From Neoconidiobolus thromboides FSU 785 (Eukaryota > Fungi > Entomophthoromycota): DNA of 64,000 nucleotides. The notes below the pieces were generated by a model. That model saw nothing but the letters and a program-made list of their open reading frames with translations, did no database searches and had not been told where the DNA came from. This document shows positions 1 through 64,000 of the stretch, one piece after another (within the stretch, counting starts at the first letter, position 1; each line of letters starts with the position of its first letter). The DNA is taken from contig MU626281.1 of the NCBI GenBank assembly GCA_025603075.1, forward strand, positions 1 through 64,000. Reading direction: 5' to 3'. Made by a program: the position numbers and the translations under genes.

Positions 1-88
1 TCACATAAACTAAGACCTTTCGACTTATAGTGTAGCCAACCCAGCAATAGCTTTTCTTGACTCTAAACCCTGAGTACCAGATTTCACA
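1..88 (+). mobile_element. 3' end of an LTR, truncated by the window edge
   Basis: Reverse complement matches 62139-62226 at 85/88 nt by manual alignment. Ends in ATTTCACA, the LTR terminal inverted repeat. Confidence 0.8.
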
Positions 89-127
89 ATATTAAACCCA
101 AAACTTTTACATTCATCAAAAGAATAT

Positions 128-224
128 GGGGATGTGTTTTTTTGTTTAAGAATTTTACTACAATCTTTCCACTCAAATAGCGCTTAAAAAATAGAGAAAT
201 AATGAAACTAAAAAAAACAGCCCT
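128..224 (+). mobile_element. MITE copy (forward)
   Basis: GGGGATGTG...AACAGCCCT with ATAT on both sides. Core TTTCCACTCAAATAGCGCTTAAAA shared with the family. Confidence 0.85.
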
Positions 225-794
225 ATATACTGAAGCTATAGTTGATAATAACGCTACTTGTTGATTTATATTTCTTGTTTCCCTTAAAGCACTAATTTTA
301 TACATTGCTTGATTAAGTTTATTATTATCGATGGTAAACTTTGATAATATATCTTTCCTTTGTTTTGTTTTATTACAAAATTCCATAAACCTTGGGTTGC
401 TATAAATAGCCCTTAAAATTGATGTAAACAGATTACAGTGTTTATGTTGTATACTCCTCTCTATTGTATTGAAATTTTCAAAAATCCCATTTCGAAGTTT
501 AGTTATGAAGTTTGCATTTTATTTTTATTTCAACAAAAAATAAATTCAAATAACTGTATCTATATATTATATATCCATATATTACATATTTGATGAACAT
601 TTAATAGAAATAACATAAAACATATAGTTAGAAAAATTAACTATTCAAGAAAAGGAAACAATCAAAATAAGTTTTAAATAAAGAGATTTAATTTAGGCTT
701 TTTAGATTTAACCGCCACATCAGACGCAAATTTAAAAATAAAATTTGGATTAATTTCCAAATAAATTCTGAAACCAATTCGGACAACCCCATAT

Positions 795-888
795 AGTGGT
801 GTTTTTTAGTTTCATTACTTTTTCCATTTTTTCACTCAAATAGTGCTTAAAAGATGGAAAAAGTAATGAAGCCAAAAAAAACATCCCC
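795..888. mobile_element. Chimeric foldback MITE: reverse right arm fused to forward right half
   Basis: 795-832 is the reverse complement of about 849-888, with a perfect 17-bp TTCATTACTTTTTCCAT core. ATAT on both flanks. Confidence 0.7.
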
Positions 889-1067
889 ATATTATTATTC
901 CCCTAATATCATATAAAATTATATGCCCTTTATTGGTAAACATAAATTTATATCTAAATCAACCATTTAAACACTAATTTTTTATATGATAAAACTGATA
1001 TTAATTAGGGTTTCTGGAAGTTGATGTTGAAGCTTCCATTTTTGTTTATCCTATATTAATCTTATAT

Positions 1068-1163
1068 TGTGATGCATTTTTGTGTTTAAAAATTTTACTA
1101 ATGGCTTTTCCACTCAAATAGTACTTAAAATGGAAAAAGTGATGAAACCAAAAAAACACCTCT
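1068..1163 (+). mobile_element. MITE copy (forward, degenerate TIRs)
   Basis: Family core CCACTCAAATAGTACTTAAAATGGAAAAAGTGATGAAACC; ATAT both sides. Confidence 0.8.
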
Positions 1164-2092
1164 ATATAATTGAGATTAGAGTATCAATATTATTTTCGAT
1201 TTAACAGTTATTATGACTAACTTTTACACATTGCTTTTGTAAGTAAAATGTTCAAGTATTTATAATAAATTAGCCCAACTCATTTGCTATATGGAAATAA
1301 TACCTACACTAAATATAAAATTTTAAAACCTCTTTACTAGTTCATTGAATATATAATTTGATTATTTGGAGTCCATTTTGACAGCATATTTAAATGGTTT
1401 GATATGATTTCATAAAAAAATTCAGAACTTTATTTTAATCATATTAGCTGGTCAGATGTCGAAATGGATAAATATTAAACCACCTTACATTTCTTATATG
1501 TCCATACATCATATAATTGGATGGATTATAATCAATCAAAAGAATATTCAATTAAATAAACTTATTCACGGAATTATCAATATTAAGCATTATTTACAAT
1601 GTAAAACCCAAAAATTCATAAAATTACTTAAATAAACTTATTCACAAAATAGTGAGCTGATTGTATCGCGGAAAGTGCTAAAATTAGCAATTTTTTTCTT
1701 GATTTCTAATAGCATAAATGTGAACACAGATTATTTAAAGCTATACAATATGAATCTTCTCTAAAACGATATATCTCGAATATCTAATTGGCATATGTAT
1801 GTTTTAATGTATATAAAAATAATTGTTGAATTCGTATTGCATAATAAAACATCGCACATAATCTAACATAAATAAAATAGATCTATTTTAACTATACAGA
1901 AATGATTTGAACTATAAATATTATTTTTGATATATTAAAAGAATTTAAAAATGTTTTAAAAGATAACATTATCGTCGCTATTTTACTTGAAAATGTAATA
2001 CTGGGCTGCTATTCCTAGAAATACACAACTGTTAAAATAAACCAAAAATTAAAATTTTTATTACGTTACATTAATAGAAGTGGTGAGTATTA

Positions 2093-2911
2093 CTAACTTG
2101 GTGCCGAGTTTGGCTCTGGCTCATTATCTTTATTTTCAAGAAGATGTCTAAAATCAGCCTGAGTTTTTTTTTTCCCATGGTTTTGAAGTACGATGTGTGA
2201 GTTTAGATGATTTAAAGTACCATAAGATTTTTTGCAGTTACTATAAGTGCATGCAAATACCCTGTTAATTTCTTCAAACTTGCGTCTTATCCTCTTAGGC
2301 TTAACTATGGTTGTTAAAGTTCCTTTCCCCAACGGATTTGATTCGATTAGATGTGCATTGTTGTAATAAAGATCTCTTTCGTACCCTCTGGATTGAATCG
2401 GAGTAGCTCGATTAATGTGACTAAAGTTGTTTCCTTGGTAATCCAACTTACCATTATAACTAAATCTTCTATGAATCTGCTCATTATGAGACACATGTTT
2501 GTAGTCTAAGTTGTTTGTTTCATAAGGTTTCAACTCCCTAAAAATCGGCCCAGTTCCATTGGCATTAAGTCTATGTCTCATGGGAGTCAATGCTCCCTTT
2601 GGAATGACATCTGATAAAATATCCCTCAACGGTGGTAGTTTGACATTCTCCGTTGGCTCTCTATATAAATTAGGTATGGGGTGCTGGTTTGGATTAGATC
2701 TATACATACCTTGATGCGGAATATTATAGTAATAATTCCTCGAGCTATAGCTCATCTCATTTTTGTAGCGACTCTTTGATACTGATGAGTCATTTATATA
2801 TGTCTGTTGTGTATAAGGTAAGGTAGTGTAGGGAGTACTCTGATAATAAGCATTTGAAGTTTGATTGAGATGGTTATTTGTGTTTATTAAATCCGTTTTT
2901 TTGGGGTTCAT
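2093..2911 (-). CDS. CON7: Con7/Vta2-family single C2H2 zinc-finger transcription factor (ZF1, 272 aa)
   Basis: KRIRRKFEEINRVFACTYSNCKKSYGTLNHLNSHIVLQNHG matches the Con7-type signature as I recall it (KRPRRRYEEIERMYKC..CEKAYGTLNHLNAH). Single-exon ORF; LPPLRDIL motif. Orthology not tested. Confidence 0.85.
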   Translation of the reverse strand: MNPKKTDLINTNNHLNQTSNAYYQSTPYTTLPYTQQTYINDSSVSKSRYKNEMSYSSRNYYYNIPHQGMYRSNPNQHPIPNLYREPTENVKLPPLRDILSDVIPKGALTPMRHRLNANGTGPIFRELKPYETNNLDYKHVSHNEQIHRRFSYNGKLDYQGNNFSHINRATPIQSRGYERDLYYNNAHLIESNPLGKGTLTTIVKPKRIRRKFEEINRVFACTYSNCKKSYGTLNHLNSHIVLQNHGKKKTQADFRHLLENKDNEPEPNSAPS

Positions 2912-4050
2912 GATAAAAATAAAAGAAAAGTTTTTTTTGAAAATTGTGATTTAACATAGGAAATATAACTAGATTAGTATGGCATCAAAAAAATTACCAT
3001 AACTATTGTGTGTTCTATAACTTATGCCATAAATTTATATTGAGTTAGGCTGCCTATAAAGTAATTTAATCTATTAAACTTATATTCAAATATTTTTATT
3101 GGTTATAATGACAGTGTGCTATGATAAAACATAGTTAATATTATCTAAATTAGACTTTGATACTAAAACTATAAAATAGAAATAAAAGTAAGCTACTAAT
3201 TAAATTTTGAAATACCTGGAATAACTTTTTATTTGGTAATATAAATCCAGAATAAACAGTATAAATATCCAGGTGGTAGAATTATGAGCTTTATTCCGTA
3301 TTTTTGAGTTCAACAAACCGAGTACTACCAACACATATTTCACTTTATAAAATACTTGATATTTAAAAAAGTGATAAAAGAATAGTAAACCAGAGGTGAA
3401 AGCAATTAAATGTATGAATTTAAAGTTCCAATATTTATGAACAAGATAGTAGCATATATATTAAGTTAAATAATACCCTTATTCCTTTAAGCGAAATAAA
3501 ATAAGGTTCTTCCACCTATGTTGGAGTGCTGTTTTGGTCAAAAAATTAGTTGGGATAACAGGTATTCTATTAAGTAACCTTATTAAAATCAGCTTTTGAT
3601 AATAATATTCCTCATAGCCTGAACAAAACTGATTGGGTGGAGTCGTCATATGACCTTATTTGGTAAAGTTATTTGAATTTCCTTAAATGTTAGTATTCAT
3701 CAAGAGCAATAGTTTTTGCCCATGGTGGGCTATAATTATCGGATGATATAAGTTCAATTTAACAAGAGTTCTATTTTAATTAAAATTGTTATATTTGAAT
3801 GTAAATTTTTGGATTGGAACAATATTTTGAAATGTAATTTTAAAACAACAATCAATCATGTTTTAAAAATAAATCAAAATTTAATAAATCAGCTATATTT
3901 TTATATAATATACTCAATTAATTCAGAGAGTAAATAATTATATTCCTTTTAAAAAAAAGTATATACCTATAAAACCTTACTGTCTTTTTACACTTGGGGT
4001 GATACCCTCAAAACTGGATTCCCTAAGCCAGAGTATATTTATTATTATAT

Positions 4051-4148
4051 GAGGATGTTTTTTTCGATTTCATTACTTTTCCATTTTTTAAGCACTATTT
4101 GAGTGGAAAGACTGTCAGTAAAATTCTTAAACACAAAAATACATCCCC
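4051..4148 (-). mobile_element. MITE copy (reverse)
   Basis: GAGGATG...ACATCCCC; ATAT on both sides. Confidence 0.85.
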
Positions 4149-4558
4149 ATATGTTAAATTTAAATCAAAGCTATAATCATAGGGGTAAGCTATCCTTCAC
4201 TAATAGATCGTATTGTTAATGTACTTAGAAGTTGGTAAGAAGGATTTAATTTTAAAACAACAAGTATTCATACACATAATGACTTGTTTTAGAACTTCAG
4301 TAATTTAACGAATTAATTTTACTAAATATTTATTATCATAGTTAGAAATTATAATACTCTTATCTAAAGTATAATTTTAATTTCAAGCATTTAGATAATA
4401 CTTTAGTGCTTAGATTTATATGAATTGGGAATTACAAAAAGTTTTACGTTTGAAGATATAAAATAAGTTACACATGCCGCTTTTGAATACGTTTATTATA
4501 TTAATGACTAGAAAAAATAACAAAAGAATAAAAAAATAAAAAACCAGTAAGATAGAGC

Positions 4559-5149
4559 TTAGTATTGGTAACCTGATGCAATACTCATCTTCTTATATGG
4601 CTCAATAGTATTATGCTTAAGTTTAATATGAGACTTTAAATGGCTACGCGCACCATAGCTTTTATCACAGTTTTCAAAGGGGCATTTAAACCTTCTGTCA
4701 ATTTCACTTGATTTTCTTCTTGGTCTTTTTTCAAATGAACCAATATTAAAGAAATCCAATTCTTGAATTGAAGCTGGAGAAAACGATATTTGGTCATGGT
4801 TAACTACGTTAATTTGTTCAATATCTTCCTTAGTTTGATATAAAATATCACCAAGCACTAAATGGATTGAAGGGAGTTTTTGTGATTGAACTGGTGGCTT
4901 GTTAGTGTCTTGATTGCTCATTACATCACCAAGAATTTCATTAATACTGGGAAGTAAATGACCATCATGCTTTTTTGTCCATGGAGGATGGATATTTACA
5001 AATGGTTCGCTCAAACTAGGTCTCTTTGAGCTACATTTATCTGAAGGTTCTGGTAAAAGACTATTATTGAAGTAGTAGTAGGAGGAAGTATTAGGGTTAC
5101 ATAAAGAAATATCGTTTTCCAAAGGATTTTGTAAAAGTAAATAACTCAT
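4559..5149 (-). CDS. Con7-like single C2H2 finger protein with divergent recognition helix (ZF2, 196 aa)
   Basis: KRPRRKSSEIDRRFKCPFENCDKSYGARSHLKSHIKLKH; two LPSI motifs; TATA-like element about 35 nt upstream. Confidence 0.85.
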   Translation of the reverse strand: MSYLLLQNPLENDISLCNPNTSSYYYFNNSLLPEPSDKCSSKRPSLSEPFVNIHPPWTKKHDGHLLPSINEILGDVMSNQDTNKPPVQSQKLPSIHLVLGDILYQTKEDIEQINVVNHDQISFSPASIQELDFFNIGSFEKRPRRKSSEIDRRFKCPFENCDKSYGARSHLKSHIKLKHNTIEPYKKMSIASGYQY

Positions 5150-5810
5150 TTTAATTTTGATATCAGAGTTACCATAATTCGCATTTATACTATTATTTTG
5201 TATAAAGAGCGAGTAAGGGGCAAATGAAAGTATGAAAAAACACTGGCGTTAAATAATTAAATACTGTATTTTATTTTGATTAAAAATTTTACCACCATTA
5301 AACTAAACATACGCCACTTTAATATAATGAAATATATTATAGCTTATTTAATATCCTTTGATATTCAATATAAATATATATATTGGTCAACAAAAATATA
5401 CTTTATAGCATTTATTAGCAATCGATATAATATATATATCTAGCATATAAATCAGTTAATTTATTACTTTAATATATTTCCATTTTTTTATCAAACCCTA
5501 AAACATACTTAAATAGTATTAAATGTATTCATACTATATATATACTAAAAAACGAAGGATATTTTAAAAGATGGGTGGTATTTTTTTTTAAAAAAAACCT
5601 TTTATCATTTAGTAAAAAGGAGTTATAATAGATCTGGGGAATTGTATTATAGATCGTAAGGCTTTATTTATTGGACCGAGATATCATATAAATTTTATTG
5701 CCGGTTAAGAGACTGGTTCTAGAGTAAAAGAGACTCACTTTATGCAATATAGTACTTTATTTTAATTAAATTGATAGAAACTAAATTTATTTAATTTCAA
5801 AACTATAATC

Positions 5811-5869
5811 TCAATTTTACTCAATTTTACTCAATTTTACTCAATTTTACTCAATTTTACTCAATTTTA
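5811..5869. repeat. 10-bp tandem repeat (TCAATTTTAC) x ~6
   Basis: Five perfect units plus a sixth lacking the last base, read directly. Confidence 0.95.
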
Positions 5870-6644
5870 AATCCAAGCACTTATAAATAATATACCAACT
5901 AACAAATTTAACCGATTCAAGATATGGGTTTTACTTCATAGCATTAATATCTTACTAAAATAGAATCTTACTTATAGATAATTATTTTTTATATTCAAAA
6001 GAATGGCATCTTAAATCGGTTTTTTAAAAATTTTACTACTGAAAAAGCGCCACATTTATCATTCATGATCATTATATAATATTAAAGCCATTATCAAAAC
6101 ATGAATTTGGGCTGAAGGAAATAAAGTTTACTAAATTGTTATTTTAAATTTTGCAGTCTCATACTAAATGCTTTCAAATATCATTTGGCAATTTTTGTTC
6201 AAACCAATGATTATCTAAAGTGCTATTTCCTGAAACAAAATAAATAACTCAAAATTAGTTTGGAAGTAACTTAATCATTTTTTAATAAACGAAAAAGTTA
6301 ATTGTGATTTGTTATTTTAGAACAAGGATTTTTCTTAAAACTTAATTTAGACATTTAGTAAATATCAATAAAAAACTTTAATTTTTAAAATAGTTTACTC
6401 CAATTACAAATTAAGGTGAACATGTTAAATATATTCTTTTATAAATAGTTTTTTTACATTTAGTTTTACACCATTCATTCTATCTATAGAGGATCAAAAC
6501 CCGATAATATTATTATTTTTTTAAAAACTCATAAAGTATACAAAATTATTAACTATTTAAGAACCAAAATACAATTTATTAAATAAACAGAAGTAAGCGG
6601 CAAGCAAACCACCTCTATATCTAGTTAATGCTAAAATTACATGT

Positions 6645-7217
6645 CTAGGGGCGAGTTAAATGATAAAATTCACAAGCTTTTCTTTTTTGGCCATGATTTT
6701 GATTTAAGATGTGTGAATTCAAATGATTTAGAGCGCCATAAGCTTTTGTGCAGCCCGGATGCTCACATTTATAGATACGTTTGACTTCTGAATAAAGTCG
6801 GCGTGGACGTTTTTGATGGAATCCAGCTACCGTACTAAAGGTGCTGTTTACTTGGTTAATAATTAATCTATCGCTCTTTGTATGCATAGAGTCTTCAAAG
6901 GTGGATGAGCAACCATCTTTAGGTGTTGTGAGTTCGCTACTAGATATTTCACTTCTCGTCCTTGACGTGTTATAACTATTTATATGTTTAATAACTTCAG
7001 ACAATGATGGAAGAGAAGCTGTATCTGGAGTATAATTATTAAAATTCATGGGTGGTAGAATTCCGTTTTCGGTAGGAGTAGCATTTCTGCTTGGGTTAGG
7101 AGTAGGGGCATAGTAAGCGTTGTGCTTTTCTTTTTTAAATTTTAAGCTATAGCTCACAATATCATATCCGATAGGAGCAGGAGTTTTGTTTTGAATAGAG
7201 TTATTAATGATAGACAT
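6645..7217 (-). CDS. Con7-like single C2H2 finger protein (ZF3, 190 aa)
   Basis: KRPRRLYSEVKRIYKCEHPGCTKAYGALNHLNSHILNQNHGQKRKACEF; LPPM and LPSL motifs. Confidence 0.88.
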   Translation of the reverse strand: MSIINNSIQNKTPAPIGYDIVSYSLKFKKEKHNAYYAPTPNPSRNATPTENGILPPMNFNNYTPDTASLPSLSEVIKHINSYNTSRTRSEISSSELTTPKDGCSSTFEDSMHTKSDRLIINQVNSTFSTVAGFHQKRPRRLYSEVKRIYKCEHPGCTKAYGALNHLNSHILNQNHGQKRKACEFYHLTRP

Positions 7218-7319
7218 TGGATTATTTACAAAAACACAAATTATGATATTATTTATTAAGGGGATATTTGTCTAAGGAGATAAGTATTAAACTTTTCAAA
7301 ATTAAGGAAATTTCTTTAG

Positions 7320-7330
7320 TTTATATACTT
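7320..7330 (-). promoter_or_regulatory. TATA box of ZF3 (AAGTATATAAA)
   Basis: About 100 nt upstream of the ATG; same decamer upstream of ZF4, ZF5, ZF6 and GPI2. Confidence 0.5.
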
Positions 7331-9336
7331 TGATATTCTCTATATATTTTTAAAATAGCTTTCTATTTTTTGAATAGATTAAATCATCCTGCTAATTTCT
7401 TACGCTTTGTTTATGAATATTCTTTAATTATTTTTAAAATTATTTTGATAAGGAGCGAATAAAATTATATTTAGATAACTAAATTAAAGGTAAAGTTCAT
7501 TATGGAATATTGTCTAAACCCGTGGATACAAATTCCATTTTTTGAGCTCTGTTAATTGGCCCTGGCTTACTAAAAAAGTCGCATCTACTTTTGAGGACTT
7601 TCTAAATGTAGCAAAATAGTTTGATGGATAATTTAATAGCTTATTCTTGAACTTTTACTAATACGACGCACATTTCATTAAGCTATAATTTCCTAAACTC
7701 TATAGTCTTCAATTAAGTTAAATTTTAAACGGATCCCAAGGTCAATGATATGTAATTAATAACATATACTATTAATAAAACTATGCTTGTTAGCTTTAGT
7801 ATGCAAAAAAAGAACTTCTGCATTAAGCACTTTCTATATAAAGAATAAAGGCACCTTTTGAATTACTTTAAAGCACATGAAATGTTAATTAATTAGCTTA
7901 GCTAGAATTCAAAGAACAGTAAACAGATGTCACCTGTAAGGTACAGTTTTAAGATAATTTACTAAATCTTTATTTTCGTTATACTATTAAGTTGAATTTA
8001 TTAGTGTACTCAAAATAAAATCCTAGAGATGACAAATAGAAGTTTATAATTACATATGAAATGACAGTTCAAGGGTTATATAAGGAGTTTATTGATGGTA
8101 GATTTTATTTTATATTTGGTTCGATTTCAATAATAACCATTTTATATATGATTTATCAATTTATTTGGCGGAATAAATGATATTAAATGAGAACATCTAA
8201 ATGCAACAATTAATAACAACAATCCTTGAAATCATCCAATTTACTAACAGAAATTTAAAATATACAACTCAAACTAAATAAGTAGTATGTATTTGCTTGA
8301 AATAGTAAAAAGGCAATTACATTGTTTTAAAATGAGGATGTGTTTAATTGGGTATTAAGCTAGAATAGGAACCATTTATTTTAAATTGAATGAAAAACAA
8401 CATAGATCAAGAAAATAGATCTTTTTGAAAGTATCGTTTCATTTAACAAATATTAGTTTATTATGCACAAATACTATAATACAAAGTAGAAAGCTGCTTT
8501 AAAGTGGTATATACTATTGATTTGTCTTATGTTGTGATAATATAATAAACTACAAAGAATTTTACATTTAGCTTAAATATAAATTTACTTTAGTATCCAG
8601 TTGGAATTTTTTCATTAGGATTTTCTATTATAGGATGACATAGATGCTTTTTGGACCATCCTGAACTTTTAGCTAATTAAATTTAAACATCACTTTAATT
8701 TGCTCCTAGCAACACCCTTTTAGTATTGCTTTATTAGTTCTTACATTACATTAAAGTTGATGACTACTGATAATAGCGTATTTTGTTGATTACGAAATTT
8801 ACTTAAAATGCATTTATATATGTATGGATGTAGCTTTTAAAATAAATATATCTTTATTACTTAAAATTTAATAGGTTTTTTCTCACTTTTCACACTGAAT
8901 TTAGAAATTTGTTTTTTCGCTAATTAGTTATTATAAAAGTCTAGTACGTATTTGTAGAAAAAAGAGATTTATGGTTTTAATGACTGAAAAAAGAGATTTA
9001 TTCATTAATAAAATGAGTACTTAACATAAATAAATAAATTATATTTAACAATATAAAATATATTCAAGCCCTTTAAAAATAATTGTTGAGGGCTTTAAAT
9101 ATTGACTAACCTTTATATACCTTAGATTTCCAAATCAGTTTATATTGTTAGCATATCACAGTTAGGTCTATAGCTTTATAGCATAGAAACATGATGCTAA
9201 CTTTTGTAGAATAAAGAATAGTAGCTTAACTTGTTTAAAGCGTTATAATTTTAGTACACTTATACTTTATTAACTCTATTCATCTTATTAATTTTTCATT
9301 TAATTTAAAAATACAAGCATCGCTAATGAATAGCCT

Positions 9337-9510
9337 CTTATCAATAAAGTAGCTTGGAGAATTGCTACAGAACAAGCATAAAGTACATTAAAAGTATAGT
9401 GGCCTCTTTATTTAAAAACTAAACTAACCATTAAGTTATGAAATCATTTTACCATCTATTCAGCATCACCTCAAAAATACTTGGAAGGACTAAGCCCCCA
9501 AGTCGTTTAT
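9337..9510 (+). pseudogene. Possible decayed retroviral-type integrase fragment
   Basis: One frame with several stops reads WPLYLKTKLTIKL*NHFTIYSASPQKYLEGLSP, spaced like the W..YL...L....H....SP...L.G..P pattern after the rve core. By-eye match only. Confidence 0.25.
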
Positions 9511-11343
9511 TAGCAAATAAGATTAATAAAAATTTAATGAGGAGGGAAAATGGGTAACTTGCTCATAGCTTCTCTTCCTTGTTATTTACGGACAATCTAG
9601 CCATATCATTTATTATGAGTCGTAATTTTTAGTACAACCTTGTATATATTAGGATGTATATTAAATAATTAAACCACTCTTCAAATTCAACTTGTATTAC
9701 AACAAATAACAATATTGTTTTAATAGATAATGTTAAATCATTTACTATCAATTATTAAGCTAAAGTTTTTCAATTAAAATCTTAAGGGACCATAATAAAT
9801 TTAAAATTATAACATTTAATTTAGAATTTTAATTTATGGGCTAGCTTTATTGACTATACACATTGTATGAATTAAAATAATAAAATGTACAGTTTTTGTT
9901 ATACTTAATATATATAGAAGTGTATTCAAAAGTTGATCCCTGGTTTGAAATTTAAAATTTATTTTTAGGATTAACTATATTCTGTGTAACAGTTAGCAAT
10001 CTAAGTTGTGTTGTAAATAAAATCCGAAGATTTAAAAAATCAAATCTTTATAATCTAATTCTGCTTAAACTTTAGAGGTTTTTTAATAATTTTTAAGAAT
10101 AAGTTGGAGTTATTATTTCATTAAATATATATAATGTGTGCTTTTATTTAACCTCTTATTGAAGTTATTTTATTATTTATTAAGCTTATTATACAAGTAA
10201 CTTTTCTTTTAAAAAACTATTAGAGCTTAATAACTCTATAAGGCTATTTAGTTTCTTTTTGTTATAGATAGATTGAATGACCATATTTGAATAATTTTTT
10301 AATCGTTTAAAAGTTGATTTGTTTTAAAATTACCTGTTATTTAGCTTGAATAATATTATTAAACCGTTTATTGTAAAATAATAAAACTAACCATTTAAAA
10401 TATATTATGGTCCATTTAAACTAGATCGTCTGGTACGATATTATTTAAAAAATAGGATTTACAATGTCATGATTAAACCCTCTTTAAAGAATTAAGTGTC
10501 AAAAGTAGCTAGTGGTGTTTATTCTTGTATAAAAATAAAGAATAAATTCCTAGTAAAGCATTTTCTTATCTTTTATGAAAGAAATTGTCTAAAAATAGTT
10601 ACGTAGAACTTTTGTCTATAAATGTGTGTATTGTTTTAGTTGACTTTTAACTTTTACAATTGTACTAAAAACTAACTATTTATTATGATCATACGTTTAA
10701 TATGCTAAAAGTGTATATCAAAAATTACTCATTTTATTTAAAGAAAAAAACTTTGATGGCTGTAAGGTATATAAAAAACATGACATAAATTTCTATAGAA
10801 GCCAATTTAATAACAATTTATAATTATAATTAATAATTTGAGATAAAATAATGTAAAAATGGGGTTTTGAACTTTATAACTATTAAAAAATAAAATTCAA
10901 TAATAGAAGCGTATTCTTTAAATTCTTTTCTAATACTTGAGTTTATATAGTATTAAAATAATTTGTTATTACTTTTAATTATTATAAAAGTCTAGCTATG
11001 ATTAGTCAATATCGGCTTTTATACAAAAATAGCTGAACTATCATCATAGTCTTATAATAAAATTCTTAAACTTAAGGTCAATAAAATACTATTATGAAAC
11101 TATTTATAATGTGAAAAACAGAGTTGGACAGGGAAATCAAATATAGTCATTAGTTGCTACAATTGAAAGTTCTCGATTCTATTTTTACTAATATTTTTAA
11201 ATTTTGCAGGCTCAATTAAGCTTAACCAAAAACTACCTCAAAATTTTAACATCTTATACATCATAATACTTGAAAATTAGATAGAATGAGAAAAAAAATT
11301 CTAATTACTAGTGGTCAAAATAGGAACCAAATATTTAAAATAT

Positions 11344-11438
11344 GAGGATGTATTTTTTTGTTTAAGAATTTTACTAGCAATTTTTCTACTTAAATAGTAT
11401 TTAAAAAGCGGAAAGTGATGGAACCAAAAAAACACCCC
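11344..11438 (+). mobile_element. MITE copy (forward)
   Basis: GAGGATGTATTTT...AAAAAACACCCC; flanks ATAT/ATAG. Confidence 0.8.
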
Positions 11439-13217
11439 ATAGGATATTTAGTATTAACTCTAAAACTTAAATACATATCCCAGTGACTTTAAAAGTTAGC
11501 TTGATTATATTTCATCCAATGATATGATTATATCGATATACAAAAAATGTAAACGTTATTTTATAGAAACATAAAATTTAGTGTATAACTTTTTTCAAGC
11601 CAGTCCATTTCAGCTCAAACATACTTTAAAAGGCAATAAAACATACTTTAAAAGGTAACAAAACATAATTTGTTTAAATGAGATTTTATGCTAGTCTAAT
11701 TTTTAGTTATTTATTAGTCAGAAATTTTATAACTAGCATTTGTAGCTCTTATTATAGTTCTATTTATTTAGCTATTGTTTATTTAATAGTGTATGTTGCT
11801 ATTAAATATACTTAACTATTAATCTTTATTTAATTTTCATAGTTTGAAATACAGACAAATGTTATAACATAATTGTCACAATATCGTAAAACTATAAATA
11901 TTGCTGTAACAACCAAAGGCTTGCAGGAAAGGTGCTGGCATTAAGTATAATTTAACAAAGAATTTAATTAAGTTCGGCTTTAATACAGTTTAGCCTAAAA
12001 ACCTTAACAATCAACCCTATTAATATTAAAAAAAGCAAAACTATAGTAAGATGACAAAGCGCCTTAGCAAATAAATCAACTCAAATAGAAACCCTACTCC
12101 GTTATATTGGCCTGAAAGTTAAATATCATGCATTCCTACTGTTCTAATAGTTTGATCGGTAGTATATAGGTATACAATATTATACTTTAATGATTATCTC
12201 GGCAAATCTTTAATTTTGAGGCTATATTTAATGTAAAATCTAGTTTAATTTAAAAATAAACCTTTCTTTATTAGCTTAATTTATAACTTTATCCTTTATT
12301 TTTTATTAATGCAATTTATAAAAAACAGTACTAATCTGCTACCATCGGATTAAGGAATCATTTGCATTAAAATAAATAAAAGTAGTTTAATAATAATAGA
12401 ATAATAGTATGAAGTTTTAGATATAAATTTCAAGTTAATTTCGTTTCAATTGATTTTGAGTGCTTTAAATAGCTTTCACTTTATAAAATTTAAGCTATTA
12501 AACTAGTACAAAATGCTTACCTTTATCTACGTTTTATGAATCAATTTTAGCATAAATAAGCTAAATAGCTTTTATAAAAGTAGTTAGAAGGTACTCCCAA
12601 TCATTTTACTTCCATGATTTAAGTTATCATAACTCCAATCTAAAATAATTTTGCATAAAAATGCTATTCTTTTTATACTATATAGTTAACTCGCCATTGG
12701 CTCAAGCCTATTTTAATAAGTCTAGTTCAACTTTAGTATTAAATAATTTAATTTAAATAATAGTAACTTGACTATAAGCTTAATCTTAGTTTTAATTGTT
12801 AGACCTTTGAATTATTTACAAAGATCTGTCTTAGGTTTTAATATACTTGAAATACAATACTATTATATTTACAATACTAAATTTATATTTAGTAGATTTT
12901 AACATTTCTTCAAAGTCAAAATATTTCTAGCTTAAATTGAAGTGACTAAAATAAAATTTATAATGATTAAAATAAAGTATATTTTTATTAAATTTTTAAA
13001 ATAGATAAAATAATAGTATAGCAACTAAGCAATTAAAAAGAGTGGTTCGTGAATAAGATGAAAGCAAATTTACTGTTTTAATAGGTACTTCTCAATATTT
13101 ATTTATATTTATAAAATAGACACCCTTACTACAGTGAAACAAGTATAAGGAGCGCCTACTTAAAAAAATCGGTATATACTATAAATTCAATTTAATTTAA
13201 GCTATGCATTAATCTCT

Positions 13218-13230
13218 AAAAGTATATAAA
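13218..13230 (+). promoter_or_regulatory. TATA box of ZF4 (AAAAGTATATAAA)
   Basis: 60 nt upstream of the ATG at 13290. Confidence 0.55.
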
Positions 13231-13289
13231 TGATTTGAATACCATAACATTTATCTTTTAGATTACTGTTATTGATTCTGTCAATCAAG

Positions 13290-13724
13290 ATGTCAAAAAG
13301 TAGTAGTAGCACTAGGAACAATAGCTTAGGTTATATTATGGACCAAAGATCCTTCTCCTTAGATTTGAACTTTTATAACTTAAATCATAATGATCCTTCA
13401 TTTAAACTGCCTCCTTTAGAGTACATTCCACATTATCATTCTACGAATATACGTTTACCATCTATTTCAGTAGTATTAAAATCTATTAACGATGAGCAAT
13501 CTACTGCAGGAAGGATAATTTATAATAATCAGTCCATAAAATTGGTCTATAGTCATCGCAAGAGAAGGAAATCGTACGAAATTAACCGAAAGTTTAAGTG
13601 TAGTTATCCAAACTGCAATAAATCGTATGGAGCCTTAAATCATTTAAATTATCATATTAAAAATCAAAATCATGGAGAGCTTCGAAGAGCTAAAGAATTC
13701 AAATCTAAATGTTTTCAATTTTAA
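13290..13724 (+). CDS. Con7-like single C2H2 finger protein (ZF4, 144 aa from ATG 13290)
   Basis: RKRRKSYEINRKFKCSYPNCNKSYGALNHLNYHIKNQNHGELRRAKEF. The ORF-track start at 13272 is TTG; the first ATG is 13290. Confidence 0.87.
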   Translation: MSKSSSSTRNNSLGYIMDQRSFSLDLNFYNLNHNDPSFKLPPLEYIPHYHSTNIRLPSISVVLKSINDEQSTAGRIIYNNQSIKLVYSHRKRRKSYEINRKFKCSYPNCNKSYGALNHLNYHIKNQNHGELRRAKEFKSKCFQF

Positions 13725-16700
13725 CTTTCTCTACTTCAAATTTATCTATAAATTAACTACCATAATAAATTGGTATTCTCCTTTGTATATTAAAAATAAA
13801 ACTATTTATTTTTTATTGATTATTCACTTTGTTTCATTACTACTATTCTTAATTTATATAGTTTTATCACCAACCTTAAAACGGTTGTTTTATTAGCAAA
13901 TAAAATTAAACTAACTTCAATTTTTTTACTTGGAATATAAAAATGCCCATTTCTAACTATTTAAACGGGTAGGGTTGATAAAAATTTAAAATTTTAAATT
14001 TAAAGCATTAACTTAGTCCACCCACCCTAATAGTGGTAAATAAGGCATGAGAGAGAAATACAAAACCAACTAACCCACAAAATTGTCTAATCATTAAAAG
14101 AACAAAAAATTACTAAGACAAATAACCAACCCACAAGTTCAAAATAACAAACTTTACTCACAAATTTTGCATTACTATTAGTAAAACTTTGCTACCATCC
14201 CTAAAGGTCTTTATAAATATTTTTATATAAATAATAATGAAGACAGCAAATATTGTTTCTTTAGGTAAGAGGGCATAAATCTTCCTTAATCACAGAATAC
14301 TCGCTACGATCGAGTTTGTCTGTTTCATGCGGGAGATATAACCTTTAACAAAAAATTATAAAAACTTAAAAGCAATAAACAAATATATATACATTATAAT
14401 GAAAAATGAAATACAATAGGTTTTGTATTTTTATAATAGCATACTAAAGTAAATAGTATTGGAGATATTATAGTTGTTTCAAAGTTTTATTATATATTAG
14501 TTCTTTGTATTGATTCAACATCTCCAAAATTCAATGATTGTTCAAGAGAACAGGTACAAATTTCAAACAGAGGTCCAAAACTTGCTTTATTTTTCAATAA
14601 GGATCAAATAAAAAATAAAAAAGTTGATCGAAAACCGTAATAGTATTAATCTATTAGTTTGAAATTTTAATTGAGGTTGTTGTTTTTAATAGACCTTTTG
14701 AGTCTAAATAAATAGTTAGGTGTATAATTTCAAAAACAAACATCAGTTTTGTTATACTCTTGTCTTCCTTATATATTATTTTGAATTAGAAAATGAGTGC
14801 TAGAATGTATAAATTTTAATTTAATTTAAGATAATTTTTATAAAGCAATGTTTGAGCTTAAAGAATAAAATACATTTGCCATAAAAGCTCTAGTTATGAC
14901 GCTATAATTCTACATTAAAAAAATTTGGTTGGGTATATTCATTATGAATTAATAGATTAGAGTATAGTATAAATTATTAATATTAGAAAAGAGTATTAAA
15001 ATATTTTTAAAATATTTTAGCTTCATGAAAGTTTAATAGTCAAGCTTTAGTTAATAAATTTCAAATTAAAGGGTTTAAGGATTAAAGTACATAAGCTCTC
15101 CTTTAAGGATCCTAAATTAAACTACGGACTTTTATAACATTATCGCCCAAGAATAAGCTGTCATTATCCGGTTTTTTTAGTCAGAGAAACTGCAATATGC
15201 TTTTTTGGAAATCACAATTGGTAATTTTAATGTATTAAACCATTTTCTAACAGATAGCTTTATTTTACTCTATAAAATAACTTAATTAAATAATATAAGA
15301 AATATAAAAAGTCATGCTTATATGTATTGAGATTATACATACTATAATTTGTTTCTAATCTTCAGTATAGCATAATATATTAACATAATATTAGAGTAAT
15401 ATGAACTATTAATGTAGTTTGAAGAATAAAACTGAATTTATATTGAAATGTAAATTCCTAAATACGAAAATATGGTGTTTTGCTGCAAAATTAAAAAGTG
15501 AAGATCAAATAATAGTTCCCCTTATTCGTCATCTTGTGAGCAAAACCTTTGATGTGATCAATCTTTTTGATTTATAAATAACTCTTCTTTATTTACCAAA
15601 TTGGGATTTTCTACGAGAATATTGTTAATAATTTTTCTAGCTTATCTTTGGCGGTATTTAAAAAAGTCCAAGTACAAAATCATAATAATCGCATTTCAAT
15701 ACTAGCTGATTATAAATATACTATCAAATTTTACTACAAAATTTTTGTATTTGTTTAATTCTATGTTAATTTCCATTCTCTGTAAGTGATCCGTAACATT
15801 TTGTTAACGTAAATAGAATAGAATCCTTTTATCACCATATTTTATGGTTGAATAGAATAACAATCTATCAACATTACTTATTCTAAAAAAAGGGTTACCC
15901 ATCAAAAACTATAAGTTATAGTCAGATTATCCAATAAAAAGTGAGAAGTTATTTATCTCACTGTTCTATTTTGATATTATTTGAGAAACAAAACTAAAGT
16001 TGTACGTTTTACTTATAAAAAGGGCAAATAAAGTTGGTTTTGGAGTAGTAAAATAGTAATAACTGCTTTTGTTTTATTACCTTCTAGTTTGATTATTTTA
16101 GTTTAGAATTCCAAGTGTATTATTTCACCTTAGTTTTACCTATTTGAATAGTAAACTAATCAAGTCAAAACGCTATAATAACTTATTAGTTGGATTAGTA
16201 ATAACTAAAGTCACCCGACATTACAATGGAAAATAAAGGCTATAAAAATCTCAAAGTTTGATAAGGAGTTATTTATATTATAACAACACTGCTATAAATA
16301 GCATAGGAAGAATGGAAATAAAGATACCTTAGCATAAATCCATTAGTGCGTGAAAATATTATTCTATAGTGATGTCAGTAAGTTTTAAGCTTAAAAAATT
16401 GGGAAAGAGTCAAAATAAAAGCCTTAATTAATTGGATCTTCACTAAGCTTCAAAATATAAGGTTATTTTAAGCGAGAAGGCATTTATTTGAAGATCGAGA
16501 TTCTCTGAGTCATCTTGTTTAGTCATTAAAAAGAAACCTTATTAAATATGATATTGCTTATAATCTTGAGTTAAGTCTCAATTTTTACTCCACACACATT
16601 TCATTATCACATTTTGGATGAAATTTATCAACCGTAATTTTGACCATAGTATATTGTATAAATAAGTTTAATTGAATACATGTATTATACAGAAAATAAG

Positions 16701-17814
16701 CATGTATTAACCAAAATTTGGTAAGTTTTTTTTAAAAATTTTGTGCTAAACTATAGATAAGGAAAGAAGTTCAAAATAGCAGCGATGTATCACTTGATTC
16801 TATCTCCATAGTTACCTTAATTTATAATAAGCAATCTTTGAATTTACTGACAAATGTGGGTAAAAGAATAGGATTTTCGGATTTAATCAAATCTTAGCAT
16901 TTGTTGCTCCAATTAATATTCAAGGTTTATTAAAAATTTAATCTAAAATATCTAGATTAATTCCCATAACACTTATTCCTAAAAAAATAAGTGGATTAAG
17001 TTATTTAGTAAAGAATATTCTAAAATATTGAATATATTGTGTAATTGGAATTCAAAGTATCTTTTGACTTTGTGTTTTCTAAATTCTAAACCCTATCATA
17101 TATGCGTTATAATTCTATTTTAATCACAAAACTACTACTCATAGCATTGACTCTATAATAATAGTCGTCTATTTTTATAACTGTTGAGATTTAGATAAGG
17201 GATCATCTGATATCAGTAATCTATAGATAAGAAAGCTCTTAAATAATAACAAACTTAATATGAAATAGCAGATCCCGCCCAAATCATACTATTGAATTTG
17301 GAAAAACCCTACGAAAAATGCGTATAAAAGTATTCTCTTTTTTTGAATAATTTGCTATTAAACCATGTCATTTGAAGTGAATTAAATCAAAAGGGTAACA
17401 AATTTATTAAAAACTTTAATAGCTGACTAATGATTTGGCAAATTCCATTTCAGCTGATATGTTATTAACAAAGATTGGTCCTTGTGATTCACTCATTAAT
17501 TATAAGTTATATAAAACAAGTTTTCGGATAATGATTTGTATTTGCGAACCCTTAAAATAGTAATTTCTATAGCTTAACATATAAAGATATCCGAGCGCTA
17601 TTGCTCTTATTTGTCCCTTTTTAAGGATATTTTTATATATCATTAGCCTAGGGAGTGAAATATACGCTCATCCACTTGATTATAAGTCATCAGTAGGTTC
17701 ATTTACATTAACATAATATAGATAATAGGTAATTTATTGCTTAAATGATCAAAGAATCTCAGCTTATTTAATAAAATTTCAATTTATTATTTTGAAGTTA
17801 TTTCCCTTTCAAAA

Positions 17815-17824
17815 AAGTATATAA
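17815..17824 (+). promoter_or_regulatory. TATA box of ZF5 (AAGTATATAA)
   Basis: About 100 nt upstream of the ATG, followed by a T-rich leader with TTTTTGA repeats. Confidence 0.5.
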
Positions 17825-17925
17825 GGTAACACAAGTGGAATTTTTGATTTTTTTATTCTCAATTTTTGATTTTTAATTTTTGATTTTTTTTAATTTATCG
17901 CTCTTTAAATAAACTGAGCTAAAAA

Positions 17926-18615
17926 ATGAATACGTATACTACTCAGCGTCAGACTTTTAATTCTCCCATTATTTCCCCAAATAGATACAATAACTATGAG
18001 TATCGCCAACACCATTCACGACAATCTATGTCAAGCCACTATGAAACAAGTCCTTCATATCATTATACTAATGAAACCAAAGCCGTTTCAGGCTTACCAA
18101 ACCATGGATTCAATGACTTTAATCATCATTGTCGAAGTGTCAGACTTCCTTCCTTAAGAGAACTTTTAAGATCCCCACGCATCGATAATACCCACATAGT
18201 ACCAACTCCTGTTAATTATAATGATATAAGAGCTAGAAAAATGTCGGAAACCAACTTAAAGCCCTATGATAGCAGTTATCATAATTATCCTAGGGAATCC
18301 AGCTTTTTAAGAACCGATCCGGTGCTTTATAAACATGGAGTTAGATCCAATTATATGGATAATTTTTATTCACCTTATAATAGAGGGCCAGATAGCTTAA
18401 GCGATAATAACTACCTTCAAGGTCCAGATGGACATAAAAAAAGGCCAAGAAAAAAGCATCATGAAGTTAATCGAGTCTTTAGATGCGATTATCTTGGTTG
18501 CGATAAAAGCTATGGTGCTTTGAATCATCTCAATACTCATATCTATACCCATCATGACAAAAAAAGAAAGAGAAAAGCGGAAGAATTTCACCACATTACC
18601 CGCTTTTTAAGTTAA
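17926..18615 (+). CDS. Con7-like single C2H2 finger protein (ZF5, 229 aa)
   Basis: KRPRKKHHEVNRVFRCDYLGCDKSYGALNHLNTHIYTHH; RLPSLRELL motif. Confidence 0.88.
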   Translation: MNTYTTQRQTFNSPIISPNRYNNYEYRQHHSRQSMSSHYETSPSYHYTNETKAVSGLPNHGFNDFNHHCRSVRLPSLRELLRSPRIDNTHIVPTPVNYNDIRARKMSETNLKPYDSSYHNYPRESSFLRTDPVLYKHGVRSNYMDNFYSPYNRGPDSLSDNNYLQGPDGHKKRPRKKHHEVNRVFRCDYLGCDKSYGALNHLNTHIYTHHDKKRKRKAEEFHHITRFLS

Positions 18616-20042
18616 GCTTTTTTTGCACTTATGCATTTCTCTCTTGTATTATATCTTGATAACTTTTTTATCTTAGTTGTATCTACCTTTCTTTGCAATA
18701 CAGTCTATTTATTTAATAAATTTTAATTTTAACATTACTTTTTTTTCAAATTTATAACAGTATTTTGTACAAATTATATAGTTCTTCAAGGGGTAGATGA
18801 ATTTTATCATTTGAAGAAGGTAAGTTTATAAAAGATTAAATAGTAGTTAGTTTAACATTATAATAGTGTAATATGACTTTCATAATACATAAGTATATGA
18901 TATAATATATGATAAGACTTCTTAAAAATAGAAAAAACGAATAAAAGATGAGTAATAAAGTGATATTATTGCAATTAAAGGGATTAAGGTAGGAAACCCC
19001 TTATTTATTGCTAGTCATGGATCAAAATTACAACTTAGGCACTAAGTACTACCAAAATACTGCTTTTGTTTATTTAAAATAACTTATGTTGAAACGTTTT
19101 TTTGTCCAGTTTTGTTAGTTTTTTTTTTAATTTTACACTACATGGAAAAGGACAAAAAGTGAATTAGAAAATTTTACTTTTAATTTTAACTAAGCTTTTA
19201 AACTTATTCATATATATATATACTAATGCTTTGTTCTAAAAATCAAACATTTATTATAAAATTAAGAATAAAACAACTGAGCATTTGAACCATTATTTGT
19301 AGTTAAAGCAAAATATTTACTCTTTATTAAATGTTTACTAATTTTGTATTTTTATAAACAGTTTATTGAGTTTATAAATGCTGATAATCTTTTAAATTTA
19401 ATATACATAAAGTTTATGATTATTTTTTGCATATAAAGTTTCATTTCATCTTTATTTTATTACTTTTTTGTATACACTTTATATATATATAACTTTTATT
19501 TAATTATATAATATTATTTGCAATTATACTACTTACCAATTCTCTCATAACAGTCACTCGTATCCCTTCTCTCTGATCTCCATCTTCTATAGTTGGAAAA
19601 GCCTTTAGAAAGTTAAATTAAAATGGCGCCACCATTGTTTATTTGACTCACACAAAGGCAGGAATATACTGGACAAAACCCCCACCTTTTAAAGTAATCT
19701 CTTCGTTGCACTATTACTAGAGTATCAGCTCTTTGTGCATCCTTTTATGTAATAAATAAAGCATTTAGGGTGAAAGCCTTTCAAGATATATATAAAGCTA
19801 TAGAGTTGTTTTATATTTTGAATTCATTTCTAAAATAAAAATATAAAAAAATTTATATTCAAAAAATTTACATCAGTCTAAACGGAACTTCAATATCAGA
19901 CAAAAGTAATTTTAGAATCTTTTTAGAGTTTTATTTATGTAATATAAATTGTAACCTTAATTTTTAATTATAGTTTTTTAAATATAACAAATATTTTTTA
20001 TAATGGATGTTTTTAATAAAATTACTTTTAGTTATAATATAT

Positions 20043-20135
20043 AGCGATATTTTTTGATTTCATCACTTTTTACATCTTTTAAGCGCTATTTGAGCAGAAA
20101 AATTGTTGATAGAATTCTTAGAAAAATATATTTGC
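20043..20135 (-). mobile_element. MITE copy (reverse, degenerate)
   Basis: GATTTCATCACTTTTTACATCTTTTAAGCGCTATTTGAGCAGAAAAATTGTT matches the family reverse strand. Confidence 0.7.
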
Positions 20136-20307
20136 ATGTTTATACACAAATATTATATTATTTATAATTAATCCTATTTTATGCTTTAATCTTATTAAAT
20201 TGTTTTGATTAAAAATAACCAAAGTTTTTAATGTATCTCATATACTGAGTTTTTGGTTGAAAAACTTTCCTTTTACAGCTTTTCACAGCCATTACTAGTT
20301 ATCATTT

Positions 20308-20403
20308 GGGGATGTATTTTTATGTAAGAATTTACTAACAATTTTTCCACTTAAATAGCACTTAAAAGATAGAAAAAGCAATAAGACCAAAAAAAACACC
20401 CCC
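20308..20403 (+). mobile_element. MITE copy (forward)
   Basis: GGGGATG...AACACCCCC; ATTT duplicated on both sides. Confidence 0.88.
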
Positions 20404-20988
20404 ATTTATTAAAAAATAATATCTTTGTCATGAAGCTAAAAATTAATCCAACTTTAGAATTAAATTAACTTTAATTTTAATTGAAAAACAAAAGACGAAA
20501 AAAGCTACTTAGTAGTTTAATTTAAAGTTATTAAGTTTAAATAAATTTTATAGTTTTATGATATGTGGTTTTAGAATAATTACTTAAATAAATTAAAAAC
20601 TTTCGTTATTAACATTAGGGAAAAATTTAAATCTAATTATTGTAATCAAACAATAAGAGAGTAATAAATTCAAGATTCAATAACTCTGATTTGTTTTAAT
20701 TTGGCAAATAAAATCCTTTTTTTGTTATAGAGGGTTAAAGGTTAAGGTTAGGGATGGTAAGGTCAGATCTTAATAGTTTTCTGCAGCTATATAACAACAA
20801 ATCAATATTTGGTTTTTTATGCAAACCAATCATTACTAAAATAAAGCTATATAGTTGGTCAAAACAACCTTACACTAATTTTAGTTATAGCTGGAAACTT
20901 CGTTTATACTAATCCTCTGTTTAAAATGGTGGTTAGCTTTTGAAATAACAGTACATTTTGGATAGTGTAATCATTGTGACTATCAATT

Positions 20989-21086
20989 GGGAGTGTTTTT
21001 TTTGACCCCATTATTTTTTCATTTTTTAAGCGCTATTTAAACAGAAAAATTGTTAGTAAAATTTTTAAACACAAAAATACATCCTC
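20989..21086 (-). mobile_element. MITE copy (reverse)
   Basis: GGGAGTG...ACATCCTC; AATT duplicated on both sides. Confidence 0.85.
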
Positions 21087-21127
21087 AATTTTAATGCTAC
21101 TTGCATTTTTAAATAAAATTTGCATAT

Positions 21128-21215
21128 AAAAATATCCTTTTTGTTTAAGGTTTCCAGCAATAATTTTTTTACTCAATAGTGTTTAAAAAATTGGAAAGTG
21201 ATCAAAAAACACCCT
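21128..21215 (+). mobile_element. MITE copy (forward, degenerate)
   Basis: ACTCAATAGTGTTTAAAAAATTGGAAAGTGATCAAAAAACACCCT then ATAT; left end eroded. Confidence 0.6.
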
Positions 21216-22234
21216 ATATTACGTTCAATTTCCTTTTTAATGCTATGTTTTTTTTTAAATTTTAATAAACTTATTCTATTTATCTTATTAAGCTGTTTCT
21301 AAACTTTTATCTTATTTTTACAAAGTCATTATTATAAAGCAGTGTTTATTTCAAACAAGTCTATTTTTTTGATGTAATTGTAATAAAAAGCAAAGCATAT
21401 TAAGAATTTATTCCAAAAGGTTTGATCGAGTCTATAATCTTCAAAATTAACTTCAGTATTATTTTCATTATATAATGTGTGACTTTTATATTGTAAAAAC
21501 TACTAATTTCAGCATACCTTTTATGACAAACTTAACACTGGATTTCTTTTCACATATTTATAACTCCAAACTTATCAGATAAGTTTTCAGTCTCCAGTAT
21601 AGCATTAATAATACAAGAAAAATCAACGTTATTTTTATCATTAATTATTCAATTCACTATTTTAGTAAAAAATACATATAAAATATAATGACGAACTAAA
21701 GAAAATACACTGACTTAGGTTTACTATATGCAAAAGGTGTTGTGCGATCTTTTTGCATAAATTAAATCATGTAAACACCGAAAAATAAAAGTATAGCCGA
21801 TTTAAGGTAGGTAAAAGCACCATTTGATGTGGAGTAGAATGGATCTAAATACTAAACAAGGTAAATTTTCGCTTAATTTTAAACCTGTACTACTCTCAAA
21901 GCGCCCTTAAATCCATTTCTTTAATAAGCCAATCAATTTCATTTCCTTGCCCTTCCACTTTATTGAATGTGGGTTTTTTTAAATCTATTTATATTTTAAA
22001 AATTCAAAAGTATTAATTTCCGACAATCTTCCTTTTAAATAAGTAATAGTAAAACTAACATCATTCTACAGGTGTGTTAGCGTGCTCATATATTTTTTTA
22101 TGTATATAAACTCCTTTCCTATTAATAGCTTTACGAAAGAAGTCTATGTAATGCGTACCAAGCTAAGTTGGGGTCTTATTAGCAAGTATCTCAAAAATAA
22201 AACCGATCCTAATTGAACTATATTGACTGAATTT

Positions 22235-22240
22235 AAAATA

Positions 22241-22270
<30 letters not shown>
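22235..22270. repeat. (AAAAAT)n microsatellite, about 6 units
   Basis: Direct reading. Confidence 0.8.
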
Positions 22271-22272
<2 letters not shown>

Positions 22273-22658
22273 CTGTTAATTTAGATATTAATTTACAACT
22301 TGATTAAGAATTAATATTTTATTGATATGAAATATCTATATTTTGAGGTTCATTGATGAATTTTATTTCAAAATTAAAATTGCCTAAGATAATGTGGTTG
22401 CAATTTAAAGCCATTTTTTTGTTTCAGGGCATTTTTTTAAAGAATTATTGGCTAATAAAATGAAAATTTAATTTTAAGGCTAATTTTTAATAGCTTGATT
22501 TAAGCTACAGTTCATCATAATAAAACAATATCCTACTTTCAGTAATTTAGCAATAAAAAACATTGAAATGTGAAATTTTGAATATAATAAAATTTTAAAT
22601 ATAAGTGAAATTTTACTAAATAATAAGCGAAAAAATTAATCTACAAAATATAATATGG

Positions 22659-23081
22659 CTAATTTTTGAATTCACTAGCTCTTCTCTTTGTCCCATGACT
22701 TTGAGCTACAATATGCGCGTTTAGATGATTTAATGCACCGTATGATTTGTCACAATTAGGATGTAAGCATTTATAAAACCTTTCAACTTCATGATATCGC
22801 CTACGTGGTCTTTTTTGGATAGCCTCATTAAATAAACTTATAAAAGCATATCCATTTTTACTTTTAAGTGGCTTCCCATTTAAAGCTTCGGCAAGGGAAG
22901 GTAAAGGCATATTATATTGCGAATTAGGTTCTAATGGGGGTAATTTTAAGTTATCTCTACTTAAGAATGTTTCAGTGCATTCAGTGTTTGGGGAGGCGCT
23001 ACTTGAAGAAATATAGCTCCTTGGTCTGAACTCAAATGGGTTTGGCAAATGTAAGTTATATTGACTTGAATATTTACTCAT
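22659..23081 (-). CDS. Con7-like single C2H2 finger protein (ZF6, 140 aa)
   Basis: KRPRRRYHEVERFYKCLHPNCDKSYGALNHLNAHIVAQSHGTKRRASEF; LPPL and LPSL motifs. Confidence 0.9.
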   Translation of the reverse strand: MSKYSSQYNLHLPNPFEFRPRSYISSSSASPNTECTETFLSRDNLKLPPLEPNSQYNMPLPSLAEALNGKPLKSKNGYAFISLFNEAIQKRPRRRYHEVERFYKCLHPNCDKSYGALNHLNAHIVAQSHGTKRRASEFKN

Positions 23082-23135
23082 TTATTTTAAAACTGATAGA
23101 AATTTAAATTAAAAGAGTAGTAGAATATTCATTAC

Positions 23136-23145
23136 TTATATACTT
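23136..23145 (-). promoter_or_regulatory. TATA box of ZF6 (AAGTATATAA)
   Basis: 55 nt upstream of the ATG. Confidence 0.55.
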
Positions 23146-25367
23146 TTTTTTGAAATTTTAAATGATTTTTTTGGGGTAGTCTAAATTGGGTTAAATCGCT
23201 AAGTTTTAAGAATCTCATTTTCAACTATCTACTATATATCCATCAACCTTGTGAATGATTTTACCAACTTAGGCAATTTACTACTAAATTTCCAACGTAA
23301 AATTTAAAATTTTGTCCATTTAGCTTTTGCATGGTATTTATTTACAGCCATGTTAGTAGTAACCTATTTTATAAATCTTTAGCCCATTTTGGTTAAATTT
23401 ATTTATAATATTATATGTGGCTTAAATTGAACTATTAGTTCTTAGTTGAGTTATACCGAAAAAAAGTTAGTTTTTATGTACTAGATAGGAACTCCAGTAA
23501 ATTCAGGTTAACTAAAAATATAACTCTAAATCACTACTTGTTTTTTACCCTGATTATCCCTTTTTTACTTAAAAGTAGACTAAAATAATTGTTAGTTTTG
23601 TTTTAGCTATAGTTTGCAATGTTTTGTTTTGTTTTTCAAAATAAAAATGGGTAGAAAATATTGTTACGATTTTGATCTCTTTAAAGTCCACTAGCAATAT
23701 GATAAATTATTTTCTACTTAAAAGCATTTAAAGTTACATATTAATGCTGTTTACTTTTTAAATAATTTAATATAAAGTATTTTTGAACACCAAATATTTC
23801 CAAAAGTGTAAAAACTAATGGTTAAAAATAAATAAATTAGATAACGTTAAAAAGATTTCATAATTACTAGCTTTCCTTAATATTTCAATTTTTACTAACA
23901 TGTTATTTTGTCTACTAAATTATAAAAAATCCTGTTCTTATTGATAAAAAAAACTATCCTTTTTTTAAATCTCCTGAAGTTTTTAATTAAAACATTCAAA
24001 CATTATCCTTGTTTTAAGGGCATTACCACATAGAACTATTCTTAAAAGCACCAAAACTTTATTATTATCATCAATGTTTAGATTATAAACAAGGAATTTG
24101 CTGATTTAGTTTACTTTAGCTTTTATTTAATAATCGGGAATTATACAAACTATATATAACCCTTAAACAAAGATTAATTTACCTCCAAATCTAATTAACC
24201 AGAATAAACTTAAAATGTGGTGATTAAAAATATAGTTTATAAAGTCGCTTCAGAATTGAAGAAATGTAACAATATTTTGAATTCTATTAAGTTTATTAAA
24301 AAAACTAAGTAAAACATTAATTGGTAAAAGTTACGGGACAACTTTTATTTTCAAACTATTTAAGGAGTTACATTATAAATACTATTATGTTTTCTTTTTA
24401 ATTAGTTTCAGTTATCATGACAAATTGTATTTTTGAGTTATAATACAGGGTATTTTTTGTCATTTGCTAATCATAAAGGTAATCATTTAATATCGGGATT
24501 AAACATTGGTAAGAGACGCGGGTAATAATCCGCAAAGTAACTTTATAGTCGTCATTAGTAATGTAAGTTATTTTTTTCCGTTATAGTAAGGTATATTGGT
24601 TTATGCCAAGGAAGTAAAAAATAATGATTAAATTAAAATATTATAATCTAGAATCTAAATTATTTTCTTTTTAGAAGCAAGATCATTAATTAGATCATAA
24701 ATGTTTTATCTTCAAGTTGTTAAAATTAATAATAGGAGTCTAAATAGTAAATATAGAATATGATCTTAAATTATATTAAAGGGTGTTTAAAACCCATTCA
24801 TTACTTTAATCAAAAATACCCTCATTTTTGTATTGATATTAAATTTTTACTTTAATATTTAATAAGAGTGTTTTATCAAGAACTTATAATTTAAGATACC
24901 ATTAAATTTAATTAATATAAAATTATATTAAATAAAAACTTTATTTTATCTGACTATAGTCCAAAGCTTTTAATTTTAGTTTAAACATAGGAGATGTAAT
25001 CTATATATAATTTTTAAAATTAGGTCATTGAAAAATGATATATAGATGTTGCTAGTTTTGTAAATACGGAGCTTCCTTAATATAGTCATTCCTTTATATC
25101 TTTATGATATTTATAAGTTACATCAAAATATGCACAAACATTATGAGTTTATTAGTTAAAAATAACATTGATTTTATTTTTAGATAAGAGGTTTAATTTT
25201 ATTTATAAATATCGTGTTTAAATTATAATAATACATCTTTAATTACTATATTAAACAAAAACAAACAAGTAATAAATTAAAACTTTTTGAAAACTAAACC
25301 TATAGACTTTATCACTTAATTAATAACCATATTTTAGCCCTAACCTTTAGTAAGGAAATTAATATAT

Positions 25368-25464
25368 GGGGATGTATTTCTGTATTTAAGGATTTTACTA
25401 ACAGTTTTTCCACCAAATAGCGCTTAAAAGATGGAAAAATTAATGAAGCCAAAAAAACATTCCC
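25368..25464 (+). mobile_element. MITE copy (forward)
   Basis: GGGGATG...ACATTCCC; ATAT both sides. Confidence 0.88.
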
Positions 25465-25778
25465 ATATCATAAACTTCACTTGTTTTTCTATTCACGTTT
25501 CAGATTGAAGTAAAGCGTCATTGGTTTTAAAAAGTTGGCAGGTTTTTAAGAAAAGATTATTTACCTTGGAGACAATTAAAATAAGTTTTAGAAAAATATA
25601 TGCTCTCTTTAGATTTAGGTATTAAGAAAAAATTATGAGATAAAAATTGTACTATTTCATATAGTAAAGCAAGACTTATTTATTGTTTATAAATAAATAT
25701 TTCAATAGAGTTTATGTATTCATTGTGTTAGTATCAAGACCTCTAATGTTATATATTTAATAATTAAAGATGATCAAT

Positions 25779-25874
25779 GGGAATGTATTTTTTTGTTTAA
25801 GGATTTTACTAGCAATCTTTCCACTCAAATAATGCTTAAAAAATGAAAAAAATAATGAAACCAAAAACATTCCC
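25779..25874 (+). mobile_element. MITE copy (forward)
   Basis: GGGAATG...CATTCCC TIR and family core; flanks CAAT/AATG do not form a clean TSD. Confidence 0.82.
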
Positions 25875-26466
25875 AATGCATAAAAAATCAATGGTTTTAT
25901 TACAGAAGATTATTCAGCTTTAGTCTCAACTAGCTATCAATTTTAGGGTATCTAATTTAAGTTCAAGTTAATTAATTTTCTCTTCTAAATAAAGCTATTT
26001 GAAGGTATATGTAGTGTGTCTATAAAAAATCATAAGCTTGTAAAGCTTTACAAAAGTGGTAAATCAGCAGGGGATAATGAAAGGGGATAATATAAGACTG
26101 ACTGTTTGAATATGACACCTAAATCCGGTATGAGTCTCGAGGAAGCCTAAATAAAGCTACTATTTCGCTTATTATTTGAATGATTATGTTTTTCAATGTG
26201 ATAATCAACTTATATAGGCTATGTACATATATTGGTTTATTATTTATAGAAGTTTCAAATGCCTAAAAGTTTCTCCATATTTTAAAAGAACTTAGCTCAC
26301 GTATTTTACGATATCAATGTAGTGTTTCTGATCATGGTATTATTGTGCATTATCCTTTTCAATGCTTTGATAGTTTTTATATAAAACTCCTCCTATTTGA
26401 TTTAATATTAAAGCTTCATATAATTTGTCTTAAAGAATAAATGCAACTTCCAAAAATAAAACATCT

Positions 26467-26565
26467 GGGAACACCTTTTTTGTTTCAGCATTAACTAATA
26501 GTTTTTTAAAAATTTTAATAGAAAATGAACAAATAAATGAAATCAAAAAAGACATAATCATCCTC
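26467..26565. mobile_element. Highly degenerate MITE-like relic
   Basis: GGGAAC..TTTTTT start and ATGAAATCAAAAAA..CATCCTC end; interior eroded. Confidence 0.35.
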
Positions 26566-29500
26566 ATAAATCGTCATGTTATATTATTTTGAGACTGATC
26601 ATAGTGTCGGTAGAGTCATATACTGCGTTAGATTTGGTCATTTACTAAAGCTATATTTACTAGATCTATGCTCAAAATAACATTGTAAGCACATTTTAAC
26701 ATAATTCTACATTGTCGTTTTAATATTAGTCCTGATATCAAGAGATTTAAATCTAGAATCAAATCTAACATCTAAGCCAAGTTTAATATAAATCCTAAAT
26801 ACCTACTCATAAAACTTCATAATAAGATATACATATGTAATTTTTTACTAATATTTATATAAACACTTCAGTCATAAAGACCAAGTTTAATATTTTATTA
26901 TGATGATATATTATAATATAAATTATCCCTTTAGTATACATCGAGTTTGTAAGACGTAACTCGAAAATAACATTATAATATAAATAGAAAAGAATCCGGG
27001 ATATGTAAATTTATATTAGATTTTGAACCTTGTTACTAGTGTATCCCCACATATATACTATCAGTTCAATTCAGGAGTCCAAGTATCATTTAAAATGCTT
27101 TACATATAGTTTGTTTTCATTATGTTAAGGTGCTTTATATTTTAATCTAAAATAGTATTTTTTATCCGCTTAAAAAGCTATTTTAGCCAAGACTTGATGA
27201 AAAAGTAGAATGTAAATGATATTAAATATATTAAAGCTGAGTAGTTTTTCGTAATAATTTTTATACTAGTTTCTATATTAACTTCCCATCAATGATTGGT
27301 TCAAATTTAGCTTTACTTACCAATAAAAGGTAGTTATCTAGTTTCTATAAAAATATGTATTGATATTTAAGTAATATTTGATGCCATTAAAAGTAAAAGT
27401 TTAAATTTAATGTTAGACCATCATTTTAGTATCTTGCGTTATTATAGTTCTTGAAAAAGTTCAGCATTAATTATAAAAGATCGAGGTGGTTTTCATTTTA
27501 CAAATATCGGCTTAAAGTAGTGTAGCTAAGTACAAAAAAATACACAATGTTGACCTTTCAATTGGTAAAGGTTCAAATTCCGTAAAATAGTGGCAACCAA
27601 TTGAGTTTATATAATAAGTGAATTTAGGTATTTAATTAGTTGATCTATCTTATTGAATTTGGGCTTGTACTAATTAAAGATTAATCGTATCTTTTTTTCG
27701 TACTTGGGTATACATATAAGATGCATAAACATGCTACAAAATCAAAAGGAGTTAAAAAAGTTGACTTGAAACTAGTAAGAATTTAAAAATATCCCAAAAG
27801 TTATTCGTAATGGTAGCTTTAGTCAATTTTTGAAACAAAGGTATGAAGAACAACGCTACATTTGGTTGTAATGACAAATGATCGAAATAAGATCCATTAC
27901 TTTAAGTAGTAGTAGCTCCAATGCAATGTTAGATTGCTGCTTTAAGAAGTAGCCGTAATATATAATTGAACGTACTATCCTAAGAAAGGGAAAGTTTAAA
28001 ATAGGAAATATAAATTCAATGGGTTATAATGCCCACTACACAAAACTAAACTTTAAAGTAGGTCATGAGATAGGTTGGTACTAGTAAATTACAAGTAAAA
28101 TGATCTATCATTATAATATAAAATGTTAAATTCAAATGTAGAATGTAAATGAATAAAAAGCATCTAGTCTAAAGCTAGAGTAAGTATGATATCATCACTT
28201 GATTCAGCTATTTTATATTTATAAGGAAAAGGGAACTTTAGCTGCTAAAACATACATATTACAGTTAGATACTCCATGAAATATAGTATAATATTTCGTG
28301 AAATTTAAATTAATTTTACTTTAGTTTTAATTCAACTCAAGTTCTAGATCCTTATTTTTAAACCTTGAATCTTAATGGGCAATCGTTTTGTATCTTCAGA
28401 ATTTTAATTATTTTTTCAGCATATTAATTGGGCTTTGAAATGCTAAAGATAATTATACTAATCTAGCCTTGATTAATAGAAGACTATTACATTCCTGAAA
28501 CTATGATATTATTTACTAAACAAGATTGCATACTTTGTTAATAAAAGTGTGTATGTATACGAAATTGATACTGAAATAATAGTATAAAGTTTTTACAAAA
28601 TTCATAAAAGTATAAGTACAAATAAGATAAGATACATAGATGAATCAAAAAGTTCGATTTGATTAAAGGTCAGTTGTACTAAAACTAATAGAAAAATAAT
28701 TTTATAGTTGGTTCACCTCGAATTGAAAATAGAAGATAGGTTTAAATACCAGTAAACTCCAGGCAAAACTTTTAATTAAAATTTTGCATCACATTTTAAC
28801 AAAGCATGGTTTATAAATTGACTTACTACTTTTTCCTTATTAACTACTTATGGTAATTTCATCAATAAATCGCTTTTATATTAATTTTAAAATTATAAGT
28901 ACAAAAAAAAGATACTAGCAATGATAATAATTAAAATAGTAGCATATTAGATTACATTTGTTTATAAATAATCTTATAGTTTAGTGTTATATCAATCCAA
29001 ATTATTAATTTTTAAGCAGTAAACTTTAAGAAAAATCAATTAACCAAATAACTGATTTTAAAAAACATTGCTATTTATTCTTAATTTGAGATGAAACCAC
29101 CTATAGAAGAGGATTTGAAATGGAAATTTAAGCTATCAATTAGTAACTTAAATTTTATTTCAATCTCCAGAAGCAAATTAAAGCAAAAAAAGACTTAATT
29201 ATAATCTAAAAGGATAGGGTTCATTTCATTAAATATTTTAATTAAATATTGATGTTAACATTTTAATTAAAATGTTATTGACTACTTTATTTACTTATTA
29301 TTAACTTTTTACAACTTCTATAATTGTAGGGTGTATTTTATTTCTCAATCTTAAATCGATTTTTAATTACCAAGATCTTGATTCATACCGAAATTCTAAT
29401 ACACAACATTAAAAAATCTATAATCCTAGACAAAATATTTACAATGCATTTACCAGTTAGTCTGTTATCTAACTTATATTCTAATAATTTCTTTGATTGA

Positions 29501-30539
29501 AATAAGAGTGAGAATAAATATTTTAAGAAAAATCAATTTAAACAGGCAATATTTGAGCCTCATTTGCATCCTTTTAATAATAAAGATGAATTAAATTACT
29601 TTTTATTAATCGAAAAAAGTGGATATCAGTAAATTTGTCAAGTATGGTCTTTAGCTAAATCAAATTTGATGGGGTGGGTCATTAGATGCAACGATCAAGC
29701 TTTGACGCAGATTTCCATCTTAGCTAAATTTACTAAATTTGAATCAATTTTGAAATATATTATTGTATTATTGTACGATCCTTGATTAATAATAATTATA
29801 GTTTTGATGATAAAAGAATTGACACAACCCTAACTTTTATTGTAATATCAGTACTAATAATAATTTATTATTCAAATATTTTTCAACTATCTTGGTGTGA
29901 TTAAGCTTTTATCGTTATAAAATATTTGAATAAAATAGGATTACCCACTGAATTAGCTATAAAATGATCTAACTATTTCTATATTTGGAGTTCTTAACAT
30001 TCAATAAGATTAACTTGCATAAATGCAGTCTAAATGCTAATAAACTTTGTTTAAAATTCCGCCAAATCTATTTTCTTTCTTTCAGGTTGAAATTTATATA
30101 ATCATTTATTTAGGCAAGAATAGTTTTACTTTAAATATTTGGGCTATAATGTAGATAAAACACAATTAGTGTCCAAATAGTCTGTTCATAATATGATATA
30201 TAGTTATCATAATATGTTTGAAAATATATTACTACCCTTCCTTAATAGATTAAACGCATGTAAACAAACTACAAACAGTTGCATAAAATGAAAAATTAAA
30301 TAAATTTAATGGCCCCAGATTAAAAGTATAAACCCCAATAATAATAAAGCTGTTCAACTTAAGTAGGAAATTGTTAAAATAATACTTTAATTTCCAATTA
30401 AAAGGGATTAATTTCTCGTTTTTATTTAAATCGTAGCCCCCTATTTTTAGTTATTAATTGAACCATCCATTTGACTATAAATAGCCCTCTATTTTACTTT
30501 TCTTTAAAATAAAATTTCTATTTTTTATTTTACTATACT

Positions 30540-31031
30540 ATGACTTTTTCCACTACTATCACTTTAAATAAAAGTATCTTGGATTTAAATCCTGCTTTAG
30601 ATTTAAACTATACAGTTGATTATCCAGAGCATCTATCTTCTCCTTCCTCTTCTTTTTCTTGCTCTCGTAGATCTTTTGACTTATATTATATATCAGACAT
30701 GAGTAGTGCTAATAAGCCTATATTTACTAAAGATATAGAATTACCATCTATCCATAGTATATTAGGAGATATATTGCAAGAGCAATCTCCTATTAGCAAA
30801 CAAGCTACTATAGTAGATAAAACATTTAATGAACGTGAGTGTAGTTTTATAAATATAATAGGCGAAAAAATAGTAAAAAGACCACGTAGAAAATATCATG
30901 AAGTAAATAGAAAATACCATTGTAATTATCCATATTGTACTCGCTCCTATGGAGCATTAAATCATTTGAATGCCCATATCAAAATGTTTAACCATGGACC
31001 TAAAAGAAAAGCCAAAGAATTTAAAGCTTAG
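30540..31031 (+). CDS. Con7-like single C2H2 finger protein (ZF7, 163 aa)
   Basis: KRPRRKYHEVNRKYHCNYPYCTRSYGALNHLNAHIKMFNHGPKRKAKEF; LPSIHSILGDIL motif; TATAAATA about 60 nt upstream. Confidence 0.9.
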   Translation: MTFSTTITLNKSILDLNPALDLNYTVDYPEHLSSPSSSFSCSRRSFDLYYISDMSSANKPIFTKDIELPSIHSILGDILQEQSPISKQATIVDKTFNERECSFINIIGEKIVKRPRRKYHEVNRKYHCNYPYCTRSYGALNHLNAHIKMFNHGPKRKAKEFKA

Positions 31032-31546
31032 ATTTTATATTATAGTACCTCACTTTATATATATATCATTGTTGATATATACCTCTTGTAATTATACATT
31101 TTATCTTTATCAATTTATCAAAAGCTTTGAGTAATTTTAAACTCAATTTATAAAAATAAAATATTCTCATCCTTATTTTTATTATTTTACTGTCATTTAA
31201 TTTTATTTCTATTTTTAATATTATAATATTAGCCCATTATTTAAAAGCATAGTTCAGAGTAGCAATATTGATATTACACAAAAATAAGTACATCATTAAC
31301 ATCTAAAGCATATCGGAATTAAATACTTTAATGATGAAATAGCTAAAAAATAACATAATCGGCCTAAACAAATTGAATCCAAATCTCTATTTTAAACTTT
31401 AATTATTTCATAAAGCCTAGATATCTAAAATCAATAAATTAACAAATATAGTTAAACACAAAATAAAAATACGCAGTAGAATTATTAAAAAAAGACGGCG
31501 TAATCCGGACTATACTTATATGCAGTAAAAGGGTAAACTTCAATAT

Positions 31547-31645
31547 AGGGGGTGTTTTTTTAATTTCATCACTTTTTCTATTTTTCAAGCATTATTTAAA
31601 TATAATAGCTCTTAGTGAAGTTTTTAAACAAAAAAATATATCTCC
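31547..31645 (-). mobile_element. MITE copy (reverse, degenerate)
   Basis: AGGGGGTGTTTTTT...AAAAATATATCTCC; flanks ATAT/ATAG. Confidence 0.65.
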
Positions 31646-32370
31646 ATAGGTTATTTTTAATTCTAAATAAGCTATTTTTAGACAAGCATTGTTTATTTAT
31701 TAATAACCTTGTCTTTTATCAGATATATAGTACAATGTATTTTAAACAACTTTAGCATGATCAAAACTATATACTTGTGTTAGAGGAAGTGTTTATTGTT
31801 CTAGTTGAATCAAACTCTCTGATAAAAAAGTCATGTAAAATCCTCAATACTTTTAGATTCAGATTGATATTTTTTAAAGAAATCTCAAAAGTACTAATAT
31901 TTAAATGTTAGATTAATAATAAAGATTAATTAGTAATTAAATGGGAATAAAGGTGTTAAAAATTGTGGGATGACTTTGGACATATTTAAATTATAACCGC
32001 AACGGTTAACTCATTTTGTAAGTTATTATCTATTCTAAATAAGTACAAAAAAAAGGCAAGAAAGATAAAGGTTTGTAGCGATACACCAAAAAAACCTGCT
32101 TGAATATTTTTTTAAAAAGTAGTAGTTTTTTATAGTTCAAAAAAAACTGAATAAAAAAGTATCAAAAGCATCAAGTCTTAAAGACTACTTTTTTATTATA
32201 ATTTCACAATACATTACAAATCCAAAATGTTAAAACATTTTACTTTTAAAAATAGACTGTTTAAGAAAACCCTTACTTAATGCGACCTGACTGTAACCTA
32301 AATATAAATTGTTTATAGAACTGAAGTTGTAAAAACAAATAATAGTCAACTTTTTCTTTAAAAATATATT

Positions 32371-32469
32371 GGGCATGTATTTTTGTGTTTAAGAATTTTA
32401 CTAACAATTTTTCCATTCAAATAGTGCTTAAAAAATGGAAAAAGTAATGAAGTCAAAAAAAACACTCTC
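32371..32469 (+). mobile_element. MITE copy (forward)
   Basis: GGGCATG...AACACTCTC with an intact family core. Confidence 0.82.
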
Positions 32470-32693
32470 AATATTAAAATATTTTATTAAAAACTATTTA
32501 TGTTTTAAAAAATAAATTATTATACATAAAAACTTTGTTTTTTAAAATTAAATTATTAATAAGGATCCCAACAAGTTTAAAAATATATACATCAAAATAG
32601 TATTATATATAGAAAATAAAAATAAAAGTGTTTAATTGATAGTACTAAAGATTTTTTATAGTTTTTTGCTTTCAAATTTAACTGTAATGATTT

Positions 32694-32791
32694 GGGGATG
32701 TTTTTTTTGGCTTCACTACTTTTTCATCTCTTAAGCACTATTTGAGTGGAAAAATTGTTAGTAAAACTCTTAAACAAAAAAACATATCCTC
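32694..32791 (-). mobile_element. MITE copy (reverse)
   Basis: GGGGATG...CATATCCTC; ATTT both sides; 96/98 identical to the inverted copy at 32930. Confidence 0.9.
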
Positions 32792-32929
32792 ATTTTCTAT
32801 TTTATTTTTGCTAGTTTTTTTAGGTTTTTTTATTAGTTATTAAATTAGTTTTTTATACCTATCAACAGTTTAATTAAATTAACTACAATACTAAGCTTTA
32901 AGTTTTTTAGTTATAATTTATATATATAT

Positions 32930-33027
32930 GGGGATATGTTTTTTTGTTTAAGAGTTTTACTAACAATTTTTCCACTCAAATAGTGCTTAAGAGATGGAAA
33001 AGTAGTGAAGCCAAAAAAAACATCCCC
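32930..33027 (+). mobile_element. MITE copy (forward)
   Basis: GGGGATATG...CATCCCC; ATAT both sides. Confidence 0.9.
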
Positions 33028-33198
33028 ATATTACGATTTTTATAAACTTAATTTTTATAAATTTTGTTGTAAGCATAATTTCTAGATAAAAAGAAATAAA
33101 GATCAATAAATATAGATAAAATGTCAATATTAAAACTATTATTACAACTATTAGCCTACTTTTAATATGTTATTACATAATATCATTAATTTAGGTAT

Positions 33199-33293
33199 GG
33201 TGATGTTTTTTGATTTCATTATTTTTCCATTTTTTAAGCACTATCTGAGTGGAAAAATTGTTAGTAAAATTTTTAAACACAAAAAAATATTCC
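33199..33293 (-). mobile_element. MITE copy (reverse)
   Basis: GGTGATG...ATATTCCT; family core; flanks GTAT/ATAT. Confidence 0.8.
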
Positions 33294-34377
33294 TATATAT
33301 AAATTTTATATTTAATTTAATGTTAGGATATTAGGATTTTTCTAAAGCAATCTGACCTTTTTTGTGGTACAAGAGGCAAAAGCAAACTAACTGCAAATAT
33401 AGAACCAATTCTTGTAAAACTAAGCATAGTTATCAAAAAAAAGAAATTCCAATCAAAAAAAACATCATTGATTATAATAATTAAGTAATGCCCTCCATTA
33501 TAAATGTTACTTTTGATCTTTTGAAAAACTGTTTTGAACTAATAAAAAGTAGCTAATATTATATTATTGATGATTGTGGAATAAAGCGGTTACTTTATTT
33601 ATAGCGGAAGTAAAACTAAAAACTTTCAACTAAAAAATAATTGTTTATCAGAAATTTAAAAAAATGAAATGACCATTGTAGCCTATAACCTATTTTTTCT
33701 ATAAATTAAAAAGATCAGATTATTTTAGGAAAACCTTGATACTATTTTAAATTTTCACATACCAATTATTTGATTGGAATACTGTGGTAAAATTATTATT
33801 AAATTATAAATAATTATTGAAATTTTTTATTACCAACATATACCAATGAACTTCAGCACATTTATTACCTCTATTGAAATTTTAAAGTTAACGACTTCGT
33901 ATAAATACTTTATCACTAGAAGAGTTGATCCGAGTTAAAGGTTCATTAGTTGAATGTCTTGATGATAAAAAAACTTCAGATACACAATATAAGCGTTGAA
34001 ACTTTTATTATACTATATAGTGGAACTTGGAGATATTAATAGCATAGTATAATGGAGCTCTTCTCTAAATGTCTTTACCTTACTTTTATTGAATCTTGGC
34101 TCTTTCTAGTCAGCTTGATTTACAGTAAAAACTCGCCTTTGCTCAATGGATCTTGTATTTCTTAATGGTTTTAGCTGTCCCATCAAGAGGAAATCTATTC
34201 TATTCTGTAAAATCCCTTCCCTATCTTATCGCTTATACTTCATCTTCAATGACCTAGCTGACTATGATTAGTATATCAACTAAAAAGGTCTTAACTTTTG
34301 AATTATAGAAAAAAGCAATCTAGTAAAAATAAAAACATCAAAAACTAGCATTAAATTATTTAATAGTATAAATTAAA

Positions 34378-34776
34378 TTATTGGGAAAGAACTAAAGCAG
34401 CGATCATACCAACAAAGGCAGAAGCGGAATAAGGTAAAGCACCTGAGCTTGAACCTTTAGCAGGAGTTGAAGTCTTGGAGGTAGAGGATTCTTTACCGGA
34501 ACCAGTGGTAGATTTGGCATCTTTGTCAGCACCAGATGATGAGGCATCTTTGGCGCCACTGGAAGATTTTCCAGATTTATCAGCTGAAGCGGATTCAGTA
34601 GCTTTAGGACTTCCAGAGGAGGTAGTTGATGCGCTTTTATCTCCAACAATTTGGGTAGCTGAACCTTTAACTGAGGTAGAAGCACTGGTTACAGCGGAAC
34701 TGGTGGATGCTGATGAAGCATTTTCAGCAATAACGGAAGCAGAGAGAGCTAAAAGGGTAACTTGGAAAAATTTCAT
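34378..34776 (-). CDS. Small Ser/Thr/Lys-rich secreted protein with GPI-type C-terminus (GPI1, 132 aa)
   Basis: Signal peptide MKFFQVTLLALSASVIA from ATG 34776, TATA at about 34827-34840, low-complexity body, and C-terminal SSSGA...SAFVGMIAALVLSQ hydrophobic tail. Confidence 0.82.
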   Translation of the reverse strand: MKFFQVTLLALSASVIAENASSASTSSAVTSASTSVKGSATQIVGDKSASTTSSGSPKATESASADKSGKSSSGAKDASSSGADKDAKSTTGSGKESSTSKTSTPAKGSSSGALPYSASAFVGMIAALVLSQ

Positions 34777-36741
34777 ATTATTTAAGTTGGAAACAAAAGT
34801 TAAAGAAACTAAGTTCAAAATCACATCCTTTTATATAGTTTGAGTATATACATTAGCAAATCAGAATTTCTATTAATGTGAACACTTGTTTACATCTATA
34901 TTTAGCTGCTATGCTTGATTTTTACTTAATATATTTAACTTTACCTTTTGAGGCACCTTAAACAAGAATTTGTATTTTATAAAATATAATTTATTTAGTG
35001 GTTTATTATGGTTAACCAATCCCCAACTCATTGCTTAATTTACTATTCTTTTTGTGAATTGTATTTTCTAGTATACGGTTATACCAATAAAATAAATAAT
35101 ATATGTAGGATTCTACTACTTTTCTTAACAATCCTTAATATATTTGTATGAAGCCAACTTAAACAACATAATAAAATGTATATAATTTATTTAGCGAACT
35201 CTATATTCGAAATTTTTTATAATTTGGTAGTTAATATAAACCTTGATCAGATTGATTATTAAATTGAATGAAATCCAATTTTAGAAATTTCAATTCCAAT
35301 TTCTAGAATATAAACTTGAAGGTGAAAATCATGAGTATATTTGCGAATTAGTATAAAGAATACAAAGGAGCATGTGGGCATGGGGGATCGGTGTGTAATT
35401 AGAGTTAAAAAACATGAGTACATATACCCTATAAAAGCAATAGGACTTTGGCGCTTTTACAGAAACAACATCTCCACTATAATCTAACAACACTTGAATC
35501 AAATTTTCAAAAACGCAGTTCAAGTTAAAGTATCAAAAGTTTTTCACTCATGGAAACGAACTCGCTAAATTTTTATCAAGTCTAACTTTCAAAATAATTT
35601 CGAGAACAATTCGATCTCGAAAATAAACTAATCATGGATTTTCTCCTTTTTAGCTATTTCAAATGTGGTTATAGAGCTGTTGTAACTCTTTTTCGACTTT
35701 ATTAGCCATTATTTTTAGAATTAAGTTATTTATACAATCAATTTTTCTAGAGCTTAATGCATAAGTTTTATTAAAATTTAGCATAAGTTTCTTCTTAAAA
35801 GTAAAGTTAAGTAAGTTATAGAAAATCACAACAATTATAATCACATTCCAATTTAAATATTCTAAGTAATATTTGGTTATCTTATTTTAGTATAATATTT
35901 TTTCATGTAATCAAGTTGACTATTAAAAGGTTCATTTGAACCATTAAAATAGTTCAACAAGATAGAGCTGATTTATAACTATTTCAAGTTGTATTATAAA
36001 TAATGTTAAGAAAAGCATTCGAATTTGATAAAATGTTGGAACTTTAGGGGAGATAGATAATATTGATTAGTGCGAATATTCTTAACACATACTCCAAAAA
36101 AAATAATTTTTAATATCTATTTTTAGCCCCTTTATTTAAAATTTAAAAACAGTCTAATGTTCTATCCAAAATTTATTACACTTACATAATATAGTGGACA
36201 AGTATATTGTTAACTAATAGAACAAGATTCTAATTAATACAAAACTAGATAAACTAGTTCTATTTATTGTCCAAATATTAAATATTTTAAATAAAAGATT
36301 CAATGTGTTTTACAAGGTTAAAAATCTAATATCAGTTTTTAAATAATTCTATAAAAATAGTCATTTTAATATTGCATATTATGATTGAGATTCTATTAGT
36401 ATGATCTTTTATAATAAAATTAACTTAATAAATTACAAAATTACTTGTTAAATATTTGAAAATCCCTACTGTTCTTTAACTCTTGTCAAATGAAAAGACC
36501 TTCTAGGTTTGTGATTTTCTGTAGACAAAAGCTTGTAATTCAGTTAATAAACAAACAGGGATCTGAATCCACCGCTCAGTTTGTATACTAACTTATAAAT
36601 TTTTAATAGAATAAAAATACATTTAATAATGTAAAAGCTCTTTCAAAAATAAAAAAGTAAAATACACTAATATAAAATTGAAATTTAAAGTTACCATTTA
36701 TTAACTTTATTAGTCATTAAAAATAATCATTTTGAATGATA

Positions 36742-37904
36742 TTAATAAGAAAAAACAAACACAATAGCAATAGTCATCAAAACAGGAGTGGGTTGAAAAT
36801 AAAAGGCATTGGATTTAGAACTGTTATTCTTACTTGTTTCTGTGCTTGATTCACTTTCTGATGAAGAGCGAGTAGAGGAAGTTTGTTTATTAGTTGAATT
36901 GCTATTTTTAGTACTTGATTGTTTAGTTGAATCATTACTTGAACTTGTTTGTTTAGAAGATGAAGCATTGTTTTTAGTATTTGTTGTTTCAGTATTACTT
37001 GGTTTCAAGTCGGTAATAACAGTAGGTTTATAATGACTTTGAGTAAATAAAGATGGTTGAGTATTGTATGTTATTGAATTTGAACTTGTTTCAGTTGACA
37101 ATGAAGTTTCTTTATAACTTATTTCGATTGATGAAGATGGGACATCATAACTAGTCTCAGTTGACGATGGAGTTTCTTCATAACTAGTTTCAGTTGACAA
37201 TGGAGTTTCTTCATAACTAGTCTCAGTTGACAATGGAGTTTCCTCATAACTAGTCTCAGTCGACGATGGAGTTTCCTCATAACTAACTTCAGTTGAAGAT
37301 GAAGTTTCTTCATAACTAGTCTCAGTTGACGATGGAGTTTCTTCATAACTAACTTCAGTTGACGATGGAGTTTCNNNNNNNNNNNNNNNNNNNNNNNNNN
37401 NNNNNNNNNNNNNNNNNNNNNNNNNNNNNNNNNNNNNNNNNNNNNNNNNNNNNNNNNNNNNNNNNNNNNNNNNNNNNNNNNNNNNNNNNNNNNNNNNNNN
37501 NNNNNNNNNNNNNNNNNNNNNNNNNNNNNNNNNNNNNNNNNNNNNNNNNNNNNNNNNNNNNNNNNNNNNNNNNNNNNNNNNNNNNNNNNNNNNNNNNNNN
37601 NNNNNNNNNNNNNNNNNNNNNNNNNNNNNTCATAACTAGTCTCAGTTGACGATGGAGTTTCTTCATAACTTGTTTTAGTCAATGAAGGAGTTTCCTCATA
37701 ACTAACTTCAACTGATGAAGATGGTACATCATAACTAGTCTCAGTTAATGAATTAGAAACCTCATAACCAGATGAGCTTTTTTTCCCTGTATCATAACCA
37801 TAACTCTGTAGCAAACTAGAAGATCCCTGCTCTTCTTTATTATAATACTCATGAGAAAGAATTGATGCAATAAAACCAGCTATAGCGAATTGAAAAAATT
37901 TCAT
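36742..37904 (-). CDS. Repeat-rich GPI-type cell-surface protein spanning an assembly gap (GPI2)
   Basis: Signal peptide MKFFQFAIAGFIASILS, 11-aa TETSYEETPSS repeats on both sides of the N-run, and C-terminal SKSNA...PVLMTIAIVFVFSY. Frame across the gap cannot be verified. Confidence 0.78.
37090..37745 (-). repeat. 33-bp coding tandem repeat (TETSYEETPSS) interrupted by a gap
   Basis: CATAACTAGTCTCAGTTGACGATGGAGTTTCTT-like units recur with a 33-bp period. Confidence 0.9.
37375..37629. other. Assembly gap (255 N) inside the 33-bp repeat array
   Basis: Run of n characters. Confidence 1.
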
Positions 37905-38752
37905 TATTTATTAATCAAATTGTTATAAAAAAAATCTAGTGGATGTTTTATATACTTTAGAAATAGGATTTGGTGATTTATTAGTTGAGATTTTAAAGCA
38001 ATAATTGAGAATTAAGTAATATATTAGGTTATTTTCAATTCTTAGTAACAAGATTGATTGTAAGTTTGATTTATTCTATTTTATTTTAACATAGATTTTG
38101 ATCTTTATAACGTTGATATGTTTATCTTAGAACAGTGTAGTTTTAACCATTGTAAACTTTATTTTCACTTATAGAAGTCGATATGTCCTATTTCTATCTC
38201 TTAAAATTTTAAAGTTTAAGACTATTTTGATAACTAATTGAGGATTTAAACCTTTTTTAAGGTTAAAACAATATCAAAGTGTTCTAATTTAATTGATAGT
38301 TTAATAATTATTTTACAAATAGTCCAGTTAAGTTTGGTTTTTTGTCTTTGTAATTGAGATAATAATTGTTTATTGTAATAGTAAGCTTTCGTTTTATATA
38401 ATAATAGGGTAAATAACAAATAGATAACTCACCTGATTAACAAAAAAAGGTTTATTATTTATTTAAAAGTAATTCAAAAACTAATATCTAAAAAGATCAG
38501 ATACTGTTTCAAGTATTATACAAATTTTTGAATGAATTATTTATATAAATATATATATTAATAAAGAAATTTCTTAACATTTTATAAATCATAAGATTCC
38601 CTAGAACAATAATAATTTAATAAAATGATTAATAATTAGAGTACATATGAGAACTAAAACTAAAATTTTGTTAAATTTTTCTGATAATAATAACAAAATA
38701 AATAGTAAACAAAACTATTATTTTTTTAAATATAAAATAAAACTCAACTTTA

Positions 38753-39352
38753 TTAAACTGAAAGAGTTGCAATAATAACAAGCAAAGCGGAAGCTGGATA
38801 GAGATTAAGAAGATAAGAATTGGATGTAGTTGAGTTAGTTTTACTTTTAGTATTAGAAGTTGAAGTGGAACTTTTAGTAAAGCTTGATTTTTCAGTTTCT
38901 TTAGAAAGATCTTGAGAAGTTGAGGTTTGTTTACTTTCATATGTTTTGGATAGTTCTTGAGAACTTAAATCTGAGCTTGTTTCCATTGATTCGATTGATG
39001 AAGTTGGATTATTACTAGTTTGTATAGATCCCGTATTAGAAGTAGATTGATCAACAGTTTTATCAGTAGTTTGAATACTATCATCAGTTACTTTCGTTTC
39101 TGTTGAACTTTCAATTTTGGTTGGACTTTCAGATTCATTAATTGGGGTGGGTTGTTTATTGACTTCTGATAAAGTTGGTTGGAGCTCTGATTTAGAATCG
39201 CTTACTTTAGTAATATCCGGTGTATTTGGAGGGTCTACATTATAGCCAGTATAAGTAGAATCGGAAGTAGGATAGGCCTGCTTTTGATGATTATTCTCAT
39301 GGGCAATTATAGTTGCAATCAATGCAAGTAAGATTAATTGATAATATTTCAT
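38753..39352 (-). CDS. Ser/Thr-rich secreted protein with GPI-type C-terminus (GPI3, 199 aa)
   Basis: Signal peptide MKYYQLILLALIATIIA, S/T/E/K-rich body, and C-terminal SNS...PASALLVIIATLSV. Confidence 0.82.
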   Translation of the reverse strand: MKYYQLILLALIATIIAHENNHQKQAYPTSDSTYTGYNVDPPNTPDITKVSDSKSELQPTLSEVNKQPTPINESESPTKIESSTETKVTDDSIQTTDKTVDQSTSNTGSIQTSNNPTSSIESMETSSDLSSQELSKTYESKQTSTSQDLSKETEKSSFTKSSTSTSNTKSKTNSTTSNSYLLNLYPASALLVIIATLSV

Positions 39353-40260
39353 CTTTTGGAGTATTTTTAAAAAAAAGGTACTATTTTGGAAGAACTGTAG
39401 TATTTATACTTATGATTTTATTTTTTGTTATTCTATCATTTTATTATTTTATTATTTTATTATAACAGAGGTGTTGAAGACCCAGGCTATTAAGAATACT
39501 TAATTTATTAAAATCAATTTGCTGGAACATACTTAATTAAAGTGGATTTCATTGTTAGTAAGTGAATTTTATAATAAAGTTAAGAGAATTGATTAATAAA
39601 TTAAATATTCAATTGTTATAATAGAATTTTGATTGTTTGATTGTTTCATGAGTAAATATTCGATATTGATTTTTATTTTATTTATAAATAAGTCCTATTA
39701 ATATAATTATTTAGTAATAATAACTTAAATTATTAAAACTTAAAAAACTACTTTCATTTATTAAGTTAATATTGAACTGTTTTATTTAAATTAATGATTT
39801 TTTATTATTAATATCAAAATATAGCTAATTAATGTATTTTATATACAAAGTATACGAGCAATTGAATTTCTCTTCCTTTGGACTCCCTCTATTGAGATCA
39901 ATTTTATTATTTATTTTCAAAACTATGCTTTTAAACCTTATTAGCTTCATTTAGGAAGAGTATAAGACCTCCCACTATCGTTGGTCAAACATTGAGACTT
40001 ATTTTATCTTACTTTATATCAATTAATAAATTGATACGCTTATTGGACTTAAGGGCTTTGAAGTCTTTAGGACATATAATATTGACCAGTCGATTATTTG
40101 AATTAGAAGATTTAACCTAAATTTTGGGCAAAAATCACCATTTTAAAAAAATTGAATTAACTTAATTAAGTCAATTAACAAATGAACTATTTATCTTAGA
40201 GTTACGTGGAATTGAATAATTAAAAATAAACTCAAATTTTATTTTTATTTTCTTACAAAA

Positions 40261-42292
40261 ATGCGTTCAAGTTTTAAACTATTATTATTCAATTGTTTAG
40301 TTTCCATTATTCTTAGCGAAGAACCCAACTATCTTAGAGGGGTACCACCACATAGTAAGTAATTAATCTATGTCTCGTTGATTTTGTCTTTTTTTAATAC
40401 TAATGTATTGTTTTTTTATAAATAGAGGTTAATTTATATAGTCAAGATCCTAATAAATTCGCATGTTTTGATAATCCCACTAAATTAATGGATATCAAAG
40501 TAGTTAATGATGATTACTGTGATTGTAAAGATGGGTCAGATGAACCAGGTAAATAAGAAAATAATGATAAATAGATTAAATGAATTACTGAATCAACTAA
40601 TATAAAAAACCAATATAGGAACCTCTGCTTGTCCAAATAGTACCTTTTATTGTGATAATGAAGGGCATATACCAGCAACAATATTATCATCAAGAGTTAA
40701 TGATGGTATTTGTGGTAAGTTTTTTTTGGAAAATTTTTATGTTATTTTTGATTTGTAACTATTAAATATTTATAATGTAGATGAAGCTTGTTGTGATGGT
40801 AGTGATGAATATGATGGTAAAATCCAGTGTCCTAATCGTTGTAAGGAACTAGCAGAAAAAGCTAATAAGGAATTAAATCAAAAGAAAGAAATTTTAAAAA
40901 AGGTATTTGGTTCTTTTCATTTGAATAATATAGAATTACATAAATATTTATAATAATAGGGCTTAGAAAAAAAAACCGAATATATTAAAGAATATTCTGT
41001 ATTAAAAGAAAAATTTGAAACTCAAATTGTAGAGATTAAAAAAGAAATTGATCAAGCTAAATTAAAAGTAGAAGAGTTAAAGAGTAGGTCTTTTTTATTA
41101 TGTTTCAATTAATAATTATTTAAATAATTTAATTTAATTAATTTAATCTATAGAAATTAAAGAAGAAAAAGAAGCAATTGAGAATCAGGCTGAAAAAGAT
41201 CATCGTAAATTTCAATTCATTTCAATTTGTGTATTTTCATATTAATCTCCATTATAGAAGCAAGTGCCTCTACACGTGCCAATTTATTAGAAAATCAAGT
41301 ATCAACATTAAAATCGATTATTGAAGAATTACAAGAAAAAATTGAGCATTTAGATAATGTTTTAAAAGATTTGAAATTAAATCATAATCAAAATTATCAT
41401 GATATGGCAGTTAAAGGAGCAATTACAGCTTACAACGAATTTCATGAATCATATAATAAAATCGATATGAATAATGATGAACGATTTAAAATTATTGATC
41501 CTCAATCAGAAGTCAAAGATAGTAGTAATCAAGGTGAGAGTTTTGGATTTAATAAGAATATTATAAATAATTTTAAAACTATTATTAATGTTTATTATAC
41601 ATCTATCAAATATAATTTATTAAATTTTATTTATCCATTTTCTACTACCATTGTCACAGATGCTTCCAATGCAAGAACAGAATTATGGAATGCAGAGTCT
41701 ACTTTAAGTAATAAAGAATCCGAATTAAAATCTATTGAAGATAAATTAACAATGGATTATGGGCCATTAAATTCTTATGCTTATTTAAATGAAAAATGTT
41801 TTGACAAAACACAAGGGGATTATGTTTATACAGTTTGTATTTTTGGTGATGCTCATCAAAAATCTAATAATGGAGAAAACATATTTTTGGGGTAAAACTA
41901 GATTATTTATAAAATTTATTATAAAGTAGTAATAACAAATTGAAATTATTTAGTAAATTTTCATCTTGGTCTAATAAATCTTATCAGCAACAAGATTATA
42001 CTGGTGGTACTCAATGTTGGAACGGTCCTCAAAGATCTGTTAAGGTAAATATTTGGAATCCTATTTAATAGTTAATTATTTAACAAACAAATTCAATTAT
42101 TTGATTTATTGAACTTTTTATTTATTTTAGCTCTTCTTAACTTGTGGTATTGAAGAATTAATTACTGAAATTACTGAACCTGAGAAATGTGAATATCACT
42201 TTCATATGACTACACCTGCTGCTTGTGAAGAGAAAGAGATTGAAAATGAAAAAATTGGGAATGATAATATCATTGAACATGATGAGCTTTAA
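40261..42292 (+). CDS. GTB1: Glucosidase II beta subunit (PRKCSH/Gtb1), multi-exon
   Basis: Signal peptide; [21 protein letters not shown] and [15 protein letters not shown] Cys-rich repeats; coiled coil; MRH domain ([20 protein letters not shown]); C-terminal HDEL stop at 42290-42292; short GT-AG introns. Confidence 0.95.
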
Positions 42293-42664
42293 ATTGAAGA
42301 AGTGAAGTTTATGTTATGATTAAAGATTTAGAGTGAATAAGTTTTTAATAAAACTTTAAGTATTCAACAAGGTATACATTTTTAAAATGATTTCTTTTTC
42401 AAAAGATGAATTAAATAATTAATTAAACAATGATTTTAATATTTGAAAAAATCAAAAAATTAGTAATTGAATAAATTCTACAATTTCTGAAATCTAAAAG
42501 TACTGAAAGTTGATTTTCATTACTTCTGTTTTTTAACATTTGTGAAAACACATAGAATCAAGTTTAAAAGCTTTATAATATCACTAAAAGTCATTACAAA
42601 AAGATAACCAAATACTGTGCTTTTTTATTAAATATTCATATCTATTAAGTTGATTATTTTAACC

Positions 42665-42952
42665 TTATTTTTCTGTAGATTTACTTTGAGTCTGAGCTTC
42701 GTTTTGGTCACTATTTACATTAGCTTTTGTTTTAATGATTTCTATCCTCTGATTTCCTTCTTCCTTTTTATTCTCTTTGGGAATTAAATCATTATTCCTA
42801 TATAAATTTAATTAATTCAATTCATAATTATCAAAAAAAATAAACAATCACCTTGCAGCTTCTTGAATAATAGGTTGAAAGATATAATTACCCGAAATAA
42901 CACCAACTAATACAGCAATTAATAAAGGTGCTTTGCCTCGAAATCCACTCAT
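42665..42952 (-). CDS. Two-exon single-TM microprotein, PIGBOS1-like (about 77 aa); absent from the ORF track
   Basis: Exon 1 42952-42852 (MSGFRGKAPLLIAVLVGVISGNYIFQPIIQEAA), GT-AG intron 42851-42798, exon 2 in frame to TAA at 42665-42667. LLxAxxxGxxxGxYIFQP resembles human PIGBOS1 as I recall it. Confidence 0.72.
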
Positions 42953-43918
42953 TTCTAGTTGATAATATTCAAAAATAGTCTAACAAATGTATAAAACTAT
43001 CATCTATATTATTGGTACGAATAACCTATTCTAAAAGTAACTATATTGTATGTCATTGGTGTATATTTTCAAATGCAAAATTTCATAGTGTATTAATGAA
43101 TATCACTAAAAATGGTTGACCTCAAAATCTATAAATTACATCAATCTTTACCAAGAAACAAAGTTCAGCCAATCAATTTTAATAATTTTTATACTCATCA
43201 GGTTTATTAAATTGAAAATAATTGTAACCCCATAATCTCACCCTTTAAAATTAGGTTAAAATATCTGCCCAAAAATTAGATTTAGATTATTTCTATAATC
43301 TTAATCCAATTTAAACGTAGATTGAACATATTTAATTTTATATTTTCTAAGTTTAGTTTAAGTTAGTTTTTCTATTTTTATACTTAATAAATACAAATTT
43401 GAATTTTAAATTTACTTTTAAATTGAATCAATAAAAGCTTCTTTTTAATTTGCTCAATAAAAAGCCACATGGAAGTAAAATTCCATTCAAACGTAACAAT
43501 TCCTCATAAAATTGAAAATATTTGTTAACCCAATGATAAAGCGTAAAATTTTCAATGAAAATGCTTACGAATATATTTGAAATAAAAGAGTTAAAAGCAA
43601 GAAAATCGAGTATATGGGATGAGTGATAAAGTTTATGTAATGAATGATTATAAGATCATATCAATTAAGTTATAATTGATTGAAATTAATTCAATGGTAT
43701 TGAAATAACGCGCTCCTAAGTAAGGGGAATTTATAAAATAAATAAAAATTATTTGTCCAAGTGATTTTTAATAGCCAATGAAATTAAAATAATATTTATG
43801 CATGAACCAGTTTGGAACTCAACAAAATCTGCCAATCAATTAATCAACATTTAAAACTAGAATCTTAAAAAAAGTATAAAAACAGCATAATATAATTTAA
43901 AAAAAAATCAAATATTTA

Positions 43919-46900
43919 ATGTTTACTCAACTTGTATTTAAAAGTGAATATTACCCCGTATTAATACGAGAAGTGTTATGTCGAGTGGGTGATAAAGTTA
44001 AAAAAGATGATAATATTGTACTATATGAATATGATTTACCCGTGATGAAATGTATCACTGAAGATCCTTTTGGTCCCATGAAACAAGTAGGTGTTAAAAC
44101 GATGTTTGATTATTTTAAGGCAAGGACGGATGGTGTTATCCATGATGTTTCTATTAAAGAAGATGATATTATTGAATATCCGGAGTAACTTTGATTATAT
44201 TCATTTGATAACTTGTAATTAACATTTAATAGACATCCAGCATTCACACTAAAAGTCGATTGTAATCACTCAATAATATTCCATGGTATGTGTGGTCATT
44301 GTGGAAAAGATATAAATGAGTAAGAATCTATTAGAATTTAATTAGAATTTTTTTTTAATATTAATATTTTAGTTTGGATCTTGACCTTCAATATACAGAT
44401 GAATTTATACCTGTTTCACATGATTCTAATGAACTAAGGATAAGTTTACATGTAAGTTTACTATGCAAATGATTTATTATTTTACTTATTTTAAATTTAT
44501 AGAAAGCTAAAGAAGAGGGGAAAAAACATATGATTGATTTATTAACACGAAAGAGACTTATACTTATACTTGATTTGGATCAAACGGTTATTCAAGCTAA
44601 TACCAACCCAATAATTGGTGAATATATGAAAGAGGAGAATAATCCAAATTATGAAGCATTAAAAGTAAATTAATTATTTTATAATAGTAATAATAATTCA
44701 TTACTTATAATATTATAGGATATAAAAACATTTCAACTTTCACCACCTGATCCAAATACTTATTATATCAAACCTCGGTAAAAATAAGAATATTTGATAT
44801 AATATTTTAAAATAAAACTAATAATTAAATAACAGTCCTGGATTAAGTGATTTTTTAAATTCATTATATCGTCGATATGAAATTCATGTGTATACAATGG
44901 GAACAAGGAATTATGCGGAACAAGTATGTAATGTTATTGATCCAAATAAGATTTATTTTGGTGATAGAATTATATCAAGGGATGAAAGTGGATCCGATAA
45001 GAAAAAAACAATTGAAAGATTATTTCCAGTTGGTAAATCTATGGTAGTTGTAGTAGATGATAGATACGATGTTTGGGATTGGGTTCCTAATATTGTTAGA
45101 ATTTGGCCTTGTAATGTTATATTATATTATATTATATTTAAATATTGATTTGGTTTATTTATTTAGATGATTTTTTTGGAAATGGAGATATAAACGGAGA
45201 ACAATTTAAGAATACGGTATGTGTTTTTATAATATATAAAATGTCGATGCCTAATTAAATTAAATAGCCTGTATTGAAAACAGAAACTAAAAATCCAAGA
45301 ATTATTGAACCTGGACAAGAAGACAATAATAATAATAAAGGTAAACTTAATTTGTTTGTCGCTGAATTTAAGTTAATTATAAAAAGAATGCAATGATTTA
45401 GAAACCTTTATTTTCCATTCATTCAATTTTATTCTTTTGGATATTAAATAGCTTACATTAGCGATTGAAACGTTAATAGAAGTAATATTTTTAAATATTG
45501 AAATTAATTTTTATTCTATTTAGATCAAAAAGAAAATTCTTCTATGTTCGTTGATAATGACGATCATTTAAAATATACTCTAAAGGTAATTATTTAATAA
45601 ATTCATAAGATTAATTTAATAATAATAATATATTAGACAATTTTGAAAGTTCATAAGGAATTTTATAAAAATCATGAATTAAATATAGCCGATGCATTAG
45701 CTTATTTAAATTCCAATCAAGAAGCAAGAGCTTTACCAGATGTAGCTACAATATTAACAGGGCTAAGAAATAATGTATTTAAAAATTGTTTTATTATGTT
45801 TTCCGGTATGTTTCCGTTGGGAAACAGTTATCAAAAAGACGAAACAATAAGGTTAGCTCAATTTTATGGTGCTGAATATGTAGAATCATTCACTTCTCAC
45901 GTGACTCATTTAGTTGCTAATAAGGTAAACTTATTATTATTATAAAATTTAAACTAACAATTTATAATTAGCCCAACACAGAAAAAGTGAAAACAGCCTT
46001 AATGAGGAATGAAGTGTCAATTATAAAAATCGAATGGTTTTATGATTGTATTAAAAAATGGAAGCATTTGAAAGAATTCAAATATAAATTAGAAGGTTTA
46101 CCAAACAATTCAAGTCCAATGGTCACTTCTAAAAAATTTAAAAGTCCGAATACAGCTGAAAACAAACTCTTAACCACAGCTTCTGCTGATGGCAACTTTA
46201 TTCCTACTACACCTGAATTTTATAAGGACCAAGATGAAATGAGAGAAGGTTTAGCTCCACTTACGGATAATAATGCTTCTTATGAAGATATTGAATCAGA
46301 TGCTACTTCCGTACTTACTTCTTTGGTGTCTGAATATGATCCTGATGAATACGACGATGGTGAATATGAGGAGAGTGATGAAGAAGAGGAAGAAGAAGGA
46401 GAAGAGGTAAATGGAGAAGAAGAAGGCGCAGAAATAAATGAAGAGGATTTGGAATTAGATGATGAAAGAGAACTGGAAGAAGAAGATAGTAATGAAAATA
46501 TAATTGAAGCATTATTAGATAGTGAATCCTACAATAGTTATCATCAAAATTCGGATCCAGAACATTATGAGTAAGCTTCTATTTTATACTATTTTCAATA
46601 TTAAAATGTTAATTGTTATTATTGTTATTAGTGAAGAGAATGAGCTATATAGCAATAAAAGGGAACGGCCGTTACCTGATTCAGAAGTTAGGCCAACTAA
46701 AAAATCAATATCAAATAGTCAAGAAAATGGGAGTTTGGAAAGTCAAGAAGAAGAAGAAGAAGAAGATAATCCGTATAAAGATATTGCATTTGGATTAGAT
46801 GAATTTGATATTAGTGAATTAAATGATCCGGAATTAAATAATAATAATAGTAGTAATTTAGATTTAGATTTATATAATGATGTAGATGAGAATATGGAAT

Positions 46901-47507
46901 TTATTATGGCTAATAATAATAATTTAAATGATACAAATTTAGCTATGGAAAATATAAATGACGGAAATTTAAATATGAATGATTTAAATAATATGAATAA
47001 TGTGTTTGATCCCAATCAAATGAATTTAGATATAAATACTATTAATAATGTATTTGATCCTAATTCAATTAATTTAAATATGGAGAATATGTTTCAACAA
47101 AATGAAACGAATTTAAATTTAGAAGGTATTTATGATCCTAATATTGTTGAGTTATTTAGTTTAAATGAAAATGAATTGAGTGATAATATTATAGAGTAAG
47201 TTTATTTAAGTTATAATAATAATAATAATAATTTGTATTAATAATATATTAATTAATTAATTTTATTTCTTATAGAGAAAACAAAGCGAATATAATCCAA
47301 GAAAATTTATCATTAGAAAATACATTGAATAAAGATTTAATTATTGATAATGATAATTTAAATAATAATCAAAGACAGATTAAATTAGAGGAGAATAGTA
47401 CAAACACAAATACAAATAATACCAGTTTAAATTTGCAAAATGACAACAATCCAAATGGAAATAGTTCATCACCAACAAAAAATAAGAATGAAAGTATACA
47501 TAGTTAA
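43919..47507 (+). CDS. FCP1: RNA polymerase II CTD phosphatase Fcp1, multi-exon
   Basis: N-terminal hybrid-motif region, catalytic LILDLDQT (DxDxT), YTMGTRNYA, ISRDESG, VVDDRYDVW, BRCT (FSGMFP...THLVA...WFYDC) and an acidic/Asn-rich tail. Confidence 0.95.
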
Positions 47508-47680
47508 TAATAGAGAATCATATGTAATATTTTTATTAGTTGAAGAAGATAATATGAATGTCAATGTTTGGATCTAAAGAGTAGAGAAGGGAGAATTTCT
47601 TCAGTTATGTTGTTTTGTATATATAATATTAATAAATAAATAAATATACGAAAAAAGATATCAAATTAAGATAATCTATA

Positions 47681-47779
47681 AGGGTGCTTTTTTTTGGTTT
47701 TATCACTTTTTCTATTTTTTGAGCACTGTATGAGAAGAAAAATTATTAATAAATTTCTTAAACAAAATAAGATATCCCC
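47681..47779 (-). mobile_element. MITE copy (reverse, degenerate)
   Basis: AGGGTGCTTTTTTTTGGTTTTATCACTTTTTC...GATATCCCC between FCP1 and the methyltransferase. Confidence 0.65.
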
Positions 47780-47937
47780 TTACATTTTTATTTTATAGTT
47801 AATTTATAACAAAAAAACAAAATTAATAAAGGATAACTATTGATTTGATGACGTATTTTTCATAAAATTCAAATGGATTGAGATTCTAAAATAATAAAAA
47901 TTGATGTTTTTTAAAATAACAAAGAAATTCCTTTAAA

Positions 47938-49036
47938 ATGTATAGAATCCAAAAAATAAGCAAAATTTTAACCCCAAATTTACTATTCTTTCATCGACAA
48001 GTACATACACCCAGCACCTCAACCGAGAATTATTATGAAAATGTAAAAGCCCCCACTACTTCCCTTTCCCTTGATAATCTCATATTAAACTCGACTCAAT
48101 CTCACTATTCTTCTAAAGAAGTATCTAAAATGATCTCAAAAAATTTGGGTTCTTATTTAAAATTTTTAAGTTCTAACAAAGAGATTAATAAAATCTTAGA
48201 ATTAGGTACATTCACTGGGTATTCAAGTAGTTATTTAATAAGTGGTATGAAGAAAAGTATTAAGATTTTAGAGAATTTCAATAACTTAAATGAAACAGAT
48301 AAAATATGGAGTTGTGAAACACGAAACATGATAAAAGAATATAGTGAATGTAAGAGTGTTGGAGATGAAGGACTTATTAAAGAAGGATGGGGTTTTGATA
48401 TTAAAGAAAAGCAAAAATTATTTGTTGGGGTAGATATCAATCTAGAAGCTTTAAAAATAGCAGAATCTTACTTGACTAAAGAAAGAAATAAAGACTTAGA
48501 AATTAAGTTGATTAATCAAGATATTGAGTTATGGTATAGTTAATTATTTGAACTGAAATTGAAATAATTAAACTTTCAATATACATTTTTTAGTTTATTA
48601 AATATACCTAAAGAATTAAAATTTGATCTGATATTTTTAGGTAAATTGAAAGATGTTTAATTAATTTAAAAATATTGAAATTTACTAATTTTTTTAGATG
48701 CTAATAAATCCAAATATTGGGCCTATTATGATTTAATTATTGAAGAAAAATTGTTAACAAAAAATGGTTTACTAATAATTGATAATGGTGAGTTTCAGTT
48801 AAATTAAACATTTCATTATATTATTAATATACATTATATAATTAATAATTAATATTTTAATAGTTTTATTCCATGGTGAAGTACCAAAGATAGAAGATAA
48901 TAATAATAATAATAATGTTAAAAAAGGCATAGCTTATAAATTAAATGAGTTTAATAAAAAAGTAATCAATGATCAACGTACCAATTCTTTTTTATTACCA
49001 AGCTGGGATGGAATTATGTTAGTTAAATATAACTAA
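47938..49036 (+). CDS. SAM-dependent O-methyltransferase (CCoAOMT/COMTD1-like), possibly mitochondrial; multi-exon
   Basis: ILELGTFTGYS, DLIFLDANKSKYWAYY, GLLIIDNVLFHG, and LPSWDGIMLVK ending at TAA 49034-49036. Basic/hydroxylated N-terminus. Confidence 0.88.
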
Positions 49037-49178
49037 TAAATAAAACAAGTACATAATAGAATAAGAGTATAATAAAACAAAATAAAAGTTAAGTATTTAT
49101 TTAAACTGAGTTATTTTATTACATTTATTTATAAATAGACAACGATCACTTCAATTTAATTTTCATATCAACCTCATC

Positions 49179-50887
<1,709 letters not shown>

Positions 50888-51145
50888 CTTATAAAGGAAA
50901 AGGTTAAATCAATTGAACTGATTTGATTTTTTAAATGATGAGATTAGGAAAATAGTGACTAGTTCAAATTTAGCATTTTTAATTCAATTTCAACTTGGAA
51001 TAAAAAATAGAACTATTACTTTAAATAGCAATTATTTTTTGGACTATGTTTTACAACAAAAAAAAACTTTATTTAAACTAATGAAAGTAAATTTACTAAA
51101 ATAAATTAAAAATTAGACCAAGTTAAAAATATAAGTTGTAGATAT

Positions 51146-51239
51146 GGTGATGTATTTTTTTGCCTAAAAATTTTACTAACAATTTTCCCACTCAAATAAC
51201 GCCTAAAAGATGGAAAGATGAAATCAAAAAAACATATCA
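51146..51239 (+). mobile_element. MITE copy (forward), just 3' of tRNA-Gln #1
   Basis: GGTGATG...AAAAAAACATATCA; family core; left flank ATAT. Confidence 0.8.
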
Positions 51240-51256
51240 AAATATTCATAAATATG

Positions 51257-51328
51257 AGGACCCACCGAGAATCGAACTCGGATTACAAGGATCAAAACCT
51301 TGGGTGCTAACCATTACACCATGGATCC
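51257..51328 (-). tRNA. tRNA-Gln(UUG): tRNA-Gln(UUG) copy 1
   Basis: GGATCCATGGTGTAATGGTTAGCACCCAAGGTTTTGATCCTTGTAATCCGAGTTCGATTCTCGGTGGGTCCT: 72-nt cloverleaf, anticodon stem CAAGG/CCTTG, TTG anticodon, A and B boxes. Confidence 0.95.
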
Positions 51329-51929
51329 ATTTTAATTTGTTTGAGATTTGATTAGATTTTTATATAAACTTATGAACATAATTTATGATGTTTTGTTTAG
51401 TAGCAGTAGAAGGTAAAGATGGAGTTGCAAGGCATAAAAGAACAGTCACTAATTTTAGAAAAGATGTACGATCTATAAGAGCCGAAAAAAGGAGAGGGTA
51501 AATCCATGGAGTTTGGAGTCTAGTTTGGATAATGTAAAAGCTTTTTGTTAGGGATTTAGAGCTAAATTGATTTTTGTTTGGTTTTTATACACCATTGTTA
51601 TAATGTTATTGACCCTAAAAGGAGTCAATAAGTTTATATAAATATGGTAGTTAAAGTAACATCCATTGATTGATGTACTTTTCTTTGACTAATTTGCATT
51701 ATAGGTAATATGTTTTGTAATAAATCACTGCTTATATAACTTGGTTATATAAGGGTAAAGACTATGTTAGTGTTGTATTTATCTAAAGTTAAATATTTTA
51801 ACAAATAATCTGGTAAAGCTAGAATGAATGAATAAAACAAAAGTACCATAGCTATTAACTAAATTTGATTTTTAATAATTTTTACAGGAATAACTGTCTC
51901 TTTAATTAAAACTAAATATTTCAGTATAC

Positions 51930-52022
51930 GGGGGTGTATTTTTGTGTAAGAATTTTACTAACAATTTTCCACTCAAGTAGCGCTTAAAAGATGTAAAGAG
52001 TAATTAAGTTAAAAACATCACT
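51930..52022 (+). mobile_element. MITE copy (forward)
   Basis: GGGGGTGTATTTTTG...AAAAACATCACT; family core. Confidence 0.8.
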
Positions 52023-52178
52023 ATATGATTTATAATTATCAACTTGATATAAATCTTGTAAAATTAATGATCGAGTTGTTAATTCAAGTTAGTAAAGATT
52101 ATAAATATTTGTACTGAGTAAAATATATATAAAAACAGCTTAAGCGAATTTAAATAGTTCTAATTAAAATTGCTAAAT

Positions 52179-52283
52179 GGGGAGTCTTTTTTTTGACTTC
52201 ATTGTTTTTTCCATTTTTTAAGCATTATTTAAGCGGAAAATTTGTTAGAATTTGGGATGTATTTTTTTAAAATTTTACTAAAA
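52179..52283. mobile_element. Truncated reverse MITE (52179-52250) joined to a truncated forward MITE start (52254-52283)
   Basis: GGGGAGTC...GGAAAATTTGTTAG then GGGATGTATTTTTTTAAAATTTTACTAA, ending 4-5 nt from the tRNA 3' end. Confidence 0.7.
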
Positions 52284-52287
52284 CAAA

Positions 52288-52359
52288 AGGTCCCACCGAG
52301 AATCGAACTCGGATTACAAGGATCAAAACCTTGGGTGCTAACCATTACACCATGGAACC
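52288..52359 (-). tRNA. tRNA-Gln(UUG): tRNA-Gln(UUG) copy 2
   Basis: Identical to copy 1 except T3/A70 instead of A3/T70; TTTT terminator immediately downstream. Confidence 0.95.
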
Positions 52360-52491
52360 ATATCGTATAAAAACTTTTTTATAATATATACGCTTTTAAC
52401 CTTACAATTTTAAGACAAACTTGTACTACTTTGTCACATTTAATTGGACTCTTTAAAATTGATATTTCATTTTTTAATTTTTAAAGAAAAG

Positions 52492-55007
52492 ATGAGTAAA
52501 GTCGAACAATACAGCAACATCGAATCAGCTATAAGGAATTCGGATATTAAAACAGCGCTATCGTTGGTAGAAGATGGTAATTAATAATTAAATTATCGAT
52601 TCAGTTTATTTTTAATTTATAAACTCAATTTTGTATTTATTATTGTAGTTTTAAAATCCAACCCAACAGATCTTAATGGCTTATATTGTAAATTGTTACT
52701 TTTAATAAGAGAAGAAAAGTTTCATTTAGCATTAAAATTGCTTGAAATTTTGGAAAAGGAGAAGGGTAGTAATAAGTTTGATTTAGAATATCCAAAAGGG
52801 TATTGTTTATATAGAGTTAATAAAGCAGAAGAAGCTGAAAAACTGATCAAGAGTTCCAAATTGATTGAAACCAGAGAGTACAAAAAATTATTGGCACAAA
52901 TTGTAAGTTAATTTAGAATTAGATTTTACTAAATATTAATCGATGTAATTATTAGACTTTAAAAACAGAAGACTTCGAAACTTGTTTAAGGCTTTATAAC
53001 GAATTATTACAAAATACTTTACAGGTAGTAAATGATGTAATATCATTTTTATTAATTAATTATTAATGTTTTAGAATCATCCAGATTATATTGAATTATT
53101 AACCAATTATCAAGCTGCTTATGCTTCCGCTTGTCAAAAGAGTTACTATATTAAAGGAGAAGTAAAATCAATTATTTGTAGAACCATACTCATTTTTTAT
53201 AGTACTTTAATATTTTAGGAGTTAGCTATTGGAAAAACAAAAACCTATGAATTAATCTATAACACTGCAATTATTAGTATGGCTAAAGGTGATTATCAAT
53301 CTACTCAGAGCCTTTTAAATGAAGCCGAAAGTAAGGACATGAATTGATTATATACTAAAATATTTAACAGTTCTTTTTTCATAGAATTATGTCGTATTAC
53401 ATTAAAATCGAGTGATTATTCGGAACAAGAAATCAACCAAGAATTAGCACCAATTTTAATTCAATTAGCTTATTTAAAACACATTCAAGGAGATGTAGAG
53501 AAAAGTCTGGAAATTTATCAAAATGTATTGAAACAAAAGTAAGCGATGATTCAGTATTGTAAAAGTAATCCAAAAATTAATATTAATATAACCTTTAGTT
53601 CTGTAGATGAACCGACAAAAGTAGTCATCAATAATAATTTAATAGTAATGAATCAAGAAAAGTTATCCTTATTAGAACAAGTTTATAAATTAAATCAAAC
53701 ATTAAGTGGAACTTCATTTCATCGATTAACTAAATTACAAAAAATTTCGATTTTAAAAAATCAAATTGCTTTGTATTTACAGTTACATATGGTAATCATT
53801 GAGTTTTTAATTGATTGATTAATGAGTAACCTCATACTATTTTTTAGTTCCCAAATGCATCTAATATAGCCCGTAAAATTCAAAAATTAGATCATCAATC
53901 AAATGTTCAAATTATTGTTACGGCTTCAAATTTTATTATTCAAGGTGATAACACTAAGGCTATTAATGAAATTAAAGTAAATATTATTATTACATTCCAA
54001 TAATACTTAATTAACATGTAAATAAATTAATAGAATTATACTAGAAATAATGGACAAGATATCCAAGCATCATTAGCCTTAACTCATCTTTATGTCAAAG
54101 AGAAACAATATGAATTAGCTATTGATACACTTGAAACATTACATTCGAAATTAGAAAATCCAAATGAGAAATATTTACCTGGATTAATTGGCACTTTATT
54201 ATGGTTATATCAACTTACAAATAATGATAATAAAGCAGAAACTTTACTTCATCAAGCTCATCAAGCCAATTCACCTTATTCAGTAATAATACTTTATATC
54301 AACTTTATATTTTATTTAATTGTTAATAATCTATTTTAATAGTCCCAATATGAAAGTATAGTCCAACGTAAAATGGCCGAAAATAAATTTAAAAGTAGAC
54401 AAGCAAATGAAGCTGCTATGGATTATCAATTATTATTAGATCATAATCCCAATGATATTGATGCCTTATCAGGATTGATTAAAGCTTTATCATTAATCGA
54501 TCCCGATAAAGCAGATCAATATTTAAATCAATTACCAAAGCCAAAGATTTTAGAAGATATTTCAGCTTTAGAAGCTAGATTCTCGGATATCAAATTTGGG
54601 CAAAAATTAACTACTTTGTAAGTTTAGTAATATATATTAAGTAATGATTAGTTATAATAATAATTAGAGAACCACGTGTTTCAATTAGTAAAAAGAGAAA
54701 GAATCATCGACATAATAAACCACCTAAAAATATCAATAGTGGTATTAAAATTGATTTACAACGTTGGTTACCAATGAAAGATCGAAGTTATTATCGTAAT
54801 AAAAATAAAAAGAATAAACAAATTCGCGGTAGCCAAGGGATTGCTGCTATAACAAAGGAAGTAGCTGCTCCTGTTTCTAAAGTGTAAGCTTTGAATTGTT
54901 TTATTTTATGAATAGGGTGGCTAATGTAGTTTAATATTTTTAGGGAAGAGCCAGCTAAAGTTAAGCCAAAGAAAGTTAAAAAGAAGGTTAAGATTATTAG
55001 ACATTAA
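52492..55007 (+). CDS. SRP72: Signal recognition particle subunit SRP72, multi-exon (last exon end approximate)
   Basis: TPR-like repeats, PKGYCLYRVNK, ELAPILIQLAYLKHIQG, and the C-terminal RNA-binding motif IDLQRWLPMKDRSYYR followed by a Lys-rich tail. Confidence 0.92.
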
Positions 55008-55174
55008 TAAAAGGGAGTTTAGGGTTTAATAAAAGGAATTCTAATTTTTGACATACTTTTGAATGCTTTTTATAAATGCTTTCAATTGATAATTAAATTA
55101 AATATAAGTCAGTGAAATTTAATTAAAATTAACTATATATAGACGGGATTGATTTTAATATTCTTTTAGTATCC

Positions 55175-55270
55175 AGGGCTGTTTTTCTGGTTTCATTATT
55201 TTTCCATTTTTTAAGCGCTATTTGAGTGGAAAGATCGTAGTAAAATTCTTAAGCAAAAAAACATATCCCC
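55175..55270 (-). mobile_element. MITE copy (reverse)
   Basis: AGGGCTG...CATATCCCC; same AGCCCT-end subtype as the copy at 128-224. Confidence 0.82.
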
Positions 55271-56313
55271 GTCCTTTTTATAGATAAATCAAATTTTTAA
55301 TCAAAATATTTTATGACTTAATATTGAGAAGTTACCAAATATATATTTAAATTTTCTATAATATCTAGATGAATATAAGAATTTTATAATTTATTTAAGT
55401 CACCACTTCATTTTATAAAAATTTTATTATGATAAATTTAACATTATTTTAAACAATTAAACTTGACTATTTTTAGCCAACTAAACTATTCATTACATAA
55501 TAAAACTATTAATAAATATTGTTGGAGTGAAAACGAAAGCAACGTAATTTTTATAGCTTTTAAATGGATAAAAGTTAATCCAGTGTCGGTACGAATATTA
55601 TGCTAAAATAAACTCCGATTAATTTTTTCCAGTTTACTTTTAAAAAAGCTCATGAAGCTTTGATAAGTCCAGTCACAGTTTTATATCCAAAAGTTTGAAT
55701 CATTATATTTACTCAAAATTATGATGGATTGTTGAACATACAGATTTGATAAAATAAATAAAAAAAGAATTCTTATATTCTAAATAATAACATTTATTGA
55801 CTTGAAACAGTTATTATATCACAAGTAGTCAACAAAAGTATATTACGATAAAGCCTGATTTAATAGAAAATTACATTAAGTAATAATTAAAATATACTCA
55901 ACATTTAAATCATTGTTAAACCTTTAATGAACTTATTATGATGTCATCCCTTTGACTCATTGAGCCAAAATTGCAAACCTAATAATCTAATGGCATAAAA
56001 GTGGATCTTCGAAAATGATTAATTTCAAAGTTACTTTAAGTGATTAAAATAAGTTGATTAAAAAAATATGGACTTAAAATGAGCTTAACTCTTAAAAAGT
56101 TTGGGGTTAAAAAGCGATATTAGCAACCAATTAAATAAGATCAAATTCTCCTTTTATTCAATGATTGGTTAGATCCTTATCAAAAAAATATCAACCCAAC
56201 CAAAAACAAGATAAATCTAGAAATAAAAAGTTAGGTTTATAAATTGAGACCTTTGCTTCTTTTTTGTTCTTAATCTATTTTTTTAATAATAATAAATTAA
56301 ATAATAAACGATT

Positions 56314-57014
56314 ATGAAATTTTTTGAATCCGATTACTTATATTCTCATTCTTGGGAGAATGTGACCACTGCTGTATGGAAAAAATATCCCAACGATAAT
56401 GCTCAACATGTATTAAGTATTGATACCATATCACAAAAAGTGGACCCAGCAACTGGTATTTTGAAAGTAGAAAGAGTATTTGCTTTAAAACAAAATGTAC
56501 CTTATCTTTTGAAACAGGTAATTTAAAGTGACTATATTTTATATGTTTATTGAAAGTTTTTTTTATAGGTATTAGGATGTTCGGATCACTCTTATGTTCA
56601 TGAGGTATGTGAAATTGACTCAAAAAATAAAAAGTTTGTTGCTACTACTAATAATTTATCATACACCAATTTGATGAATATTAAAGAAACCGTTACTTAT
56701 ACACCAGATCCACAAAACTCGGAAAGGTAAGGGCTACATTAGTTACTATTAGATCAATATATTAACCTTTTATTTTAGAACTTTATTCCAACAACAAGCT
56801 CAATTTACAGCTTTAGGAAATATATCTAAATTAGCTAGTTATGTTGAAGAGTTTTCTATACAGAGGTTTAGTGATAATGCTGTTAAGGTAAATATTTGTA
56901 AATTGTCTTTTAATAAAGGTATTTATTTCTATTTTCTAGGGTCGTGAAGGGTTTATTAATGTATTAGAAAAGTTGTTTGGTAAAAAAGAACAACCAATGA
57001 CTGGAAATATATAA
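56314..57014 (+). CDS. UPS2: PRELI/MSF1-domain mitochondrial lipid-transfer protein (Ups2/PRELID3-like), 4 exons
   Basis: MKFFESDYLYSHSWENVTTAVWKKYPN...ERVF...NLSYTNLMNIKETVTY...NAVKGREGFINVL; stop at 57012-57014. Confidence 0.85.
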
Positions 57015-57667
57015 ATAATTTGATTAACATACTTGCGTTGGATTTTCTCCTAGATAATACTTTCCTCCATTTTTTATTTAAATAAAATTAACTATTTGGT
57101 TATAGTCGAGTGTTTTTTTATTGCGTTAGGATAGATGAAGTTAAATTTTTTATCAAGTATTTTAAACAACTGGAGAGTCTTTGAGGGGAAATTGCATGAT
57201 AAATACAATATAACATATAATATTATACAATTCTTTTATTCTAGGATAACATAGAAGTTATTATCAACATTTGAAGCAGCCAATTTCACCTTACTAGCCT
57301 AAAATTAGTTATCTCTATTTCAGAGCGAAACCTAGGAACTAGAACCATTATGTTTTAAGGTGCTATTTTACCACAAATGGAAATAATTACAGTGGGGATT
57401 TTATGAGTAACTACCACCCAACATTTAAATTTTGATGTAATCTGATTTTTTGATTAGGGTTTGAATTGTGTACTTTTATTTTAATCAATAATAATGATAG
57501 TATATGTATATAGCCTAAATTTCTCAAGTTTAAATAAAATATGATTATTAATGAGTTTTGGGTTTATATTACAACTTGTGGTTTAAATATTGCTTATAAA
57601 TTATTTGTTTTCTTAGTATATGCTTTATGTTTGGAACTCTCTAAATAATTTTACAAAGTTTATATGT

Positions 57668-57756
57668 GAGGGAATATCTTTTTTTAAGAAATTTTTCAGC
57701 TCAATATTTCAGCTCAACAGTGCTTAAAAAAATAAAATGAAATCAAAAAACACTCC
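57668..57756 (+). mobile_element. MITE copy (forward, degenerate, internal TTCAGCTCAA duplication)
   Basis: GAGGGAATATCTTTTTTTAAGAA...GTGCTTAAAA...ATGAAATCAAAAAACACTCC then ATAT. Confidence 0.6.
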
Positions 57757-58077
57757 ATATAGTTTTGATTAATTTCAACGTAATATTTTTTTAATTTAAT
57801 TTAATATTGCTAACGCATATAAATTAAAATTAAAACATCTGATAAGTTTTATTTAAATTACAAAAATACCCATTTTGCTTAGAAATTATCTATCTAAAGA
57901 TATGAGTTTGTCAATAATATACATCTACTATTGTAACTAGATATCCCCAATATTTTTTAATAAAGTTTAGTTGTGGAAATATCGGATAAATTTAGATATT
58001 TGACACCTGATATTAAATATTCAAATTGATCCGAGAGTTTCTTAAGTCTTAAGGTTACAGATACTTACATAACTAAG

Positions 58078-58345
58078 CGAATGTTAAATCAAATAGAAGA
58101 AATGCTAATAAGAAAAGAGAAGTAGATATCGGAAATGAAAGTGTTGAAGAAGACTAAATAGGGAATGAGGATAAGGAAGAAAGGAATGACGAAAAAGAAG
58201 ATCTTCAATGAGGAAGACCAAATAGAGTAGACGATAAAAAAACTGGAAAGGAAAAAGGGATTAAGAAAGCCGGTAAACAAAACAAAGATGATACTAAGGA
58301 AGTTAATAATAAGCCTGTTAAATATTAGTTTTTATAAATTTTTGA
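58078..58345 (+). pseudogene. Disabled K/D/E/N-rich coding relic
   Basis: One purine-rich frame, ANVKSNRRNANKKREVDIGNESVEED*IGNEDKEERNDEKEDLQ*GRPNRVDD..., with two internal stops. Confidence 0.35.
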
Positions 58346-59232
58346 AAAGGTAAAATCAATAGTTCCATTTTGAACAGTTTACTATTTCAAAAAAATAGTA
58401 TTTTTAATAAATTCTAGTTTTACATCTTTTATAGTCTATTTTCAACTTTTATGACTTTGACGATTTGTTATTAAATAACAATAATAATATAGAACGTTAT
58501 ACTATTTATTATGGATCTTTTTAATAATGTTACTTTTAAAACCAACTTTTAATGACAATGTAAAAATAACAGATTCTATCAATGGTGTAATGAGTTTCGT
58601 TCTATTGACTATATATCATCTTATAGCAAATATACAATTAAAGGTTATAAAATAAACGATCTCATCATTATAATTATTTCAAATGAGATATACAGCTTGT
58701 ATGGGGTTATTCAATATTATTGAATATATCATAGTTGATATCATAAGTTGTAATATCATTTTTAAAGGGGTGAGTCCTTTAAATTTATACTAATTTATTA
58801 ATATTTATTGATTTGATTATTTTATTTTAATATATAAATAAAATATAAATAACATACACATCTATTAAAACGACAACTAAAATAATTAAATATTTAATCT
58901 GTAGAAATGAAAAGTTGAACTAAATGCTATTGAAATCTTCTTAAATTTATTATAGTGAGGCATATTAATTTCATAAAGAAGAATAAAAAGAATATAATTA
59001 AATTAATGATAAACTAAAAAAGATTTAATTAATTTTTTTAAATATTTATAAACTAAAAGTTCAATGATGAATTACAAAGTAAAATTATAGCGAACATTTT
59101 AAGAATAATAAAATCCGAAGTAGAAGCTATAGAAAGTATCAAGAAAACCCCATTATACTAATAAACACTTCAATTTAAAATTAATAGTTATACTTCATTC
59201 ATTCTCCTTACTTTAATTTTTATTAACAAATT

Positions 59233-59660
59233 ATGCAACTTAAACAGTTTTATACTACTTTGGCTTTATCTTTCATTATTATTGACGCTACTAACTTCGT
59301 TCTAATTAATACTCCCAATATAAATGATAGTAATTAGACTAAAAATGCTAATTAAAGAACCTTAAGATTAACGAACATTCAATTGATCAAGTGAATCGTA
59401 AATCAAGTACAAATGGTGATAATGAGAAAGAAGAAGATAAAGCAAAGAAAAAGAAAATGTGAGTGAAAAAGAGAATGACCAAAATGAGAGTGATTAGTTA
59501 TATAATATTCACAATAAAAAGTTAAGTAGACAGGGTGATAGAAACTTTAGAAAGAAAAATAAAACTAACAAAGCAGATAAAAAGGATAATAGCAAATTAA
59601 ATAATAGAAGTAAAAATCGAGAGAACAAAGAAGCTGATAAAGATTGATATTTGGAAATTT
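59233..59660 (+). pseudogene. Pseudogene of a secreted K/D/E/N-rich protein
   Basis: ATG plus signal-like MQLKQFYTTLALSFIIIDA, then TAG 59335, TAA 59353 and frameshifts into KSSTNGDNEKEEDK / ENVSEKENDQNESD* / ...NKEADKD*. Confidence 0.5.
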
Positions 59661-59831
59661 TTAGAAAACAAAAACAATGATCAAGTACTAAATAATTCAG
59701 GAAGCTATATCATTCATTTAAAAAAAATTATAGTTAAAGTTTTATTAGTAGGCAGATAATGAATTTTATTGCATAAAATAGGTGCTGAAGGCCAGACTCA
59801 ATAAAGTTAGCTATTATCTTACTTTGTTAAG

Positions 59832-61211
59832 TTATTTTATTAATGTAATCAATGAATCCTTGTTTAAAATATCCATAATCTCTGTCTTATTACATTCAAA
59901 CTGAATTTTAATAAATTGAAATAATATAGGATTACTAAGACTGTATACTATTTTTTCTTTACATTTTTTGAAAGTAAATTTCTTGAGTGTAACCGATTCA
60001 ATATTGGGAAATAGATATAAAACATCAAAAATATCTTGTAATGATACAAAGCAATTAACAAATGTTAACTGCTTTATAAAGCTGCACTGGATAAAATGTT
60101 GCTTGTTTAAAGGTCGCTTGTGGTAATAAGTATTGGTATGCTTGATTTTTCTTAAATCAAAATCTCTCAATGAAATTAATTTGTCAGGTTTAAAGACCTG
60201 TTCAAGGAAACATAATTCAATAGTATGAATTGTTAATACTGAAGAAATTGAGGCTATAATACTTGGTAATTCATCTTTTTCCATTATACTCACTTTCTTT
60301 AAATTTGACAATACTTTTAAATCAATAAGCTCAAGCATTGTAGGATTGATATAACCTAAAGCTCTGATTTTATGCTTGTTTATTTTATCAAGTATTCTAA
60401 AATCAAACTCTTCATTGATTGTATCTATGTAAATCTCATTAAATTTTGATAAATCTTTATATTGATTCAAGTATCCATTAAAATGTTTCAAAGTTATGTT
60501 AAATTTGGTTGGAGATTCATAAAATACTAAATCATCAAAGACACGATTATAGAACCGTTTATAACACGTTACTGATAATAGTTTTAAACCCTTTAACTCA
60601 TTCTTTATTTGTTTTAATGAGTCTAAATCTACAATAGAGCCAAAAAGTGAACGAAAGTTCAATACTTTAAGCTTGTCTGGATTGAGATAGCTAACAACCT
60701 CATCAAGTTTATTCGGATTGATATAATTAATAACTTCATCAAGCTTATATTTAAAACGTTCTATATGAAGGTTTTCAATATTGTATAATATAAGCTTAAT
60801 AATTAGTAAAAAAGTTATAAATTCAGGTCTTTCACATGATACTTCTAGCTTAAGAGTTCTTAACCTAGGGAAAGGATTGGAAGCTATTGCCAGGCCCAAT
60901 TCATTCAAATCATTATAACAATATACAGATAAACTAGAGATATTTGGACACAATTTAAGGTATTGGATATTATCATTGGAGCCTACGCTTAAATGATTCA
61001 TATTGTTTCCATTCCTAGTTATAAACTTATCTCGAAATTCATCATCAATATAGAATGCAGGAATTGAATTACACCTTTTATTAAATACCATTATAGAAAT
61101 AAATTTATTAAAGAACCTGTTCAAAGTACGAAGTCTAATTAACTCATATGGAGATACTGAATTCAATATCTCCTCTAAAATAATATCTGATAGATCCTCG
61201 AATTTAAGCAT
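59832..61211 (-). CDS. Intronless F-box protein with LRR-like body (459 aa from ATG 61211)
   Basis: LKFEDLSDIILEEILNSVSPYELIRLRTLNRFF fits the F-box consensus; downstream LxxLxL repeats (CPNISSLSV, FPRLRTLKL, LKGLKLLSV, LSNLKKVSI). Confidence 0.8.
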   Translation of the reverse strand: MLKFEDLSDIILEEILNSVSPYELIRLRTLNRFFNKFISIMVFNKRCNSIPAFYIDDEFRDKFITRNGNNMNHLSVGSNDNIQYLKLCPNISSLSVYCYNDLNELGLAIASNPFPRLRTLKLEVSCERPEFITFLLIIKLILYNIENLHIERFKYKLDEVINYINPNKLDEVVSYLNPDKLKVLNFRSLFGSIVDLDSLKQIKNELKGLKLLSVTCYKRFYNRVFDDLVFYESPTKFNITLKHFNGYLNQYKDLSKFNEIYIDTINEEFDFRILDKINKHKIRALGYINPTMLELIDLKVLSNLKKVSIMEKDELPSIIASISSVLTIHTIELCFLEQVFKPDKLISLRDFDLRKIKHTNTYYHKRPLNKQHFIQCSFIKQLTFVNCFVSLQDIFDVLYLFPNIESVTLKKFTFKKCKEKIVYSLSNPILFQFIKIQFECNKTEIMDILNKDSLITLIK

Positions 61212-62029
61212 TATGTTCAAATGATAAAGAAAAAATATTTTGTATAAACGAGACAACAAAGTATTTGTATAAAAGAAAAGATAAAAGACCTTTTGAATAA
61301 CGGAAAAAAAAGAAGTAATCTTTCTTATTTTTATAATAAATCCATTGCTTAGTAAATAGTTTAAACAACTTATTAAATTCAATATTTTTATAATATTACA
61401 ATGATATAACATCATAACTCAATGCTTTCTTAATTAATAGCATTATTTCTAATAGCATTTTGGAATTTATTTAACCCCTTAGTACTAAATATATCAAAAA
61501 ATTCTATTGGATTGGAATTTTCATTTTTCAATTATTAAAGAATGATTTTTGCTTAGTCGAGACTAATTTAATAAGCAATATTCATTAATTTTTATAAAAA
61601 TTTAGCAGGTACAGTTTGTTCATAGTATATAAGTAGTTAATATATAATATAACATTGATGGGTTCTAAAAAGAGTAGGGATATGTAATTTTATTAAACTA
61701 AAATTATAAATAAAAGCAAAGTACATTTGATTATATAATAAATAAATAATAATATTAAGTAATATTTTACTATAAAAATAAATGATTAATAGTAAAAGAA
61801 GTATAAAAAACAAAGAACAAAATTTATGAGTAGTTTAATTTATTGTAAGTTAATAAACAAAGCTAAATAAAGTTAAAAAAATAATACAACACTGTTATTT
61901 TTTTATGAATCTTTATTGTAGTTTATAAATCCAAACTGAACTTAAATGAGTAATTTAGATACAAAAATTCTTAAGTTTTTTAATTTTAGAAGTTTTAGAA
62001 ATTTTATATTAACATTTGAGAAAACATAT

Positions 62030-62116
62030 GGGGATGTATTTTTGTATTTAAGGATTTTACTAACAATTTTTCCGCTTAAAAATGGAAAAAATAATGAAGT
62101 CAAAAAAAACACTCCC
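62030..62116 (+). mobile_element. MITE copy (forward, about 11-bp internal deletion)
   Basis: GGGGATG...ACACTCCC; ATAT both sides. Confidence 0.85.
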
Positions 62117-62138
62117 ATATCTTTTTTAAGAATTTTAG

Positions 62139-62602
62139 TGTGAAATCTGGTACTCAGGGTTTGGAGTCAAGAACAGCTATTGCTGGGTTGACTACACTAT
62201 AAGTCGAAAGGTCTTAGTTTATGTGACTAAGATAGACTTGGATTATAAAGAATAGCACGTAATAGGTTACAAGCTATATAAGACAAATAGAATAGACAAT
62301 ACTAATGTAAAATCTACGTAAAATACTATTAAGAAAACTTAGTGGCTTTATTAAATGTTCGAGATATCAGGGAATAATTCAGTTAAAAAGCCTCGAACTA
62401 TTATACTCTGTAAACCCTTTTATACTCTCAAAAGTAGAAATATCAAAATGAGAAGATAATATTCTTTTGGATGGAGCTAGAAATTCTCATAACAAATCAA
62501 AATAAGAACATGGGATTGATTTCCTCTGAGCTCGAGAACACAACAGCTTAGGCGATTGTTATGTTATAATTAATCATGGGACTGACAAAGGGATATTTCA
62601 CA
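62139..62602 (-). mobile_element. Solo LTR (464 bp)
   Basis: TGTGAAAT...ATTTCACA termini; TTAG at 62135-62138 and 62603-62606; TATAAAAG then AATAAA on the minus strand. Confidence 0.85.
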
Positions 62603-63022
62603 TTAGTTAAAAAATTAGTTAATAAAAATTAAACAATAATTTTAAATTTAAATAAAATATAGAAATAAAAATAAGTCCTGATCTAATAAATTTAAATCAT
62701 TGTAATAAATAAGCTATATCAAAATTAGGTTTTGGTATCTTATATTTAAAAAAGAACGAAATAATAGGCAAAGTTTATTTTAATTATTTATATAAAATAC
62801 TAAATCATGATTTAACATATACAAGAAACTGTTTGATTAATTTAATATAAAAAAGAAGTATTTAAAAAGCTTATGAAAGTTAATATATAAGCAGATATAA
62901 AGAACTTTTTAAAATTTTAAATTTTTTAGATTATATATTTGAAAAAATTATAAGCTATATAATAGTTTAAATTATAATTAATAAACATCAAAACTTTTGA
63001 TAACAAAAAAGAGTTTTAAAGC

Positions 63023-63448
63023 TGTAAAATCCGGCACTCAGTAGTTGGAATCAAAAAAATTTTTGGTCTACATAGATAGGGTAGACTTGAATTATGAAGA
63101 ATAGCATATAGAAGGCTATAAACTATGTAAAACAAATATAACAGATAATATTACTGTAAAATCTAGGTAAAATACTATCAAAAAGATTTACTGACTTTAT
63201 TAAAACATAATATTAAGGAATAATTCAGTTGAAAAGCCTCAAATTATTATGTTCTAAAACCTGTTTTATACTCCAAGGATAGATATTAAAACAGGAAGAT
63301 AATGTCCTTCAGAATCACATGGCAGAAATTCTCATAGTAAATTGAAATAAAAGACTCAAGATTAATTCTGTCTAAACTTGAGAACATAATGACTTAAGTG
63401 GTTGTTATGTTATAGTCAATCATAAAACTGACAAAGCGATATTTCACA
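63023..63448 (-). mobile_element. Solo LTR, older relative (426 bp)
   Basis: TGTAAAAT...ATTTCACA; AAGC on both sides; colinear but diverged from 62139-62602. Confidence 0.8.
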
Positions 63449-63759
63449 AAGCATCAAACAATAAAATCAATTGTTAAATATTAACATTGTTTAAGTTATT
63501 GATAGCTAAGTTGACAAACAATCAAAAAAACAAGTAGTTATAATAATAAATAAAAACTATTATTATATTATTTATATTATATAGAAATAGTTAATTATAG
63601 TTTTAAAGTCAACTACTCTTTATTATATGAGTATTTGTTAATTTGATGATATGTTAGTAATGTAATTTTAATAATAAAATAATTAGTTTATAATTTAAGT
63701 AAATTAAAAAACTTTTTAAATAAAATTTTTGCTAATTCATAGTATACATTAAATAAAGT

Positions 63760-63803
63760 AATTTAAAAACTGGCTAAAAAATGAAATCAATTTAGACATC
63801 CCC
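63760..63803 (+). mobile_element. Degenerate MITE right end
   Basis: AAAAAATGAAATCAATTTAGACATCCCC followed by ATAT. Confidence 0.4.
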
Positions 63804-64000
63804 ATATCATTGATAAGAACAGTAAAAGTTCTTTATTTTTTTTCGAATCTTTAAAATAGAAAAACGGAGTAATTTGAGCCCTATAACAAGGACTCAAATT
63901 CATCCGATTTTTTTAAATTTACCTTTTTTTCTTTCTTTAATTTAATTATTTAAATATCATATAATCACTTCAACAGTAAATATAGATAGATCATTATATA

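Follow-up and report, generated by a model that had tools for sequence, protein, structure and literature searches.

Scaffold MU626281.1 of the entomophthoralean insect pathogen Neoconidiobolus thromboides begins with a 64-kb stretch (the window, i.e. the whole stretch of DNA analysed here) that carries seven intact intronless open reading frames (ORFs), Z1 to Z7, which we interpret, with a probability of about 0.78, as seven old short-form Con7 paralogues clustered to the exclusion of other genes, in which the DNA-binding module has been kept and the CON7_helical domain is absent. The locus extends a known family and does not represent a new kind of system; its novelty is limited.

Layout, transcription and selection of the seven genes

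Within the first 34 kb, Z1-Z7 are the only ORFs of at least 120 aa. A preliminary description of this DNA had placed seven intronless ORFs at exactly the coordinates found here and had reported no other gene in 29 kb, which agrees with the public gene calls: scaffold positions 1-33025 hold only Z1-Z7, four of which are present just as pieces of 50-83 aa. When the whole window was scanned in six frames with an HMM of the shared module, seven matches of 83-103 bits emerged, the next best reaching 12.5 bits. This match, at 26150-26209, was considered as an eighth copy and rejected as chance, because no flanking module is present in any frame. The spacers between the genes harbour many copies of a MITE of ~100 nt. 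The array begins 2 kb from the scaffold end, which forms its left edge, and this edge is therefore open; the copy count of seven covers the 64-kb window. The preliminary description had overlooked this proximity to the scaffold end. An assembly artefact is ruled out, as module divergence between the copies amounts to 35-62% and RNA contigs from an independent strain match five of them individually.

Three genes on the minus strand open the array. Z1 (2093-2911; 272 aa; module at 2126-2314) has a KRIRR arm, a YGTLNHLNSH helix, the tail KKKTQADFRHLL... and an LPPLRDIL motif at residue 92; its RNA contig is colinear over 2069-2902, and a poly(A) site ~50 nt downstream of the stop is indicated by poly(T) loose ends at 2038-2044. 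Z2 (4559-5149; 196 aa; module at 4562-4744) is a divergent copy with a YGARSHLKSH helix and two LPSI motifs, covered by RNA contigs over 4478-5179 at low depth. Z3 (6645-7217; 190 aa; module at 6648-6827) possesses an LPSLSEVI motif, its RNA contigs are colinear over 6568-7280 at good depth, and the exact protein is already on record (P0001). On the plus strand follow Z4 (13272-13724; 150 aa from a TTG at 13272, or 144 aa from the first ATG at 13290; module at 13539-13721), with an HRKRR arm, Tyr at helix position 6, LPPL and LPSISVVL motifs and weak RNA cover over 13042-13911 (X1) and 13349-13780 (X2/X3), and Z5 (17926-18615; 229 aa; module at 18424-18612), with a KRPRK arm, HIYTHH and an LPSLRELL motif; the Z5 contigs are colinear over 17870-18670, their depth in X1 is very high, and the exact protein is likewise on record (P0028). 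Z6 (22659-23081, minus strand; 140 aa; module at 22662-22829) carries LPPL and LPSLAEAL motifs, and Z7 (30540-31031, plus strand; 163 aa; module at 30861-31028; 99 bits in the HMM scan) an LPSIHSIL motif. Exact-protein look-ups for full-length Z6 and Z7 returned nothing, the public models being shorter (for Z7 a 61-aa piece only).

RNA contigs run colinearly across Z1-Z5, stop codons included, while the spacers are mostly silent; at least five copies (Z1-Z5) are transcribed without splicing. Z5 dominates in X1 and Z3 in X2-X4, as judged from assembled-contig depth, a poor measure of expression. For the Z6/Z7 region (22400-31200) the RNA runs contain 0.07-0.14 of the sampled words, and transcription of these two genes is suggested. 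Among the differences listed between the genome and a second strain (strain B), synonymous and non-synonymous changes number 5 and 3 in Z1, 14 and 13 in Z2 (pN/pS ~0.22), 3 and 0 in Z3, 13 and 0 in Z4 (binomial p 5e-10), and 4 and 0 in Z5, i.e. 39 versus 16 for the five genes (pN/pS ~0.10, p 5e-16) and 20 versus 0 for Z3, Z4 and Z5 together. Z1-Z5 are under purifying selection. Z2 is the most relaxed copy: the three differences listed in its arm-plus-finger module (codons 141-179) are all synonymous, and those listed in its C-terminal tail are synonymous at codon 185 and non-synonymous at codons 189 and 191. The preliminary description had regarded the duplications as old and retained, and this assessment stands, given a pairwise module identity of 38-65% among Z1-Z7 and at least five copies that are transcribed and selected; the contrary outcome which it had envisaged, namely mostly untranscribed copies evolving neutrally, is not what Z1-Z5 display among the differences listed.

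The shared module and the Con7 family

The C-terminal module common to Z1-Z7 combines a KRPRR arm with a single C2H2 finger; R, R, E, R, C, C, Y, G, H, L, H and I are the invariant columns in the seven copies. The arm, KRPRR(R/K) followed by x2-E-[IV]-x-R before the finger, is found in all seven, with the variants KRIRR (Z1), HRKRR (Z4) and KRPRK (Z5) noted above, and the finger signature C-x4-C-x3-Y-G-[TA]-L-N-H-L-N-x-H is exact in six of the seven, the helix of Z2 being the exception. The motifs previously ascribed to every copy are thus borne out for the module as a whole but not for the letter of the arm, and the KRxAxEF helix fails in two cases: Z2 is devoid of this tail and Z1 reads KKKTQADF. 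At the base-contacting helix, positions 2 and 3 are the same in 6/7 copies, and variation among these six is confined to positions -1 and 6. Upstream of the module lie 85-205 N-terminal residues. Their reported resistance to alignment holds only in part, as a motif LP[PS][LI]xx[IVL]L, missed in the preliminary description, is kept in all seven, in one or two copies each (2000 shuffles averaged 0.26 copies with the motif and never exceeded 3/7). Upstream of the arm, the YSFV-x-[IL]PG stretch of the subfamily can be discerned in Z6 (YAFISLF) and Z7 (CSFINIIG); in the other copies it is degenerate. In an AlphaFold model of Z6 (residues 40-140) the pLDDT is 90-98 over arm and finger and 59-67 over the YSFV-like stretch; the predicted fold of the module lies within 1-2 A rmsd of fingers of KLF5, WT1 and Zif268. 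No solved Con7 module was found in the PDB, where the matches cover the generic finger only.

Sequence comparison assigns the finger of Z1-Z7 to the Con7 family (cited as InterPro IPR039327 in 10.1101/2025.09.11.675558). Z6 is 49% identical over 91 aa to CON7 of Colletotrichum orbiculare (P0275; E 2e-25), and a profile of the seven matches P0150 at E 1e-20, whose relatives, including one from Penicillium oxalicum, are named 'C2H2 finger domain transcription factor CON7' and all carry PF27979 (CON7_helical). Of the 1197 cluster representatives that the 60-position module profile retrieved at E<=1e-10, P0150 among them, nearly all align over positions 3-58. A Pfam scan of the Z proteins gave zf-C2H2 and Zap1_zf1 below threshold only and left the family unnamed, and a feature search of the ESM Atlas, which returned generic C2H2 clusters, served solely to name PF27979. 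The preliminary description had proposed a Con7-type finger together with a search by which its family could be checked; a profile search of this kind agrees with the proposal. Yeast Rme1 was also considered as a Con7 orthologue and dropped; the Rme1 literature consulted makes no mention of Con7.

Z proteins have the basic arm and the single YG[TA]LNHLNxH finger in common with the fungal-only Con7/Vta2/GCD1 subfamily, and an LPPLSxLL-like N-terminal motif with its Mucoromycota members. They differ from canonical Con7 in their size (140-272 aa versus about 330-670 aa), in forming seven clustered genes instead of one, in helix position -1 (Ala except in Z1, versus Thr) and, above all, in the lack of the helical/coiled-coil region after the finger. 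As a proxy for CON7_helical we used a profile built from 224 canonical members over the 50 residues that follow the second His. It scores 73 bits in CON7 and 61 bits in a Mucoromycota member but at most 9.7 bits in Z1-Z7, over the first 11-14 positions only, and by this proxy the helical basic region that follows the finger (EFKEIRKEWKARKKEEE...) is absent in all seven. Only 11-27 residues succeed the finger in Z1-Z7 (median in canonical members, 124), and the short ends of Z1-Z5 are real because the RNA contigs continue colinearly through the stop codons. Lacking the CON7_helical tail and stopping so soon after the finger, the Z proteins are therefore short-form Con7 proteins. The preliminary description had passed over the absence of the post-finger region.

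Copy number and relatives

Dikarya mostly carry a single copy of Con7 (preprint 10.1101/2025.09.11.675558), in line with the earlier statement that it is usually low-copy in ascomycetes. Supplementary Table 9 of the same preprint, which gives counts only and in which N. thromboides is not among the entries, lists 7 CON7 copies in Conidiobolus coronatus, 21 in Entomophthora muscae and 4 in Basidiobolus. The lineage-specificity claimed for the array is doubtful because C. coronatus and E. muscae are themselves multi-copy in that table (10.1101/2025.09.11.675558). No second copy occurs near five comparison loci within the flanks read (3-10 kb). The two C. coronatus copies read sit on separate scaffolds, each without another copy inside 10 kb; about 48 kb separate two E. 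muscae copies, and two other relatives have singletons at the loci read. With dispersed copies and singletons at these loci, a tight exclusive array has so far not been seen elsewhere.

The CON7 expansions of Entomophthorales and Mucoromycota resemble the N. thromboides array in being multi-copy, with short-tailed members of the YGALNHLN type. In a gene tree of 67 columns, short-tailed YGALNHLN-type proteins of C. coronatus, E. muscae and Basidiobolus group with Z2-Z7, while Z1 falls outside the Entomophthorales-type clade and Z2 forms the longest branch; 21 of the 32 inner branches are open. AU tests kept the one-clade constraint for Z1-7 (p 0.10), Z2-7 (p 0.10) and Z3-7 (p 0.21), and a single origin of Z1-Z7 is neither shown nor rejected by this tree.

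Possible functions and alternative readings

Two members of the family are known as nuclear, promoter-binding regulators of morphogenesis or cell-wall genes (PMC12785316, PMC11237738): PoCon7 of Penicillium oxalicum, for which DNA binding was demonstrated by DAP-seq and ChIP-qPCR, with TATTWTTAT as the reported site (PMC12785316), and FgCon7, for which it was demonstrated by ChIP-qPCR (PMC11237738). In the window, a count of TATTWTTAT made with autoregulation in mind set the array apart in no way: the site occurs 35 times in the array half and 38 times in the other half, and the excess over shuffles is due to simple repeats.

The short forms could act as competitors consisting of the DNA-binding domain only, which occupy Con7 sites without activating and thereby tune or antagonise a full-length Con7 elsewhere, or each other. 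We consider this unlikely, even though the post-finger helical region is absent in 7/7 copies, the base-contacting residues are nearly identical to those of canonical Con7, and relative depths vary by sample (Z5 on top in X1, Z3 in X2-X4). Against it, an N-terminal sequence of 85-205 residues with its conserved motif is kept under selection, which suggests an effector function of its own; a full-length Con7 is putative in the N. thromboides genome, and several of the E. muscae copies have short tails as well, so that the short form may be the normal form of the lineage.

Very improbable, in our view, is that the single finger mediates protein-protein contacts, i.e. dimerisation, instead of binding DNA. 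Such fingers are described for some Drosophila single-C2H2 proteins with adjacent beta-strands (PMC12774644), and the Con7 family does have a conserved YSFV-like stretch just upstream of the arm; yet most of the seven conserve this stretch poorly and its modelling confidence is low, the module matches the DNA-binding fingers of GLI, KLF and WT1, and direct DNA binding by Con7 members is documented both in vitro and in vivo (PMC12785316, PMC11237738). Finally, that most copies are decaying duplicates without function can hardly be upheld and is largely refuted for Z1-Z5: Z2 combines an altered helix with loss of the tail, low depth and 13 non-synonymous changes among the differences listed, and four copies are mere fragments in the public annotation, but all seven frames are open despite the module divergence, five copies are transcribed, Z3-Z5 have no non-synonymous change among the differences listed, and even Z2 shows a synonymous excess among them (p 1.5e-4).

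If Z1-Z7 are retained short-form Con7 paralogues, they would enter the nucleus via the basic arm and bind, with a finger of the beta-beta-alpha type, short AT-rich sites like that of PoCon7. The copies would share or overlap in their targets, because six of the seven keep the same residues at helix positions 2 and 3, and would differ mainly in expression timing and in recruitment by the fast-evolving N-terminal region with its one or two LP[PS][LI]xx[IVL]L motifs; the rewired helix of Z2 may reflect a new specificity or decay. A single finger reads just 3-4 bp, and the Z proteins lack the helical tail, a possible aid to dimerisation in canonical Con7. Recognition of the GAGA factor type combines one C2H2 finger with flanking basic regions, and the single finger of that factor is preceded by a short basic arm, as in the Z proteins; we know of no sequence relationship between it and the Con7 module. 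The short AT-rich site of Con7 is compatible with contacts of the arm in the minor groove.

A further reading, tentative and rather improbable, is that of a clustered bank peculiar to entomophthoralean fungi, with one shared specificity, whose individually gated copies would each drive or block one developmental fate, such as hyphal bodies in the insect, primary or secondary forcibly discharged conidia, or resting spores. The preliminary description had likewise pictured a putative deployment stage by stage. Gating could be achieved by separate promoters in the large private spacers and by nuclear import (KRPRR) versus export (LPPLxxIL), the latter motif bearing what we take to be a resemblance to a Rev-type export signal.

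In plant pathogens and mushrooms, the development of spores and infection structures is under the control of Con7, a master regulator that has been studied well and is nearly always encoded by one gene only. To our knowledge, the look and arrangement of the entomophthoralean copies have so far not been described. Some entomophthoralean fungi are used in aphid control, and they form several spore types. The highest tabulated Con7 copy numbers are those of entomophthoralean insect pathogens (10.1101/2025.09.11.675558). At the N. thromboides locus the copies are cut down to the DNA-binding module and an N-terminal motif, are kept by selection and lie together in 29 kb free of other genes. The array thus constitutes a natural experiment on the role of Con7's missing helical tail and, at 29 kb, a compact deletable target for the study of spore-type switching in fungi that are hard to study.

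A seven-gene array at a scaffold end

The seven open reading frames, Z1-Z3 (2093-2911, 4559-5149 and 6645-7217, minus strand), Z4 and Z5 (13272-13724 and 17926-18615, plus), Z6 (22659-23081, minus) and Z7 (30540-31031, plus), were found at exactly the positions claimed in the preliminary description, and are the sole ORFs of at least 120 aa in the first 34 kb of the window (24% G+C). The array was also said to contain no other gene; indeed, public calls for scaffold 1-33025 name Z1-Z7 only. Since Z1 lies only 2 kb from the end of the scaffold (MU626281.1 of assembly GCA_025603075.1; 165,807 bp, with coordinates identical to those of the window), the array may extend past that end. A profile of the Z1-Z7 module, applied to all six frames of the window, returned seven matches (83-103 bits) and nothing further; a fragment at 26150-26209 (12.5 bits) was rejected, as no module surrounds it in any frame.

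The spacers of the array are 76-78% A+T, and throughout them a MITE-like element of approximately 100-120 nt occurs in many copies and in both orientations (124-228, 789-878, 1067-1156, 4044-4164, 11340-11444, 20067-20406, 20982-21202, 25364-25867, 31541-31661 and 32368-33000). RNA contigs whose flanks vary widely cover the copy at 4064-4160 to a maximum depth of about 8000, and the element is therefore present in many transcripts genome-wide. Directly after the array (34378-39352) three tandem genes encode Ser/Thr-rich proteins that each begin with a sequence like a signal peptide and end in a hydrophobic stretch, as do wall proteins of the GPI type; an assembly gap (37375-37629) breaks the second of the three. 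Wall genes are Con7-regulated in other fungi, but nothing ties these three to the array. Two tRNA-Gln(UUG) genes (51256-51328 and 52288-52359, minus strand) are separated by 1 kb.

A short form of Con7

All seven proteins share a C-terminal module of the consensus KRPRR, x2-E-[IV]-x-R and [FY]-x-C-x4-C-x-[KR]-[SA]-Y-G-[AT]-L-N-H-L-N-x-H-I, in which the second His follows after 4-5 residues, succeeded by G-x-KR-[KR]-A-x-EF and the stop. Pairwise module identity is 38-65%; the arm reads KRIRR in Z1, HRKRR in Z4 and KRPRK in Z5, and Z2 has a rewired helix (GARSHLKSH) without the EF tail. In the usual finger-helix numbering, positions 2 and 3 are Asn and His in six of seven copies, position -1 is Thr in Z1 and Ala in the others, and position 6 is Ser (Z1, Z3), Tyr (Z4), Thr (Z5) or Ala (Z6, Z7). 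An AlphaFold model of Z6 residues 40-140, built from a family alignment of 72 rows, has pLDDT 90-98 across arm and finger and displays a classical beta-beta-alpha finger that superposes at 1-2 A on fingers of KLF5, WT1 and Zif268; structure comparison matched the finger only, and found no solved structure covering the whole module.

Local Pfam matches to the fingers of Z1-Z7 fell below threshold. An exhaustive module-profile search of 1.84 billion cluster representatives (E<=1e-10) matched 1197, nearly all once each and over profile positions 3-58, with the consensus KRPRRRYEEIERMYKCGWNGCEKAYGTLNHLNAHVTMQSHGxKRTPEEFKEIRKEW. Close relatives of one match (P0150), a Penicillium oxalicum protein among them, are named at source 'C2H2 finger domain transcription factor CON7', and all of them contain PF27979 (Atlas name CON7_helical). 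A direct alignment of Z6 to CON7 of Colletotrichum orbiculare gave 49% identity (91 residues, E 2e-25). Together, these named relatives and this alignment establish that the first assignment of the finger to Con7 was right. In some fungal proteins (P0012, P0015, P0016 and P0017, the cluster of the first including proteins of Serendipita indica) a single chain contains two to four Con7-type fingers, so that the module has been multiplied within genes elsewhere too, unless these models fuse tandem copies.

Canonical Con7 proteins continue beyond EF in a long basic helix (median 124 residues past the second His), whereas Z1-Z7 stop 11-27 residues past it, a difference that the preliminary description had missed. 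A proxy profile standing for CON7_helical scored 73 bits on CON7 and 61 bits on a Mucoromycota member, against at most 9.7 bits on Z1-Z7, over the first 11-14 positions only. The short ends are no intron artefact, because RNA contigs cross the stop codons of Z1-Z5 colinearly and a poly(A) site lies about 50 nt beyond the stop of Z1. The short form also occurs in several proteins of Entomophthora muscae and in unnamed transcript-derived relatives.

The N-terminal regions, described as unalignable, are so outside one motif, LP[PS][LI]xx[IVL]L, which every copy carries once or twice (e.g. KLPPLRDIL, RLPSLRELL, ELPSIHSILGDIL); its presence in all seven compares with an average of 0.26 copies, and never more than 3, in 2000 shuffles. 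The motif recurs in all 14 entomophthoralean-type relatives collected and, as LPPLSQLL, in Mucoromycota-like members, and forms a short helix of moderate confidence in the Z6 model. Its resemblance to the nuclear export signal of HIV-1 Rev, which is leucine-rich and contains proline, is a lead only. At the Halteromyces radiatus locus (L009:9575-10504) the open frame extends upstream of the public 199-aa model (P0006), which is probably truncated at its N-terminus, to include LPPLSQLL, and stops, intron-like, directly after the QNH of the finger.

Transcription and constraint

RNA-labelled runs contain the array region; X1 is identical to the window, and X2-X4 stem from a strain that differs slightly, or from a close relative. 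RNA contigs placed on 1700-7600 and 13000-18900 cover Z1-Z5 colinearly and leave most spacer sequence silent. Cover is weak on Z2 and Z4, very deep on Z5 in X1, and deepest on Z3 in X2-X4, which hints at differential use of the copies, although contig depth is a poor measure of expression. Of the sampled words of 22400-31200, a fraction of 0.07-0.14 occurs in the RNA runs, roughly what the Z6 and Z7 transcripts would account for, which suggests but does not prove that these two are transcribed. Low-depth spacer contigs without notable ORFs (5837-6230, 14055-14754 and 15651-16897), present in X1 alone, may represent non-coding RNA or DNA carry-over.

Compared with the other strain, the window has at least 5 synonymous and at least 3 non-synonymous differences in Z1, at least 14 and at least 13 in Z2, at least 3 and, among the differences listed, none in Z3, 13 and none in Z4, and 4 and none in Z5 (at least 39 and at least 16 overall, the counts for Z1-Z3 being samples). 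No listed non-synonymous change in Z2 falls within the arm-plus-finger module. Among the differences listed for Z1-Z5, pN/pS is about 0.10 (binomial test with the proportion of synonymous sites as expectation, p 5e-16), which, with the RNA cover of these five genes, speaks against the possibility, raised earlier, that most copies are untranscribed and evolve neutrally.

Public models of Z1, Z4, Z6 and Z7 are pieces of 50-83 aa only; as RNA contigs span the whole Z1 and Z4 ORFs, this annotation looks too short. The Z4 frame begins with TTG, the first ATG lying six codons downstream (13272-13292). The initial MINSIKM of a relative, P0002, corresponds to (L)ILSIKM in Z4, and this TTG may therefore be a mutated ancestral start codon.

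Relatives, copy number and predicted function

According to a 2025 preprint about GCD1 of Coprinopsis (10.1101/2025.09.11.675558), the Con7 subfamily is fungal-specific, with one copy in most species, its copy-number variance being largest in Mucoromycota and the family rare in Zoopagomycota. Supplementary Table 9 of the same preprint gives 7 copies for Conidiobolus coronatus, 21 for E. muscae and 4 for Basidiobolus, the entomophthoralean N. thromboides being absent; the expansion had thus been recorded before, as counts that no description accompanies. In the module tree, Z2-Z7 form a group (support 92/83) with E. muscae, C. coronatus and unnamed short-form proteins, and Z1 falls outside, beside Mucoromycota- and Dikarya-type sequences, these being the only positions that the tree resolves; one origin for all seven is not rejected by AU tests (p 0.10). 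Z3 is about as close to relatives in other organisms (61-65% identity) as to its nearest array neighbour (63%), which suggests that the duplications are old. At five comparison loci, a small sample, no tight exclusive array was found, this being seen only in the N. thromboides window: C. coronatus has two copies on separate scaffolds, each alone within 10 kb and one amid ordinary genes, E. muscae has two about 48 kb apart on the same contig, and the copies of Halteromyces (Mucoromycota; gene-dense DNA) and of a metagenome contig (25% G+C; gene-poor DNA) are singletons.

Homology makes it most likely that Z1-Z7 act in the nucleus and bind DNA in a sequence-specific way. P. oxalicum Con7 bound TATTWTTAT in DAP-seq and occupied chitinase promoters (PMC12785316), and F. 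graminearum Con7 is found on the ABAA and WETA promoters (PMC11237738). One finger and the basic arm would read short AT-rich sites, probably with similar specificity in six of the seven copies; the differences between copies would then lie in their promoters and N-terminal regions. The proteins may act as activators or as repressors, or may compete among themselves or with a full-length Con7. The locus is real and well-supported, and its family was correctly named. The Con7 copy-number expansion of this lineage has already been tabulated; what is new in the array is its architecture and organisation within a known family.
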